In this document: one piece after another, positions 1 to 64,000 of the stretch
Layout: the number at the start of each line of letters is the position of its first letter
How positions within the stretch are numbered: the stretch's first letter is position 1
From: Rhizaria sp. SCN 62-66
Taxonomy: Eukaryota
Direction: 5' to 3'
Assembly: GCA_001724265.1 (NCBI GenBank)
Contig: MEDY01000054.1
Location: forward strand, 1 to 64,000
DNA length: 64,000 nt
Translations under genes and position numbers: made by a program
Notes under the pieces: generated by a model
The model's database searches: none
What the model was told of the DNA's origin: nothing
What the model saw: the letters and a program-made list of their open reading frames with translations, nothing else

Positions 1-1
1 T

Positions 2-3000
2 AGCCGCGGCGCTCAGCGCGAGCGCGAGCGCGGGGTTGCTCTGCAGCAGCCGCTGCCGGTACGCGGCCTTGTCGCGCGCAATGGCGGCCCGGCGCGCGGC
101 GGCCTCGGCGGACGCACGGTGCGCTTGCAGGGCCTGGGCGCGCTGGCGGGCCGAGGCTGTGACGGCGGCGGTGGCGGTGGCGGCGGACAGCGGCGGCAGT
201 GTGGATAGCGCGGGCACCGACAGAGGCTGCAGCGCGGCGGCGGCAGCGGCGGAGGTGGGCGGGGGCGCGGCGCCGGATTGCAGCGGGAGAGCAAGCATGA
301 TACGGCGCTCGCGGGCAGAGGTAGGTGATGCAATGGCGACGACTGCGGTGGCTGAGTCAGCGCCACCACTGGCGACGAGCGCGTGAGACTTGCCCTTGCC
401 GTTGCTGCGGCTCGACACCAGCGCCGTTGACGACACCGTCGCCGCTGCTGGCGCAGTCGCCGTTGTCGCCGGAATCGCGGGCAGAGTGATGTAGAAACTC
501 GTTGAGGGGGACTGCGCCGGTGCGCGCGCGCTGAGGCTGCCGCCGCTCTTGCCAGCATAAGCACCACCGCTAGTGTTCCCGCTGCTGCTGCTGCTGCTGC
601 TGCTGCTCGTGCGAGCACTGTAGCTGCCAGAGCTGCCGCTGCTGTAGGGTTTACTGCCTGGTCGCGCGCCGTCATTACTGGCGTCATTGCTGTTGCTCGC
701 GTAGACCGCGGTGTACGGGTGAGACGTCACGATGACAGTCGCGCTGCCGACGCCCATTGCGCGGACAAGACTGCCCGCGTCCACCGCACCAGGGCCAGCA
801 CTGCTATTGGCGTTAGTGACAGAATCACTGTTTGAAATGACTACGCCGGCGGCAGTCGCAGGAGCATTGTGGGCACTCTTGCGACCAGAAGTGCTTGTTG
901 CAGACGTTTTGCCGTTCTTAGCCGCGGCTGCAGTTGTGGTTGCAGAAGACTCAGTCGCAGGTTTCGCAGGAGTGTCGTTCTTAGTCTTCACATCAAAGCT
1001 CTTGTTGCTGGCAGCTGCCTGCTGCTGCTGAGAGGTTGCTGCACTGGCGGCTGTCGTCGCAGCGATTGCTGCAGGAATCGGGTGTGACTGCATGCGTGAT
1101 TGCGAGAGCGAGTGCAAGCCTTGCTTCCCACCGGCAGTAGCTCCGTTAGACCCTGCACCGCAAACAGTGGCTGCAAACGACAAGGACGACGACGCCCTTC
1201 TCGCGTCACTCTTCGGTCTGGCAGTGAGGCCGCCGCATCGCAGACAGCACACACTGCTGCTGCCCGCGTTGCCGCAGCGCAACAGCAGGAGCGGAAGCTT
1301 GGACTTGCCGTCGCTTGGATGTAAGTACCGGCTAACCCAGTCGAGACTGTCGTAGAGCGCAGTCGTCTCGTACGCGACCAAGTGAAGCAAGTCTTGCTTG
1401 CTGCGAGCGCACTGCGGCGGCGGCGACAGCAGAGCGACGGCACACGCAGCCGCCGCGTTCGTTGCCATTGCGATGGCGGCAGCAGTGGAAGCGGCGCTCT
1501 GGTTTGCGGCGCTGAGTCGCGCGCTTTGCATCCGTGGAGTCACACACATCGCAGGAGTTGCGCTGCGAGCGGCGCTATTAGTGACGCCTCCGTTGCTGGT
1601 AACGTGCGTGATTGCGAGTGCTTGTGATGCAGCGGCGTTGTCAGCCGCGCCGGCGCCACTCGCAGCATCAGCGGCGGCGCTCCCGCCACCGTACGCACCG
1701 TGCGCGCCTCCGTGATGGGCGTTGTGTTCACTGATGCTATCAACGTACCCGGCTTCGACAAGGCGCTCGATCGCGGCCTCAGCGCTGCTGCCAGTCATAG
1801 CTCCGCCCAGAGCAGTGCCGGGCTGCTGCGCATGCGACTGGGTCGGCGACTGCTGCGGCTGCTGCGCGATGACTCCACTCACGCCCGCCGCAGCGCCCGC
1901 GACGACGCGCAGGGTCTTGTGAATGAGACTAACGTCATCGGCTGCAACAGCGAGCGCAACAACAGAGCCCTTCTGGCATTTGCCGCTTGCCGCTGCCGGT
2001 GCGGGCGCAATGAATACAAGAGGCGGCTTAACTTCGGCGATTGTGAGTGCGCCAGTGGGGTCACTCGCGACAACAGTCGTCTTCAGATGCTCCTGCTGCT
2101 GCTCCTGTTGCTGCCGCATTTGCTGTTGTTGTGCGCTGCTTTCTGCCACAGACATCGCTGTGACACCGCCAGCGGAAGAGTCACTGATGTTGCTGCGGCT
2201 ATGCATACCGCCGTTTGCGTCGCGGTTAACAGACATCGCAGTCAGCGTCACCGTATAGCCTGAGGCGGGCGCAAACGGCGACGGCGTAAGATTTCGCGAG
2301 GCGTTAGCGGGCGACGACAGCGGGGAGACAGTCGGCATCAGCGGCAGCAGTAGCGGCGACGGCGGGGCTAAGCCGCGCGGACGGCCCATCGGCGTGGCGC
2401 TGCTGTTTGTGAGAGAGCGGCTGATAGAGCTGCTGGCTGAAGCCACGGCAGAAGCGGCGGCGCGGTACAACAGGCGCGGCGGCAGCAGAGGAACCAGGCG
2501 GGCGATAGTCGCTGTGAGACTCAGCTCACACAGCGCAGCTCCAGGTTCCGCTGTTGCAGTTGCAGTTGCAGTCGCAGTCGACGACGAGTGAGCGCTGATA
2601 TTTGCCGTGGTTGCAATAGCGGGAAACGGGGAGTACGCCGGAGAAATCGACGGCGCAATGACCATCGCGGCCGCTGCAGCCGCTGCAGTCGCGACAGCGC
2701 TGATCGCAGCCGCAGCAGTTGCCGTCGCGGTCGCAGTCACCTCGGCGGCAGAGTTAGCGCCGCCAGAGCCCGTCGCAGCGGTCGCGACAGCGGCGGAGGC
2801 GGCAGCCGCAACCGCTGCGGCGGCGGACGGTACAGGCGGCAGAGCCGCAAGCAAGAGTGTCTCAAAGTCAGGCCGCCCCCACAGCTCGTTCGCTGTGTCA
2901 TCCACAGTGACTGTGTTAGCGGGCGAATCAGTGACCGTGGGCCGCGGAGTGACTGTGGGCAGAAGGGCGAGGATGTGAGAGAGTGCGTGGCGCAGGCCGT

Positions 3001-6000
3001 GCGCTGTGAGGGCCGTCACGTCAACCGCGCTGAGCTCGGCAGCGGCAAACTTTGCAGCTGATTTACTCTCAGTCGCGTCGCCGCTGTTATCATCTTCAAT
3101 ATCGCCGCCACAGTCGTCGTCGTCTTCATCATCACCGTCACCGTAGTCGCTGTCATCGTCGTCGTCGCTGTCCGCGCCGCCGCTGCCATCACTGATCTTC
3201 CGACCACACGCACAGCGGCTGCAGCTGCTCGCCGTGCGGCTGCCACTGATAACATCCGCAACACCAGAGCTTGCGTTGCCGTCAGCGGACATGCGGCCCT
3301 GAGCTCTCTCCGAGAGACTGCAATCACCGTCACCGCTCTTTCTCCCAGAAACGCGCCACTTGCCGGCTTCAAGCGCGACCAACACGGGCGTCGTCAGCGC
3401 GCCGGGCTGCAGCAAGCCCATCCTATGCGCCGCGCCGCCTGCGCCCAAGCCAGCGGCGCTGGCGGCCTTGGCGGCGGGTACGAGCGCCGGGAAGAACGCG
3501 GCGGCGGTGCGCGGCCACTGCGAACCTGCGTTTTCCCACGACGCGCTCACAGTCTCCGGAGTTGTGCTGACGCGGCGCGCGCGCTTGGCGAACACAAGCT
3601 CTCTGCCGCCGGCGTCGCGGCTGCCTACAGCACTCCCGGCAGTGGGACTGGTGGAGTCGTCGCTATCAGCGGCGGCGGCGGACTGCGGGAGAGACGTGGT
3701 GAGCGCAATGTTGTCCCACACAGCGTTGGTAAAGCAGCGTTCTTCGCGGCGCTTCTCAGCCGCTACAGCTTCAGCGGCGGCAGCAGCGGCAGCCTCAGCA
3801 GCGGCGCGAGAGCGTGCAAGCGCGATGGCATCATCAGGGTGTGCCACAGCTAAGGCCGCGGCGTTAGGACTAATACCGCTTGTCGGGGAAGCATCGACGG
3901 CAGCAGCAGAGGCGCTGGCACTCGAGTTAACAGGCGCACTAGCGCTAGAGTTGAGCTGCTGCTGCTCAGGCCACACGAGCCCGCGCAGACACTGCATCGC
4001 CGCCACTGCAATCACCTGCCTGGGCTTCGTCGCAGCGAAGATGTCAACGCCGCCGCAGCCGCCGATGCCAGCGTTGCAGACGAATTGACTTGCGGCAAGG
4101 TTCGCACCAGCTGCGGCAGCAGTGGCATGGCCACGGCAGTGGCTACAGCGGCTGTGGCGGCCATTACTAGCGTTATTGTCGTTTTCCGCAGCGACAACAG
4201 CGGGGTTAGCGGCCGTGCCGGCGCGACCGGCCGCGTTTGCGCCCTTTCTACCGTTAGGACCCGCGGCGGCTTGATTTAGCGACGACGGCGCCCGAGAGCG
4301 CCCGCGCCGCGCGGCCAGCGCCGCTGCCGCCTCAGCCGCAGCGTTCGCCGCGCGCTCAGCCGCGGCCGCCGCCTCCGCAGCAACCGCGGCCCGCTCGCGC
4401 CTCTGCGCGCGCCGTGCTCTGCGTTGCGCTCTGGCGAGCCGACACGCCTCAGCGCGCGCGGCGCCGGCCTGTGCGGCGGCGGTGGCGACAACGTGCTCGA
4501 CGACGGGCAGGACGCAGGCGGAGAAACGGGCCGAGAGGACCGAAAAAAGCTCACTTGCGCGGTCGCGCCCAGCAGCGGCGGCGCGGGACTGTGGAAACAT
4601 TTGCGCATGCGACTGTGACAGTGAGCGCGACTGCGGGTGCGTGCGCGAGTAAGGGTTTGGTTGCGGCATGAACGTTCCCCACTCTGAGAGAGCGTATGTG
4701 TCAGCGGAGACCTTGCACGTAGATGCGGCAGAGCGCTGCTTGTTATTGGCACTATTCGCTGTCGAGTTGTTGCTAACAGCGGCCTGCCCAAGGAAGAAGG
4801 CGACAGCGGCTTCAGCATCTGTCGCAGCCACATTCGCTCCTGTTACAGTCTGCTTCTGATCAGAATCATGATCATGGCTCGCAGAAAGCTCTCTGTTAAG
4901 ACTAGAAAGACTGCCAGCGCTCGCGACATCGTCATCAGCGGTCGCAAGCGCGTGCCTATCAACCGTCATAGCCTCTGCCGCCTTAAGCCTGCTGTAGGCC
5001 CACGCGCGCACTTGTGGGACCGTTGCACGCACGTACAGAGGCCCCTCAGCTGCGCCGGCCTTCCGCCCAATCTGCTGCTGCTGTTGTTGCTGCTGTCCGT
5101 CGCGCTTTGTCGGCGACTGCGATGGTAGCTGCACAGCGCTGTTTTGAGCGTTCTGCTGCTGCTGGTGCTGTTGCTGATGGTGGTGGTGCGGTGGGGTGAT
5201 GCGCGACAGCAGCGGATATCCGCCGTCAATCTCACGTTTCTTGGCGGCAAGCTCTGTGGCTGCAACCGCAGCTTCCGCCGCTGCTTTGGTTTCCTCCAGT
5301 CCGATCACAGCCATCGCCGCCGCGGCCGCCGCCGCCGCGGCCGCCTCCGCCGCCGCAGCGCCGCCGCCAGCCTCAGCTGCCGCGGCCGCTGCGGCCTCCT
5401 TGAGCGCCTTCACGCGCTCGCGCTGCTGGCGGTGCGCGGCGACGGCCTGCAGGCGCAGCTGCTGTTGCTGCTGCCAGCGGTGTTGCGACTGCAGATGCTC
5501 GGCCAGCCTGCCGATGTTGGCGTGCAGAGTCAAGAGTTCGGATGTGAGCGGGGAAGTCACCGTGGGCGCGGGCGGAAACAGAGAGGGGATGAGAGATACG
5601 GCAGATTTGACTGTGTTTGCAATCGCAACGTGTGTGTCTGCCTCGGACACTGCGCTTGACTCACCAGAAGCATTATCCAGCGCAGCTTTGACGTTGGTAT
5701 TTGAGCTCACGCCGTGGTTATCTTTAGGAGTAGATGCGTCAGTTCTTGCTGCTTCAGGCGATATTGTGACTGTGAGCGCGACAGAAGCCGCATCAGAGCG
5801 AGCGCTAACAGTGCTGCTAATATCGAGATGTGCGTCGTCCGTTCCATTATTATTGTCGCCAGTGACCGTGAGGACCATCGTTGGCTGCATCACGACAATG
5901 TCTCCAACACCACCATTCGCAGGCTCAGTCGCAGTCTCAGTCGCAGTCTCCGTTGCAGTTGCAGCCACGGTCTCAGCTGTGGCCTCTGCGGCGGTCTCTG

Positions 6001-9000
6001 GCGGGAGATCAAAGTTAGGCCGCTTGCGTTGATGCGACGTCGGCAGCCGAGGCAGAGACTGCGACGGCACCAGTGAGCGCTGGACAGTCGGCTCAGTCGC
6101 CGAAGTCTCAGTCTCCGCCTCTGTCACCGCGGCTAGGGTGCTCCCTTCGCCATCGTGACGGACACTGCGATTGTTGTTTGCGTCGGTGTGAGAGGCATGT
6201 GCAGTGGGAGGAGATAGGAGGAACGGCGTCGAAAACGAGGGGGGCAACGCAGGGGCAGCCGCGGCCGTCCCAGAAAAAGAACCATGTGCTTCGGTGTTAC
6301 TCGCGTTGCTGCTTGTGGTTGCAACAGGCTCCGCAGCAGGTGTGTGCGTGCTGTTTGCGGTGTCAGCAGTGAATGAGTCAAACTGATCGTCGTTATAGTC
6401 ATCGTCTTCAGGCGCTGCATTGAGACCAGCTCCTACAGCGTCCGCGTCAGCAGAAACAGTATGATCGCTCACCGGCGCAGCCGTCACGAGAGTCGTCGTG
6501 GCATCACTGCTCGGCTCAGGAACAGCGTCCTCGCTTACAAGCTTCGCGTCCGTCGTATTTGCACCAGCTTCAGGCTCTGCATTCACATCCTCGGGCACAG
6601 TGCGAGCTTCAGTCACAGTCTCCGTGTCAGGCGCAGCTGCAGTCACTGCCGCGGCCGTGTTGCTGGCCTCAACCAAAGCCTCAGAAGAAGAAAATTGAGT
6701 CGCCAAGTTGGTTGCAATAGCAGTTTCATTTGACTCAACCGGTACTGGCGCAACATTCGCAAAAGCGCACTGTTCTATAGCAGCAGCAAAATCGTTGTTC
6801 TCAGAGGCCTCAGCCTCAGCCTTGGCATTTATAGCCTCTGCCTCCGCCTTCGCCTTTGCTTCAGCCTCCGCCTTTGCAATAGCCTCGGCGTCCGCCTTGG
6901 CTTTCGCTTCAGCTTCGGCGTCTGCGGTAGCCTTGGCTTTAGCGGCCGCCGCTGCAGCCATCGCGGCCGCTAACGGGCCCGCGGGGGGCACAATGCGCGC
7001 AGTGACGCTCACGTTGGCAGCCGCGGAGGCAGAAACGGGCTCCACAAGCAGCGATTGCGCAGCAGTGCCTGCGGCGCTTTTGTTGTTATGGGAAGAAGCG
7101 AGCGGCAATGACAGGGGCGGGACGTGAGTCTTGTTTACTGTCACTGCACTCGGAGACTGCGGTTGTCGTGAAGTGACCGGAATGGATGCATTGAGACCGG
7201 AACCGCGAACGCTGTCAGCACTCCCGTCAGTGGCTTTGTTCCCTCCTTTGCGTTTGCCTTTGCCGCTCTTCGCAGCCGTCGCGCTTTTAGAAGCGGACGC
7301 GGAGGTATTTACACCGACACCCTTAGACAGCAGCGCCTGGTCCAGTTCCCGCTCCAGTGCAGTCTCCAGGTCGACCGCGCTCTCACCGCCACCGACATCA
7401 CCCGCGCTACTCCGCCTCTGCTGACGCTGCGTGTTCTGCAGTTGCTTCGGGGGTCTGATGCCTTTGACGCCACTGCCAGTCCCCGCAGCCGCCAGCGCAG
7501 CCTGCAGCGTCACCGGCGCAGCGGCCACCGCATGCGCAGACGGCAGCGCGGTGAGCTTCGACAGCGCGGCCGCGGCCACGGCTGCAGAGCAAGTCCGACC
7601 GGCGCCTGTCGCCGCAGCAGCGGCGGCGGCGTGCGAGGAAGCGGCGCTGGCGGTAGCGAGCGCGAGCGTGGCCGCGGGCAGAGGCGCTGCGGCGACGGCG
7701 CTGGCGCGGGTCCGCGTGCTCTAAGCACCAGTACCAACTGTACCGACACTCGAGTTACTAATGCTGCTGCTTGCGGTTCCGATGGCATTCTTGTTCGTCG
7801 TCACAACGCCTTTGATGTTGTTTGTCTTTACATTTGTGTTTGTGGTGGGGGTAAGGGCTGCGGCAAGCTTAGTCACGGCCATCGCGCCCGCGTACGATGA
7901 CGGCAGCTGTGGCTCAACGTGGTGGTAAGGCAGATGCTCATCAGTCCCCGCTTCTTTCCTATGGAGTCCCGCTTCAAGCGCGAGCGACGCGCGCAGAGCT
8001 GCGTCGGTGGCACTGGCGAGTACGTGTGGGTCCAGTGGTCCCGCAGCGGCGACAGCCGCGTTGATGAGCTCCGCGCCGTGCAAAGACGGACGCCGCCGCC
8101 TCCGCTGCTGCTGCTGCTGTTGCAGGACGTTATCGTAGTTACTGTCATCGCTGTCGTCGTCACTGCCAGCATCGTCACCGCTTTTCCCGCTGCCTTGGCC
8201 CTTGCTTTTGCCTTGCTTCTGCTTCTGTGCTGCGGCGACAGCCTTGGTGGCCTCAGCCTTTTCCTTCTCAAGCTGCTTGCGCCGCTGCTCTTGCTCCCAA
8301 AGCCGTTTGGCTTTCGCGGCCGACACGGGCGGCGGCGGCGGCGGCGGCGTCGGCGGCCGCGGCGGCACCGGTTTCGGCCGTTGCGCCGGCGTGTACATCG
8401 CGGTCGGCACCGACGAATCCGCCGTGATGAGCGGGCTGCGGTGCCGCTGCAGTGTGCCAGCCACGCCGGGCACTTTGATCACCGCCGCGCGGGCCGTCGC
8501 GCGATCCTACGCGGCCTTGGCGCGCGATTCGACCACGAATGCGGGTAAATGCATGGACTCTTCTTGTCGGGCCGCCTGGGCCTGGGCGCGCGCGCTGTCG
8601 GCCGCCACAGAGGCGGCGAGCGCGGGGGAACGCAGCAGCGGGCGGCGCGCCGGTAGTAGCAACGGTGACCGCGAAGCAGCCGCAGGCGTCGTCTCTATCA
8701 TTGTCGTCTTCATCGCAGTGCGTTTACATGTGGAGCCTGATGCCGAGGATGAAGATGAGTCTGTGACAGTCTCGGCGCCGCGGCTGCCAGACGCAGCGGA
8801 CTGCGGCTGTGGAAGCGGCAGCGCCAGCGGCGGCGGTTGCGACTGCGATGTTAAGGCGGAGGGACCGTCGGTAGTCACACGCGAGTACGCATCGCGGAAA
8901 ACGGCCGACATTGAAGGCGGCGGAGACGCAGCGCGGGAAGGCGGGGACGGCGTCAGCGGCGACATGGCGCGACTGGCGCGCGCATCATCACCGTCGGAAG

Positions 9001-9169
9001 AGGACGCAGAAGGTGAGAGCGGCACCAGAGGCACGCGGCGCGCGTGCGGGCCGGCCGCGGAGGGCGGGGGCGGCTGCAGTGGCGCCGAGGGGGGCGAGAG
9101 GAGGGAGCGGGACGGGGGCGCCGAGGATGCGGCGCTGGGAGGCCCGTGCGCCGCAGGGGCGTAGGACAT
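2..9169 (-). CDS. Giant low-complexity (Ala/Ser/Thr/Pro-rich) hypothetical protein, >=3,056 codons, 3' end beyond the window; two in-frame TAG codons (8507-8509, 7721-7723)
   Basis: ATG at 9169 (MSYAPAAHGPP). Track ORFs 8507..9280 and 7721..8482 share one frame and are separated only by a TAG. The same frame continues past the second TAG, and no stop-terminated ORF is listed in it down to the window edge (spot checks also found no stop). Contains poly-Pro and a charged AKAEAEA helix (~6790-6960). No recognisable domain. Confidence 0.8.
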
Positions 9170-9876
9170 TATTACAGGCAGACGCTGCAAGGTGTGCTGC
9201 CAAGGTTCTGTTCGAAAACAAGCACTGGGGCTGAGGGGAGCATTAAGGGAAGAGAGAGAGGCGTGGGTGAGAAGAGGCAAAACAAGAGCGAGGATAACGG
9301 GGCCAGATATAAGAATTACAAATTTTAATTTACAAATTACAAACTAATAACAACAGAATACATGAGAACCACGCAGACATTTGAAGTGACGGTTTTTGCA
9401 TTTCAGTATATGACAGCAAATGAACGCGATTCCTTGCAAACCGTTTTTCGCTTGTTGCAGTTTGTCTGCGGTCGCTCCCCTAGTTGCCATGGAACACAAG
9501 CTTCAAGTCGCATTTATATCGCGTTTTTCAAGTCAAACAATTTACCATGAGGCTGAGACGTTGATAAACAAAACCCTAAACCACTTTGTATGTTACATCG
9601 CGTGATAATTTTTAGTGACCTCCATATCGCATTGTTAATGCTCCACTACACATGCTGAGGGCAACGATATAACGAGAACCATTTTGTTTGAAGATACAAC
9701 ATAAGATCACATGTGGCATTAAAATATCAAAGTCTATTATAACAATCAAGCGACAATGCCGCGCTATTATCACGTTAATTTCCCAAACTAAGTACGTTCG
9801 TCAGTGTGGGAGTGTTCCATAGTATTCGAACTCTTGCTCCAGAGCTGGTTGAGAGGTCGCGCCAACACGAAACTGC

Positions 9877-12800
9877 TTACTTTGCGGCGACCGCGAGCTC
9901 GAACCTGACCGGCAGCCCCCACACCACAAGCGCCGCGCCGTTGAGATACGGCAGCTTGCACTGCGCCCGACCCGACAGCACGACCGACAGGAGATCGTGC
10001 GAGTACACCATCGTCTTCTTGACCGCTGCAGCGCCAGCCACGGACGCTGCGGCGGGGGCTTTGAGACCGAGGCGGACGCCCACAGTCGTTACCACCGCGG
10101 GAGGCAGTTCGGTGACTGTGGCAGCACTCACGCGACTGGGCTTACGCGGGGCTGAAAGGCGCGAGGAGATCAGTGTCGGATCTGTTGGAGGCGGCGCGTT
10201 GTAACCGGAAACAGTCTCAACCATCTCTGTGATATGTAAAAAAGCAAGTGCCATACAGAAAGCAGTGGTGTGAGTAGGTGATAGAAAGTAGAAACAAGGC
10301 TTTTTCATGTTGTTTAGAGTGTGTAGATGTGTAGCTGTAACGAGGACGTACCTTGGCAAACAGCGTCCAAATCCCTGTCGGTCACTTCCCACAAATTGCC
10401 CACAACCGCGGGCGCGCCTGCCTGCACGTATGACATCACCATGCCAACTGGCGGGAAGCACGCCCCCGGCGCCACGGGCCGCAGTGCGCCTGAAGAGCAG
10501 CCCATCAGCCACACAACGGCACGCGCGCGGGCTGCGGCGACTGAGGCTGACGTGATGTACTGCTCGCCGCCGTTGTGGCCGCAGTAGACGACGAGGGAGC
10601 TCTGCGCAAGCTCCTGCAGCAACAAACTGCGGAAATATACAAAAGTTAGAGGAAATCTTAGATGTGAGAGCTTCGAATAAAAAATGTGACATGTGATGAT
10701 ACAGACTTATTTCGCACGTATTATGAGTATATTGTCGACGTACTTAGGCGTGGGTTTGGTCGCCGTAATGCCGCGCCAGCCCTTGAGGGCCTCAAAGAAC
10801 GGCTGCAGCCGCGCCTGCGTCTTGGGTAGATCGCTTCCCGGGTTCAAAATGTAGTAGGCCTGCTGTGGTGACACACTGACGCCGACCGTGTCCGCGTTCG
10901 CAGCCGCACTGGCCAGCCCGACTAGGTTGACGTTCGCCGCCGCCGCTGCCGCCGCAGTCGCCGCCGCGGCCGCCGCCGCAGGTTCCCCCGCGCGCGCCGC
11001 CGCCGCCGCCGCAGCGATCGCTGCTCCAGCCGCGCGGACACGCACGAGGCGCACTGCGCGGTCGGCACCTAGCGCCGCGAGCGTGTGCATGAGCGTGGGC
11101 ATGCGGGCGACGCGCTGAGGACCGAAGAACTCGCCGCCGCACCGCGCGACGTGCACGTGCGTGTGCGAGCGGGACGCGCCTGTCGCGCGCGCGCGCACGG
11201 GAGTCGCAGCTGCAGCAGCCTTTGCGCTGACACGGCCGCCCTTCTTGGCGGCAGCGGGCGCGGGGGTGTCAGAGTCGGCGTTCGCGGCGGCGTCGCTCGT
11301 TGAGAGAACGGGCGGCATGAAGTGTTCGACTGGCCGGAGTACGGGAAGCGACTCGAAGGGCAGAGTGGTGAGCTCGTTGCTCACCGTCAGCACCACAGGC
11401 CGCGACACACGGGCGCCGGTGCAGCCGCTCACAGTGGCACTCGCGCTTGCAGCGGAGCTGTTGGCGGCCGCAGCGGCCATGACAGCAGCGACGTCGCTCG
11501 CAGCGGTCTCGATCGCGCTCAGCAGCTGCGCAAAGGCGGCGACTGTGGGACTCACCGCGGCCCCTGCGTTAAGCGCGGCTTCGAACGCAGCAGTACTGCC
11601 GGCGGCGGTCGCCGCAGCATCAGCGCGCGTGTAGTCGAACACATTGCCCGCCAGAGCGGTAAGATCCACAGGCGGCGTCACCAGACACACTGGCCCGTCA
11701 ACAGCAGCAGAAGAAGCAGCCGCGGCTGCAGCAGCAGCAGCGGCCTTGGTGCCGGCGCGGGGCTTTTTGGCGGGCGCAGGAGCAGCAGTGTCGGCGTCCG
11801 AAACTGCCGCGGCGGAGCGGCCCTTGCGAGCTTTGACAGCAGGCGCAGCCGCGGCATCAGGCTCCGCAGCGTCGGCCTCAACAACGGCGGCGCCGCGGCG
11901 AGGGGCGGCGCGCGAACGTGGCTTCGCAGCAGCGGGCTCATCCTCAGTATCCTCAGTCGCTGACACAATCACACTTGCAGTTACTGTGCTGATGCTCAAT
12001 TGCGCAGTCGTGAGCGCAGTGATGACCGCAGTGACGGACGCCAGAGGCGTCAGCGGCGAGGGCGCAAGGCCCAGCAGCCACGCCACAGCACCTGGCAGTG
12101 AATACGCACCGACGCCGGGCGCGGGCGGCGGCGCGGGCAAGTCTCCGCCGCTCGCAGCCTCGCCACTGGCTGCCGCGGCTGCCGCTGCGGATGCGGCTGT
12201 GGCCGTGGCGAGCGCGGTTAGTTCGTCACTGCTGGGTGAAAAGGCGGGGGCGTGTGCAGCAGCGTAGAGAGGAGAGCAGAGCAGAGTCAGAAGCAGAGTC
12301 TCGACGTGCAGAATGAGCGGCGACGGCGCACTGGCGTTCTCAACAGTGAAAGCCTTGCTCTTGCCCTTGCTCGCGGCCGTTGTTGTCGTAACGGCAGCAG
12401 TCGTCGGATGCCAGGGCGCGGGAATAGCACAGCCAAGTGAAACAGCGCCACGGAGACGAGCTCGGAGATCGCTCGTATTGTCAGCGAGCACGGAAGCACA
12501 GCGCCTGAGCTTCGCAGCGGCCGCAGGTGCCGTGGGGAGACCGCGCAGCACGCCGGCCCAAGGACCGAAAAAAGCCCGCTCAGCGTGCGTCAGCAGCGAC
12601 ATAAGCGAGAACTCGATCTCGAAGCGTGTTGTCCACCACTGCGCGACCGCGTCAGGCGAATCCGCACCGGGGGCCGCCTTCTGCGAACGCTCGTTTTGCT
12701 CCAGTAGAGTTGACAAAGAGGACATGACGGAGGCTAAGCTGTGCTGCGACGCGTTACTGTCGCGCGACTCAGCAGAGCCAGCGCTGGGCAAAAGCGGCAG

Positions 12801-15800
12801 TGTGAGTGCAAAGCCAGAGGGTACCATGTGCGCAGTGCAAGCGTCTTCACTAGTCGTGTCAGTGGTCACTGGAGATATGCTCTGGAGAGTGACTTGATTC
12901 AGCAAGTGCTCAGAGCGCGCCTTTTCGCCCTCGTCATTTTCAGTGTCGCCGTCTTCGGCGTCATTGATTTGATGCACTGGCTCGAGAGTGAGACGCGAGA
13001 CTGAAAGCGCGCGCGCCCCAGGAGCGACTGTGAGCGCAACCGCCGCCATCCAAGGCGGCAATAACCGCTGCAGCAGCCCCTCAGAATCAACGCCGGCTGC
13101 GGATGCGTTCAGATCGCTGTCAGAATTGACCACCACATTAAGAGAGGACGACATTGCGAACATAGTTGGCGCGAGGCGGTGTAAGTACCCCCTTAGACTC
13201 CGCGGAGGCGCCATCACGGCCATTTGCACGCGCGCAGCCTCCGCAGCTACACCCGGACCAGAAGCCTCCCCACTTGCATTCTTGCCACAGGGACTGGCAG
13301 AAGACAGTGAGAGCGACGCCATCGCGGCCGCCAGCGTCTCATCCGCGCTCTTGCCCGCAGTCACAACGCCCGCCGCAGTGGCCGCAGCAGTGAGGGCGGC
13401 GGAGTCCGCGGCCAGCAGCGCGCGCTTGTCAGCCGCGGCGGCTGGGTTGAGCGACAGATGCCACAGTGCGGCCGCCGCGACAGCCGCGGCACATCCGCAC
13501 GCAGCATCCTCCGCGTCATCACCCGCGGCGCCGTCAGCGCTCTGCTGCTGCTGCGGCATGTGCACGCTCGCCTGCGCTGCGGCGGCCGCGATCGCCCCCG
13601 AGGCCTCGGGATCAAGGCACCCGTGCGCCGCGCGCAAAGCCCACGCGAGCGCGAGCATGCGGCGCGCGGCCGACAGCACTGCGCCCGCGGCTGCAGCAGT
13701 CTCCACCGCGTTGGTGACGCTGGAGCTGGCTGTAGAGGCAAGGAGGGCGGAGAGCGCGGCGACGGCGCCCGGCGACGGCAGCAATATGCCCGCACCGTGC
13801 GCCGCCAGAGTCGGCGGGCGCAGCTGCAGATGGTCGTCTTCGCTTACGATGCGACTCGCAGTGCCGCCGTTTGCGTCTGGAGTGGCGACCGCGGTTAGCC
13901 AGCGAGCAGTGAGCACGAACGCATCCGCGGCTGCAGAGGCAGTGTCTGCGCTGGTGATGCCGGCATCAGCGCCAGCACACAGATGAACATCACTGCTGCC
14001 ACAGGTGTTATTGTCGCTTTCCCCCGTGGACAGGCAGGGACACGCTGCACTGCGCTGACTGGCCAGTGCCGCTCTCGCCGCAGACTTCTTACCTCCTGAC
14101 TTGCTCGCGATAGTGGCGCGGGGACGGAAATGCGACGGTGCAAGCCAGTCACAGTCGTTGTCACTGGCGCAGTCGCCGGCGCTGGCGGTTGCGGCGGCTT
14201 CAGCGGTCGCAGCGACGAGCGCGGCTGCGCCGGTGCTGGCGATCGCACGGGACAACAATTGCACTGCGGTCAGCGACGTTGCGGCGGTGTTGCCCGCGTT
14301 GTTGTTGTTGTTATTGTTGTGAGAAAGAGTGAGAAACAGCGACGCCCTGTCGACGGCTACACGACCCGCTAAGCTTCCGCTAACACTCGCAGTTGCGTTT
14401 GAACCGTCACACTCGGTCTCCACTTCAGCAGCCGCCTTTGCAGCCTTCGTCGCCGCAGCCTTACTCTTGGGAGCGGCCTTCGCTTTACCTTTCACTGCGG
14501 CCTTCTCGTCACAGTCAGCCTCGTCACTATCAGCCGCAGCAGTGAGTTTGCTGCCACTTGTCAACGTCTCAGCAGTGTCCCAGCCCTTAAGAGCCCACAA
14601 CGTGAGCATAGTGCTGTCCAGTCCGATCTCAAGTGAAGCAGCGGTCACAGCAGCAGCTGCGAAGGGCTTGCGCGCGCTGGCAGTCGCCTTTTTGCCGCCC
14701 TTACCCTTTGCGGCAGCAGGGGCGGGCGCTGCCGTCTCTGCGTTGTTGCTTGGTGACGAAAACAAAGAGACGATGTCGACAAGCTCAATCTCACCAACAA
14801 CGTCTGCAGCTGTTGCGCTGTTGCCACTGGCCAGCAGAGCCTGCGTCGCCGCGTCACTCGCCAGCGCCGCGGCCAGCAGAGCAGGCGCCAGTGCAAGCCC
14901 CGCAGCGCCAACGCCACCGGTACTTTCACTCTCCGCGAACTGCACAGGCTGCCGCAGCGCCTCGTTGGCCGCCAACGCAGCCTCCGCCTCCAGCTCATCG
15001 CTGCTACCACATCCGGTATTGGCTGAGGCTGCTGCTGCGGCAGCGCGTGCAAGCGGTGCGCGCGCGCTCGTAGTCAGCGTAACCGCAGTGGAGACGCGTC
15101 CCAGCGCGCGCGCCGCCGCCGCCGCCGCCGTGGCCGTGCGCAGCAGCAGCGGCGGAGACCGCAGGCGCGCTGCGAGCTGCGCCAGTTCCGCGGCGTAGGC
15201 AATTACAGCCTTGCCGCTGCCGCCCGCAGTGTGCGCGGTCAGCAGGCGCAGCAGACAGGAGAGTGTGCGGCGAAGCGAGAGGTGGCAGTTGCTGGCCTTC
15301 TCGAGCGCTTTCTCGGACGAGACCGTGCTCGCGGCGGAAGCAGCGGCTGCCGCGGCTGCCGCCAGCGCTGCCCCGGCGGCTGCGGCGACGGCGGCGTCGT
15401 TAGTGAGGTCGGGGACCGCGGTCGCGATGACTCCAGCGGCGACGCCGGCCGCGGTGTCGGTGAGCAGCAGCGGCGTCATTGCCGCACCGGGGACTGCAAC
15501 CGTGCCGCCGCCCGCAGTCACAGCGTCATCAGCCGACGATAAGTCAGCAGTCGTTGCGGTGAGAGTGGCGGCGGGCAGCACCGCGGTGGCTTCGGCGAGA
15601 TAGAGCTTCAGCAGCGACGCCCAAGGCCTGCTGGCAAACGCCAGCAGCGCCGCGGCAGCAGCGGCCGCCGAGCCCGTTGCCGCCGCGGTCGCAGCGTAGG
15701 CGGAGAGCGTGGGGATAGTTGTCCCAGCGCCGGCGGCGGCCACCAGCGCCAGCGCCGCAGAGACCGAAGCAGGCGAGGCGTCGACGGCAGCGCGCTCGGC

Positions 15801-18800
15801 GAGTGTGGCGGTCATCACCCACTCAGCCGGGCTCTTCTTGCCCGCAGCTGCGGCGATCGCCGCGGAGTCGGCAGCGGCACCAGCAGCGGCGGCGGCAGGA
15901 GGTAGACCTAGGCCCTGGACGAGTGCTAGCAGAGCGTGGAGACACAGCGTCGCTTCGGCGCGGGCCCGCAAACGCACCGCACTGACACTCTCCACTGAGC
16001 TCCCAGTCACAGCCACCGCCGCGGTCTCAGTTGCAGTTGCTGAGGACGTGACGGGCGTCGGGAGCGCGAGACAACAGCGTGCGGCGGCAAGCGCGAGTCG
16101 CCACGGGGCCCAGCCGGCCGCCGCTGTGGCCGCGGCACGCACGCCCGGAGCGCAGAACACCGGCGTCGGCAGCAGTGCGGGGGCGGCGGCGTGCGCGGCC
16201 GCTGCGGGAAGCAGTGGCCCGCCGCCAGTCATACTTGCACTCGCAGGGGCTGCGGCGACGTGGGCGCGCGCGAGAGAAGGGGAGACTGTGAGCAAACGAG
16301 CGCTGTGGCGCAGTAGCGACTGCGAAGGGTCGCCTACAATGGCGCTCGCACTGTCAGCGTTGTCGCTACTCCTAGTGGTGCAGATGAGGGTGGCGAGAGC
16401 GGCCAGAGTCGACGGCGCGCTTTGCATGCTGCTGCCACCGCTGTACAGGGAGCGTGAAAAACGCGGCATCAGCGCGATCGCAGCCGTGGCAACGCGCATC
16501 GTCCACTGTAAGCTGTGGAACACACGCACTGCAGCAGCAGACGTTGGCGATGATACAGTCGAATCTGCGCCGTCACTGTCAGCCTCCGCTACGGTTGTAG
16601 CCTTCTTGCCACGGCCTGTCTTGGCGGCGGCGGGCTTACCAGTCCGCGACTGCGACTGTGTCACAGCGGAACCGGAGTCTGACTGAGGAAGCTGCGTGTG
16701 CGCAGTAGCTGTAGCGCACCCGTCTGAGAGGTACTTAGACGCCGTGAACGCACTTAGAGTCGGTGCAATACACTGGCCCGCGCACGCAAGCGTCGCTGCC
16801 ACTGTTCCAAGCGCCCCCGTGCCCGAGTTTGAATCGGAAACAAACGCGTTTGTCGAGTCATTGCTGCTATAAGGGGCAGCAGCGCGTGCCTCCGCAAGCG
16901 AAGTGAGCACAGGCAACAACAAGAGCGCCGAGGGGCACCGCGACGGGTCGAGACTGACCGGCAACGGCACTGCAGCAGCGGCAGCGTCGCAGTCGCTGTT
17001 ATAGAGCGACGCGGGGCCCGCGACGGAGGCGGCGGCGGCGTCAACAGCGCGGGGCACCCATGACTGGGAGCACGGCACTGCAGGCAGCACTGGGGCCAGT
17101 AACGACTCCAGCACAGACGAGTCACCGCTAGCAGAGCCAGGGCTAGAGCTAGAGTTTGAGCTCGAGTTCGAGTTAGAACCGAGGGTATTGCTGTGACCGT
17201 TGCTGTGGATAGAACAGGAGCAAGGAGGGATAAGGCCCGCGCGCACCCACAACGCAGCGTCGTGACTGCTCAAAATCGCACTACAGGCGCTCACATCTTC
17301 CTCATCACTTTCCGTGTCTAAGCGGTTACAATTGCTTTGAGACAGTGAGTCTGAGTCCCAGGCCTTTTTGACGTGCCCACGCCAACACCCGGCGCTGCCC
17401 ACGCACGCCGCCTCAGCGCCCACCGCGGCTGCCACGGCCACAGCGCTCTCGACGCTCCGCGGCAGCACCGCAACAGTCGCCGTCGAGGGACCGTGAGCAC
17501 CACCGGTTCCGTGGGTGCCCGCGGTGTGGGTGACCGTGAGCACGTCGACCGCGTGCACAGTGTGCGCAGCCACAGCCACGCCAGCGGAGAATGCGCGCGC
17601 GAGCAACGTCAACACAGCGGTTTCAAGCCCGCGGAGCCCGAGTGAGCGCAGCCGGTCGGCGAGAGCCGTCAGAGCGGCGTATGCGTCATTCGCCAGTGAA
17701 AGCAGGGTCGGCAGCGCGGCAGCGGCAACAGTGGCCTTCCTAGGGCCACTTTGGCTGTGATCAGCCGCAGCAGCAGCTGTGGAGTTGTTGTTTGTGTTGG
17801 TATACATGAAACAGGCAGGCACCATGTACACCGTATCTTTACCCACACGGGCATCGTTCTTGTTGTTGCCGTGAGCGGATGTCGCAGCAGTGGCGTTGGT
17901 GTTGACGGCAGGGGCCCACGCCAGCGCGGCACGCAACCGGGGGTCGCCGAGCACGCGCTGCCACAGCGCCAGCGCGGCGGGCGCGCCGCGGGCCGTGTTG
18001 GCCGCCAGCGCAGTCGCTACCGCATCCGCCGTCGCGGCCGCAGCCGCCAGGGCAGCGCTGAGCGGGGGCGCAGAGGCCGCAGCAGAATTAACAACGACAG
18101 CGGATTCACTATCGCCGTCATCCTCGTCGTCGTCTTCAGAAGCGTCGTCGTCGGCATCAGTAGCTTCATCGTGAGCTTCGTTAGTATTGTTTACGACGGG
18201 GATATGGCGCGAGGCGTCGTCAGCGCTGTGCAACAACGCGCGCGTCGCCACAGTCGCTGCCTGCGCCAGCAGAACAAGCGACGCCAGCGACGGCAAAGCC
18301 CCGCCATCATTACCACTGTTCGCATCATTCGCTTTAGACGTGTTCGCAGTGCTCGAGGCGGAGGCAGCGAGGGTTTGGTACGTGCCGACAGCTTCGGCGA
18401 GCAATGGCGCGCCTGCAGCGGGGTCGGCGGCCGCAGCGCCCCTGCCTGCGGCTTCCAGCGCTTTTGCTTTGTGAACCAAGCACGCGCGCGCCTTAGCGGT
18501 GTCCTTAACAGCAGTGAACACAGCTGCAGCGTTGGCGAATGAGGCGGCAGCGTCCTTGAAGCGACGTTTGCCGTGGAAGTAGACGGCGACGGCGTGGTAC
18601 GCGCGCGCAACAAGCGGAAACCCGGCCGCGGGGCTGGTGGTGGCGAGCGCGTCAGGCGTGAGAGCGGTGAGCAAGGAAACGCACTGGGGGAGCATGGCCG
18701 AGTCTGAGGCATCGAGACTTGCGGTCGGGATAGAAGTCAAGTGCGTGTGCAGCGAGCTGAGCACGGAGCGGGCCTTGACCGCGCTGCGCTCAAGCGCAGC

Positions 18801-18818
18801 GGATGCGGCGGCGGACAT
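9877..18818 (-). CDS. ESP1: Separase (peptidase C50), ~2,899 aa; exons 18818-10744, 10626-10352, 10226-9877
   Basis: Spliced translation shows the C50 motifs in order: WWTTRFEIE...FFGPWAGVL, LTTLPFESLPVL, VARMPTL, YYILNPGSDLPKTQ, YCGHNGGEQY (catalytic His), LMGCSSG (catalytic Cys), VVGNLWEVTDRDLD, CKLPYLNGAALVVWGLP. Two GTACGT...CAG introns restore the frame. Ends in TAA. Confidence 0.95.
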
Positions 18819-19500
18819 TGCGGAGGTCGCTGGGAGAGGCAGACAGGCACGGAGCAATACCGGTTTATGTGTGTTGGTGGAGAGGCTGGGGCAGAGCCGT
18901 TGAGGGACACAAGTGCAGGGACTGGAGTATGTAGCAAGTGTTACTCAGGAATACTTTGCAAAATGTCTATGAAAGTGTTAAATACAAACGCATTTCGTAA
19001 TGTTGAGGCGTGTTGATATGATGACATGTCGGGAGAGCGAGGTCGGAAGCGAAGCCAGGGACAGGTGCGCAGAGCCGTGGGGTGCTAGTATTGTATGAGC
19101 TGCTGAGGACCGCAGCCAAGGGCTTAAGATGCAGAAATTAAATTAGAAAAACAAAACTAAATATGACATCGACAGGCCACTATTATATAGCTATACACGG
19201 AGGTTTGGCGCTCCATTACACGGTAAAGCTCTGGCCCGCCCGAAGAGCTGTTGGCCGTCGAACCGTGGTCGCCGACCCAAATACAGGGGTGATTTCGAGC
19301 AAGTCCAGCGACAAATTCTGATCGTTAATGCTGATTTAGCTTACATTTCCACCTATCATCTCGCCTCACCTATTTTATTGTATTTGTCACACTCTGTTTC
19401 ACTGAAGGCATCAGCTACTACAGACCACACAGTGCACCGAGACTTCATCCACCGTAATACTCTTGGCGCTTCTCTCCGCTCCCAGGGCTGTCGCACCACC

Positions 19501-20328
19501 ATGGACGCGATCACCCAACTACAGATGTACACCTTCACCTTGTCCTAGATAATTGCGACTGTGATCTCGTTCATTCACACCAACGGCCGTCTCACCCCTG
19601 CACAGGCGCGCGCCATCGACCACCTCGTCATCACAACCGCCGCCAACACTTCCGCAAACAACAGCGCCAACAACACCAGCAGCGCGAGCACCGCGTCGAC
19701 GGGCCCTGTGCTGGTGACGGCCAAGGGCACGCGCATTCCTCCGCTGACCAGGGAAGGCGTGGAACCCTTTCTCAACTTCACACGTCACCTCACCGAGCTT
19801 TGCGCCCACTACACTGAGCATTCCCGCGAAATCGCCGCTCTCGCCGCCGCGCTGCCCGACACGCTCCCCACGGAGGCGGTCACGATCGAGCTGCTGGCCG
19901 AGGCCAAGCGCGACGGCGCACGCGCGGTGGCGCGGCTGCGGCGCGCTGAGAAACGCGCGCAGTACTACCAAGAGAAGCTGAGGCAGGCGACCGCGACTGT
20001 GGCCGATGTGATGCTTGGAGTACCTACGACTGCGCATGCCGCGGCGGAACCTGTGGGGGTACCCGTGGGTGCCCACGGTCAGTTGGACGCCACGGGGGCG
20101 GAGAAGTGGGCGCAGCGGCACCGGAAGCGGCTGGCGGCGGGTGATGACAGCGTTGCTGACTATACACGCATCAAAAGCACGAGCAACCAACACACCAGCA
20201 ACACTAATAAGAACACAAACAACACGTCTATCAGCATCATCAACGGCAAGGATAGTGAGAACGCGAGCAATGACGCGAACACGGGTGTCGCCAGTGCAAT
20301 GACAGGGCAGCAGGGCATGTCTGACTAA
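19501..20328 (+). CDS. MED21: Mediator complex subunit 21 (Srb7), 275 aa, with an in-frame TAG at codon 16 (19546-19548)
   Basis: Begins MDAITQLQ (family signature MxDxLTQLQ). Later EIAALAAALPD resembles DIDVLIDSLP and is followed by a coiled coil. ATG 19501 is in frame with track ORF 19561..20328 across a single TAG. Ends in TAA. Confidence 0.85.
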
Positions 20329-20676
20329 CTTTGTTTCTGTTTGGTGACTGATAACTGTGACTGCAAAAAAAAAGAACTCGGCTAGATTAGAGATCTCGGC
20401 TAATGCTTTTTAGTTAACACAGTCAGAGGATGTCAGTATCACACCGGCTCAGTTAAAGCGTCCGAGATAACATTTACATAGTTATTTTTATATACATTTT
20501 TTGTACTACTCCATTCACGCCGAATTTTCCGTTGGGCAACAGGACAATAAACACTGGTTTATTCACTGAGTGTTATTTGGCCTCAAATGTTTCAGAATGA
20601 CATCAAAGCCACAACAAAAGCCATTAAATAGAGTAAATATCACTATATATGCGTCGATTTTCCACTTTGAAGTGTT

Positions 20677-21475
20677 TCACCACTCTCGTTGCGGCTTGCG
20701 AGACTCCTTCCGCTCTTTCTGCCTCTGTTTCTCAGCTTTATTGCGTGCGTCAGACGCGGCCTTGAGGCGGCTTACTTTCTCTTTCTGCTCTGCTGAAGTC
20801 TCTTTGGGCACCACACAGGCCTCCTGGATAGCCGCGTAGAGCTTGGACACGCACTCATTGAGGTTCTGGCTCTGCACGCGGTGGTCGTCGGCGGTCAAAA
20901 CAACCTCAACACCGTTCGATCCAGAGTTGCCTGAGCCGTTCTGAGTAAGATAACGGCGGAAACCAGGGTTCGCACGCAGCCTGTCCTTCACCACAGCCGG
21001 GAGCCAGCCCGCGGAGTTGAGCGCAAAGCGTAACTCGGCCTTGGAGTTGGTTTTGTTGACGTGTTGGCCGCCGGGGCCGCTGGAGCGAACGAACGAGCGC
21101 TCAAAAGAAGAAACGGGGATGTCAGCGAGCTTGAACGACTGCGCCCACTTCTCGATGTCGCGGAATTGCTCTGTCAACAAAGTGGGGCAAAACGTAATGC
21201 CATAGCGAATTGGTTGTGAGTTGGATATCTAGCGTTACATGTGTTGTTTTAGTGACCTGATGCAAGACAGGAGTAAACGTACCTTCCTCTTCTCGGGAGA
21301 AGCGTGAGAACCGAGATAGAAGTGTGAGTGTCACAGCTGGCAGCGCGGGGCCCACAACTAGCAGCGGTGTGTTAAGACAGGGCTGTGGAGATGAGGGAGA
21401 ACATGGGAGGACACGGGCGACGGCGGCAGGGAAGGTTGCCGTTGACGCACCAAGAGCCCTGCGGAGCCTGAGCAT
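20677..21475 (-). CDS. ICT1: ICT1/ArfB(YaeJ)-type codon-independent peptidyl-tRNA hydrolase (RF-1 GGQ domain), probably mitochondrial, 228 aa; exons 21475-21283, 21170-20677
   Basis: SFVRSSGPGGQHVNKTNSKAELRF, RVQSQNLNECVSKL, basic C-terminal tail and an Arg-rich presequence-like N-terminus. 112-nt GTACGT...CAG intron. Ends in TGA. Confidence 0.92.
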
Positions 21476-21943
21476 GGGACAGGTCTGCGGAGGGGGAAGA
21501 CAGAGAGTTTACAGAATGATAATAAGGGAGATGAAGACATCCAATCAATTAAACTCCGAAGCAAGACATTATTTGCTTATTGGCGATGCGTGTCGTGTTA
21601 ATCAAATGGTTCCTTGTGAGCACGTTCTTGAAGCCTTGATGACTGGCGCGCGTAAGGCAACTTGTGGTGAGCACAACTAGAGCCGATTAAGCCATGAAGT
21701 ATGCACAATTGTGAGTGAATTGAAGCATATTTCGATATAAGAACTTGCGTTCTATATTTTTTCTTTTTATGGCGCTATTGGTCTGGATCTCTTTCTTCTA
21801 TGGACATGAGACGATACTCTAGTCCCTCTCAAGACCAGCTTCCTGTCGTCACCTTAAACGAAGGCTCAAAGCCCTTGTTCTCGGAACGCAACAATTATTA
21901 TTAACCGACTAGACAACGAAAATCTTTCTAAGTAACCGATAGT

Positions 21944-21961
21944 ATCGGCTTATATCCTAAA
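21944..21961 (+). promoter_or_regulatory. Candidate TATA-like core promoter motif ATCGGCTTATATCCTAAA upstream of the Ariadne gene
   Basis: 16/18 match to 51503-51520. The two copies lie 156 and 158 nt before an ATG. Confidence 0.4.
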
Positions 21962-22099
21962 ATCGCGCAATCTGTGTCTTCATTTTCGCCCTGTCCTCCC
22001 CACAGCCCACCCAACTCACCCACAACAAGCAAGCCCTCCGCTTCGCCTCGTCCAGCACACCCAGTTTCCCCCACGCGCCCGCCCCACCGTCTGCCCGCG

Positions 22100-25000
22100 A
22101 TGTCCACCGACGCGGGCTACTCATCCGGCTCTGCCCCGATGACGGACGAGCCGTGTCTGTGGTGCAGCTCCGCCGGCTGTGAAACCTGCGACTACACAGG
22201 CTTCGCTTCCTCATCCTCGTCTTCGTCTGCCGTTGTGACTGGCGCTGGTGGGTACCACTCCCCCGCCGCGGCCGCTGACGGCGATGACTTCGGCGCATAC
22301 CAGGCCTCCGACGGCTTCTGCAACAGCAGCATCGGCGGCAACGGCAACGGCGACGGGAGTGGGAGTGTCGCCGCAGCAGCTGATGATCCGTGCATGTGGT
22401 GCAATGGTGCCGGTTGCGAGGCCTGCCAGCCCGCCGTCTCCGCCCCCGCCCCCGTAGCCGGATCCTCCCTGCGCTCCCCGGCGCGCTCCATCCACGGTTC
22501 TCCGGCCCTTGCCCCCGCCCGCCCCCCCGGCTCCCCCGCGCTTGTCGGCATCGAGGCTGACTTCGCCGCCGCCGCCGCCGCCTCTGCTGCCGGCGTCGTC
22601 GCGAAGCCATCCGCGCTCGCCGTCGCCGCCGCCTGCACCTGCGGCGCCTCTGCGGCCGCACTCGAGGCAGCGGTGGCGCGCCGTGAACGCCGCTTTGGCG
22701 GATATAACTGGCATCCTGAGCGGCCCTACCGCGCCGCTGACGACTCTGATTCAGACGACGACTGCAACAACATTATTAGTGACGATGACGACAGCGGCGC
22801 CCTTGACATGGAAGACGGCTGCGCTAGTCATAGCCTCGCGCGTAGCAATGGCAAGCGCCGCCGCCGGTCCCGCGGTGTCGCGACGGCTTCCTCCTCGCCC
22901 AACGGCTCCGGCTCGAGCTCCAGCAGCGCCAGCGCCAGCGCCAGCGCCAGTGCGTTTGCGTTCGACAACACCGCGTACTACGACGACGAGGACGAAGAGG
23001 CGAATCAAAACGCCTTTTTGGTGAACAGTGCTGAGTGTTTCCGTGATGACGACTCTGTGGCCGAGGAGGATCGCGACACCACCAGTCAAAGCACCACAAA
23101 TGACGGTGTTAGTCAGTGGCCGTATGACGGACTGCGGCTCAACGACATCGCTCATGACAAGCGCTGTGCGAGTTACGCTTACCTCCACCCTTCCAGCAGC
23201 AGCAGCCACGACAGCACTAGCGACGTTGACGACGATGATGATGATGCGGCCAGCGTCAGTGTTGGTCGCGTCGCTCGCGCCGCTGCGTCCCGCACCGCCG
23301 CATCATCAGCTGCTGCGTCTGCGAGCGAAGCCAAGAGCAACAGTCTCTCAACCTCAACCAATGGCTGCGGCGGTGGCAGCGGGAGCAACAACAACACGAT
23401 GACGTTCGCGGCCCCGGCGCCGTTGACTCTCGGCGTCTCTCTCAATCTCTTTGACGCCCAAGGCAAAAACGCAGCCGCTGCTGCTGCCAAGTCGGCCCCT
23501 GTCGCGCCTGCTGCGGCGACCGTGTCTATCTCGGCGCTGGCAGCCGCCTTTGCCCCGCCCCCGCCGTTCCACAACGTTACCACCCATGGCCTCGTCGCCC
23601 CCGGCTCCCGCCCCCGCTCCCGGGACCCGGCCTCTGTGGCGGCCCTCACCCGCCGCGCAGCCGAGTCTCTGTCCACGGTTCTCTGCACAACGGTCGATGA
23701 CGCGGATGTGCTGCTGCGGCGTTATGACTGGGACGCGCCGCGGTTGATGCGCGACTGGGTGGAGCGTGATCCGGACACTGTGCGCGCCACGACCAACACG
23801 GCGGACCCGCGGGACCGTGAGAAGAAGGAAGTTGTATGGTCGCGGGATACCGACGCCGCGGGCAAAGAGAAAGAGCTGGTCATTTGCTGTGTACCTTACT
23901 GCGACGCGGTTCCGAAAAAAGCCACCGAGCAGCTCGCCTGCGGACATGCGATGTGTACGGAGCATTGGCAGAGCTTCATCGACAGTGAGATGCGCAATCA
24001 GGGCCCCGGCGCGGTGCTGACCACATGTCCCGGGTACACGTGTGAAGCCAAGGACTGCATGCACCGCGGCAAGCTGTGCAAGTGCAAACAGCTCGTGCCG
24101 CAGTATGTGTTCCGGAAGTACCTCAAGAGGGCGCAGAAGGCTGCGGACGCTGAGCGCAGGCGGCGCGCAGTGAAGGCGATGGAGAAGCGCACACAACAGC
24201 AGAGTGATGCGAGCAACAATGACGACAATAAGAGCCCGAGCCGCGCGAGCGAGAACACTTCCGCCGCCGATAAGAATAAGAACCGTGCATCTGCTGCTGC
24301 GGGCGATGCTGTGGTCGATGACAGCGACTTGCTTTTCTCAGACGCTGTGGCGCGGTATGATAAGTATATCTCGCGCTCTGTGGCGAAGTCGTCTCCTGCG
24401 CACACGCTGTGCAGTAACCCAGAGTGTGAGTGCCTGATTGAGCGCCACGCGGAGTCCTCGCTCGCCATCCATAAGGTACGGCTTATATTTGATCAAATAC
24501 CATTTGAGATGTCTGCGCTCTTTTATGGGGTTTTGTTTTGTTTTGTTTTGTTTTGTTTGATTTCTCATTCATACGTCTTGCTTTTGTTGCATAATCTTTG
24601 CTTTTGACGTCTTCGTTGCTCCAGTGCGATTGCGGTACTCTGTCATGCTTGCAATGCGGCTACGCTGGCGGCCACGTGCCATGCCCGTGTGATTTAGCTA
24701 AGATCTTCCTCACACAGACCGACTCTGACGCCGCCAGTCTCCGGTACGTTCGCAAATCAAGCTAAAACTACAATACTTCTGTATTCTTCATTTTCCTGAA
24801 GGAAGGTTCTCTCTTATCACTATTTCATTTTTTTGTAACCTCACATATTCCCTCTCAAATTGTTTCGTCATTGTCACTTGCAGTCTGATTGAGGCGACAA
24901 CGAAGCGTTGCCCCAAGTGCGAGACAGCCATCAGCAAAGACAAATATTGCAACCACATGCAATGCACCCAGTGTAAGTTCCACTTCTGCTGGCTCTGCAA

Positions 25001-26300
25001 GGCCGACTGGAACACCCACCAGGGCTCGTACTTCGATTGTAGCAGTTATAACCAAGGTACACTTGATTCCAAGGCCGTCAATGAGCGCAATGAGAAAGAG
25101 GCCCAGACCCGCCGCATGCAAAAGCTGTACTTCTTCTTCTCCCGCTTCGAGGCCAACAAGTCCACGGCCGCCAGTGTCTCGCAGATGTACAAGAAGGCGC
25201 GCGCAGCCGGGCTCGTTCAAGGCACGGACTCCCTCAATGGCGTTGCTAATACGAGTCACAGTTCGTCGTTGCATAGTGTGGCGATGAGTGACGGCACGGA
25301 CAGCCCCTATAATCATCGCAGCGACAGCCCCGCCCCCACTGGCCCTGGCGCGTCAGGGCTCGATATGGAAGACGGAAGCCGGACGCCTCGTGGCACGGCA
25401 ACGCACTCGGCGGCAGCGCAGGCACGTGATAATGCGCTCCTTGCGACTGCGTTTGAAAATATTATCGAGGCGCGCACGTTCCTGCAATGGTCGTTTGCAT
25501 TTGCGTATTTCCTCAAGCCCACTGGGTTCAAGGAGCTCTTTGAGGCTCACCAGGCCAAGTACGTTTCCTGTTCATATTTGTTTAACAAAAACAAAACTTC
25601 GATTTCATTCACGTTTATCTCTGCCTGGTTTCATTTTGACGATCTATCGCTCACTTTTTTATTGTTTATTTTTTGCAAATTTGAATTTCGCTTCGAACTG
25701 CACTTCTATTCCAGGCTGTCTCTGGAGGCCGAGACGACGACGGAGATCCTGTCCCAGTGCAACGGCAAATACTCCGATATCACCGACTCCCCCTCCCTCC
25801 GCGAGCGTCTCATGCGCAGCTCACAGTCCCTCCGCAAATTCACCCGCGCTGTGTCTTCCTCAATCGTCGACAACGACGTGACTGCACTGGTTGATTACGA
25901 GACGGGCGACGGCGGCATGAAGAGCTGGTCGTGCACGCTGTGTCGACACGTGCATATCGTCGCGGCGCGCACTGACCTCTTCGGCGGCGCCGCCGTCTCC
26001 GCGGCCACCGAGACCTCTCTGGCACAGGCCAAGGCGGCGGGCGCGGACGCAAACGAGATCGCCGTGCTCCGGATGATTGCTGCTGACGCCGAGCAGCAGC
26101 AGTCGGGCCAATCTTCCCAATCCTCCCAGCAACAGGGGAAGGCGAAGGCGGCCGGCGCTAAGGCCGCTGCGGGCAGTGCGAAGGACAAGCTGAATGGGAG
26201 CGATATGGCGCAGTGGAGCAAGAAGGTGGAGTTTTGCTCCAAGTGTGACGCGTGTCGGGTGCATTCGGAGCAGGACTGCCGTGTGTGCAAGAAACGGTGA
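22100..26300 (+). CDS. Ariadne-family RBR E3 ubiquitin ligase, ~1,251 aa; exons 22100-24475, 24625-24743, 24884-25558, 25715-26300
   Basis: Acidic N-terminal region, UBA-like LLRRYDWDAPRL, RING1 (LACGHAMCTEHW), IBR (CSNPEC...CDCGTLSCLQC...HVPCPC), RING2 ([33 protein letters not shown]) and Ariadne domain (IIEARTFLQWSFAFAYFL...LFEAHQ). Three introns keep the frame. Ends in TGA. Confidence 0.93.
24531..24558 (+). repeat. (TTTTG)n microsatellite in Ariadne intron 1
   Basis: Five perfect TTTTG units followed by TTT. Confidence 0.85.
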
Positions 26301-27556
26301 ATATCTCACTCTAATGCATCGCACGTGGTGAGGTATGTATGTGCAGGAATTTGCGGGAAGCACTGCAACAACCAGCGACTTGACTGTGTGACTGTGACTG
26401 TGGTGTCTGCGAGGCGATGTGTGCGGGATTTAGATAGATAGATCGATATATGTAGATGAGTATTTTTGTTTTTGGTGTAGATAAGGTGGATTTTTGTAAC
26501 CTGACTTCAAGACGATTGGTTATGGTTAGTAAAGTTGCCAAGTCAGAATTTGAACACAGATATTTAAATTTCAAAGCGACCACAATCGAATAATAAGTTT
26601 TATATTCATCAAAGAATGTATATCCCGCGGTTTCTTCGATGATATTTTTTTTTAACAATTCTAGGATATCGACCAAAAAACACTTTCAACCACAAAAATA
26701 CAATTGTTCAAACTATAAGAGATTAAGAAATGCACATACCTCTGGAGTGAGAAAATAAATTACTCTCTAGTAATCTTCATCATTAGTTATTTTATAATCT
26801 GCCATGAATCCTACTTCAAACCACCCCTAGTTGCACGCGGTACATTAGAAGCCCCACCAACAGGGGACGTACCATCGAGGATGATGAGGAGACTGTGGGC
26901 ACAGCACGAATATGAACTATATCTTGCTTCAGAGAGGATCTTAGAGGACATAATAAGATTTTTACAGTACAATTTGTACACAATACTTTGGACATTCCGG
27001 TTAAGCGAATGATAACGGCAAGTGGGTGGTACATTTCATCGTCGATTTCAAGTCTCCATACCTTTCCTCTCTCGCGTGGCCGCTTGTGCAGTACGCGAAT
27101 CCCCGCCGGATCCTGCGTTGAATGCTCACAACTAGCGCCGATGCAAGTTTGAATGCGTATGATATGCGCCAGTTTTGTGCCATATGCGAGGTTATCACAC
27201 CCCACGCTTCTTTCCCGCCGCTGCATATCTGAGTCACAGCTCGTCGTGCGCTCATCGCTAAAGATCCGCACGTCTGACAATTCCATGTATATCTCTCGGT
27301 CCATATCTATTGACGAGATGTTGGCCTGGAACCACGAAATTAAACCACTTACCCTATCCAAATCCACGCTATTCTTGACTAGTAGCTTTGACTTTTCCGT
27401 AGATCAAGCTCTTTTCCATCGATCTCGCTTTCCCCGCTCTGCGCGCTGCCTCCTGGCTTCCCGCTCCTTCGACCCTCAACACCGGTCCCGCCTTTCTCTG
27501 TCTTTTCTTCGGACTCTGTCCACACTGCCCAGGCGGTCTTTGCGTCGCGATCAGCA

Positions 27557-30500
27557 ATGCACCCGTCCGGTGCGCCGAACGGCAACGCCCCCCAGCAGCA
27601 GATGCCTCCTCCGCCGCCCCCGCCACCTCCTTTCGGCTCGCGCCCCGCCGCGCCTTCGATCTCGCAGCCGCTGCCTCCGCCGCCACCGCCGTTTCCGGCC
27701 CACGCCGCGCCGCAGCCCGGCCCCGCCGCGCCCTACGCCACGTCGTCCGCGTCGGCGGTCGCATCTGGTCCAGCCTTTGGTGTTCCGCCGCCCCCGCCTC
27801 CGCCGCTGCCGCCTCTGCCGCCTCAGCAACAGCAGCAGCAGCCGCAGTTGCAGCAGCCGATGCAAGTTCAGCCGGCGCCGCAGCCGCAGCTCCAGCCGCC
27901 GCCTCCGCCACCTCAACACCCTCACGCTCCCCAACAGCAGCAACATTACCAGCAGCAACAGCAGCCCTCTCAACAGCAGCAGCACTCTCAGCAACATCAG
28001 CAACAGCAGCAGCTCTACCAGCAACAGCAGCAGCAGTCGCAGCAGTATCACGCCCCTGCGCCTGCGCCAGTGCCCGCGCCGCCTCCGCCGCCGCCGCCGG
28101 CGCCGTCAGCGCCCCCGCTGCCCTTGGCTCCGCTGCAAACCTCGCACCACATCAAGCAGGCGCATTTGGCCGCGCTCTCGATACTGGCGCCTTCCTTCGG
28201 GCTGGAGCCGCGGTTGGTGGCTTTGCTGCACCATCTGTCGACGATCACGCTTGTGCACCACGTCTCGCTCTCTGTCAGCGATAAATCCGCTGTTTTGGCA
28301 CGCCTCCTTGCCGAGGCCGGCGGTATCGCACGCTTGCTCGAGGCCTTCTTGCCCGACTGCGTCGTCACCGGTGGCGGGCTTGACTCGCAGGCCGAGGACG
28401 CCACCGCTGCCGCGGCCGCTGCGGCTGCTGCAGCGGCCGCGGTGACCAACGCGGCGCCTGGGGAGGGGCCTGCCGCGGCGGCGGCGGCGGCGGCGGCGGC
28501 CAGCGCTGCCGGCAGCGGCGGGAGTTTTTTCGCGCTGAAGAGCGGAGGCGGCCTAACTTCCGTTGCTGCGGGGAGTAACTACCGCGTTGAGAAGAGCCAT
28601 TCCACAGCATCTGCTGCTGCCGCTGCTGCTGCTGCTGGAGCTGGAGCCCATGGTCACCACTCGCACAGCCAGGGCCACAGCCTCGGGCGTCGCCACTCGC
28701 ACGGGCACAGCCATCACGGCCACGGCCACGGCCACGCTAGCAGTGCCACTGCGGGCGCGAGCGCAAGTGCGGGTGTGAAGCGGGACTCTGTGACGTTCTC
28801 TGCACCGTATGCTGCAAACAATGCAGGCGCTGGCGCCGGTGTCCGCAGCGGCGGCGCTGCCCCGGCGCCATCGTCGGACTCATCGTCCTCAAGCGGCCTG
28901 AGCGGCAGCGACAGTGACAGCCATGATAGCGACGACGAGACGCCCTCAACCACCAGCGATACGGGTTCCAGCGACAGCGATGACGACCTGAACAACAGTA
29001 GCGACAACGCTGTAGCTGCCAACACCGCGGTCAACGGCGCCGCGTTCCGTGGAAACCGCAGTTCTGCTGTTGCTACGGGTGGAAATAGCACTAGCGCTCG
29101 CGCTAGCAGTCGTTTCAGCAGTCGCCACGCGCGCCCTAATACAGGCACGCCTTCTGCGCGCGATTTCCTCCGCACTGCGCGCGCCGCACTCACATCTGCC
29201 TCCACTTGTGCAAACAACAGTGCCAATGCAGGTGCGCGTGGAGCCACACCGACGGTGGACGAGAGCGGCGATCACACTTATTACCGCCATTACACGCGTC
29301 GCTCGCACTTGTCGCCCGCTGCTGTGGCGCGCCAGGGCCAGGGCCGCGCGACCCGCATCACGGTCAAACTCGGCAATGTCGTGCCGCTGCCGGAGACGGT
29401 GCCACGGGTGCTGTGCTACCGCGTCCGCTCCCCGGCAGCGCTGGCAAGCGCTAACGGCGCCAGCGCGGCCGCCGGTGACGCCGACAGCAGCGGGGACCGG
29501 TTCTTCTACAAGGTGATCCCTGCGTCGCGCTCGCAGAGCCCGCTGTTCGGTGTCATCGTCTCGGTGGACCCCACGGCTGCCGCTCTTGCGGAGGGTTACG
29601 CTGCCACCGCGTTAGGCGCCGCGCAAGTCACGTTCACGTCTGCGTTGCGCGCCGCTGTGGTGTCGCTGCAGACCGAGCTTGCGCAGGACCCGTCACTGAC
29701 CTCGCAGCAGCGCCGCGACAGGCTCGCAGTGACGGTGCGCGCGCTGCGGCCGCTGCTGAGCGAGGACGATCCGTACGTGAAGCTGCTTGCCACGCAGCTG
29801 ACTGGTCCCGCCGCCGTCGGCTCGGCCGCGAATGCCGTCGCGGCGGCGGTTACGGCTGCGTCCAACGCCAGCGCCGCAGCCGCCTCCGTGCCGACCGCTG
29901 TCGCCGAGGCCGAGGCGTCCGTGGCCGCGGGCGCGGCCGTGCTTGCGACGCTAGGTTACTCTGACGCCGCGCTGTCGCCCCCTCTCGCTGTGCTCACCGC
30001 GGCGCGCTCTGCCGGCGTCACGGCCACGGGCGTGCTGCCTGCGTTCCCGCAGCAACACGGCACTGCTTCGATGGGCGCGACGGCAACGAACAGCACTGCG
30101 AGCGCCCCCGCTGCTGCTGGTGCTGCGTCTGGCACCGCTGGCGCTGCTGCTACTGCTGCTGTGCCAGAGGACGAGGTTGTGGCGGCTGAGACGCGCCGGC
30201 TCGCGCGCTGTCTGCTGCGGTCCTCCCGCTTCCGCCCCGGCACCGTGCTCGCCTCAGCCGCCGCAGCCGCAGACTCGCCCACCGCGGTGCTTTCTCTCCA
30301 CGGCCTCAGCTACGACCACACGCGCTCTACCGCGCTCACCGACGCCTTTACCCAGCACGCCTTCTCGCTGCTGTCTTCGCTCGCCGTCTCTACGGTGCAC
30401 ACGCTGCGGCTGCTCACGGTCACCTCATCGCCCGCCCCGCCCGCGGCGACGACGGCTGCGGGGGGCGCTGCGCCCGCCGCTGGTGGCAGCAGCGCTGCGA

Positions 30501-33500
30501 GTCCCGCTGGCGGCTCGACCCCCGGCGGCGCCGCCGCTGCCGCCGCCGCCGCCGCTGCTGCCGCCGCGTCCGCCGCCGCGGCCGCGACCACGGTGAACGA
30601 CTCGCTCACGCGCGCACACGCCCTGCGGCTGATTCGCTACGTGACTGCGTCGTCCCCGCGTGTTGCCATGGCCGCGCTGGCGCTGCACTTGGACATCATC
30701 GCAGCGCGCGCGCTCGAGCGCGAGAGCAGGTTCGTGTGGGAGCGGCTCCAGGCGGTGAAGCTGATCAAGGCCTGGCACGCGCTGGCCGTGCGCGGCGCGG
30801 GCGCCGTGGGCGGTATGGTGGCATCTGCGCTCACCGTTACCCCGGAGACGCCCTTGCTTGTCGTCGCCGCGGCCGCTGCGGCGGTTGGTGGCGGCGCCGG
30901 CGCTCTGGTGTCGTCGTCAAACAACCCAAACTCTATCAGTACCTCTGATGGCAACAGTAACGCATCTGGTGCGTTGATTAAGGTTGATGGTAAAGATCGG
31001 TACGTCACCGCACCGCTCGCCGCTGCCACTGGCACTGCGGGCGCGTACCCCGGGTTCATCTCGACCACTTCTGTCGCGGTCAGCGTGGCGAACGTGTTCT
31101 CGCGCCACCGCACCACCGGCACCGGCGGCCGCAAGCCCCGTGTGTGCCGTTTCTGCCGGTACAACCAGCGCAGTGTCAATACGACCGTTGCCACTCCCGT
31201 CGCCGCGCCGGCCGCGCCCGTCAGCGGCCTGCGCCCGCGCGGGCTCGCGCCTATCGTCGTCGCCCGCGCCCCCGCTGCCAATGCAAGCACGACTGCGCGC
31301 GCTAGTACTGTCGCGAAGCCCGCGCCCACGCACTGCACGTGCCTTCCCGCTCCTGCCGCTTCCGCTTCTACTGCGGCGGCGTATGAGGCAGCAGTCCCCG
31401 CGGGCCCGCGGCGCCGCACGCGCGTCACCACCGTCGACGTCGTCACTCAGCTGCATCCTCTACGCTTGCTCGCGCTTTCCCGGCCTATCGCCATCGCGCT
31501 TCTCGCCGTCGCCGGCGCTGAACGCGACGAATTCCGCCGCGTAGCTCTCGACTGCTTGCTCGAGCTGGCCGTGACGCAGCCCGCGCTGGCGGCGTCTGCA
31601 GGCGCCATGCCTCTGCTACAGGCCGCGGCGACCGACCCTGCGCTGTCCGACGTCGCAGGCCCTATCATCTCGACACTGTTCCGCCTTGTTGACGTTTCCG
31701 CAGGCCGTTTACTGTGCCAGCCGCGTGTCGTCATGTCATCTGTCGTCTCTGCGCTGTCCGATATCACAACCCCGCCTGGCCCTGAACGCGAGGCGCAGTA
31801 CGCGTCTGCCGTGCGCTTCGTCGTTTCCGCGGTCAAGACGCTGCCTGGCCTGTGGATGCTCGCGTCCTCAGGCGCAATGGGCGTCCGCAGCATCGTACAC
31901 TTGCTCACCCTGCCGTTCCAGACCGCTGAGGCCGCCACAGACGCCATTGCGGGCGGCAACGCGGCCGCGCCGGGCGCCGACGCCAAGGCCGCTGGGCTCC
32001 GCGGCGGGGCAGACGCCGGCGGCATCGGCGGCGGCGGCGGCGGCGCGGGCGCGCCCGGCGCGGCGCCCGGCGGCGGCAGCGGCGGCAGCGGCGGCCACAG
32101 CTCCTGGATGCGCGAGGCTGCGTTCGCCGTGTTGATCGAGCTCGTCGCGCTCGCGCGATCGACCGACGTCGTGGCGTTCGCACACAGCCGCGGGACCTGG
32201 GGCCCCCACGGCAGCAACACCGTCTACGCGCAGGCGACTGCGACCGCGGCCGCCACCGCCTCCGGCGGCCACGCGCGCGCCGGTGGTGCTGGCGGGCTCA
32301 CCGGCGGAAACGTCGCCGCCGGCGGCCGCACTGGGGCGCGGTACTACTCCGGCGCTGCGGGCGGCGCGGCCGGGTTCGGCGGCGGCTTTGGCTTCGGCTT
32401 TGGCGGCGTCGGCGGAGCTCCGGGAGGGCTCGCCGGCGGCGGCAGCGGCGGCGGCGGCTGGGGCGGTGTAGACGCCGTTGCCGCGGCCGCCTCTGCTGCT
32501 GCTGCGGCGGGGTCTGGGTCTGCGCTGGACTCTGCTCTGCGGCCACCGATTGCGCTCGAAGGCGTGAACTTGTCGCATCATCACGCAGCGCTGTTGCTGC
32601 GGATGGTGCTTGAAGCCGGCGTCGTGGAGCATCTGTCGCTCGTCGTCATGGCGCAGGAGCCCCATTTCTCAGACGTCGCCACTGCGCTGCTGTGCGAGAT
32701 CCTCCGTCTCTCCATTCTGCTGCTTCCTAAGGCGATCTACTCGCGCGTGTCCACCTTCCCCACTGTGCTGCAGTACGCCGTCATGTCAGCCACTGCGCCG
32801 CCCTTTGCGGCCGCGGAGCCCGCCCCACGCTTGCACGGCGGCAGCGCTGCGTTCGGCGGCGCGTACCCCGGTTTCAACGCTATGAATAACAACAGCAGCA
32901 GCAACAACGCCAGCAGCAGCAGCGCAGCGCTGTCGGATATGACGTCGCGTCTGTGGCTGGACTTGGCGTCCGGCCACAGCGCACTGGCGCCCGAGGCTGC
33001 GGCCGCTGTGACCGCGACCAAGATGCTCTGGTCCTCAGGCGGCTTGACTTCTCTCACCGCGGCGACGTCATCCGCGCGGCTGCCGCAGCTGTACGCTTCC
33101 AACGCGTATTCATCGTCTTCGGCGCGGTCCGCGGCCAACAATAACAACCCCGCTGCCGTCGCGGCCGCCGCTGTGGCGAATCCCTTCGCGCTGCCTCTGT
33201 CCATGCTTCCCCAGAGCCAGAGCAGCGGCTTCACCACCGCAGCGCTGCCCACGCTCAACGCTGCGAGCGTCAACACGGCCGTCGCACACGCGCTCGCACT
33301 CGCGTTCACATGCCCCGGCCTCGGCGGCGCTCCGGGCGCGGGCGGATACCTGCACCCGCTGCTCGCAGGCCCGCTGGACGTCGAGGCCGGGTTCGAGCTC
33401 GACACCACAGCCGCCAGCGCCGTCGCGTTGTGTGCCAGTGGCGGCGCGGTGTCCGGCGGTGTCGCCGGCGTGCGCGGACCGCACACGGGCGCGGGCGGCG

Positions 33501-36500
33501 CGGCGGCGGCGGCGGGCGCGGTCGCTGCGGGCGGCGCCATCGCTGCCGGCGGCGGCCAGTTCACGGTGACCAACTCACAGCACAACATGCGTGCGATGAC
33601 GAATTTGCTGTATATGATGCAGGCGCCGCTGTCGACTCACGGCGCGGTCACGCCCAAGGGCAACGCGCTTCCGCCGGCGGGTTTGACGTGGGACTCGATG
33701 GCCTGGGGCACTGCTGCGCCGCCGCAGCCCACGCTATCGGGCTACCCGCTGCGCCCTCACGGCCACGGCCACGGCCACGGGCATGCGAACGTGCACGCTG
33801 GGCACGGCGCGTATGGCGGCGCTGGCGGGCTTCAGACACCGGCTGCTGCGGCGGCCGCGGCGGCGGACATCGTTGGCGCAATTGGTGCCGCGACGATTGC
33901 CGCCGCCGCGTCGGGTGGTGTTAACCCTCTCGGTCTTGCCTCGGCAGCTTCCGGTGCCGCTGGCGCCGCTGCTGCCGCTGCCGCTGCTGGCGGCGACGCG
34001 AGCTCTGCGGCCGCTGTTCTGTCGCCTGACCCCGTGTTCGTGCACCGTCTCAACACGCTGGCTTTCGTTCTTGGCAACAACGACGGCGACACGCGCCAGT
34101 CGAACCGCTCACTGTTGCGGTACAAGGCGCTCACGATGCTGCTCTCGCTGTTTCGCGACAACCTGGCCTTTTTCGAGACGGCCAGCTCCGGTGGCGGCGG
34201 CGGCGGCTCCGGCGCCGGCGGCAGCGGCAGCGGCGGTGGCATCCCTCCCGCGTCCGCGCGCATCGGCTGGGGCAGCGCAACGTGCCCCGTGCTGCCGTTC
34301 TCCGTCGCCGCAGCCTCCGCTGCCGCCGCCGCTGCCTCGGGCTCCGCCCTGGGTCCCGGCTCAGCAGCGGCAGGCGCGGGCGGCGCCGGCACTGGCGCGG
34401 GCTCCACTCTCCACAGCGTCCACCCCGGCCTCGACCGTTCGCTGCTCTCGGGCTCGTTTGCGGTCGGCCTGGGCGGGTTTGCGTCCTCTGCCGACGGCGC
34501 GGCCTCGGGCAGCGATCTCGCAGCCGCCGCGACGGCGATGCGCCCGTATGTTCGCCTCGCCTACCGCGGCGCTGCGCTCGCTCCTCTCCACGGCTCCAGC
34601 TCCAGCTCTAGTTCTAGCTCGAGCTCGAGCTCGATGATGGCCGGCAGCGGTATGACCTCAATGCGCGGCGTTTCCCCCTTTAACGCCCCCGCCGCGCCCT
34701 CGGCCACGCCGCGCTCCGGTGCTTCCGGCGGTAGCTCCGGCTCCGGCTCTAGCGCGGCGAGTGCGGCGCTGACGGTGCAGTCAGTAACGCTGTCCGCGTC
34801 ACCTTTGGACGTGTTGCTTCACCGCGCGCCTGTGTACGCCAGCGGTGGCACGCGCCCCGGCTTCCTGGCGTCCGATATTGACGCTTCGACGCTTAACACT
34901 CTGCCGATCCCAGCCACAGTCATTGCCGCGCTCGCGTCACCCGTGGTCACATCGGCGACGTACTCGGCGTCAACGCCCGCGCTCACGGCGCCCGCGGCCT
35001 CTGCAGTCGCCGCGTCGCCGCGCGGGGGCGGCGTCGCGGCCCCCGCGGCCGGCGGTGGCGCCCCGCGCGGTGTCCTCGCGGTCTCCACCCTCGGCGCACT
35101 TGCAGTCAGCATCGGCGCGGGACCCGCTGTCATCGCAACCGCGGTCCGCGCCGCCGCGCTGCTCGCCGCCGCCGCGCCCGCCGCCGCGCCCGCGCTAGGG
35201 CTCGCGCTCATGCCCGGCACCGCAACCGGCGGCGGCGGCGGCAGCGGCGGCGGCGCGGCGGATGGCAACGATTTTAACGGTGGCACGGTGCGCGGTGGTA
35301 GCATGCTGATGGACGCCATTGGCACCATCCGCGGCGGTGCAGGCGGCTTAACTTCCATCAGTGCCGGCACTTTCGCCGCTCCGGGCTCGACTATCGGCGC
35401 CGGCAGCAACGGGACCCTGGCGGGTGCGCCTGCGTTCGTCACAACGCCCGCGCCGGGCAGTCTAGCTGCGCTGCCGCTAACCGTGAACGCGCCTGGTGGG
35501 CCCGTGCTCGCGGTCACTGCCGCGCACTCCACTGGCGGCTCCGCAGCACTGGCGCCCGATCAGCCGTCGGCCTTCACTGGCTCCGGCGCATCATCATCGT
35601 CTTCGGCTTCATCGTCATCGGCTGGCACGCCCGTGGGCTCTGCGACTGTACGCGCCGTCACAGCAGCGCTGCTGTCGTCCGGCGTCCACGCCGGCTCGAG
35701 TGTGATGACGCAGACGTACGCCGACTCGACCAACATCTCCGCCCCGGCCGCGCTAGCTGCGTTCGCCGCCGCGACTGCCGCCGCCGTAGCCGCCGCGGGC
35801 GCGGGCTCTGGCGCGGGCGGCGCGGGCCAGTCAGCGGGTTCCTCGTCCTCGTCCTCCGCCGCTGCGGCCGCCGCTGCCGCGGCCGCCGCGGCGGCCGCGG
35901 GCGGTCTGGCTCCCGGCGCGCCGCGTCTCGCGTCGATGGCCGACATCGGCGGTCTCCACAACCCGTGGGTGACGCTCAGCCGCGCGTTCGGACTTTCTCT
36001 GCTGCTGTCCGCTGCGGGCGCGCTGCGCTCCTCTGCGCCCGCGCCCGACGCCAGCGGCAGCGGCGCCAGCACCGCGCTCGTCCCCGCCGGCGCTGGCGGC
36101 GCCTCTAGCGCTGCCGGCGGCGCACTCGCGTCCCCAGGCAGCGGCGGCGGCGGCAACGGCGCGAGCGGCTCCGCCATGTCGCTCGCCGCGCTCGCGCAGA
36201 ACTCAATCGCGTCGCTGCTGGGCAGTGGCGCGCTCGCGGCGGCCGCGCAGGGCACGTTCCGTGCGCTCGGCAGCTGCGGCGTGTCGACATCATCGCTCAT
36301 CATGCCCTATTACCATATCGGCGCGAGCCCCTCCGTGCTGCCACCGCCGCCCGCGGGCCGCGCGGCCGCGCTGCCGCGTGGCATGGGCTTCGCGATGGGC
36401 TCAGGCGCCGCGGGCTCGCCCTCCGCTGCCGCCGCCGCCGCCGCGGCCGCCGCTGCTTCGGCCACTGCGCAGGCGCATTTGACATCGACCATGCTCTCCG

Positions 36501-39500
36501 CCGCGCTGGCGCCCGCGGCCGCAGTCGCCGTCGCCGCCGCCAACGCGTTCCTGCCCTGGGCGACCGAGGGCGCGGGCGCCGCGGGCGCTGGCACTGCCGG
36601 TTCGCTCGGCATCGGCTCACTCTGGGCGTCTGCCTCCGGTGGCGCGGCCGCGGGCGGCGGCGGTGGTTCCGACGCCACCGCGGCAGGCACCGGCGCGGCC
36701 GCGGGCTCCGCGACAGGCGGCGCCACGGGCGCGGGCGGCAGCGGCAGCAGCAGTGGCAACAGCGGCGGCGCCTCGTCCTCCGTCTCCGGCTCCGGCCCCG
36801 GCAGCGGGCTCTCCGGCGGCGCGCTGGCGGTGTTTGGCGCCCGCGCGCGCGGCGTCTCCGGTCTCCCACTGACCGGCGTCTCTGCGTCCGCGCGACGCGT
36901 CAACTACTTCGCGCACGGCATTAACATCACGTTGTACGCGCACGCGGCGGACTTCACGGCCGCGCGCGGTCGCTTCCGCGGCTGGGCTGTCAGCGCGTTG
37001 AGCTCGCCACTTGCTGGTGTATCGCCCGCCGTTGTCTCAACGCTCTCCAACGCGCTTGCGCCGTCGTCGTCTCCGTACGCGGCGGCCGCAGCGGGCTCCA
37101 CTGCGTCGCCTTCGGCCGCGGCCGCAGCGGCTGCGCTGAGCGCAGCAGTCGCTGCCGCCGCAGCCGCGTCTGGCTTCGGCGCCGGCGCCTTCTCCGCCGC
37201 GGCCGCTGCGGGCGGCACCGGTGTTTCCGCCGCTGCCGCCATGGCCGCAGCTACCGCGCTTGTTTCCGACAGCGATTCCGCCGTCGCCGCCGCGGCCACG
37301 GCCGCTGTGGCGTCCGCGCTGGCCGCGTCAGGCCGGTTCTCGTCCTCTGCCGCCACCGCGGCCGCCGCAGCCGCGTCCGGCGGCGGCGCGACTCTCAACG
37401 GCGGCACCGCGGCAGTAATCGCCGCCGCCACCGCCACTGTCGCGGGTCCCTCAGCGTGCACGTTGGCCTCCTCCGCGACCGGCGTGGGCACAGGCGCGGG
37501 CACGACGCTCGACGGCAGCGCGGGCGCCGAGGCCGCGGCGCTGGCGTCGACGGTGATCCCCACGGACCCGCTGCTCGCGGTGCTGCGCGCGCAGCTTGAG
37601 GGCTCGATTGACGACGCTGTGTTCAACGCGAAGCTTAAGGACTGCGGTATCTTGCAAACGAAGGATGTGTCGCAGTGGAATTTCCCACTGATCTTGCACT
37701 TGCTTGAGACGGTGTTTCCGGTCAATCACGCGCTGTTTGTCGCCACGCTGACCAAGACCAAGTTTTTCAAGCGTCTGTTGTCGATGCTGCGGCCTGAGAA
37801 GCGCATGTTCTCAGACTTGGAGTGGGCTCCGATGCACTTCATCCTCGGCAAGGTTGCCGCACAGCTCTTCACTGTGCTGCTGATGTACGCTGAGGGACGC
37901 GAGTACGTCTTCTTCACCCAGCTCGTCGAGCTCATCTCCGGTCTGCTTATCGAGGAAATGCAGCGCTCAGCGGCACTGGCGCAGATGCAGGCTTCGGCCC
38001 GCGCGCGCGCTGCTGCGGCCGCCGCTGCGGCCGCCGCCGCTGCTGCTGCCGCCGCGGCTGCTGCTGCAAACTCCGGCTACGGTGGCGGCGTTTCGACCCA
38101 GCAGCAAATCGCGCTGCCCCGCTACACTGGCGGTCCGTCTCCGTCGGTGTCGCTGTCTTCGGCGCCCGTTGCAGGGAGCGGCGCGAATCACAGCTCGTCG
38201 CCCGCTTTCACGCCCGCGACCGCGGCGCCTGCGTCTCCTCTGGTGGCATCGTCCAAGCCGCGCTCGTTCTTGTCGCGACTGTCGTTCGCCACGCTCCGCG
38301 GCTCCTCCGCGTCCACCGCTGCCGCTGCCGCCGCTGCCGCCAACGGAAACGTCACCGGCCGCGCCACCGTGTCTGCTGCACCGCAGTCAATCACGAACGC
38401 GAGCTTCTTCGACTCGTTCGAGCCCATCAACGCGCCGCCGCCGCCGCCTCCGCTGCCCGGAATGAGCGGCTCTGTCAGCGCCAGCGGTGCCACCGGTGTC
38501 AGCGGCAACACCGCTGCGCCGTTCTCGCTCGCCTCGCTGGCGCATCTTAACCCGACACGCGCCTCTGTCGCGCCCGCATCGTACGACGCGTACTGGTCCA
38601 CGGGCGCCGCGGCGGCTTCCGCTGCCGCCGGCTCCGGCGCCGGTGGGCAGTACACCTCAGCGCTCGCGCAGTCCTTCCTGGTCCCGGCCCCGCTGGACCT
38701 TCCCCTCGCGGGCGCGGCGGCGGGCGCGGCGGTCACCGCGGCCGCCGCCGCCAACGCAGTCGCGGCCGCGGGCGCGGGACTCGTACCGTATACTGCGGGC
38801 GCGACCGGCGGTGCCGGCGGCGCGGGCGCGGACGGTAGCGGCGGTGCGGGCGCCGGCGCTGGCGCGGGCGGAGACGCTGGCACGATTAATGGCAGCTCTG
38901 TGTTTGCGCATTTCACACATATTTCGTCGACGATTAAGACGATGCGCAAGTTCCGTCCCTTTTCGCGCCAGTTTGTCACCACCAAGATGGCCCGCGAGTA
39001 CATTACGCTGCTCGGCATTCTTACTTCTTCACACGTACGTTCCGCAACATCAATCGGCTTACATTTTAATATAATTTTCTGCTACTTTTAATATCTTGAG
39101 TTTTTTAATTCAATCTCACGTTTTTAACTCATGTTAACTATTGTTTTCGTATGTTTTAGCACGGCACCGCGCTGCTGCACGCGCACGGCGTCTTCGCCCG
39201 CCTGCCCGTGTTCGCTCTGACACGCTCCAAGCTGTACCTGCTGCGCGCTTTCGCTCACTCGCTCGACTTCGAGGCCTGCGCCCCGGCCCGCGCCGTGCTC
39301 GAGTCGTGGATCCTCATCGGCTCCGATGACGCCCGCCGCGAGCTCTTGCCGCTATTGTCGCATCTCTCGATCACGCTTGCGCCGTGCTCCACCGCGGCCT
39401 CGCCTTCGGGCGCGGCGTTTACGACCCCCGGTCTCGGCCCCGGCGCCGGCGCAGCGGGCGCGACGGGCGCGGCCGGGGCGTTCGCGCGTTACTCGGTCGG

Positions 39501-41625
39501 TAACACCGCCAGCGGGATCGCGATGGGCGGCGGCGTGGGCGGTGGCGACTACGGCGGCTACAGCGTCGGCGCGGGCGCCTTCGACGGTGGAAGCGGCTCG
39601 GTCTCTGGCGTGGGCTCTGGCATCGACTCGTTCGACGCGTCGTCGTACTCCTCCGCGGCCGCCGTCGCCTCCGTCAACAGCTTCGACACGTGGGGACTCG
39701 ACTACACCATCGCGATGCTCTCCTCACAGGACCAGCAAGTCGCGCTTGGCGCGCTCGCTATTCTGGAGAAGTGCGCACGTATCTCCCCGCCCACGCCCGC
39801 GCCCGCGCCGGCCCCCGCGCCGGCCCCCGCCGCCGCGCCCGCGCCAGGCAGCGGCGCGTCCCCTTACGGTTCCACCGCGGCGGCCGCCGCCGCCGCTGCG
39901 GCCACGGCGTCCGCGCCCGCGCCGAACGCGATCATCTCGGCCGCAAGCGGGTATGTCCCAGCCATCGTCTCCCGTCTCCCGCTCGCGCGTCTGCGGCAGT
40001 TTGGCCCCTTTGCGCACGGCCTCGTCATGGCGCTGATGGGCTCTGAGATCGGTGCCAAGTACTTGCTGGAGGGCTATGTTCCCGGCGCGTGGAAGCGTGC
40101 TGAGATCTGCTTCACTCCGCCCACTGCGCCCGAAGCGCAAGCGCACGCGGTGATCCTGCAACAGGCACAGGCGCAGCAAGTGCAGGCGCGGACGCAGCAT
40201 GCCGCCGCCACGGCTGCGCTCGCCGACGCCGAAGGTACTGGTGCGAGCCAGAGCATCACTGCGGCGGCCGCGGCTGTCGCTGCCTCACTTGCAGTGCTTA
40301 ACGCTGCCAACGCCGCTGTGGCCGCCGCGACTGCCGCCGGCATCGCCGCCGCGGCCTCCGCGACCGCGGCCGTTGCTTCACACGGCTCTGTGCCCGCACC
40401 CGTCGCGCTCGGCGCCCCCGCTGGCAGTTACGCGCACTGGTACCTCACTGGTTCCGTGCTGCCGCCGCCTGCGCTCCTCTACAGCAGCCCCGGCAGCCCC
40501 GGCAGCGCCAGCAGCGCGCTTAACAACGCCGTTGGCGGCGTTTTCAGGCGCGGACAGCTCGCCACTGACGAGAACGTGCTTTATGACGCCGCTGCTGCTC
40601 TCGCGGGCGTGCCCGTGCCGCTGCTCCCCGCCGCGGCCGCCTCCGCCGCGGCCGCCACGGGGAGCTCCGGCGGCGCCGCGGCGTCGTCTGAGTACCTCTG
40701 CCGCGTTGGCGCGCTGCTCGCAGTGCCCACGGCGTGTCTCGGCCCTCCGACGTCGGCGACGCAGCCGCCAGCGTCCCCTGCCAGTGGCGGCAGTCTGAGT
40801 CCCACCGCGAGCACAGCCGCGGACAGCGGCGATGTGTCGATGCTCGACCTGATGTCGACGTCGTCGCTGCCGCTGCTGCTCCCGCTACCGCAGCGGCTGC
40901 GCCTGCCACCCGTGCCCGTGTCGCTCGCCGACAAGTGGTTTGCGTCCACCGCGGCGCCCTTCGCGACGCCTAGCGCGAGCAGCTCCAACATGCCCGCTGC
41001 GACGGCCGACGCGGACGCCGCGGCCGACGCTTCCGCCGCCGCCACTGCGACCGCGTTCGACACCGACGCGGGCGGCGGCGTGCCAGCTGGGTGGGCGGTC
41101 GGCGCCGGTGTCACCCCGCTCGCTGCCGCGGTCGCCGACGCGTTGGCTATGGCGTGGGTCGCCACACGTCTGCCGCCGCCGACCTTCGGCTCCGGCGCCG
41201 CCGCTTTACCTGGTGGCAGCGGCGGTGGTTTTGGCGCATTTGGCGGTCCCCGCGGTCGTGGCCGCTTTGGTAACTACGGCAACAACTGCATCGGCGGCGG
41301 TGCTAACGGCGAGAACGCCGGTCACAGCTCCTACGACAGCGTCACCCCGTCTCTGGGTCTGGCGTCATCGTGGCTGCCCTCGGTGCTCTCGATCCTGCCG
41401 TCGCCGGCGCCCACAATGACCCCCACAAGCACCGCCGCTGCCGCGACTGCCGCGGCAGGCTCCGCGCCCGCGTTCGCGCCCCACGCGCTCGCACCGCGCT
41501 GCGGCGCCGCCGCATCCGCCGTCTCACACGACGCCGCGCTCGCGCTCGCGCTGACAGGTGGCGGCGGCGCGGCGGGCGGTATTGTCTCCGTGTCTAACCC
41601 GTCCGCCCCCGCGCTCGCCCCCGCA

Positions 41626-41660
<35 letters not shown>

Positions 41661-44600
41661 GACCGCAACTGCTCCCCCCGCAGCGCCCGCGCCCGCGCAG
41701 TCCGCCGGCGGCGGCGGTTTCGCGGCGTACACTCATCCCGCCGCGACGTCGACTGCGGTGCCGTCTGTCGCCGCCGTGGCCGAGGGGCTCATCATGGCCT
41801 CGTCATCCGCGCTGCCGCGTGACTTGGCGCCCGCCTACGCGCGCACTGCGCTGCCGTACGTCACCGCTGACACATTCGTGCACGAGCAGTACTCGGAGCT
41901 GATGATGCGGTATAGCTACAACTACGCGCGCCGCTACGCCGAGCTCAGTCTGTTCGAAATGCGCAAAGCCGCCCGCCGCCAGCGCCGTGCCGCGGCCGCC
42001 GCGGCCAACGCCGCCGACGCCGCGGCCGCCGCGAGCGTCACGGCGACGGGCGTGGGCGCGCTCGGCGGGTTCGACACCGCTTCGAGGTACTACCGTGGCA
42101 TGGTGTCGGGCCCGCTGGCGCTGCCGCCGCTGCCGCCGCTGGCGCTGCCCGCCTGGGTGCTCACCGGCAGCGAGGATCCCTATTTCCTTCTGACGGACAC
42201 GCCTGGCTTCCTTGCGCACGCCAGCTACTCGAGCGCGACCGCGCGCGCGCCCACTTCTGACTGGGGCGCCGCGCCGTCGCCGCCCTTCTCGCTCACGGCC
42301 GCTCTCGGCGCCGGTGGCAGTAGTTCCGGCGCCAGTGCCGGCGGCGGCGTCGCGGACGCGACCGCCGTGCTGTACTCGCACTACTACACCACGTCGTTGC
42401 GGCTCAAGGCGCGCGCCGCGCTGCGCCAACACAGCCGCGCGCAGAGGGCCCGCAACGGCGCCGCGGCCGCTGCGGCCGCTGCTGCCGGCGCACCCGCTCC
42501 CGCCCCCGGCTTTGGCAGCGGCGGCGGCTTCGGCGGCGGCGGTTTTGGGTTTGGCGCTGGCTCTGGCGCTGGTGGCTGGGGCTCGAACTTCGGTGGCCTT
42601 CCGCTGCTGCCGCCGCCGACATGCGGCCCCAGTGGGAACTCAGCCGGCACCGGCGACAACAACAGCGGCCGCCGCTCCCGCGACCGCAACTCCGCACGCA
42701 CACCGGCCGCTGCGATCGCCGCCGCGCTCACAGGCTCCGCGTTTGCGGCCCCGCCGCACCCCAGCGCCGCCGCCACCGGGGACGGCGCCAGCGGAAGCAG
42801 CGGCGGCGGCGGCGTGGCGGGCGCGTGGCCGTGGACGCAGAGCTTCAAGGGCCACGACTGGCACTTGCACGCGCGCGCACAGGCGCTGCCGTGGGTGGTC
42901 GAGCTCGCCGTCGAGACCACGCCCGTCACCGTGACGACGGTCACCACGACTGCTACGACGACGCTCGCGCCCGCTCAGGGCCACGGCGGCGCCGTCGACG
43001 CCGCTGGCAGCAATAGCACTGCTGTGCCGCACGCGCAGTCCGCTGCGAGTGGCGCGCCCGCTACTGTGCGCGTGAACCAAGCGCACACCGTCACAGTCGG
43101 CATGCCGAAGGCGACTGCGCTGCTGACCGACGTGGCCGTGACGCCCGGCTTCGGCGACGGCGGCGTCGCGTCGCCCGCGGTCGTCGCTGCCACGGTCAAC
43201 AAGCACCTCAAGCTGCACGCCATGGCGGTTCAGCGCACGCTTACCGACGCGGGCTCCACTGTCACTGCGTCTTCCGCGACTGCCAGCGCGCAGCAACAGC
43301 AGCAACTGCAGCAGCAGCGCCAGCAGCAGGCGATGATGAACCGCGGCTCCGTCGCAGTGCCTTCTGTGACCCCCGAGGCCAGCTCCTCTGCATCCTCTTC
43401 CGCCTCCGCCGCTGCCGCTGCTGCCGCCGCGAGCGCCGCCGCCGCTGCTGCTGCGCCCACCACTGCCGCGACGACGACCGCGTCTGTGTCGCTGTCTCTG
43501 CAGCACCGCCTCGTGGCCGAGGATGGCGAAGTCGAAGGCGGCGTTGGCGTCTACGTCGTCGCCACCGTCGTCGACCAAGACGGGATCGCGGCGCCCTTTG
43601 TCGTCAACGACCGCTACACCCCGCCGTGGGCCGAGGCCGCGCAGCGCGCTCTGGCCGACGCCGCCGCGATCGACGCCGCCGCAGCCACCGCGCGCGCCGC
43701 GCTGGTGTCCGCCAACAGCGGGAGCGCGGGCTGCAGCTGCTGCGACAAGAAGCGTCCTCTGTGTCCCCAGCGCCGCCAGCGCCAGCGCCGGCGCGAGCGC
43801 AGGCAGCGCCGCGACACCATCGCCACGGGTGGCGGCGCGTGCTGCGCCGGCCCCCTGTGTGCGTACGCGCCCGCGCAGTCGAACAGCAACAGCACGGGGC
43901 TCGGGTTCCAGCCGTACCCGTCCAGCGCATCCGCCGCGGCTGGCGCTGCTTTGACAACGGTAACAACGACCACGACGACGACCATCACGAGCTCGGCCCC
44001 GCTGCTGCGCTTCATCACGCGTCTCTCCGTCGGTAGCTCCTGCGGCCGCGCGCCGCCGCTGGGCTCCGCGGAGGCGCGCGCGCGCACCAAGCCCGCGACG
44101 CTTGCGACGGCGACCGTCACGCCCGCCTCGGCCGCGGGCGCGGGCACTGTGGGCTACAGCATCGCCTCGCCTCTGGGCAGCGTGCTCGCGACGTCGACGG
44201 CCACCACACCCGCCGTCGCGCCCGCCGCCGTTGCCGCCGCGACCGCCGCCGCGAGCTCCGCGGCCGCGACCGCGTCTGCGGGCGCGGACGGCACCCCCAA
44301 CCTGCCGCTGTCAGTGATGGCCGTGCTGTCCTCGGACGGCGACCACGCCGACGCCGTGCTCGCTTCGCTGCTCGAGCATCAGGCCGCTAACGCCGCCAAC
44401 GCTGCCGCCAACGCGGCCGCCTCGACTGCGCGCCGCAGCAAGGCCGCGTCGGCCGCGACTACGCCCGCCCACCACGCTAGCGGCTCTGCCCCCGCGGTGT
44501 CCGCTGCGACGGCGAGCTTCTTCTCGTCCGCCGCGCCCGCCAGCGCCGCCGTATCGGGCACCGGCTCCGGCGCTGGCGCTGGCCCCGGTGCGGGCTCCTC

Positions 44601-47600
44601 CGCGGCCGCGGCCCTGGCTTTCGCATCTGGCTCCGCAACCACGACGTCGGTGCCCGTGCACACGATCTCACTGGGCCCACTCGGCGTGGCGCCGCTGCCG
44701 CCGGGCTTCGTGCCTTTCGGCTCCGGCATCGAAGGCATGGGCTTGCTGCCGCAGCTGCACGCCATCGGCGGCGCGCACGAGGTCGCCACAGCTACGGGCG
44801 TCGAGCTCGCGCTGGCGGCCGCCGCGACCACGGCGTCCGTGTCCGCTGCTGTCGGCGGCACGGCACCGTCGGGCGCGTCCCTCGCGTCGGCGTCCTCCGC
44901 CGCGGCGGCCGCCGCCGCTGCCGCCGCGGCTGCCGCCGCCTCGGCCTCCGCGGCCGGCGCCAACGTGCGCTTTGGTCGCACCACTGTCTCCGGTCCCTCG
45001 GGACTTGGGTCTGGCGCGGGCGGCGCGGGCGGACTGCTCGGCTCTGGCTCCGGCTCCGGCGCCGGCGGCTCGGGCTCGAGCGCGGCCGCGTCTGGCGCGC
45101 TGACTCAGGCGACGCTGAGCGAATGGGTTGACGCGTCGCTCGCGCTCTTCAGCCCCCTGCGGCGCAGCGCGGCGCGCTCGTTCGGCCACTACTTTGGCGC
45201 TCTCCCGCTGGCGCTGCAGCCCACGATCACCGCCGCCGCTGACGCTGCGGATGCGGAAGGCGAGGATGCGTTCTCGATCTCTGGCTCCGGCGCCGCGCTG
45301 GGCGCCGTTGCCGGCCCAGCCACGACGCTGCCGCTGATGCTTGTGCCCGCACACCATGTCGGCCCCAAACGCTCCGCCGCCGCCACCGCCGCGGGCGCTG
45401 CGGCCGCGGTGGCTGGCACTGCGGGCGCGGCGGGCGCCCTGTGGGGCGGCCGCGCTCGCGAGTTCTGCTACTCGTGCGGCTACGCGTGCGCGCGCAGCAG
45501 TGCCAGCGCGGCCGCTAAGAGCCCGCTTCAGAGCGGCTACTGCGACCACGGCGACTGCTGCGGCCGCGCGCTGCTGCCCCCGTTTGCGTCCGCGTCCGTC
45601 CGCAATGGCACGCGCGGCGGCGCTGCTGCTGCTGCCGCCGCCGCCGCTGCGAAGCAGGCCTGCACGTGCGTTCACTGCCCGACTTCGTCTGCGGTGCCGC
45701 CGCCCCCCGCGGCCGCCGCAGCCGCCGCGAGCGCGACCGCTGCGTTGGCGCCATCTGGTGTCGTTGCCGCGTCTGCGCGCGCGCTGCGCCAGTGGGCGGA
45801 CACCGTCTGCGCCGACAGCGACCTCGTCTCCGCGACGCAGCACTACTTCGTCATCGACGGCCGCGTGCGTTATCTCTTCAAGCTCACACAGAACGCGCCC
45901 TCGACCGCGCACCACGCACCGCTGCACACGCCACACGCGCACATATCTGCTGCGTCCGCGCCGGCGTTGTCCCCGGACGCGGCCGCCTCGAGTGCCGCCG
46001 CCGCCGCTGCCGCGCTTGCGCGCGCTGGCGTCACGGCCTCAAGCCTGGTCGCTGCGGCGACTGTGACGGGCACCGGCAGCGCCTCCAACCACTGCTGCTG
46101 CCGCAACGGCGTCGCCGCCGCCGTCGCCGCGGGCGGCGGCTATCGCGGCGCGCTGGATGCTGAGGAGGACTCTGAGGACTCGAGCCCCGAAAGCCCTTCG
46201 TACGAGAAACAGCAGCAACAGCAGCAGCGCCAGCGTTGGCAGCAGCATGAGCACGAGCAGCGCCTGCGCGTCGCTGCGGCCGTCAAGGACGCCGAGGAAG
46301 AGGACGAGGAGAACGAGCGGTGGGGCATCGGCAACTGCTCCGACTGGGACACCAACGCGCTCGACTGCGAGGAAGACTCGGAGGACGACGACGACGCGCT
46401 CGCCAACAGCAGTAGCTGCGGTAGTAACAGCGCCTTCGGCCCCGCCGCCCGCCGCGCCTCGGCGCTCGCCGCGGCCGCTGCCGCCGCTGCGGAGCAGCGG
46501 CTGCGGTCTTCCGAGTACTTCAGCAGCGATGAAAGTTCCGGCGGTAGCGACGACGACGCGCCCGACGGCGGCTCTGCGGGTGATGACGACGAGAACGACG
46601 CCAACGGCGCCGCTGCGGGCACCGAGTTCTGCACGTGCGCGCACACGACCACCGCGGCGCGTGCGGCCGATCCCGGCGCCGCCGCGGCCGCCGCGTGCGC
46701 GTCGTCGTACACGCTCTCGCTCGTGTCCGTGTGGTTCTCGCTGCCGCCGTCGGCCGACACGCTGGCGCCCGTCGCGCCCGTCGCCGCCACGCCGCTCGCT
46801 CAGCTCATGCGCTCCGGCCCCGGCCGCGCCGTCGTCGCCGCCGCGGGCGCAGAGCCCTTCCCGACCGTTGTGTCGCTGCCGTGCGCTGCCGCAGCCGCTG
46901 CGGCCGCGGCGTCGACCGCGACTGCCGCCGTCACCGCTGCAATGACTCCCGGCGCGCCCCCGGTCTCCGCGAGCCCGCGCCTCTGGCGCGCTGGCTTCGG
47001 CGGCGGCGGCGGCGGCGGCGGCAACTGGAGCGGACTCGCGTCGTCGTCGTGGGTTGTCGCGCTGCGGCCGCGCGCGTTGCTCGCGCCTGCACCAGAGCCG
47101 CTGACGCCCGCCGCTGTGACGGCAACGCTTGCATTCGCGGCGCAGCCGTCGTCCGCGGCCGCTGTGGCCGGTGTGGCCGCTGCTTCTGCGACTGCCGCCG
47201 CTGGTGCCGCCGTCTCTGGCGCGAGCACCGTGTCGTTCGCGCGCGCCGGCTACCTGAGCGAGGCCGCGCTGCTGTTGACGCGCGCGGCACACAGCCCGTC
47301 TCTGATTAACACGCTCGCTTACTCCGGCCTCGCGCACGCCGGCGCCGCCGCGTCGGCCGCGTCCGCGCAGAGCGGGCTCTCGGCCTCGCGCCTGCACATC
47401 TTGCTCTCGGCGTCGTCGCTGCCGCTGTCGCCCGAGATCCAGGCGATCCGCGCGCTTATCGCGACAGTCGGCACCGCCGCGGCCGCCGCGCTGTCGGCCG
47501 CGGGTCCGGCGATCTTCACGCTGGTCTCGGCTCCCACGCCGTCATTCCCGCCCACGCCCGCGCCCTCGCTGACGCCGTCGGCCGCCGCGGTGCACTACCT

Positions 47601-50600
47601 CGCCACCGTCGCGTCGCACCGCGCGCCCGCGCTCGAGAGCATCTCGATCCGCGCCGCGCCCGCGTCCGCCGCCGCGGAGGGCGCGCCGGGGACTGTGCCG
47701 CCCGCCCTGGTCTCCGCACTCGTGAACGCCGTCGCCGCGGTCGCGTTGATCGCGCGCACGTCGCCCATCACGACGCTGCGTGGCGCCGCGGCCGCGGCCG
47801 TGGCGATGATCGAACAGGTCGCCCCCGGCGCCTGCGCTGCGGCCGCGGCTGCTGCGGCCGCGACGGCGTCTGCGGCGACTGCGGCTGTGGCGTCTGCGCC
47901 CGCTTTCCCCATGGCAGGCGCGGCGACCGCGGCGGCTGCTGCGACGACTTTTGCCGCTGCCACTGCCGCTAACGCTGCGACGATGGCCGCCAGCGCTGCG
48001 TTGTCCGCGGCCGCTCTGCTTTCGGCTCCGATGCCGTCATCGTTCGGCACTGCGCTGACTGACCCTGCGGCCACAAATAGTAACAGCGCCAAGCGCGGCG
48101 CGCGCGGCCCCGCACTGCGCCCTGGCCGCGAGTCCACTGTCTCCGCCTCGCTAGTCTCCACGCCCACAGGCGCGCTCGTCGGCGGGCTGCTCACGGTTAC
48201 TCCGCGTCCCCGCCGCGCGGGCGGGCTGTCAGCGCCCGCGCTGGCGGTGACTGTGCTCACCTACACTCAGTCCATCTGTCCGCTCGGGCTGCTCGTGCCG
48301 ACTTCGGCGCTGCCCAGTGTCTCGCTGCGCAACGCGATTGCAGCAGGGACCAACTCTGTGAGTGCAGCGACGTCGTTCTACTCCGCCGCGACCTCCACAG
48401 GCAGTCGCAAGAACGCTGTGGCGGCGTCTAATGCACTCGTTGGCGGAGCGAGAGGCTCGGTCATGCAGGCGACGCGCACGCTCCAGCGGCCGTCGCTGGC
48501 ACAGACCACGCTTTCTGCAGCTGCCAGCGGCGGTAGCTACAGCAGCAGCAATGCCAGCAGCAGTAGCAGCAGCAGTCTGAACGTGCTTTCGTCCGACGCC
48601 GCCGCTCGCCCCCGCATTCCCGCTCTCACCAGCGGCGGCGGCGGCGGCGGCGCTGCCACTGTCTCCGTCCCTGCGCCTGCCACAGCCTCCTCGGCTCCCG
48701 CGCCCACCGCCAGCAGCAACAGCGTGTACGCCAACACCGGCCCCGGCGCCAACGCGGTAGCGTCCCTCGCGATCGCATCCGCCGGGCTCTCGTGCTCGCA
48801 GTCGCCCGCCGCGCTCGCCGCGCTGGGCCGCATCACCGCGATGGCGCCCGTCTGGCACGCCCACTGGCGCCAGCAACGCGAGTGTGAGCGCGAAGACGAC
48901 GCCGCGGCCTGCGGCTTTGCTTCGACGGCGGCCGTTGCTTCCGCGCCCGCTCGCCGTAGTGGAGGCGTGGCCGGCGCCGCGACTGCTGCTGGGACCAGCG
49001 GCGTGCTGACTCTGGCGCCGCTTACGCCCGCGCTTGCGCCGCCGTCCGCGTTCCCGCCGCCGCGCGTGCTCGTCATCACGGCGCTGGTGCCGCAGATCCC
49101 GTCCACGGGCCCCGCGGCGCCGTCCTCGGTCACCACCGGTGTGCTCGCTGGTGCCGGCGTCGCTGCGTCGACTTTACTTACACCTTCACCCGCCGCTGCC
49201 GCCGCTGCGGCCGCTGCTGCGTCGTCCTCGTCATCTTCCGCGCTCGCGCTATGCGCGCGCCCCACGCTGCCTCCTCACGCCGCCGCCGCCACGGCCGCCG
49301 CGGCCGCTGCCGCGACTGCGTCCGCGTCCGGCCCCCCGTGGCGCCGTCTCTGGGCCTCGGTCGTGCTGCCGTGGGCGTGCGATCCTGCGAACAACTTCTC
49401 GGTCACCGCTCTGCCGCGCACTGCGTACGACGGCAACAACGCTGCGCCCGCGGGCTCGGCGGCGGGAGCGGCGGCTGCGCCTGAAAGCAGCGCGTTCGAC
49501 GTCTTTGACAACAACGCCGACCCTGCGCTGCAGCAGCAACAGCTCGCGCTGACGGACGGCAATGCAACCGGCTCCGCTGGAGCGGGCGTGCTCGTTCCTT
49601 CCGCCGCAAAGGTCGCTTACCTGCAGTCGCGCGGCGGCGACCGCGCGCAGGAGCGCCGCTGGGTGCAGTTGCTGCTGGGCCACATTGTCTCACTGGGCAA
49701 CAGCGTCACGCAGCGCACGTCGTTGTCAGTGCTGCGCCAGTTGAAGCAGGGTATGACGACGGCGATGATCATGTCTCTGCAGAAGCAGCAGCAGCTCACC
49801 GCCGCCGTGCTGCCCGCCGGCACAGTTACTACAGCACTGACGCCGCTGCCCACCGCCAACGCGGCCTCCGCAGCCACTGCCGCTGCCTCCGCGGCTGCTC
49901 CAGGCGCGGGCGTGTCGCATGACGTGCACACGCTGCTGGCGGCGCTGGGTGGGCTCGGCGCGGGCGCGGCGACGCTGATCCAGCCGCACCCGATGCAGTA
50001 CCACGCGCACCAGCAGCAGATCCTGCAGCAGCAGCACCACCAGCAGCACGGCGGGCCGCTCTACCCTCCGCCGCCGCCACCCGCGCCGTCGGCCGCACTC
50101 ATTTCTCTCTCGCTGCTGCCGCAAGGCTACGGCGGCGCGCCCCCCGCGGCCGCCATCGGCCCCGGCGTGGCCCCCGGCGCCTCTGCGGCCGGCGCGGCGC
50201 CCACCGCTGTCGCGGAGGCGGCGCGGCGCGCAGTGGAGATCGCGGCCCGCGGCGTCACGCCCGTGGTGCGCTACTACTACCGCCCGCCGCGCGCCACGCG
50301 CTCGCCCATTGCTCACGGTCAGTACGGCGCGCAACAGGGACAGGCGCAGCGCGGGGCGAGGCGCGGCGCTGCTCGGAAGACTGTGAACAGCAGCGGTGTG
50401 ATGCGCTATTCACCGCACACATCGTCGCTGGTGCCGCTGCCGACGCGTCTATTTGCCGAAGTTATGAAGCTTCTGTACAGCGGACTGGGCGGGCTCTCGC
50501 TGCCCGCGCGCCGCTTCGTGCTGTATGACCTGCTGCTGCCCGTGGCGCTCGACGACGCTGTGCGTGTGCCGGAGCCCGTGCCCACCGCGGTTCCCGTCGC

Positions 50601-51102
50601 CGTCGTCTCTGAGCCTCCCGCGCCCGCCTCCGCCGGCGCGGGCGACGCAGTTGCGGCCGTAGCACCGGCGCGCCGACAGGGCGACTACGACGAGGACGAC
50701 GAAGACGATAGCGGCGCCGAGGCCGAGGGTGCCGCGGCGCTGCGGATCCGGCGCCAACGCGGTCTGCTGCCGTCACAACTGTCGCTGCACGGCGCTGGCA
50801 TCGACACCGTGTCGGTGCTCTCGGTCATCGACACTGCGCTGGAGCTGCCGCTGGGCACGCTGTACGCGGGCCACGGCAATGATGACGACTTTGCCGAGGC
50901 TAAAGACGCCGATGACGGCTGCGACGACGACGACGATGATGCTGCTGAGGACAGCAACGACGACTGCGACGAGTGTGACGACAATGAGTCGGAGTTCCAT
51001 CCGCAGCGCGTTGTCGACGAAACAGGCTCCAAGGAGGATGCGCGTGATTCGGCTGCCATGGAGCATGCATGGACGCGTGCTTTGTTTCAAGCCAAGCGGT
51101 AA
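27557..51102 (+). CDS. RICTOR: RICTOR/Avo3 (TORC2 subunit), hugely expanded, ~7,806 aa; exons 27557-39034 and 39160-51102
   Basis: Collinear RICTOR-like blocks: ERLQAVKLIK; RVALDCLLELAVTQP; QWNFPLILHLLE...TKFFKRLLSMLRP; YITLLGILTSSH/HGTALL across the 125-nt intron; LLRAFAHSLDF; FDTWGLDYTIAMLSSQDQQVALGALAILEKC; IARTSPITTLRG; IVSLGNSV; LFAEVMKLL...LSLPARRFV. Ends in TAA with an abrupt drop in GC. Confidence 0.9.
41626..41660 (+). repeat. (GCC)n coding trinucleotide repeat (poly-Ala), one of many in RICTOR
   Basis: About 11 uninterrupted GCC units. Confidence 0.8.
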
Positions 51103-51502
51103 GCAGACATAATTATCTTATCATATCAGGTTCTTGCCTCGATCTGAGGTCCTAACCATAGAAGTCTATAGAAAGTATTAGTCCGAAGTTATCTTATTTT
51201 ATTGTCTCGATATGAAGTTAAAAAAAGTCGAATATATTTCAATTAATAAATCATTACACTATTCATAAAATCAACGCTGAATATGTCATTGTTGTAGTTG
51301 TTCTGTTGTCACATACAAAGCATGTCGATCGTCTTGATAATGTTAATACTACAATGTTTCGTCTTTGTGTTCTCCTTTCGCCTGGCTAATACAACTCCTC
51401 TATCTAAGATTTGGGTGCAGGGCCAATATTTTCGTTGACTGTAAGTTGATCAGTTAGGTGTATTGTCGAGTGTTATTTAGTGTACACAAGTTTCGCAAGA
51501 CA

Positions 51503-51520
51503 ATCGGTTTATATCCTGAA
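51503..51520 (+). promoter_or_regulatory. Candidate TATA-like core promoter motif ATCGGTTTATATCCTGAA upstream of the 51661 gene
   Basis: Near-identical to 21944-21961 and at the same spacing from the start codon. Confidence 0.4.
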
Positions 51521-51660
51521 TTATATTTTCGAACTATGAAGTTGAACCTCTTCTAATTTGAATCTCACAGACCACCCTTGACCAACACACCGACAGCCTC
51601 CTCTTTCACTTTCTCACAGCCCCAGAGCAAGGTTATCCCTTGATCTTGCGTTAAGACCGC

Positions 51661-54600
51661 ATGTCGGACGGATTTTCGACTACATCGTCGCTTGGGGCTG
51701 GCTTGTTTGACGCTGATCTTGCTCGCTGGCGCTCTGGCGGCACCGGTCTTCCCACCGCCTCCGTACGGTCTGCCACAACGCCGCCCTCACCAGCGACACC
51801 TGGCAGCGTTGCCGCAGCTGCTGTCGACTTCATTTCCCCATCGCAGGTCCCGATTACAGTCACCAGCAGCAGCCCTCACTGGACACACCACATTGCCCTC
51901 GCAGTCCCGTTCTCACCCGCCCCGGCGGCTGGAGCCCTCTTCTCGTCTCCAGGCGCTGCCTCCGCTGTCTCCGCTGCTTCCGCATACAGCGATGACCCCT
52001 CAGTGCACTCCCTCGTCTCTGCTACGCCTTCGGCCACGTCTTCTGCGGCAGCGCCGGCTCCCGCGCGCTATGAGGAGTGCCTTTCGTTTCCCAACAGCAG
52101 CAGCCGCGCCAGGCTCGCCGTCCCTCCAGGCGCCCTCTCTTCGACCACCATCTCAACGGCAAGCCACACTGCGAGTCCGCCGCCAGCCCCGGTCGCTGCG
52201 CTGCAGTCGGCGCCGCCCGTTTCTGCTGCGTTGCTGGCGCACGCGCTGACGCCCTCTAAGGCTGGGACCGCGAGCGACGCGATCGCTGCCATGTACGCCC
52301 GCATCGCAGCTGCTGCTGCTTCGGCGACGGCGAACAGTGCTACTGCGCGCGCCGCTGAGGGCTCAGGCTCAGGGTCGGGGTCGGTCACGGGGGGATCAAA
52401 CTCTGCCGCGAGCTCTAGTATCGGCTCGCGCGTTGTATCTCCAGCGGTGTATGCGGCGTCCGCAGTGCCCGATGCAGCTGTTAACGCACCCGCTGCGACT
52501 GCAACTGTGCCTTCTGTCTCCGTCCAAGCTCCAGTTGCAGCACCTGCGTCCGCATCGGCATCAGTGTCGTCCGCCTCGTCGTTTCATTCGCCGACGCAGT
52601 TGCAGCCACAGCTGCAGGCTCTGTTTCGGCTTTCTACTGCTGCTGCAGCTGCGCCGACTGTGAGCCGAGGCGAGAGTGCTGATGCGCCGTTGTCGCTCCC
52701 AAAGTTCCAGTTTCAGTCGCAAGCACCACCGCAGCAGCAGCAGCCGCAGCAGCATCAACAGCCCCCGGTGCAATCGCAGTCTCAGTCGCCGACGCACGCG
52801 CAGCCGTCTCACTTGCGCTCGCTGTCGCAGCCTCGGCTGCCCTTCGTTGCATCTGCCTCCATCAAGCAACAGGAACAGGACTTGACGCCGTCGCCGCAAG
52901 AGACTGCGACTGGTGCGGGCAGTGACACGTTGCAGCTCCATCTGCGCACTGCGCCAGTGTTGCCTGCGGCAGTGTCCGAAGCGCTGAACGCGACCTACGA
53001 TCACAGCTTCGCTCACAGTCATGCTCACAGTCACTCACCGTCGACTGAGACGGCGGCGGTCGGCTCGACACAGAGCCACTTCGACAATCACGAGCTCATG
53101 GCAACGACCCGCACTGGATTTGCTCACCACGCTTACACTCATAGCGACGAGGCCGCCGCTCCTTGTGCTGCTGTTGATAACGTTAAAGCCAATTCTAGTG
53201 CCGTGCGGGCAGATCTCCATGAGACTGGGTTCGCGGCTTCTGCGACTGGTTTCCAGACCAACGTGCAGCCGCGACTGCTCACGGTCACTTCCCTGCTTAA
53301 CACATACGGCCCACCCACCGCTGCGGCACATCTACCGCAGAATAACAATGTTTCGCAAACGACCTCGTCGTCGTCTTTGTCCGAATCATCAGCGTCGTCT
53401 TTGTCGTCTCTGGCACCGCTCTCGGACTCCGCATCTGCAGCCTCTGACTCTGGCCCTGCCGCAGCGCTGGTGGCACCGCTGACGTCGGCATCAGCGACAC
53501 TTGCCGAGGCCTATTGTCTTAGTGCAACGAGCCGCTCTGCCACGTCAAACAATATCACGCAAACCAGCGTTGCACCTGGCATGAACCGTAGTTTGGCCCA
53601 CTTACATGTGCACAATGACAATATCGCGAACAACCATCACTCGGTTGGCGCGGCGTACACCCCTGGCTTTCCTTCGCTCCCTGACTCAGTTGCTGATTCC
53701 GCTCTTCTTGCGGCCGCTGCGTAGCCGCAGCCGCAATCGCGATCACAACAGAGACTGGGCTCCGCGGCCGCGGCGGCTGGGTTTGCGCGCAGCGTGTTTG
53801 TCCCACTTACGGCTTCCGCGTCTGCGCTCCTGAGTGCGGCCGACGAAGCCCTTGAGCGCGCGCTCTTCCATGGTCTCTACGCGATCACCGACGACGACAA
53901 CAACAACGCCAACGAGCACGGGGTTGACGACGACGTGGACGATGACGGCGGCTACACTGACGTCGCCGACGCCGCCGATCTTGCGTCGTCTTACCCTCTC
54001 GTCGCGGCGACCTCGGCTGCGGACATGGCTGCTGCCCTGCGCCAAAGCGCGCTCGCGGCCCGCAGCCACCTGCGCTCTCTGTCGCGCGCGCACCGCCGCC
54101 GCGCACTGGCCGCCGCGCGCGCATGGCTGGACACGACTGCCCGCGCCGCGCTTGAGAACGAGCGCGCGCGCGCCGCCAACGCGCTCACCGCCGCGCTGGC
54201 CGCCGCGGAGGCGACCGCGCGCGAACAGACACGCGCACAGTGCAGCGAGGTCGTCGCAGCATGGGACGCGCACGGTGCGGCAGCGCGTGGGCAGTTGGTC
54301 GCGGACTGGGCGCGGCGCGGGCCGGAGCTGCTCGCCGCGACGACCGAGGCGAAACGCGCGGAGTGGACGCAGCGGCTCGCGCAGCTCGACGACGCGCTCC
54401 GTAGCGAAGCCACGGCCGCTGTGGCCCGTGCCAGCGCCGAGGCAGAGGCCGAGGGCGAGGCGCGCGCGCTGGCGCTGCGGACCGAGTGGGCGCGGGACTG
54501 TGAGCAGGCCACCGCGGCCGTGCGCGCTGAGGCGGAGGCCAAGACGGAGCGGTATGCGGCCGAGCTTGCCGAGGCGCTGGGCGCGCATGCGACGGCGGCG

Positions 54601-56028
54601 CGGGAGCGCGCGGCGACCGCTGCGGAGGCCGAGGGCGCGCGCCTGCTGGCCGAGGCTGAGGCGGCTGCGCGTGAGGAGACCGCCGCGGCGGCCGCGATCG
54701 TCCGCGCCGACGCTGCCACGCGTTTTGCAGCCGCCGCGCGCGCTCTGGAGGAGCACGCTGCGAGCGAGCGCTTGGCCGCGCGCGCTGCCGCCGCTGCGGA
54801 GGCCGCTGCTGAGGGCCAGGAGCAGCTGCGACAGCGTCTAGTCGTGCTGCGCGCGCGCGCCGATCGTGACCGCGCCGCGGCGGCCGAGGCTGCGGCGGAC
54901 GCGGCCCGCGCTGCGGCAGCGCGGGCGCAGGCCGAGGAGGAGCAGCAGCTGCAAGACGCGCTGGAGGCTGAGGCGGCGCGCGCGCGGGGCGAAGTCGAGC
55001 GCGACACGGCCGCTGAACTGGCGCGGATGCGGCTTAGCTTTAAAGCGCGGCTGGAGGAGGCCGGGCGCGCGGCGGAGGCGGCGGCGCGCGCACAGGCGCA
55101 GCGGGCGCTGAACAGTGAGCGCGCGCGGCAGGAGCTGGCGTTGTGTCAGCACGTTGCTGCACGCAAGGCGGCTGCAAGCGCGGCCGTCGTGAAAGAGCAG
55201 GAGCAGGCTGCCGCGCTCAGGGCAAGTGTTGGCGCGCATGCTAATCGCGTGAATGCAAGTTCTGTGGGCACTTGTGGTTGCGGCTGTGAGGCGACTGCTG
55301 TGCAGACGCAGAATGCTGGTCCGCAGTTACAACAGCGTTGCGCGTAGTCGCAGCCGCCACATCCTCAGTCTGTGTAGCATTGCGCAACGTTAAATGCACA
55401 TTGCTACGGTCACGCTCACAATCATCACCAGCAGGTGCACCAGCAACAGCAGCAGTCCTGCCAGCAGCAGCAACACTCATGCCCTCAGCACCACACGCCG
55501 TCCTGGTGCACTCAGCAGCAGCCGCATCAGCACCAACACTGCCACTCGCAATCTCAGCAGCCACACCCGCAAGCTCAGTATCAGCAGCGTAGCATCTAGT
55601 GTTCTCATTCACGTCAGCAACAGCAGCTGCCGCAAACTCTGCAGACTGCAATCGCCGATAGCGCAGAATGCATGCGCCCGAACTACCCGACGCAGTCTCC
55701 CGTCGCTGTCGCAATAGCCGCGGCGGCTGCAGCAGCTGCCGCCGAGGCAACTGCCAATGCGATCGGTATCTTGCCCACAGGCATCCCGTCCCGCTTCGAG
55801 ACTGTGTATCCGCGCGTCGTCACCAGCCTGACTGCCGCCGTGACTGTAGCCAACGCCGCCAACGCAGCGACGAACAGTCGCTCTGCGAGGACTGAAGTGG
55901 TATCGAAACCGACTGTGGCAATGTCAAACAACGCAGTGAGTGGTGTGAACGAGGATGATGACGACATGTATGTTGCTTTTTCGCTCCGTGGCGCGCCTTC
56001 GTTGACCAGTAGAGTGGTGATGTACTGA
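51661..56028 (+). CDS. Hypothetical protein, ~1,455 aa: Ser/Ala/Pro-rich N-terminus, Ala/Glu/Arg coiled coil, Gln/His/Cys-rich tail; four in-frame TAG (53722, 55345, 55375, 55597)
   Basis: Track ORFs 51661..53724, 53794..55347 and 55672..56028 are all in one frame. Hand translation of the gaps shows only TAG interruptions. Ends in TGA; a GTATGT near 55968 could be an unrecognised last intron. Confidence 0.78.
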
Positions 56029-56522
56029 CGTATGCGCATTTTTATCAGTTTCACAAGTCGAAATCGAGTGATACATAGCATTGTTTTCAAGACTTCGTTT
56101 TCAAAGCAAAGGGATACAGGGAGTTAATGAAACGATTCGTACCCGCATGTACGTACGTATTTAGTATGCAACGAACATGACTAAAGTGCCCCAACATGGA
56201 CTAAATACATCGAATATAAGTAGTCTAATCGTAGTAACTTTATTTTCTTTATACGCAAACAATGTCGATGTCGAAGTCAAAACACATGACTGACCGTCAG
56301 TTTGCAGATTCAACCCAGTCGATTGTTGTGGTACCAGCACTAAGGCGTGTGGACATGCACGCTGCGACCGTAGCCATGCATGAGGGACAACATCCGGAAA
56401 AGTAATATTCTGCCATCAACACACGCAATCATCCACACCGCCTCTTCACTGCTTACTTGGCCAGAGGTTGGATTAATAGAAGGGAGGCTCCATCTATAGA
56501 TAGATCCAGTTGCGCGATGTGT

Positions 56523-57659
56523 TCACTTGCGCGACTCAAAGGGGCGGCGGATCAGGTAGATCTTGATCATAAACGCGGAGAGAATTACGGCGAAGTTCGC
56601 CAGTCCCCACCAGAACACACGGTCGTTGGTCGACTCGGTAGCTGTTTAAGGAGTTGCAAAGAGACCATAAAAGGACCAGAAAGACGCGAAAATTAGGGAT
56701 GATGTTAAGACTAATCCAAAAAATACGCGGATAAGGTTTAGATATCATATATATAACATCTCAAGTTGAACAAAATAATCACGCCTCCACTCAAACAAGT
56801 TGTAAATAATGTGCGAGCAATAGATTGCGTGAGTGTAGTGATACGTACTGGCCTGGCAAGTGATGATGCGTGCACGCAGATAGTGGTATCCATCAACAAA
56901 CTTGCGCACCGTCTCCGTGAGCCCCGCGAGCGCGCGGTCCAGCGGCTCCATGTGGTTAGCCTTGGCACTCTGGTACTTGTGGAGGTCGCTGCCGGCGTAG
57001 ATGTTGAAGGAAACGACCTTGGCTGTGAGCGTCGACATTGAGTTGCTGAAGCACACCTGGTGAATACCTACGAAAGCACAATAAAAAGAAAAGACGTGAC
57101 ATACATCACACCGATGCGCGAGCGTGAGCGGGGGTTGTTAGAGCGAGATATCAAGAGAGACAGTCAAAGTCACAGCGACAGTGAGGGGAGAGATGTAGAC
57201 TTTGGTGCGGACGTACCGGGGGCCTGGGCAACGAACTGGAAGGCGCCCTCAGTCTCGCGCTCAACCTCGTAGACAACCTTGCCATCGGGGCCGAGAACCT
57301 AAATATGTGTGCGGACAAAGCAGCAGCGAAAGCGAGGGAGAGAGTGATGAGAGTCAGCAAGCAGTCGGCGTTGAGAGATGACACAGCAAGATACGACCAC
57401 GATATGAACGCGTTGGATGCATATGGAAGGGAAGCGAGTCGGCGGAATAGGCACAACGGGGCGATTGAAATAGACGCACCTTAACATTAATGTCGAGCAT
57501 GCCACCGGCGAGGACCTCGAAGGAGGAAATCATGCGCTCGTACTTAGCAAAAGACTCGAAGAAGCACTCCTGATTCTTGGCAGGCACTTCGACGATGTAT
57601 CCGTGCACCGCAGATGCAAAAAGCATAACCGCCATCAACACAGCAGAAATAACCTTCAT
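56523..57659 (-). CDS. p24/emp24/TMED-family COP-vesicle cargo receptor, 199 aa; exons 57659-57480, 57298-57217, 57067-56849, 56641-56523
   Basis: Signal peptide; GOLD domain (ECFFE, FEVLAGGMLDI, GPDGKVVY, CFSNSMSTLTAKVVSF); coiled coil; ESTNDRVFWW; TM helix; tail IRRPFESRK. Exon lengths sum to 600 nt. Ends in TGA. Confidence 0.95.
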
Positions 57660-57961
57660 CGTGACTTGGTTCGGCGTTACACTCAGCAGATCCGTCAGAT
57701 TTCATCGTCGAAAGCAAGCCCTTCGTCACTGCCAAACGGGCAGCCCAAACCCCAGCGATCCACCACCGCAGACTGGCAGCCGGCCCACAGTCACCCAAGC
57801 TCGACAGATTCGGGCTTTTCCACGGTCTCTAACTCAACAAGACACGCATGGACTTGAGTTATTATTGTGTATAAATAGACTAGATAAAACATTAAATTAC
57901 AAAAACTACGTAAAATTGGCACATGTGATCATATCCCATCGAGTCCGGCTGCAGCGAGCGT

Positions 57962-59930
57962 TCACCGACGGCCGTTCTCACGTTCCGCCGCCGCTGCCGC
58001 TGCCGCCGCCGCCGACTCCTCCGCCCACCCCTTAACTGCCCCACCAGCCTGGTACCCATCCCTCGCGTTGCGGTAGTACCCGCCGTTGGGATCCCCCGCC
58101 TCCTCCATAGTAACCGCCGCGGCCTGCTGCTCCGCAGCGGCAGTGCGTTCGGCGCGCGCACCGACAGCGCGCCGCCACACCTGCCCCGGCACGCCCGACC
58201 CCGCGCTGGCGCCGCCGCCGGCGCCGTTGCTCCCGGCTGGCGCCGTCGCGGCGAAGGGGTTCGTGCCGGCGGCGGGGACGAAAGGCGCGCTAGCCAGGTT
58301 GCCGTAGCTGCCGAACCCGATCGGATTGCTGCCTGAGAGGGCGTTGCCGTGGCCGGAGGGCGCGACGTCGACCGTGGGCAGTGTGGAGCCCACAGAGGCG
58401 CCGGGCGCGCGCGGGAGGTGGCCGAAGCTGCTCACACCCGCGTTCGCAGCCCTTGCAGCGTTGTGGTTGTTAGCGTTGTTAAGAGGGGTCATATCAGGAC
58501 TGTAGTCGTCGACGTGGTTGATCTTGCCGGCACGGAGAGCGGCGCGCGCGGCGGCGCGGGCGGCGGCGCGGGCTTCGCTGTTGGCCGTGCTGCCGGCGCC
58601 TTGCACTTGCACGTGGGCCTGGGGGGCGGGGGCCAGACCCAGGGCGCGGGCAGCGGCGCCGGGCTGAGCGGTGCCAGCCTAAAATCGCCGAATAATGGAG
58701 AGCAAAAGAGAGCATATATGCGTGGGAGTTTTCAAATAAAAATAGGAATATACTACACGTTTTACGTTAAGATAAACGCAGACAAAACGTATCATCCTTA
58801 GGGAGTGTAATTTACAGATTTTCCTTAGTATCTTTGTCTGACACACGTACCTGGTATGCTGTGTCGGGCAAGTAGCCCACACTGGCGCGATACGCCTGCT
58901 CCACGCTCGCGCCCACAGTCTGCAGCTTCGGCCCCGCGGCACCAGACCCAGAACCAGAGAGCGAGTTTGCGTACCCGTGACTGTCGATACCGCCGACACC
59001 GCCTGCGAATTGCGCAGTGGAGCCCCAGCCGGCCATGCGGTTACCTGCGGGGTTGCCTGCTGCCGCCACCGCACTCTCGCTGCCGCTGTTGGCGCGGCTT
59101 TGGTTGTATTTCTCAACGAGAGCGCGAGCGTTGTCGTCTTCCTTGATGAGCTCACGGATCAATGCCTCTTTGTTGGCAGTCTCAAGTTTGTTCACCAACG
59201 CCGTACGCACGCCGCTCATGGTGTCGTTAAGGTTAGCCGAACCCGCATACTCGATCTTATTGGGGTCAGACATCCGGAACGCCGGTGGATGCGACCGATT
59301 GCGTGTGTAAAGTAGTTCGTAGTAGGCGCGAGCCGCGTTGCGGACAGCCTTCTGCTGCTCTGGCGGCACGTTACTCCCGTCAGCAACAGCGGCCAAAGCC
59401 GAAGACCAGGGGTCCGCGACGTCCTCTGGCAGCGGGGCACCGTTGAGGATCGTCAGATCGATCAACCGGTCGTAAATCTCGCGGGCCTGGGGTGGGGCGG
59501 CGTTGAGCTTGGGAGTGTCGCCGCGGACCCGGCGCGCGAAGTCGGCCTCGGCGACCTCGCGGGAGTAGTCCGTGGTTAGAATCTCGCGAGCAAACTCGCT
59601 GCTGGTAAACAGCGAGCACATGGTGATGAACGCGGCCGCGCCGGCGCCGAAGCGCCAGCTTGCTTTGGTGGCGAGGTTGGCCTTGAGGCGGGCGTATAAG
59701 GACGCGAACGCCTCATGGGGGTCGCGGTGGCCGCGCGAGAGCGCGAAGTTGGCCACGCGGGACCGCGCCGTCGCCGAGGCGCGCTGTGCGGCGGCTGAGT
59801 AGGCCGTGAAGCGCGCGTGCCACTGCGGGTAGCGGAGGGAGGCGGCCCCGGCGAGGGCACCTGCGCGGGCGGCCAGGTCGCGCAGCTGCGCGGAGAGCGC
59901 GTCGAGGAAGCGGCGGTACGCGTCGGACAT
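57962..59930 (-). CDS. Hypothetical protein, ~598 aa; exons 59930-58851, 58678-57962
   Basis: Track ORFs 58812..59930 and 57962..58612 are joined in frame by an AT-rich GTACGT...TAG intron (58850-58679). Helical N-terminal half with one hydrophobic segment; Gly/Ala/Asn-rich C-terminal half. Ends in TGA. Confidence 0.8.
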
Positions 59931-61075
59931 GACACAAAGGGCAGTCTGGAAGGGCGCGAGTGGCTTGTTGCGAGAAGCAGCGACGCAGCAGCAGGTCTTG
60001 CTTGTTGTTGTTGTGTTGTGTTGAGTTAGCCGCTGGAAGAGCTGAGGGAGAGGGTCGAGAACGGAGTGTTTGCATGAGATGCAAGGGCGCGACTGTGAGT
60101 AGAATAATATAGCAGCTCAAATTTTGTAGTAATGTGCACTCAATTTACAGACATTAAAGTCAGGGTTGACGACTGAATGGGGTGTATTCGAACATGTTCG
60201 GAGTTCTGTTCTTCCCAGCAGCGGCAGCAGCAACGGTTCCGAAAAAATGGAGTGATAGTCTCCGACCGTTTTGTCTGACAGTGAAAATAGTGCCAGATAG
60301 AGACCTGTGAACGTCTGGGTGAGCTGTAGCAGATATTCATAACTGTTCCCCGTTATATTTAGTCCCATCGTTGCTTTATATTGCGCATTTACGGACTCCT
60401 TGCCGCGAACGTGAGAGGTTTGCACGAGGCAGTGGAGGATGAACTGCACACCATATCCTTCGCTCTCTCTTTCCTTGCCCTGCAATAATATCATGACGTA
60501 TGAACCTATATCTGGAGCCTCGCATTTAACACAAGTGAGTGCACCCGGTGGCACGCCTCAAACTTGCTCCATGGTCGCTCTCCTGCGGTATCTTCCCAAC
60601 TTGTGCTTGGTGACCGTTGAGACAAACCTCACATTTGCTCATGCCCAAGTCTTCTCTCGACGCTCGCCAAGCGCCACCATAATCTCCATGAGACACATAA
60701 CCACGCATTCCACACACGATAGCTCACAATATTTACCTCAACGTGTATATTATGTGTTCAACATTTGTTTTCCCTTGCAGCGGCGCGTTGCTCGCCTGCT
60801 TTCCCTTCCCCCCTTTGCTTTACCAAACCCGAACTACAGAGAGCGCAGAGCAACACCATCGCATCCGTGCCGTCTCTCTGCGCGCGCGCCTGCGTCTGTG
60901 TCCCCACGTTGCGAGCATTAACCTCCCCGACCGACCGGGCCTCGACACAACACACGTGAACTACATCACTAGTGACACACCTGAGTGGCTGAGCGCACGC
61001 GCCTTTCGTTCAAACCTGGCGGTGCCCCCGCCCCTCTTTCTGCGAACCGCTGACTGGCGTTGCTGACTGTCCGCG

Positions 61076-64000
61076 ATGTCGTTCATCCCGCCCTCGCACC
61101 TGGGGACGACGATGGAGCGTTTCGAAGTCGGCCGCAAGATCGGGCAAGGCAGCTATGGAAGCGTTTTCCTCGTCCGCCGCCGCTCCGACTCGGCGGTCAT
61201 GGTGATGAAAGAGCTGTTCATCGATAATATCGCGGAGAAGGAGCAGGCGGCTTTCTTCAAGGAAGCGGAACTCATGGAACGCCTGAGTCACCCGTCCGTT
61301 GTCGGGTACAAAGAGTGGTATGTCGACAACGAGGCCGGTGCGCTGTGTATTGTTATGCACTATTGCGAGCGGGGCGACCTCACTAAGGTCATCAAAAACA
61401 GGAAACGTACGTGTTTTTTTTTTTGTATCACAAATCACGTCAAGATTACGTCCTCTATATGTATCATCCTCTTTTGCAGCAATGCCTGTTTAGACTTTGC
61501 TCTTACTTGTCCACACCGCTTACTTGATCTTTGATGTTATACTTGTCACACATGTTTTGTTGTTAACTTACGAACATATATACAGCGGGCAGCGTAGACG
61601 AGCGCGCCGTTTTCCAGGCCTTTATCCAACTTGCCCTCGCACTTGAATACTTGCATTCTAAATCCATCGTCCACCGCGACATCAAGTCTGGCAATGTGTT
61701 CATCACACAGGGCATGATGAAGCTTGGCGACATGGGCATCGCGAAGGGTACGCTTTCAGCCTGATTTACCACGCATATAATCGCTCACCGACGAGACTTT
61801 GTTAAATTGAATGAGAGTTCTGTATTTTCTATCTTGTTTCAACATTTACTTCATTAGATGTTCATACCGTTCACTGATCTCACTTTTATTGCATTTTTCA
61901 ACTGTGTTCAGAGCTGACTGGCACTTCCGCGTTCGCTCAGACGTGCATCGGCACTCCGTATTATATGTCCCCCGAACTCTTCCGTAACGCCCCCTACGGC
62001 GCCAAGTCAGACGTCTGGGCTCTGGGCATCGTGATTTACGAACTGTGCACCCTGAAACACCCGTTTGATGCGCAGTCAATCTCGGCGCTCGCGACCAAGA
62101 TCCTTAAGGGCGTGTATGAGCCGGTACCGATGGCGTATTCGCGTAATATCAGGCTTTTGGTGAAGAAAATGCTCACGCTGGCGCCCGAGGGACGCCCCAC
62201 CATCGGTACGTTTGCCGTATCACTCAAACAATGCCCTAACAAGAGCGACACACTGATTATCTGTTCTACACTACGCATTTCATCGTTCACTATTTCTTTA
62301 ACACATATTTTTAAATCGACTTAAGACATGCCAACTCATTTATGATACTTTTCGTCGCTTATTTTTTGTTCTCGCGAAACTTCTCTAGCCGAGTTGCTGC
62401 AAGTGCCGTTTGTCCGCGTCAAGGTGAATGACTACGTCACCGTGCTTTGCTACGAGCGTGCCAAGTGCCTCCACACCGCCATCGCCGACTGTCTCCCGCC
62501 CGGCGCGCTGCTAGAGCGTGGCTTTGACCCCGACGCGCCCCCTCCGGCCGTCGCTCGTCCGGCCCCCGCCGCCTCATCATCGGACTCTGCTGCCCCAGCT
62601 GCTTCGAGCGCGGCCGCGGCTGGAGGGCGTGCGAGTGTACGGGGGGTCGCCGGCCGCGGTGCCGCCGCACCCTCTGGCGCCGCCTCCGCCCGCCCTGCCG
62701 CGGCTGCCGCCAACAGTGCCCATGCGGCCCACGCGTCGAACGCGGCAGCGGGCAGTGACGCGAACGGCCCGATCGCGTTCACAGGCGTTGTGAACGAGCA
62801 CGAGTGGCTGTCCCTGATGCAGCAAATGCACCGGCTCGGCTTCGCCGACATTCAGAAGAACGCCCGCGCCACCATCGCGACGCACCTCACGACGTTCGCC
62901 GCCGCGGCCGCCGCCGTGCAGCCCGCCGCCGCCGCCGCTGGGGCCGCCGCGCCCGTGTCCCCGCAGTACGACGCCGCAGCGCTCGCGGCGGCCGTGACGA
63001 ATCACGATGTGCCGCTGGGGACTGTGGGCGCGATGGTGGCGGCCGCTGGGCAAGCCTGGGCCGAGTCACTTGACCCCAGTGGCCCAACTTACAGTGACGC
63101 TGTGAGGCGAACTGGCGCGCTCCGCTCTGCTGACGTCAGCAATAGTGGCAGCGGCAGCGGGAAGTTGCAGTCGCGATCTCAGTCGCAACAACGGGGATCC
63201 GTTGCGTTTGGCGCTCCTTCTCATAACAGCAACAATGCCGTTGACTATGGGTACAGAGGCGACGCCACGGGCGCACTGGGCGGACATAGTAACGAGACGG
63301 GGGACACCATGACGAGTACGTACGAAGCCACCGTGGTCGCCGGAGTCGGTGTCGGCTTGGCGGCAGCGAGCCTCTTCCAAGGCAACAGCAACAACAACAA
63401 TAACAACGGGAATAATATCAATAATGTGAACAATGGTGGCGCCAGGGCGTCTGGCCCCGCTTTGCCCACCTCTAATGCCAACGTCAATGCTAGTAATGGT
63501 AACGGGGCTCCAGGCGCGTTGCCGCACCGGTCGCGTCTGATGCCTACGTCTTCCTCAGCCGCGTTGCTCCCTGCTGCCAATATCAATAATGGCAATGGCA
63601 ACGGCAACGGCAGTCTTGGGAGCGGGAATGGGGGTGTATTCGACTCCATGGATGACCTACCGGCTCAGCTCAACGGTATGCCATACTCTAACAACAATGG
63701 CGTTCACAACGGCAATGCTGGTAATAGCCCTGCGTATGGTGGTGCTGCTGGCTACGGCGGCGATGACCCTGACTACGGGGCAAACGCCTACAGAGCCGGT
63801 GGTTACGCGGCGTACGACGCCTACAGTCCCGCTGGTGCCAATATCAATATCATAAACAACAACGGCAATGACAACGGTAATGGCAGTGGCAGTGGCAGTG
63901 GTAGCGGTGGTTATGCTGGTTACGGCGGAAACTACGGTATCAACCCCGTGTCCGTCCCCGGAGTCGGCGCCACCGTCACCAGCAGTGACGCTCTGCCCCC
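61076..64000 (+). CDS. NIMA-related (NEK) Ser/Thr kinase, 3' partial; exons 61076-61406, 61586-61747, 61912-62205, 62389->64000
   Basis: IGQGSYG, VMKE, LCIVMHYCERGDL, IVHRDIKSGNVF, KLGDMGIAK, AQTCIGTPYYMSPE, KSDVWALG, YELCTLKHPFDAQ. Three introns in frame; last exon open to the window edge. Confidence 0.95.

Follow-up and report, generated by a model that had tools for sequence, protein, structure and literature searches.

The window, by which we mean the whole 64-kb stretch of DNA (64,000 nucleotides) that was analyzed, is a nuclear contig from an uncultured eukaryote and is matched in bioreactor and wastewater metagenomes. GC content is 54 to 76%, with GC-rich exons contrasting with AT-rich introns and spacers. 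A literature search, with most subscription journals outside its scope, did not find such an organism described. Atlas look-ups pointed only vaguely to Basidiomycota, diatoms or red algae as neighbors, and public assemblies contain contigs of this organism as long as about 192 kb. Among the roughly nine genes in the window are a separase gene, a gene with an IBR domain, Rictor (7,806 codons in two exons, with no match between its N region and longer proteins), Med21, and two long genes without any Pfam family, P0001 and P0002. The features on which the analysis rests are collected in Table 1.

Table 1. Genes, in-frame TAG codons, terminal stops and control intron within the 64-kb window.
Feature	Position	Strand	Remarks
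P0001 gene	2..9169	-	>3,056 codons; Ala/Ser/Gln-rich; 3' end outside the window
TAG, P0001 codon 483	7721..7723	-	Gene frame best on both sides; GC of 200 nt downstream, 0.79
TAG, P0001 codon 221	8507..8509	-	Gene frame best on both sides; GC of 200 nt downstream, 0.77
Separase stop, TAA	9877..9879	-	True stop, two further exons on; GC fall after stop
Med21 gene	19501..20328	+	275 codons, ATG to TAA
TAG, Med21 codon 16	19546..19548	+	Best-supported sense TAG (alignment, predicted helix, second contig)
IBR-domain gene stop, TGA	26298..26300	+	GC fall after stop
Control intron	39035..39159	+	GTACGT...TTTTAG, 125 nt, AT-rich, phase 0; final TAG in frame with downstream ORF
Rictor stop, TAA	51100..51102	+	True stop of the two-exon gene; GC fall after stop
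P0002 gene	51661..56028	+	1,455 codons, ATG to TGA; coiled-coil-like Ala/Glu/Arg middle
TAG, P0002 codon 688	53722..53724	+	Frame 0 strongly positive on both sides; no AT-rich spacer; downstream GC, 0.66
TAG, P0002 codon 1229	55345..55347	+	Gln/His-rich tail; frame 0 best of six over the whole tail
TAG, P0002 codon 1239	55375..55377	+	In frame; frame 0 best of six over the tail
TAG, P0002 codon 1313	55597..55599	+	Frame 0 strongly positive again from 55636
Stop TGA of gene starting at 59930	57962..57964	-	GC fall after stop

Three of these genes contain TAG triplets in their reading frames. A first-pass annotation of the same DNA had reported seven such codons, two on the minus strand and five on the plus strand, and all of them were recovered at the positions and in the frames it had given. 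Two additional TAG triplets, at 9344 (minus) and 19144 (plus), were discounted, as they lie in AT-rich leader sequence upstream of start codons. In the 17,014 codons of our ORF-level gene models, the in-frame internal stop triplets were seven TAG, zero TAA and zero TGA, which upholds the previous claim, made for about 18,500 codons, that the last two are missing inside genes. These zeros depend on the confirmed introns, since introns account for the TAA triplets at 10707, 39089 and 58812 and probably also for the TGA at 24605. At seven in about 17,000 codons UAG is rare, and it is found mainly in low-complexity, Gln-rich protein regions. Its spread is also uneven, with none in the Rictor gene and none in separase. 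If TAGs track Gln codons, the probability of finding none in Rictor is about 0.026; that of all seven falling within three genes is about 0.003, a post hoc figure.

GC3 periodicity alone was too weak to call frames in these genes, so we scored them with a 3-periodic Markov model trained only on genes without TAG. By this measure the gene frame ranked first among the six frames both before and after each TAG, and the flanking of each codon by same-frame coding sequence, as originally described, was borne out. So was the absence of intron signals, with no combination of a donor and an AT-rich body near any of the seven. Local GC around the TAGs was 0.43 to 0.73, and the 200 nt downstream had a GC content of 0.58 to 0.79 after all seven, versus 0.29 to 0.46 after the six true terminal stops. 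The base 3' of each TAG was G, A, A, C, T, C and T, and the codons that follow have nothing in common; downstream of the TAGs we found no shared stimulatory context of the readthrough type. There was also no sign of frameshifting at the stop as in Euplotes, as the frame is the same across every TAG and, in the Med21 alignment, the TAG takes up one column.

Of the six complete genes, three terminate with TAA and three with TGA, and none of this small sample ends in TAG. AT-rich sequence follows the TAA and TGA stops, and the first-pass proposal that both still terminate translation agrees with all of these observations. No ORF in the spacers had a positive coding score, which argues that no gene ending in TAG was missed. 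Every confirmed intron starts with GTACG (5/5), with lengths of 125 to 190 nt and a GC content of about 25 to 40%. Three of the five have TAG at their 3' end (39157-39159, 58679-58681 and the CTCTAG acceptor near 62387); the first of these is the in-frame TAG of the control intron, which thus provides an example of a TAG that is spliced out in this organism.

The Med21 gene was the most informative. Its Pfam match (E = 2e-06, 28.6 bits) is under the curated cut-off of 37.3. The closest homologue, P0005, was found with an E value of 2.4e-30 (1e-30 by BLASTP), and a profile search matched PDB Med21 chains (E = 0.00025); a single-sequence phmmer search of PDB with Med21 yielded nothing beyond chance coiled-coil matches. 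Residues 1 to 29 align without gaps with six of six homologues, all of which begin with the N-terminal pattern MD..(T/S)Q(L/I)Q, and the TAG fills exactly one column. In that column the six homologues have D, Q, K, K, S and K, human Med21 has D and yeast SRB7 has E. The alignment comprised six of the eight matches of the representative search, leaving out P0004, a truncated ORF of the window itself, and P0011 (1,254 aa), whose match is confined to a low-complexity stretch (68-116). In this single 64-kb window a homologue-bearing protein is present at one of the seven TAG sites only, Med21 codon 16, and there the in-frame UAG does lie within conserved coding sequence, in the middle of a predicted helix (3-28; pLDDT blocks of 73, 78 and 74). 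About 170 codons without an ATG follow this TAG, so a stop at this point would abolish the protein.

The TAG at 19546 is also present in a separately assembled JGI contig, L001, which matches positions 18673-22442 of the window except at 1 of 3,770 bases. Over 18673-20245, a contig from run X2, with a duplicate in X3, shows zero differences; the two runs appear to be a single data set, and X2 possibly belongs to the same study as the window's contig. The ORF that follows the TAG is on record in six Logan/ENA contigs. At the RNA level, a contig from the polyA metatranscriptome X5 spans 19388-20191 with zero gaps, as judged from coverage and gaps and not from base letters; in the spacer 20341-21674 its depth is zero, although the DNA-like run X4 extends across that stretch. 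X4 and X5 come from one study, with paired DNA and polyA RNA libraries, and represent a strain that differs by about 0.5-1%. When metagenome contigs were scanned with the Med21 alignment, in a collection that lacks the contig of P0005, only the organism's own 3.7-kb contig was found, and exact-pattern scans for the Med21 site gave no match in genome contigs or viral contigs. The strain differences listed in or beside the modelled genes (21, of which 10 were synonymous, 10 non-synonymous and 1 non-coding) gave no power to detect selection downstream of the TAGs.

The same minus-strand frame was the best in the three segments into which the TAGs divide P0001, with scores of 17.4, 10.9 and 14.2 per 100 nt. 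Among the RNA contigs listed, two of the seven TAG sites (7721 and 19546) are bridged; the X5 contig at the former spans 7375-7848 with zero gaps, again on the basis of coverage and gaps rather than base letters. We also considered the one donor-like site nearby, at 7895 (minus), as an intron start and rejected it, as the resulting 175-nt intron would break the frame and RNA contigs cross there. In P0002, three of the four TAGs are clustered within 85 codons, in a part of the gene with a weak coding score (55261-55600), and GC drops to 0.38 only past the TGA at 56026. A homologue search with residues 640 to 1240 of its product was empty. On the opposite strand, a shadow ORF (53743-55326) was rejected as an alternative gene, as it scored 16.4 versus 22.4 for plus frame 0 and its Arg/Leu/Gly-rich translation resembles the reverse complement of the real gene.

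Chance was evaluated in several ways. Read in their two other frames, these genes contain 122 TAG, 156 TAA and 541 TGA triplets, so that, were this frame not the one in use in the stretches with TAG, the probability that all seven stop triplets are TAG would be about 0.149^7 = 1.6e-6. Mutation is another matter. The first-pass annotation had argued that random C>T decay should also have produced TAA and TGA, but this argument carries little weight because CAG (439 codons) is far more common than CAA (115) and CGA (17); a single C>T change turns any of the three into a stop. Random C>T decay would lead to TAG 77% of the time, with a probability of about 0.16 for seven of seven, and when all single-base changes are considered the TAG share is 1990/3307 and the probability about 0.029.

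The TAGs are real DNA, in frame, within coding sequence that looks unspliced, and one of them falls in a conserved helix, while TAA and TGA end genes. Within the window, a sense role for UAG together with termination at UAA and UGA is well supported, and we regard UAG as a sense codon as the best reading, and a probable one, because of the Med21 homology, the continuity of the frame, the absence of intron signals and of the compositional shift seen at gene ends, and the lack of any TAG-ended gene among the six. Taken jointly, it is likely that UAG is translated, with glutamine as the most probable amino acid, and that UAA and UGA were kept as stops. We infer in this way the insertion of an amino acid by the ribosome at UAG, its identity, and the tRNA and eRF1 mechanism involved. 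The earlier assignment of UAG to glutamine stands as regards the sense role; the choice of glutamine itself is only weakly favored by sequence context. The variability of the Med21 column means that the alignment does not fix the amino acid, and what points to glutamine is its local enrichment. Within eight codons on either side of the TAGs there are 17 Gln versus 6.1 expected (P = 0.024 before correction for testing 20 residues), and no other residue is enriched. Glu is depleted (1 versus 5.2 expected), and Leu is not enriched (5 versus 7.6 expected).

By analogy with the UAG-only codes already described, decoding would need a tRNA with the anticodon CUA that reads UAG and not UAA, and an eRF1 with poor recognition of UAG; PMC5304391 discusses positions T32 and L69 of this factor. 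No tRNA genes were found within the 64-kb window with ARAGORN or Rfam, nor other RNA families with Rfam, and the eRF1 gene is absent from it. The UAGs would derive from CAG by a C-to-T change, something that fits their Gln-rich location.

An unlikely alternative is that UAG is still mainly a stop, read through to a useful degree by a near-cognate or weak suppressor tRNA, in an ambiguous or incipient code tolerated in some genes. The scarcity and uneven distribution of TAG, absent from both Rictor and separase, would suit such a code, and three of the seven TAGs are in a late low-complexity tail. Nevertheless, TAG ends none of the six complete genes, the bases that follow it offer no common context, and its place at codon 16 of a conserved protein such as Med21 would demand efficient decoding. 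We consider it more improbable still that the TAGs are genuine premature stops, that is, nonsense alleles or decaying genes whose products are truncated or dead. CAG, GAG and TCG are abundant here and 60 to 77% of random nonsense changes would give TAG, neither P0001 nor P0002 has known domains or homologues, and the assemblies that share the TAG may derive from one reactor population. Such an origin would, however, require seven nonsense changes in three of about nine genes, with not one TAA or TGA among them, and is at odds with a frame and a coding signal that are intact past each TAG, with the N-terminal motif of the family that is kept in the 15 Med21 codons ahead of it, with polyA RNA contigs over these regions and with identical letters in samples from different years.

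The standard code would hold if UAG were removed or altered in the RNA, by GC-rich in-frame introns or RNA editing, and this we judge very improbable. The three confirmed introns that end in TAG, the weak coding score at the end of P0002 and a pyrimidine-rich run that precedes the TAG at 19546 could be taken in its favor. Against it, none of the TAGs has a GTACG donor plus AT-rich body in its vicinity, the sites at 7721 and 19546 are spanned by gapless RNA contigs, and the Med21 alignment is gap-free, with the TAG as exactly one column. Returning to UAG as a sense codon, a doubtful but conceivable refinement is that we are seeing an early or intermediate reassignment in a non-ciliate eukaryote of high GC content, in which UAG would no longer be a terminator and would be decoded, albeit rarely and in Gln-rich disordered regions, being kept out of very long genes by the competition between decoding and termination.

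The case would be one of UAG-only reassignment. Codes that split UAG from UAA are rare and are reported from one fornicate, a rhizarian that lives in insects and three lineages of phyllopharyngean ciliates (PMC11687900, PMC5304391). The pattern of Iotanema spirale, Hartmannula sinica and Trochilia petrani, in which UAG encodes glutamine (NCBI table 15), is shared by the window, where UAG is the only one of the three found in frame and the other two act as stops, and glutamine is mildly favored here as well. UAA is a frequent terminator in phyllopharyngean ciliates, compared with three of six genes here, and UAG is widely used as sense in the lineages where it alone encodes glutamine (PMC11687900). 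The window differs from these lineages in that UAG amounts to only seven in about 17,000 codons and is absent from the largest genes. With 54 to 76% GC and 125- to 190-nt introns that begin with GTACG, it also does not resemble known ciliate genomes. In the rhizarian exLh, UAG alone was read as leucine, with UAA kept as stop, on the basis of 384 in-frame UAGs, distributed over 71 genes, that fall at conserved Leu positions (PMC5304391), and leucine has likewise been assigned to UAG, with UAA as stop, in an uncultivated phyllopharyngean ciliate lineage (PMC11687900). In contrast with exLh, the single alignable column here consists of polar or charged residues (D, Q, K, K, S, K, D, E), and leucine shows no enrichment. 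The ciliate-type code (NCBI table 6), in which both UAA and UAG are glutamine, has in common with our case that a stop codon is read as sense, but UAA is not used in that way here, with no internal TAA and three of six complete genes ending in it. The ambiguous codes that involve all three stops (Condylostoma and Blastocrithidia) also differ, as TAA and TGA are never internal in the window and each ends three of six genes.

UAG-only codes are relevant because in them the usual coupling of UAA and UAG is broken. If true, this one would represent what seems to be a further, separate origin, in a wastewater eukaryote that is uncultured, intron-bearing and very rich in GC, and its very low UAG usage could reveal the first steps of reassignment. 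Should the reassignment indeed be at an early stage, the organism would provide a natural test of the "ambiguous intermediate" versus the "codon capture" model in a lineage without known code changes. There is also a practical side, as standard gene callers cut the genes of this organism short; its public Med21 protein record begins downstream of the TAG.

Reading UAG as a sense codon is, in our judgment, the best explanation for this contig, and quite probably the correct one. All seven in-frame TAGs listed by the first-pass annotation were found at their positions: two in P0001, a large minus-strand gene (minus 8507-8509 and 7721-7723), one in Med21 (plus 19546) and four in P0002, a plus-strand gene (53722, 55345, 55375 and 55597). 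The absence of internal TAA and TGA that it had reported was also borne out, with 0 TAA, 0 TGA and 7 TAG in 17,014 codons. Off frame, the same genes contain 122 TAG, 156 TAA and 541 TGA triplets, proportions that make seven TAGs out of seven stop triplets very unlikely for unread sequence (P ~1.6e-6). The accompanying argument, that mutational decay would have yielded TAA and TGA too, is overrated: 1,990, 719 and 598 sense codons lie one step from TAG, TAA and TGA, respectively, and seven TAGs out of seven have a probability of 0.029 under a nonsense-mutation model, 0.076 with transitions only and 0.16 with first-position C>T only. Of the six complete genes, three terminate at TAA (separase, Med21 and Rictor) and three at TGA (the IBR gene, P0002 and the minus-strand gene starting at 59930); TAG terminates none of them. 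No ORF in the spacers had a positive coding score, so no TAG-terminated gene has been overlooked. GC content over the 200 nt past the true stops was 0.29 to 0.46 (6/6), and over the same distance past the TAGs, 0.58 to 0.79 (7/7). Two upstream TAGs (9344 and 19144), both in AT-rich leaders preceding ATGs, were irrelevant.

Codon 16 of Med21 is the strongest of the seven sites. An exhaustive profile search for Med21 homologues gave 8 matches at E <= 0.001, from which the window's own truncated ORF and a 1,254-aa protein matching only a low-complexity stretch were omitted. The closest homologue (P0005; E = 2.4e-30, 42% identity) and the five others share the start MD..(T/S)Q(L/I)Q.(Y/F), and all six align without gaps to the window's Med21 through residue 29. 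The TAG occupies exactly one column, with residues D, Q, K, K, S and K, and the gapless alignment and continuing frame exclude an intron and a frameshift there. A profile of these sequences matched solved Med21 chains (E = 0.00025; the N-terminal stretch alone scored poorly), with D in human Med21 and E in yeast SRB7 at the TAG column of the printed profile alignment. AlphaFold2, run on the seven-sequence alignment, placed codon 16 in the middle of a helix spanning residues 3 to 28 (pLDDT blocks of 73, 78 and 74), in a model that is modest overall (mean pLDDT of 63). The frame contains no ATG for ~170 codons past the TAG, so termination at codon 16 would abolish Med21. The public protein record (255 aa, 19561-20328) begins at a GTG or "M" right past the TAG; the database Med21 is truncated by standard-code gene calling.

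The Med21 TAG is present in a separate JGI assembly, whose contig has 1 mismatch in 3,770 bases compared to 18673-22442. Contigs from two public runs, X2 and X3, showed no differing letters across 7001-27000, one of them spanning 18673-20245, and the 255-aa truncated ORF is recorded on 6 Logan/ENA contigs. Together, these assemblies exclude sequencing error as the cause of the TAG. X2 and X3 are probably one data set (their contig tables are identical), X2 comes from the same study as a possible source of the window, and the shared TAG, while real DNA, may stem from one population. A polyA metatranscriptome from another study (X5) derives from a strain ~0.5 to 1% diverged. Its contigs over 19388-20191, with 6 differences, and over 7375-7848, with 2, are free of gaps and bridge the Med21 TAG and TAG 7721 without a splice; this is a result of coverage, gaps and difference counts, and the RNA and the diverged strain may or may not have UAG at these sites. 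The spacer at 20341-21674 had zero depth in X5 and was covered by its paired DNA-like run (X4), which argues for RNA, and against contaminating DNA, as the origin of the X5 contigs. Across 7001-27000, X4 and X5 place the diverged strain in a 2025 activated-sludge study; it carries small spacer indels (e.g., insertions of 9 bases after 9735 and of 3 bases after 9582), and its separase gene has one in-frame deletion of 3 bases, at 18124.

For P0001 and P0002, no Pfam family was matched, and a search with the middle of P0002 found no homologue; at the six sites outside Med21, the evidence comes from within the sequence. A second-order Markov model with 3-base periodicity, trained on TAG-free genes only versus spacers, ranked the gene frame best of six in all three segments of P0001 (17.4, 10.9 and 14.2 per 100 nt) and all three parts of P0002 (11.7, 22.4 and 2.2 per 100 nt), with the score unbroken across 8507, 7721 and 53722. 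The Gln/His/Cys-rich stretch at 55261-55600, with three TAGs within 85 codons, had a weak coding score, and the same frame was strongly positive again from 55636. Within that stretch, frame +1 was slightly ahead for ~150 nt.

The window, with a GC content of 54 to 76% in 4-kb blocks, encodes eukaryotic nuclear proteins, among them separase (Peptidase_C50, E = 4.4e-24), Rictor (RICTOR_N, E = 1.8e-32), Med21, a NEK-like protein kinase split among three reading frames and an IBR-domain protein. Its sequence occurs in bioreactor, wastewater and activated-sludge metagenomes, which makes the organism a microbial eukaryote that is uncultured. RICTOR_N was the sole domain detected in the Rictor-like gene, which is several times the typical Rictor length. 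Two ORFs of 877 and 447 codons (21974-26300, plus strand), the latter with a weak IBR-domain match, are probably exons of one gene, as suggested by GTACG donors followed by AT-rich sequence at 24476, 24744 and 25559.

Coordinates of genes and intron donors in the window
Feature	Position	Strand	Description
P0001	9169 to 2	minus	>3,056 codons; three ORFs joined when TAG is sense
P0002	51661-56028	plus	1,455 codons; plus-strand ORFs joined when TAG is sense
Med21	19501-20328	plus	First 15 codons regained when TAG is sense
Rictor	27557-51102	plus	3,844- and 3,964-codon ORFs form one gene of ~7,800 codons (7,806)
Separase, 3' part	9877-10743	minus	Runs beyond apparent TAA 10707 via two small introns; true stop TAA 9877
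Gene with start 59930	stop TGA 57962	minus	Intron 58850-58679
NEK-like kinase gene	61076-64000	plus	Kinase domain cut by three AT-rich introns; long Asn/Gly/Ala-rich tail leaves window
Confirmed donors	39035, 58850(-), 61407, 61748, 62206		GTACG
Candidate donors	24476, 24744, 25559, 10743(-), 10351(-)		

Five introns were confirmed, one in Rictor (39035-39159; 125 nt, phase 0, GTACGT...TTTTAG), one in the gene starting at 59930 and three in the gene for the NEK-like kinase. Each begins with GTACG, ends in YAG, measures 125 to 190 nt and has a GC content of ~25 to 40%, compared to 60 to 80% in exons, so that introns can be found by composition alone; the donor sequence is unusually uniform. Several apparent stops in Rictor, separase and the 59930 gene are therefore intronic, and both the catalytic Cys motif and the conserved C terminus of separase are encoded in its two extra exons. 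Near the seven TAGs, no GTACG donor is followed by an AT-rich body. The one donor-like site, at minus 7895, was rejected, as its 175-nt intron would disrupt the reading frame and the site is spanned by RNA contigs.

The first-pass annotation took Gln as the probable meaning of UAG, which we retain only tentatively, as a best guess and not a result. Within 8 codons on either side of the TAGs, Gln was the only enriched residue (17 versus 6.1 expected; P = 0.024 before any correction for the 20 residues, Gln being the prior hypothesis), Glu was depleted (1 versus 5.2) and Leu was not enriched (5 versus 7.6). Gln also clusters strongly with itself in the TAG genes (20.6% locally versus 5% overall), and the Med21 column, polar or charged as aligned, does not decide the residue.

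Reassignments of UAG alone have been described to Gln in Iotanema spirale and to Leu in the insect-dwelling rhizarian exLh, where 71 genes contain 384 UAGs in frame (PMC5304391), and in three lineages of phyllopharyngean ciliates, once to Leu and twice to Gln; in these ciliates, two genomes encode suppressor tRNAs with a CUA anticodon, and the preferred stop is UAA (PMC11687900). At the sequence level, the window resembles these codes in that UAG stands in frame at a position that can be aligned and that UAA and UGA terminate genes, and it differs from UAR=Gln codes, from all-three-stop codes, from readthrough motifs and from frameshifting. We found no published report matching the organism, although the supplements of both papers might list more taxa. 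With UAG read as sense, the case joins this rare kind in a GC-rich eukaryote, its unusual feature being very sparse and uneven UAG usage. Rictor (221 Gln codons) and separase contain no TAG, and P0002 holds four. If TAGs were proportional to Gln codons, their absence from Rictor would have a probability of 0.026; confinement of all seven to three genes has a post hoc probability of 0.003. Such rarity and unevenness keep alive the alternative that UAG is a leaky stop. The bases 3' of the seven TAGs share nothing that would form a common readthrough motif. The pattern also fits a sense UAG that is decoded yet costly, or of recent origin. Used as an analogue of T versus C at the first position, the TTG/CTG ratio was not lower in Rictor than in P0001, so GC pressure alone does not obviously explain the absence of TAG there.

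Follow-up and report, generated by a model that had tools for sequence, protein, structure and literature searches.

Only a handful of protists are known to have a nuclear genetic code that reassigns UAG, and UAG alone, to an amino acid, as far as excerpts of two reports describe them (PMC5304391, PMC11687900). For example, the nuclear code of Iotanema spirale assigns UAG to glutamine and keeps UAA and UGA as stops, and UAG makes up about 8% of its glutamine codons, according to part of the account of Panek et al. 2017 (PMC5304391). In the rhizarian exLh (Sainouroidea), the same excerpts give UAG as leucine and UAA or UGA as the only termini. They report 384 in-frame UAGs in 71 exLh transcripts, the codon being frequent in genes of the proteasome and rare in those of ribosomal proteins (PMC5304391). 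Phyllopharyngean ciliates use UAG for leucine or glutamine, prefer UAA as a stop, and have had suppressor tRNA genes identified, as stated in excerpts of McGowan et al. 2024 (PMC11687900). Finally, in Amoeboaphelidium protococcarum UAR is glutamine, so that both UAG and UAA are sense codons (excerpts of PMC5304391 and PMC6299283).

Here we describe a case that would join these few protists. It lies in a window of 64 kb, which is the whole stretch of DNA that was analysed, where the gene for a homologue of the Mediator subunit MED21 carries an in-frame TAG at codon 16 and two further genes, g9 and g51, carry six more. As in the excerpted description of Iotanema, UAG alone would be reassigned, UAA and UGA terminate, and UAG is a minority codon; the polar MED21 position and the Gln-rich contexts in g51 also fit the glutamine assignment known there. 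The window's organism differs from Iotanema, so described, in being very GC-rich, in coming from wastewater reactors and in using UAG much more rarely, with 7 TAG against 543 CAG and CAA codons in the genes counted. The excerpts on exLh show the same UAG-only change, the same UAA or UGA ends and similarly striking differences between genes in UAG use, but its 384 UAGs in 71 transcripts contrast with the 7 in three genes found here. The phyllopharyngean cases, as excerpted, resemble ours in that UAG alone is reassigned, UAA is kept as a stop, and the data likewise came from mined metagenomes and genomes. The Amoeboaphelidium excerpts offer another stop-to-sense change in a microbial eukaryote that is not a ciliate, yet that code is a misfit because TAA ends at least three genes of the window, each followed by a drop in GC. 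A literature search that covered papers apart from their supplements returned no report of UAG reassignment in a GC-rich wastewater eukaryote. With 60–75% GC in its genes, reading frames of thousands of codons and GTACGT introns of 117–125 nt, the window is also unlike ciliate genomes as we know them.

The MED21 frame runs from ATG 19501 through 15 sense codons to the TAG and then stays open, in the same frame, up to its TAA; the TAG is the sole interruption of the 275 codons (Table 1). Codon usage was scored with three other genes of the window as training and a fourth as validation. The score is positive in the MED21 frame only, with 0.58 on the 5′ side of the TAG and 0.32 and 0.28 on its 3′ side, and negative outside the gene, with −0.09 ahead of the ATG and −0.27 beyond the TAA.

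Table 1. Coordinates of the MED21 gene, the two other genes with in-frame TAGs, introns and placed gene ends in the window
Feature	Position	Strand	Remarks
MED21 homologue	19501..20328	+	275 codons including one TAG; TAA 20326-20328; intronless
In-frame TAG of MED21	19546..19548	+	Codon 16, within the N-terminal helix
True stop of MED21	20326..20328	+	TAA
g9	1..9169	-	ATG 9169-9167; runs off the window start; at least 3056 codons
g51	51661..56028	+	1455 codons; TGA 56026-56028; Ala/Gln-rich, coiled-coil-like
Separase intron 1	10743 down to 10627	-	117 nt
Separase intron 2	start 10351		
RICTOR intron	39035-39159		125 nt
g58 intron	about 58851 down to 58679		
Separase end	9877		TAA
GGQ-protein end	20677		TGA
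RBR ligase end	26298		TGA
RICTOR end	51100		TAA
g51 end	56026		TGA
g58 end	57962		TGA

By sequence comparison, the gene product is a MED21 homologue, since its Pfam match, its nearest relative, the alignment of further relatives and profile matches in the PDB all agree. An alignment to the Med21 profile had been proposed by a sequence-only reading of the window that preceded this analysis. The read-through product matches Pfam Med21 (PF11221) at E 7.9e-7 with residues 1–168, covering profile positions 1–143 of 144; at 29.9 bits the score falls short of the gathering cut-off of 37.3, and the protein would thus go unannotated in Pfam. A search of 5.8 billion proteins gave two matches, the window's own 255-aa open reading frame and P0003, a 190-aa protein that carries PF11221 and is 42% identical to the read-through MED21. 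The alignment with P0003 is gapless from Met1 across the TAG, and P0003 has Asp at the TAG codon. Ahead of the TAG the two proteins share 10 of 15 residues, compared with 42% over the whole protein, and on this alignment the collinearity of those 15 residues with P0003 is judged to be more than chance.

More distant relatives give the same picture of the N-terminus. A profile search of 1.84 billion representatives returned eight matches at E ≤ 0.001, four of them full-length relatives of 24–28% identity. Two matches confined to internal stretches, P0006 and P0010, were excluded from the six-sequence alignment. At the TAG column the five relatives have D, Q, K, K and S, and all of them begin at the same Met. 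Human MED21, which the profile search aligns from residue 3, has Asp at this column in the profile alignment. The position had been called polar in the sequence-only reading, and it is polar in all six relatives compared, the human protein included. The MED21 homologue also has the N-terminal motif M-D-x-[IL]-[TS]-Q-[LI]-Q, of which M1, D2, Q6 and Q8 are invariant in six of six sequences. Thus the MED21 TAG is, on these alignments, collinear with sense codons of the relatives.

Structure databases were searched in three ways. When a profile of the six sequences was run against the PDB, MED21/Srb7 chains were the best 8 of 19 matches, with E-values of 2e-6 for human 7emf_U, 6e-4 for yeast 1yke_B, 3e-3 for 5n9j_D and 0.029 for 6xp5_U. 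A single-sequence phmmer search of the PDB sequences found no MED21, just Beclin-2 at E 3.3. The AlphaFold2 model of the read-through protein (mean pLDDT 63.8) has helices at residues 3–28, 33–52, 84–117 and 125–172; in a Foldseek search of the PDB with this model, MED21 chains took ranks 1, 3, 4, 6 and 7, the best E-value of 0.39 not being significant, and nothing reached E 0.001 or better. Residue 16 falls inside the modelled helix 3–28, and model and alignments agree in placing the TAG within the conserved N-terminal helix of MED21, as had been proposed. The likeness to known MED21/Srb7 (7emf_U, 1yke_B, PF11221) consists of the whole-profile match, the N-terminal motif, three long helices and a conserved C-terminal helix. 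The window protein differs in its size, 275 aa against about 140, and in having an Asn/Ser/Thr-rich insert after helix 2 and a low-complexity tail of 100 residues. No MED7 gene was found within the 64-kb window.

The MED21 TAG is real DNA and is present in several samples. A metagenome contig of 3770 nt (L001), the sole locus obtained from 153 pattern matches in a scan of metagenome contigs, equals positions 18673–22442 of the window save for one mismatch at 21189, and it carries the TAG. In the protein collection, the 255-aa open reading frame that starts after the TAG is recorded on one plus six contigs, and no 275-aa form of MED21 was found there. Runs of three studies, here called X3 (2017), X6 (2023) and X5 (2025), bridge the site, with the letters at the TAG confirmed at least partly for X3 and X6 only. 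The X3 contig is identical to the window over 18673–20245, and X3 may be the source of the window DNA. The X6 contig, from another study, is 263 nt long and bridges the TAG with two differences. One is at 19431; for the other, the change types tallied for this run leave no choice but C>A, C>T, G>A or G>T, which means that X6 keeps both the T and the A of the TAG.

The third run, X5, is a polyA metatranscriptome. Its 804-nt contig spans 19388–20191 and is gapless over the TAG; two of its six differences are listed, and its letters at the TAG are deduced from that part of the differences. Another X5 contig (10312–10678) retains parts of both introns that flank separase exon 2, so X5 may contain DNA or pre-mRNA and is not countable as mRNA. 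The 15 joints listed (there are 143 more) include none spliced at a known intron.

Genes g9 and g51 add six in-frame TAGs. Those of g9 lie at 8507–8509 (codon 221) and 7721–7723 (codon 483); the frame holds no TAA and no TGA, with 57 and 166 stops in the other two frames of the same strand. In every segment the g9 frame outscores the other five, and AT-rich sequence lies 5′ of its ATG. At least 2573 codons are open after the second TAG, where the first Met comes about 260 codons on. This second TAG is bridged by an X5 contig, one of whose two differences is listed, and no contig among those listed covers the TAG at 8507–8509. In g51 the TAGs are at 53722, 55345, 55375 and 55597, again with no TAA and no TGA in frame and with 20 and 50 stops in the other two frames; GC drops from 0.52 to 0.39 only past the TGA. 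The codons CCG CAG CCG CAA follow the TAG at 53722, which lies within a CAG-CCG repeat and so resembles the CAG of a Gln-Pro repeat; three of the g51 TAGs stand in Gln/His-rich sequence. As stops occur out of frame at 0.019 per codon or more, a run of 520 open codons has a chance probability of p < 1e-4. The proteins of g9 and g51 are of low complexity and have no Pfam match, and a homologue search across the TAG at 53722 (residues 540–900) gave nothing at E ≤ 0.001 among 8000 candidates. Homology therefore backs one of the seven TAGs, that of MED21; for the remaining six the evidence is the continuity of the frame and its composition.

Composition separates the in-frame TAGs from the places where genes end. 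GC is 60–75% in genes and 49–54% between them; around every TAG it is 0.49–0.80, compared with 0.30–0.48 after the true stops that were scored. The seven gene ends that could be placed, a small sample, comprise three TAA, four TGA and no TAG. A codon-usage scan of stop flanks, in which 8 TAG, 6 TGA and 2 TAA were flagged, was discarded as evidence because antisense frames of Ala-rich genes score as coding. A tRNA scan of the window gave no genes, Rfam at gathering thresholds gave no matches, and no eRF1 gene was found in the 64 kb.

We consider it probable that UAG is a sense codon in this organism and that UAA and UGA still terminate, because the readings in which MED21, g9 and g51 are dead need several unlikely conditions. 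If UAG is read as sense, the MED21 gene is intact. The ribosome would start at ATG 19501, add a residue at codon 16 and end at the TAA at 20326. UAG would be decoded by a putative tRNA with anticodon CUA or by a near-cognate tRNA, and a putative release factor would no longer read UAG efficiently. The residue at codon 16 is probably polar. Glutamine is the best guess, favoured because the relatives are polar at the TAG column and because of the Gln-rich contexts in g51, and glutamate or lysine may be used instead. The initial reading had held the TAG to be compatible with Gln, and the six more in-frame TAGs nearby fit translation. Leucine, as in exLh, is unlikely at the MED21 site because the residues aligned with it are D, Q, K, K, S and D.

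The rarity and uneven spread of UAG suggest that its reassignment could be young or still inefficient. TAG amounts overall to 7 in about 17,000 codons. All seven fall among the 4786 codons of MED21, g9 and g51, whereas RICTOR, separase, the RBR ligase, g58 and g62 together have 12,294 codons and no TAG (Fisher p 1.4e-4). A neutral synonym would be spread more evenly, and dead genes would also show such clustering. More tentatively, a deep-branching, unsampled, GC-rich eukaryote may have reassigned UAG on its own and be seen here at an early or ambiguous stage.

Rarity and strong unevenness between genes would equally suit a UAG that is dual or leaky: the code would be standard or ambiguous, and UAG would be partly suppressed and tolerated in MED21, g9 and g51 at a lower yield. 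exLh provides a precedent, as its UAG is, in the excerpts at hand, apparently less efficiently translated and avoided in ribosomal protein genes (PMC5304391). We nevertheless regard this reading as unlikely, since the four successive TAGs of g51 would leave almost no full-length product unless suppression were efficient, and none of the seven gene ends is a TAG. The seven TAGs also lack a common known read-through context. The six bases that follow them all differ from one another, and none fits CAR-YYA, the stimulatory read-through context from plant viruses.

A standard code with nonsense mutations, making MED21, g9 and g51 recent pseudogenes or truncated alleles, is improbable. It would fit the clustering of the stops in three genes. 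Given the CAG-rich and GC-rich codon usage, TAG is the commonest product of such mutations, at 60–66% of expected new stops, so that under a plain model of nonsense mutation seven TAGs out of seven have a p no lower than 0.03–0.06. The TAG at 53722, in its CAG-CCG repeat, does resemble a C-to-T change of CAG. However, the 4786 codons of the three genes contain no frameshift, TAA or TGA despite indel-prone repeats, and the long open frame past the last g9 TAG also counts against a dead gene. Three dead genes of about eleven in 64 kb would be implausible. A standard code would also need three open frames in g9 to abut in-frame across single TAGs, with no AT-rich spacer, and the open frames of g51 to abut likewise.

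Population and copy-number evidence also speaks against nonsense mutations. The MED21 TAG is bridged in the runs of three studies, of which the 2017 one may be the source of the window. A check for a second intact MED21 copy, suggested at the outset, found none in the searches of 5.8 and 1.84 billion proteins, although both collections include gene calls from assemblies that hold the window's organism. The synonymous share of the listed strain differences after the TAGs resembles that of separase: synonymous and non-synonymous differences stand at 5:4 in g9 (4:3 downstream of its second TAG) and at 9:8 in separase, a weak hint that the part of g9 after the TAGs is still under selection. The sequence-only reading had likewise held pseudogenisation to be unlikely.

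It is very improbable that translation starts after the TAG, by re-initiation or at a non-AUG codon, to give a MED21 without its first 16–20 residues, with ATG to TAG serving as a 15-codon upstream open reading frame. Prokaryotic gene callers did choose GTG 19561 as the start (P0002). However, the 15 codons before the TAG encode the part best conserved relative to P0003 and hold the N-terminal motif common to all relatives and human MED21. The context of ATG 19501 is strong (ACC ATG G), and the 172 bases on its 5′ side are without any ATG, the closest being at 19328. On the 3′ side of the TAG, the first in-frame ATG is at 20011, codon 171. A late start would also leave the TAGs of g9 and g51 unexplained.

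Alteration of the mRNA, whether UAG becomes UGG through A-to-I editing or the TAG is removed with a tiny intron, is so improbable that little weight can be given to it. Such editing occurs in some filamentous fungi. In the present case, the aligned residues are never Trp, and the sole A>G change tallied in X5, a run that may hold DNA, is at 19431 and not at 19547. Introns do exist here; they are AT-rich, with GTACGT at the 5′ end and YAG at the 3′ end, and the separase first intron and the RICTOR intron were measured base by base. Two intron 3′ ends in the window read TAG, hence the consideration given to editing and tiny introns. The sole GT..AG pair that ends at the MED21 TAG is 19527–19548, and its 22 nt were rejected as an intron: excision yields ATA TAA, shifting the frame onto a stop, whereas the MED21 alignment is collinear. 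The first reading had described this nearby candidate and the outcome of its removal in the same way, and both were unchanged on re-reading. GT-initial pieces of 22–23 nt can be drawn at four of the seven TAGs, with lengths that were picked after looking. No intron explains the MED21 TAG.

A sequencing or assembly error in the window has a negligible probability, given that L001 carries the same TAG, that the site is bridged by X3, which is identical, and by X6, whose tally leaves the T and the A as they are, and that gene calls start just after the TAG on seven contigs.

The window comes from a GC-rich, intron-poor eukaryote of wastewater and bioreactor metagenomes, of which public assemblies contain contigs up to a length of about 192 kb. 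A single relative, at 41–42% identity, is the nearest in 5.8 billion proteins to its MED21 and RBR ligase, and the RBR ligase match that follows has 28%. That relative carries both genes on one 7354-nt contig, so they are syntenic; the contig was not found in the metagenome-contig scan. The lineage looks unsampled. For such an organism, a sense UAG would have practical consequences. Gene callers split or truncate its genes, as with MED21, which is stored as a 255-aa fragment beginning after the TAG, and its public proteome is probably wrong wherever TAG occurs.

Any further UAG-only code is a test of whether UAG and UAA can take on separate meanings, and of how reassignment begins. If UAG is indeed sense here, the window would offer an early-stage view of reassignment in a very GC-rich, uncultured lineage with almost no sequenced relatives. 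If, further, UAG is at an early or ambiguous stage, the organism would represent a natural intermediate of stop-codon reassignment, in which UAG is rare and confined to a subset of genes that includes a core Mediator subunit while UAA and UGA terminate. It would do so in a GC-rich genome, where the removal of TAG by mutation pressure would be unexpected.

The 5.8-billion-protein collection contains hardly any relatives of the organism: the best reach 41–42% identity and the next 28%. Its DNA is present in contigs of three sequencing runs (X4, X5 and X6), drawn from activated-sludge and microbial-fuel-cell material in two studies, neither of which is the one that may be the source of the window.

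The separase gene has two short introns close to its 3′ end, both AT-rich and of the GTACGT type, and an in-frame TAA at 10707 falls within an intron; exon 2 carries the catalytic YCGH..GGEQY stretch. A contig from the polyA metatranscriptome X5 spans 10312–10678 and reaches from separase exon 2 into the introns on both sides, so this library contains DNA or unspliced RNA of the organism. In the RICTOR-like gene, a 125-nt intron (39035–39159, GTACGT..TAG) separates two giant ORFs, which are in phase once it is spliced. The protein matches RICTOR_N at residues 1307–1460 (E 1.8e-32) and is otherwise mostly low complexity and Ala-rich. No in-frame TAG was found in the exon-like ORFs of the NEK-like kinase or the p24/GOLD-like gene.

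Some genes in the window other than MED21, with remarks on each
Gene	Position	Strand	Remarks
Separase	9877-18818	-	Peptidase_C50 match, E 4.4e-24
Small GGQ-motif ORF	20677-21234	-	recognised by eye only, from translation
ARIH1-like RBR ubiquitin ligase	21974-26300	+	at least 2 exons; weak Pfam matches
RICTOR-like gene	27557-51102	+	two giant ORFs form one gene of ~7800 codons
p24/GOLD-like (TMED) gene	56300-57700	-	by eye from translation
NEK-like protein kinase	61067-64000	+	by eye from translation; divided by several short introns

The small GGQ ORF encodes the motif SGPGGQH. Its product is not eRF1; judged from its sequence, it looks like a release-factor domain protein of the ICT1/peptidyl-tRNA hydrolase type and is probably mitochondrial.

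Pfam matches of the RBR ligase all fall under the curated cut-offs (UBA_ARI1, E 0.012; IBR, E 0.00026 and 0.024). A 41%-identical homologue of this ligase, P0013, shares a 7354-nt contig with the MED21 homologue P0003, and the MED21–RBR neighbourhood is thus kept in the sole relative found.

Follow-up and report, generated by a model that had tools for sequence, protein, structure and literature searches.

In-frame TAG codons are probably translated in a GC-rich eukaryote from wastewater bioreactors

We found that in-frame TAG codons interrupt three genes within a single 64-kb stretch of DNA (here called the window) and that TAG is very likely translated in the organism that carries them. Taken as a whole, the reading that we favor with moderate confidence is that TAG is a rare sense codon, TAA and TGA are the terminators, the gene under study (the target) is one gene, and Gln is the likely residue at TAG. 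The window is nuclear DNA of a GC-rich, intron-bearing eukaryote from wastewater bioreactors, and its genes include RICTOR, separase, Med21, NEK kinase, and p24. The exons of this host are 65 to 75% GC. Its introns are AT-rich, measure about 125 to 200 nt, and have GTACGT or GTGCGT as their first bases.

The target is a single frame on the + strand (51661..56028; 1,455 codons) that begins with ATG at 51661, is closed by TGA at 56026, and is interrupted only by four in-frame TAGs. These are TAG1 at 53722..53724 (residue 688; LLAAAA[TAG]PQPQSRSQQ, with the DNA reading TAG CCG CAG CCG CAA), TAG2 at 55345..55347 (residue 1229; QLQQRCA[TAG]SQPPHPQSV), TAG3 at 55375..55377 (residue 1239; HPQSV[TAG]HCATLNAH), and TAG4 at 55597..55599 (residue 1313; QYQQRSI[TAG]CSHSRQQQQ), all on the + strand. 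An initial sequence-only reading had noted four TAGs between 53722 and 55599, in these peptide contexts, within a 1,455-residue protein, and we found them as described. Under translation table 11, the same frame holds three separate open reading frames (ORFs), at 51661-53724 (687 amino acids), 53794-55347 (517 amino acids, with a GTG start), and 55672-56028 (118 amino acids). Reading TAG as sense fuses them into 51661-56028; thus, if TAG is translated, the three flagged reading frames are one gene. A Gln/His/Cys-rich tract (55348..55671, +) can be read in the target frame only with TAG as sense. Under table 11, the only ORFs over this tract (55338-55592 and 55394-55717) belong to the two other forward frames, so it is indeed missing from the target-frame ORFs, as had been claimed.

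The target frame contains no TAA and no TGA besides its terminator, and its TAG count is 4. The remaining five frames contain 17, 40, 21, 31, and 20 TAA and TGA codons. On the 3' side of TAG1, we again counted 0 in the target frame versus 11, 20, 6, 15, and 7 in the other frames. The openness of this frame is beyond chance. A GC-rich block extends without a break from about 51650 to 56030 and has AT-rich flanks on both sides, and we found no segment within it that resembles the AT-rich GTACGT...YAG introns of the host. We consider one intronless gene of 1,455 codons a somewhat probable account of the target under the best explanation.

A codon model trained on the other genes ranked the target frame top in four of five target segments. 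The exception was the Gln/His/Cys-rich tract, in which this general model showed no preference for the target frame. When the model was trained on the Gln-rich tract of RICTOR, the target frame of 55348-55671 scored +1.4 bits per codon versus -2.05 and -1.49 for two other frames. The encoded protein has an N-terminal half rich in Ser, Ala, and Pro, an Ala/Glu/Arg-rich center, the Gln/His/Cys-rich tract, and a tail of 142 residues. The center is predicted from its composition to form a coiled coil. Family and homologue searches returned no family match and no homologue for this protein, which is thus an orphan. It is probably lineage specific and largely disordered apart from the coiled coil.

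The TAGs recur in other assemblies. JGI contig L001 is identical to 53476-55394 and includes TAG1 to TAG3, and Logan contigs from runs X2 and X3, which are possibly one data set deposited twice, are identical to 53448-56149 and include all four. Apart from one identical contig of 1.9 kb, no more DNA of the host turned up when genome and metagenome collections were scanned. In run X4, which comes from a separate study, a contig at 52901-53913 carries 10 listed differences from the window that leave TAG1 unaffected, and a contig at 55249-55700 carries 5 differences. Between X4 and the window, the 10 listed differences at 52901-53721 comprise 3 synonymous and 7 nonsynonymous changes, and with a neutral expectation of about 26% synonymous, this stretch shows no sign of purifying selection. 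Divergence between strains is 1 to 3% in the target block versus 0.1 to 0.3% in the flanks, and about 2% in the gene body versus about 9% in its upstream spacer.

A contig from poly(A) RNA (run X6) spans TAG1 collinearly and without a gap (53648-54021); it differs from the window at four places and so shows collinear cover rather than base identity at 53722, and carry-over of genomic DNA into this library is possible. All 12 bins within the target had some X6 depth, the three AT-rich bins that flank it had none, and the cover reaches the TGA at 56026. The claim that the three ORFs form one gene by read-through is therefore upheld: the frame, the coding signal, and the GC-rich block continue past the TAGs, and an RNA contig lies over TAG1. 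It is further backed by two more genes in the window that need TAG to be translated, one of them the conserved Med21.

Med21 is an essential single-copy subunit of Mediator. Its gene in the window (19501..20328, +) runs from ATG at 19501 to TAA at 20326 and has an in-frame TAG at 19546-19548, which is codon 16. When we read this TAG as X, the score of the Med21 Pfam profile (PF11221) rose from 18.7 to 28.5 bits (E=2.1e-6), and the match grew from positions 31-143 to positions 1-143 of 144. The window protein (28.5 bits) and its sole relative, P0006 (35.8 bits), both score below the curated cutoff of 37.3. The two proteins are 42% identical, and the 15 codons before TAG and the residues after it align gap-free. 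A two-sequence profile searched against the PDB gave three matches, all of them yeast Med21 and all weak (E of about 0.3). The AlphaFold model of the window protein, with a pLDDT of 56.8, was too poor for use. The other gene, gene A (2..9169, -), starts with ATG at 9169, has its 3' end beyond the window, and encodes an orphan, low-complexity protein. It has TAGs at 8507-8509 (-; SRAKAA[TAG]DRATARA) and 7721-7723 (-; GTGA[TAG]STRTRAS) and no TAA or TGA in 3,056 codons, and the codon model ranked its frame top in all three segments that border the TAGs. For the three TAG-containing genes together, the gene frame came first of six in seven of eight TAG-flanking segments.

Ten approximate gene models, with 18,044 codons between them, contained 7 TAGs, no TAA, and no TGA; the rarest sense codons were ATA (16) and AGA (17). 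In-frame TAG occurs in three of the ten models (four in the target, two in gene A, and one in Med21) and is absent from the models of RICTOR, separase, the RBR ligase, NEK, p24, and the ICT1-like gene. RICTOR alone has 7,806 codons, 221 of them for Gln, and no TAG. This spread among genes is uneven (P=0.0006 for heterogeneity with codon weights and P=0.03 with Gln-codon weights). TAG makes up 0.039% of in-frame codons versus 0.36% of off-frame triplets, a depletion of about 9-fold. Eight gene ends comprise three TAA, five TGA, and no TAG (P of about 0.1, assuming a TAG share of about a quarter). With 7 TAGs versus about 570 CAG and CAA codons, TAG would be about 1.2% of putative Gln codons and is far scarcer than a settled Gln codon. 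The evidence on TAG comes from 7 sites within 64 kb, and this window contains no tRNA gene.

Programmed readthrough in standard-code organisms typically inserts Gln, Tyr, or Lys at UAG, and it extends a protein past its normal end and leaves the body uninterrupted. Translation in the host would likewise continue past an in-frame UAG, but here there are seven TAGs in three unrelated genes, with up to four per gene. The base after each TAG was C, T, C, T, G, A, or A, and folds of the 120 nt on the 3' side of all seven gave z-scores of -0.35 to +0.35. We rejected site-specific programmed readthrough, as the seven TAGs have no shared 3' context and no stable downstream fold.

If TAG is translated, Gln is a reasonably likely residue for it to insert. 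Counted up to 10 residues from each target TAG, Gln residues total 19 over the four sites, a sum that gave P=0.011 for random positions, P=0.47 for Gln positions, and 0 of 20,000 draws for Glu positions. A context test on all seven TAGs did not reject Gln (P=0.30) and rejected Glu (P=0.0004) and Asp (P=0.02); these P values overstate independence, since three of the four target TAGs lie within one Gln-rich tract. The local Glu sum around the seven TAGs was 1 versus 10.9 expected, the Glu-rich center of the target, which carries most of its 71 Glu codons, has no TAG, and TAG CCG CAG CCG CAA can be read as a Gln-Pro repeat. It is nevertheless possible, though unlikely, that TAG is sense and encodes a residue other than Gln, either a Glu- or Asp-like residue or one of the one-step neighbors Ser, Leu, Lys, and Tyr. 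Only one TAG, Med21 codon 16, can be placed in an alignment with homologues, where it lies opposite Asp in P0006 and opposite Glu in each of three yeast Med21 sequences from the PDB. Neither gene A TAG has a Gln within 10 residues, the context test also leaves Ser, Leu, Lys, Thr, Arg, Pro, His, Trp, and Tyr unrejected, and UAG is reported to encode Leu, Ser, or Glu in other eukaryotes (PMC11687900). However, the context test speaks most strongly against the very residues, Glu and Asp, found opposite the Med21 site, and a single position on a helix surface would probably tolerate Gln in their place. The initial assignment of Gln thus stands in part. The target TAGs are located where Gln codons are and not where Glu codons are, but other residues are unrejected, and at one site in a conserved protein TAG comes close to the alignment with Glu that had been named as evidence against Gln.

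The same context argument is equally compatible with nonsense mutations from CAG to TAG in decaying or truncated alleles, in which case the target would be a pseudogene or would encode a truncated protein of 687 residues ahead of dead sequence. We consider this improbable. The target TAGs do lie where CAG is abundant, and TAG accounts for 60 to 66% of the one-step nonsense changes in these genes, so that seven TAGs out of seven would have P=0.03-0.06. The lack of a homologue, the 3:7 ratio of synonymous to nonsynonymous strain differences, and the higher divergence of the target block than of its flanks also fit decay. However, three of ten neighboring genes, including Med21, would have to be broken, in each case only by TAG and without a frameshift. 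Past the TAGs, the coding signal is retained and TAA and TGA are still avoided, RNA cover extends to the final TGA, and the gene body is less diverged than its upstream spacer. Two strains also share TAG1, with 10 differences between them over the 1,013 contig places. Somewhat less improbable, but still doubtful, is an ambiguous or leaky code, in which UAG remains a partial terminator and is read through, by a natural suppressor tRNA or a near-cognate one, often enough to be tolerated in some genes. Such a code would lead to avoidance of TAG both within constrained genes and at gene ends. The depletion of TAG in frame, its absence from RICTOR and the five other genes named with it, and its absence from the eight gene ends are all consistent with this, and ambiguous stop/sense codes are reported (PMC4967479; 10.1101/2022.04.12.488043). 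On the other hand, partial termination at Med21 codon 16 would be costly, the seven TAGs carry no distinguishing context signal, and for the data here a leaky code and full reassignment have the same expectation.

Two further explanations remain. Alteration of the TAGs in the transcript, by U-to-C editing to CAG or by unusual short introns, would leave the code itself standard and is very improbable. The RNA contig over TAG1 does differ from the window, and T>C is the most frequent class of base change in RNA run X6 (8 of 34 places), but T>C comes second in X4 too (16, versus 17 for A>G), in line with strain variation. No canonical intron fits, as host introns are AT-rich and the surroundings of the TAGs are GC-rich, and across TAG1 the RNA contig stays collinear with the DNA. 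Least probable of all is that the three ORFs are distinct genes, or frames left open by chance in GC-rich DNA that coincidentally lie in phase. At 70% GC, 53725-55344 has several frames that are nearly open, including two reverse frames with 2 to 6 stops. Against this, the AT-rich spacer found between every other gene pair in the window is missing here, the first in-frame ATG on the 3' side of TAG1 lies about 100 codons on, the RNA contig spans TAG1, and the common frame has no internal TAA or TGA over 1,455 codons.

With TAG as a rare sense codon, the four target TAGs would have arisen from CAG by C>T transitions within Gln-rich tracts, with Gln most likely inserted. The machinery may consist of a tRNA with anticodon CUA or a near-cognate tRNA-Gln, together with an eRF1 that recognizes UAG poorly, by analogy with known UAG-recoded eukaryotes.

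Elsewhere, UAG alone is reported to encode Gln, with UAA and UGA as stops, in the fornicate Iotanema spirale, the ciliate Protocruzia tuzeti, and two phyllopharyngean ciliate lineages (PMC5304391, PMC11687900). The host resembles this type in that TAG occurs in frame and TAA and TGA never do, with TAA and TGA closing eight of eight gene ends, and in that TAG is a minor codon. In I. spirale, UAG accounts for about 8% of the codons for Gln (PMC5304391), versus about 1.2% in the host if TAG is Gln. In contrast to that type, TAG in the host is much rarer and unevenly spread, and Gln is a likely rather than an established residue. In our judgment, a genome with GC-rich exons, spliceosomal introns that are AT-rich, and very long genes of low complexity is also unlike that of a ciliate macronucleus. 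UAG-only changes to other residues are reported for the rhizarian exLh (Leu), for Scotinosphaera (Ser), for certain phyllopharyngean ciliates (Leu), and for one oligohymenophorean ciliate in which UAG is Glu and UAA is Lys (PMC5304391, PMC11687900, PMC10553269). As in these systems, the meaning of UAG in the host is uncoupled from that of UAA, and as in exLh, where UAG use is described as varying strongly by gene class, TAG use varies between genes. Our context tests disfavor Glu and leave Ser and Leu; the phylogeny-informed inference of those papers would need more data than this host provides.

Ambiguous codes are reported for Condylostoma, Parduczia, karyorelict ciliates, and Blastocrithidia, in the last of which UAA is both Glu and stop (PMC4967479; 10.1101/2022.04.12.488043; PMC12153298). 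The host shares with them the reading of a stop codon as sense within genes, and the reported drop in the share of recoded codons with rising GC in Blastocrithidia fits the very low use of TAG in a GC-rich host. Unlike in those lineages, the change in the host is limited to TAG, and no TAG occurs among the eight gene ends. Those lineages are also described as AT-rich or reshaped by AT pressure, whereas the host is GC-rich.

Because UAG-only recoding has precedents among eukaryotes, the host is probably a further case. A more specific but unlikely possibility is that it represents a hitherto unsampled eukaryotic lineage that is early in UAG reassignment, or held at an ambiguous stage of it, in a strongly GC-rich genome. 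Such a lineage would have changed its code without AT mutation pressure of the kind invoked for Blastocrithidia, and TAG would have been lost as a terminator and become a codon even in essential genes such as Med21, at about 1% of the codons of its amino acid. In protein collections, Med21 and the target are present only as fragments that begin after a TAG. Gene callers that use the standard code split the genes of this host, and eukaryotic bins from wastewater would thus be misannotated. Changes of the nuclear code are rare, and every independent case constrains how stop codons are captured. If the reading is true, a UAG-only change at an exon GC content of 65 to 75% bears on whether AT pressure and prior codon loss are needed for such capture, and the extreme rarity of TAG would make this host a natural early-stage system.

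The sequence-only reading had joined three open reading frames (ORFs) through in-frame TAGs at 53722, 55345, 55375, and 55597 (TAG1 to TAG4). On rechecking, we found that these positions and the quoted peptide contexts match the sequence exactly. Under the bacterial table, the plus-strand ORFs lie at 51661-53724 (687 aa), 53794-55347 (517 aa, GTG start), and 55672-56028 (118 aa), all in the same frame. With TAG as a sense codon they become one gene of 1,455 codons at 51661-56028 that ends with TGA, and this joining is well supported. As had been claimed, the Gln/His/Cys-rich stretch at 55348-55671 is absent from the gene frame under table 11; only ORFs of the other two forward frames cover it. 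The gene frame contains four TAGs and no TAA or TGA, compared with 17, 40, 21, 31, and 20 TAA plus TGA codons in the other five frames. Downstream of TAG1 the count is still 0, versus 11, 20, 6, 15, and 7. A continuous GC-rich block runs from ~51650 to 56030, with AT-rich DNA on either side. When a codon model was trained on the window's other genes, the gene frame came top among the six frames in three segments: up to TAG1, from TAG1 to TAG2, and past TAG4. The 83-codon Gln/His tract is an exception, as the general model did not prefer this frame there; training on RICTOR's Gln-rich tract instead gave the frame +1.4 bits per codon, versus -2.05 and -1.49 for the other two. The frame is not open by chance.

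AT-rich introns of ~125 to 200 nt, with GTACGT or GTGCGT at the 5' end and YAG at the 3' end, interrupt exons of 60 to 75% GC in the window. The introns were placed at 24600-24960, 39035-39159, 61407-61586, 61750-61911, and 62206-62389 and, on the minus strand, at 58690-58848 and 10640-10735. No segment of the target gene resembles them. The one candidate that would remove TAG2 to TAG4 (GT at 55344 to AG at 55599) was rejected by eye: it is 256 nt long, shifts the frame, is not AT-rich, and lacks the GTACGT start. A TTAAC- or CTAAC-like motif often lies near the 3' end of the window's introns. Their uniform 5' end and AT-rich composition in GC-rich exons may be useful for binning or identifying the organism. 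The surroundings of TAG1 and TAG2 (53719-53736 and 55342-55359) share the pattern GCGTAG[C/T]CGCAGCCGC[A/C]A, with 16 of 18 bases identical by eye, which may reflect either a duplicated motif or coincidence within low-complexity DNA.

Assembly error in a single data set does not account for the TAGs. A JGI metagenome contig (L001) is identical to the window over 53476-55394, as are contigs of runs X2 and X3 over 53448-56149; the X2 and X3 tables are identical, so these may be one data set. In run X4, from another study, a contig covering 52901-53913 has 10 listed differences from the window and none in TAG1. A second X4 contig (55249-55700) spans TAG2 to TAG4 with five differences whose places are not listed. 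CAG/TAG variation, proposed earlier as a check, was thus not seen at TAG1 in X4, and a metagenome scan with the target returned one contig, L001, which is identical and shows no strain variation. All 10 listed differences lie upstream of TAG1; 3 are synonymous and 7 non-synonymous, a near-neutral ratio. Divergence of X4 is 1 to 3% over 51163-55700 (the target and its upstream spacer), reaches ~9% at 51411-51632, and is only 0.1 to 0.3% in downstream genes and spacers (55844-62500). The target region is either an old haplotype or a spot of locally raised divergence.

A transcript end after 53724, which would have spoken against read-through, is not supported. A contig from a poly(A) metatranscriptome (X6) is collinear with 53648-54021 across TAG1, with 4 differences from the window at places not listed, and RNA cover continues to the TGA. 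Further X6 contigs match 51617-51863, 51908-52167, 52570-52787, and 54803-55179. This evidence consists of contigs rather than reads, and the library may contain carried-over DNA. X6 depth exceeded zero in all 12 bins of 51481-56052, counted at 90% likeness and including low-complexity matches from other organisms. Depth was zero in three adjoining AT-rich bins, which is consistent with the gene limits and no more.

We counted stop codons across ten approximate gene models and found 7 TAGs, no TAA, and no TGA among 18,044 codons; the rarest sense codons were ATA (16) and AGA (17). Because TAG is rarer off frame (0.36%) than TAA (0.49%) and TGA (1.59%), the in-frame asymmetry is specific to TAG. 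Eight definable gene ends use TAA (3) or TGA (5) and never TAG. Left out of the count were TAGs at 39157-39159 and within 58690-58700, which are 3' splice sites of introns (TTTTAG), and a TAG that opens 20677-21234 and precedes the RF-1 domain.

Besides the four in the target, one TAG lies in Med21 (19501..20328, plus strand) and two in gene A, an orphan low-complexity gene (2..9169, minus strand). Med21 starts with ATG at 19501 and has an in-frame TAG at 19546-19548 (codon 16). Without its first 20 codons, it scores 18.7 bits against Pfam Med21 (profile positions 31-143); with TAG as X, the score rises to 28.5 bits and the match covers positions 1-143 of 144. The sole relative among 5.8 billion proteins (P0006, 42% identical) aligns without gaps from Met1 past the TAG position, and no ATG downstream of the TAG could give a complete Med21. 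The structure model has a mean pLDDT of 56.8, with the N terminus below 50. Cluster look-ups showed the Med21 fragment with one sequence on 7 contigs, its start in every case downstream of the TAG, and gave no variant. Gene A (ATG at 9169) exceeds 3,056 codons; its frame is interrupted only by TAGs at 8507 and 7721, with TAA and TGA absent, and the codon model scores this frame best on both sides of each TAG. We regard the TAGs in Med21 and gene A, outside the target's coordinates, as the decisive extra evidence.

Site-specific readthrough is argued against because nothing marks the seven sites. The 120 nt downstream of each TAG fold no better than shuffles (z, -0.35 to +0.35), and the following bases are C, T, C, T, G, A, and A. 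This suggests that the translation system, and not the individual sites, is responsible. If the TAGs were instead nonsense mutations and the target a pseudogene, TAG would be the product of 60 to 66% of one-step nonsense changes in these genes, and seven of seven would have P = 0.03 to 0.06. The lack of a homologue, the near-neutral strain differences upstream of TAG1, and the excess divergence of the target block over its flanks also fit a pseudogene. However, under this explanation TAG alone would have disrupted 3 of 10 adjacent genes, Med21 included. Frameshifts are absent, avoidance of TAA and TGA and the coding signal persist downstream of the TAGs, and RNA cover reaches the TGA; we consider a pseudogene very improbable.

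TAG use is uneven, with none in RICTOR (7,806 codons, 221 of them Gln) and none in separase and the rest; the P value for heterogeneity between genes is 0.0006 on codon numbers and 0.03 on Gln codons. If TAG encodes Gln, it makes up ~1.2% of Gln codons. In published work, the share is ~8% in Iotanema (PMC5304391), and the share of recoded UAR codons in Blastocrithidia drops steeply as GC rises (PMC12153298), a trend that would fit the very low share here. A leaky or young reassignment, with TAG still mildly deleterious, also fits this uneven, very low use. Scans of the 64-kb window for tRNAs and Rfam families returned nothing. We consider it likely that TAG is translated as a property of the organism.

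The sequence-only reading had assigned Gln to TAG, and the sequence TAG CCG CAG CCG CAA can be read as a Gln-Pro repeat. Gln residues within 10 positions of TAG1 to TAG4 sum to 19, which is high for random position sets (P = 0.011) and ordinary for Gln positions (P = 0.47); TAG2 to TAG4 share one tract, so the target effectively holds two independent clusters. The same sum was reached in 0 of 20,000 draws of Glu positions and was rare for Ser (P = 0.009), Leu (P = 0.0002), Tyr (P = 0.0003), and Trp (P = 0.005). Simple mutation of CAG to a stop would be expected to give this pattern too. Neither gene A site has Gln nearby. Over all seven sites, an own-kind context test did not reject Gln (P = 0.30), nor Ser, Leu, Lys, Thr, Arg, Pro, His, Trp, or Tyr; it rejected Glu (P = 0.0004), Ala (P = 0.01), Asp (P = 0.02), and Gly (P = 0.04). 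The sole alignable TAG, Med21 codon 16, faces Asp in P0006 and Glu in yeast Med21. Thus, of Leu, Glu, Trp, and Tyr, the residues earlier set against Gln, Glu was found at this single site. By our BLOSUM62 reckoning the column favors Glu over Gln by ~2.5 bits, and Gln appears to be an acceptable substitute there. Gln is the leading, unproven candidate and fits the target contexts; the single conserved site speaks mildly against it. Because context favors Gln and the Med21 column favors Glu yet tolerates Gln, we give Gln somewhat better than even chances if TAG is translated.

The target encodes an orphan protein, and its interest lies in its codons. The N-terminal 690 residues are Ser/Ala/Pro-rich and are followed by an Ala/Glu/Arg-rich stretch of ~400 residues, read from its composition as a putative coiled coil, then by the Gln/His/Cys tract and a 142-residue tail modeled as disordered in Atlas. 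No Pfam family was found. Residues 540-900 had no homologue among proteins of 800 to 2,547 aa, and residues 514-1455, used in a full HMMER scan against 1.84 billion representatives, matched only the window's own 118-aa ORF. An Atlas search with the 142-residue tail gave a best score of 0.76, and Atlas's own model has a pLDDT of 0.31.

The window is nuclear DNA of a eukaryote from bioreactor, wastewater, and activated-sludge metagenomes, with genes for RICTOR, separase, an RBR/IBR ligase, a NEK kinase, Med21, an RF-1-domain (ICT1-like) protein, and a p24/GOLD protein. RICTOR (27557-51102, plus strand) is apparently a single gene of ~7,800 codons. An intron of 125 nt (from GTACGT at 39035 to TTTTAG at 39159) connects its two giant ORFs, and low-complexity inserts of Ala/Gly/Ser swell it to several times the length usual for RICTOR. 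No homologue was found in the length class searched, Atlas returned only generic HEAT/ARM-like and RICTOR_N clusters that gave no usable taxon, and the second exon had no relative in genome collections. There, a NEK exon matched only 18 bacterial kinase loci (32 to 51% identity), none from the window's lineage. The RF-1-domain gene (20680-21225, minus strand) has a GGQ motif and a Pfam RF-1 score of 63.4 bits, like an ICT1-type mitochondrial peptidyl-tRNA hydrolase. It is not cytosolic eRF1 and is therefore no guide to UAG recognition. The p24/GOLD cargo-receptor gene (56522-57659, minus strand) has four exons, lower GC than its neighbors, no in-frame TAG, and a TGA end. In protein collections (P0004, P0005, P0007, and P0008) the organism's gene calls are standard-code fragments: the Med21 call begins at a GTG downstream of the TAG, the target tail stands alone as a 118-aa protein, and the Gln/His tract is covered by an off-frame call of 107 aa.

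We found no published report of a recoded UAG in a GC-rich wastewater eukaryote, within literature coverage that mostly excludes subscription journals. Two papers (PMC5304391 and PMC11687900) describe changes of UAG only, with UAA still a stop, in Iotanema spirale (Gln), a rhizarian (Leu), Scotinosphaera (Ser), Protocruzia, and several phyllopharyngean ciliates. The window's organism would work like these known cases and may belong to the UAG = Gln type. On the basis of seven codons in 64 kb, we conclude that it is probably a further case of an already known kind of code change.
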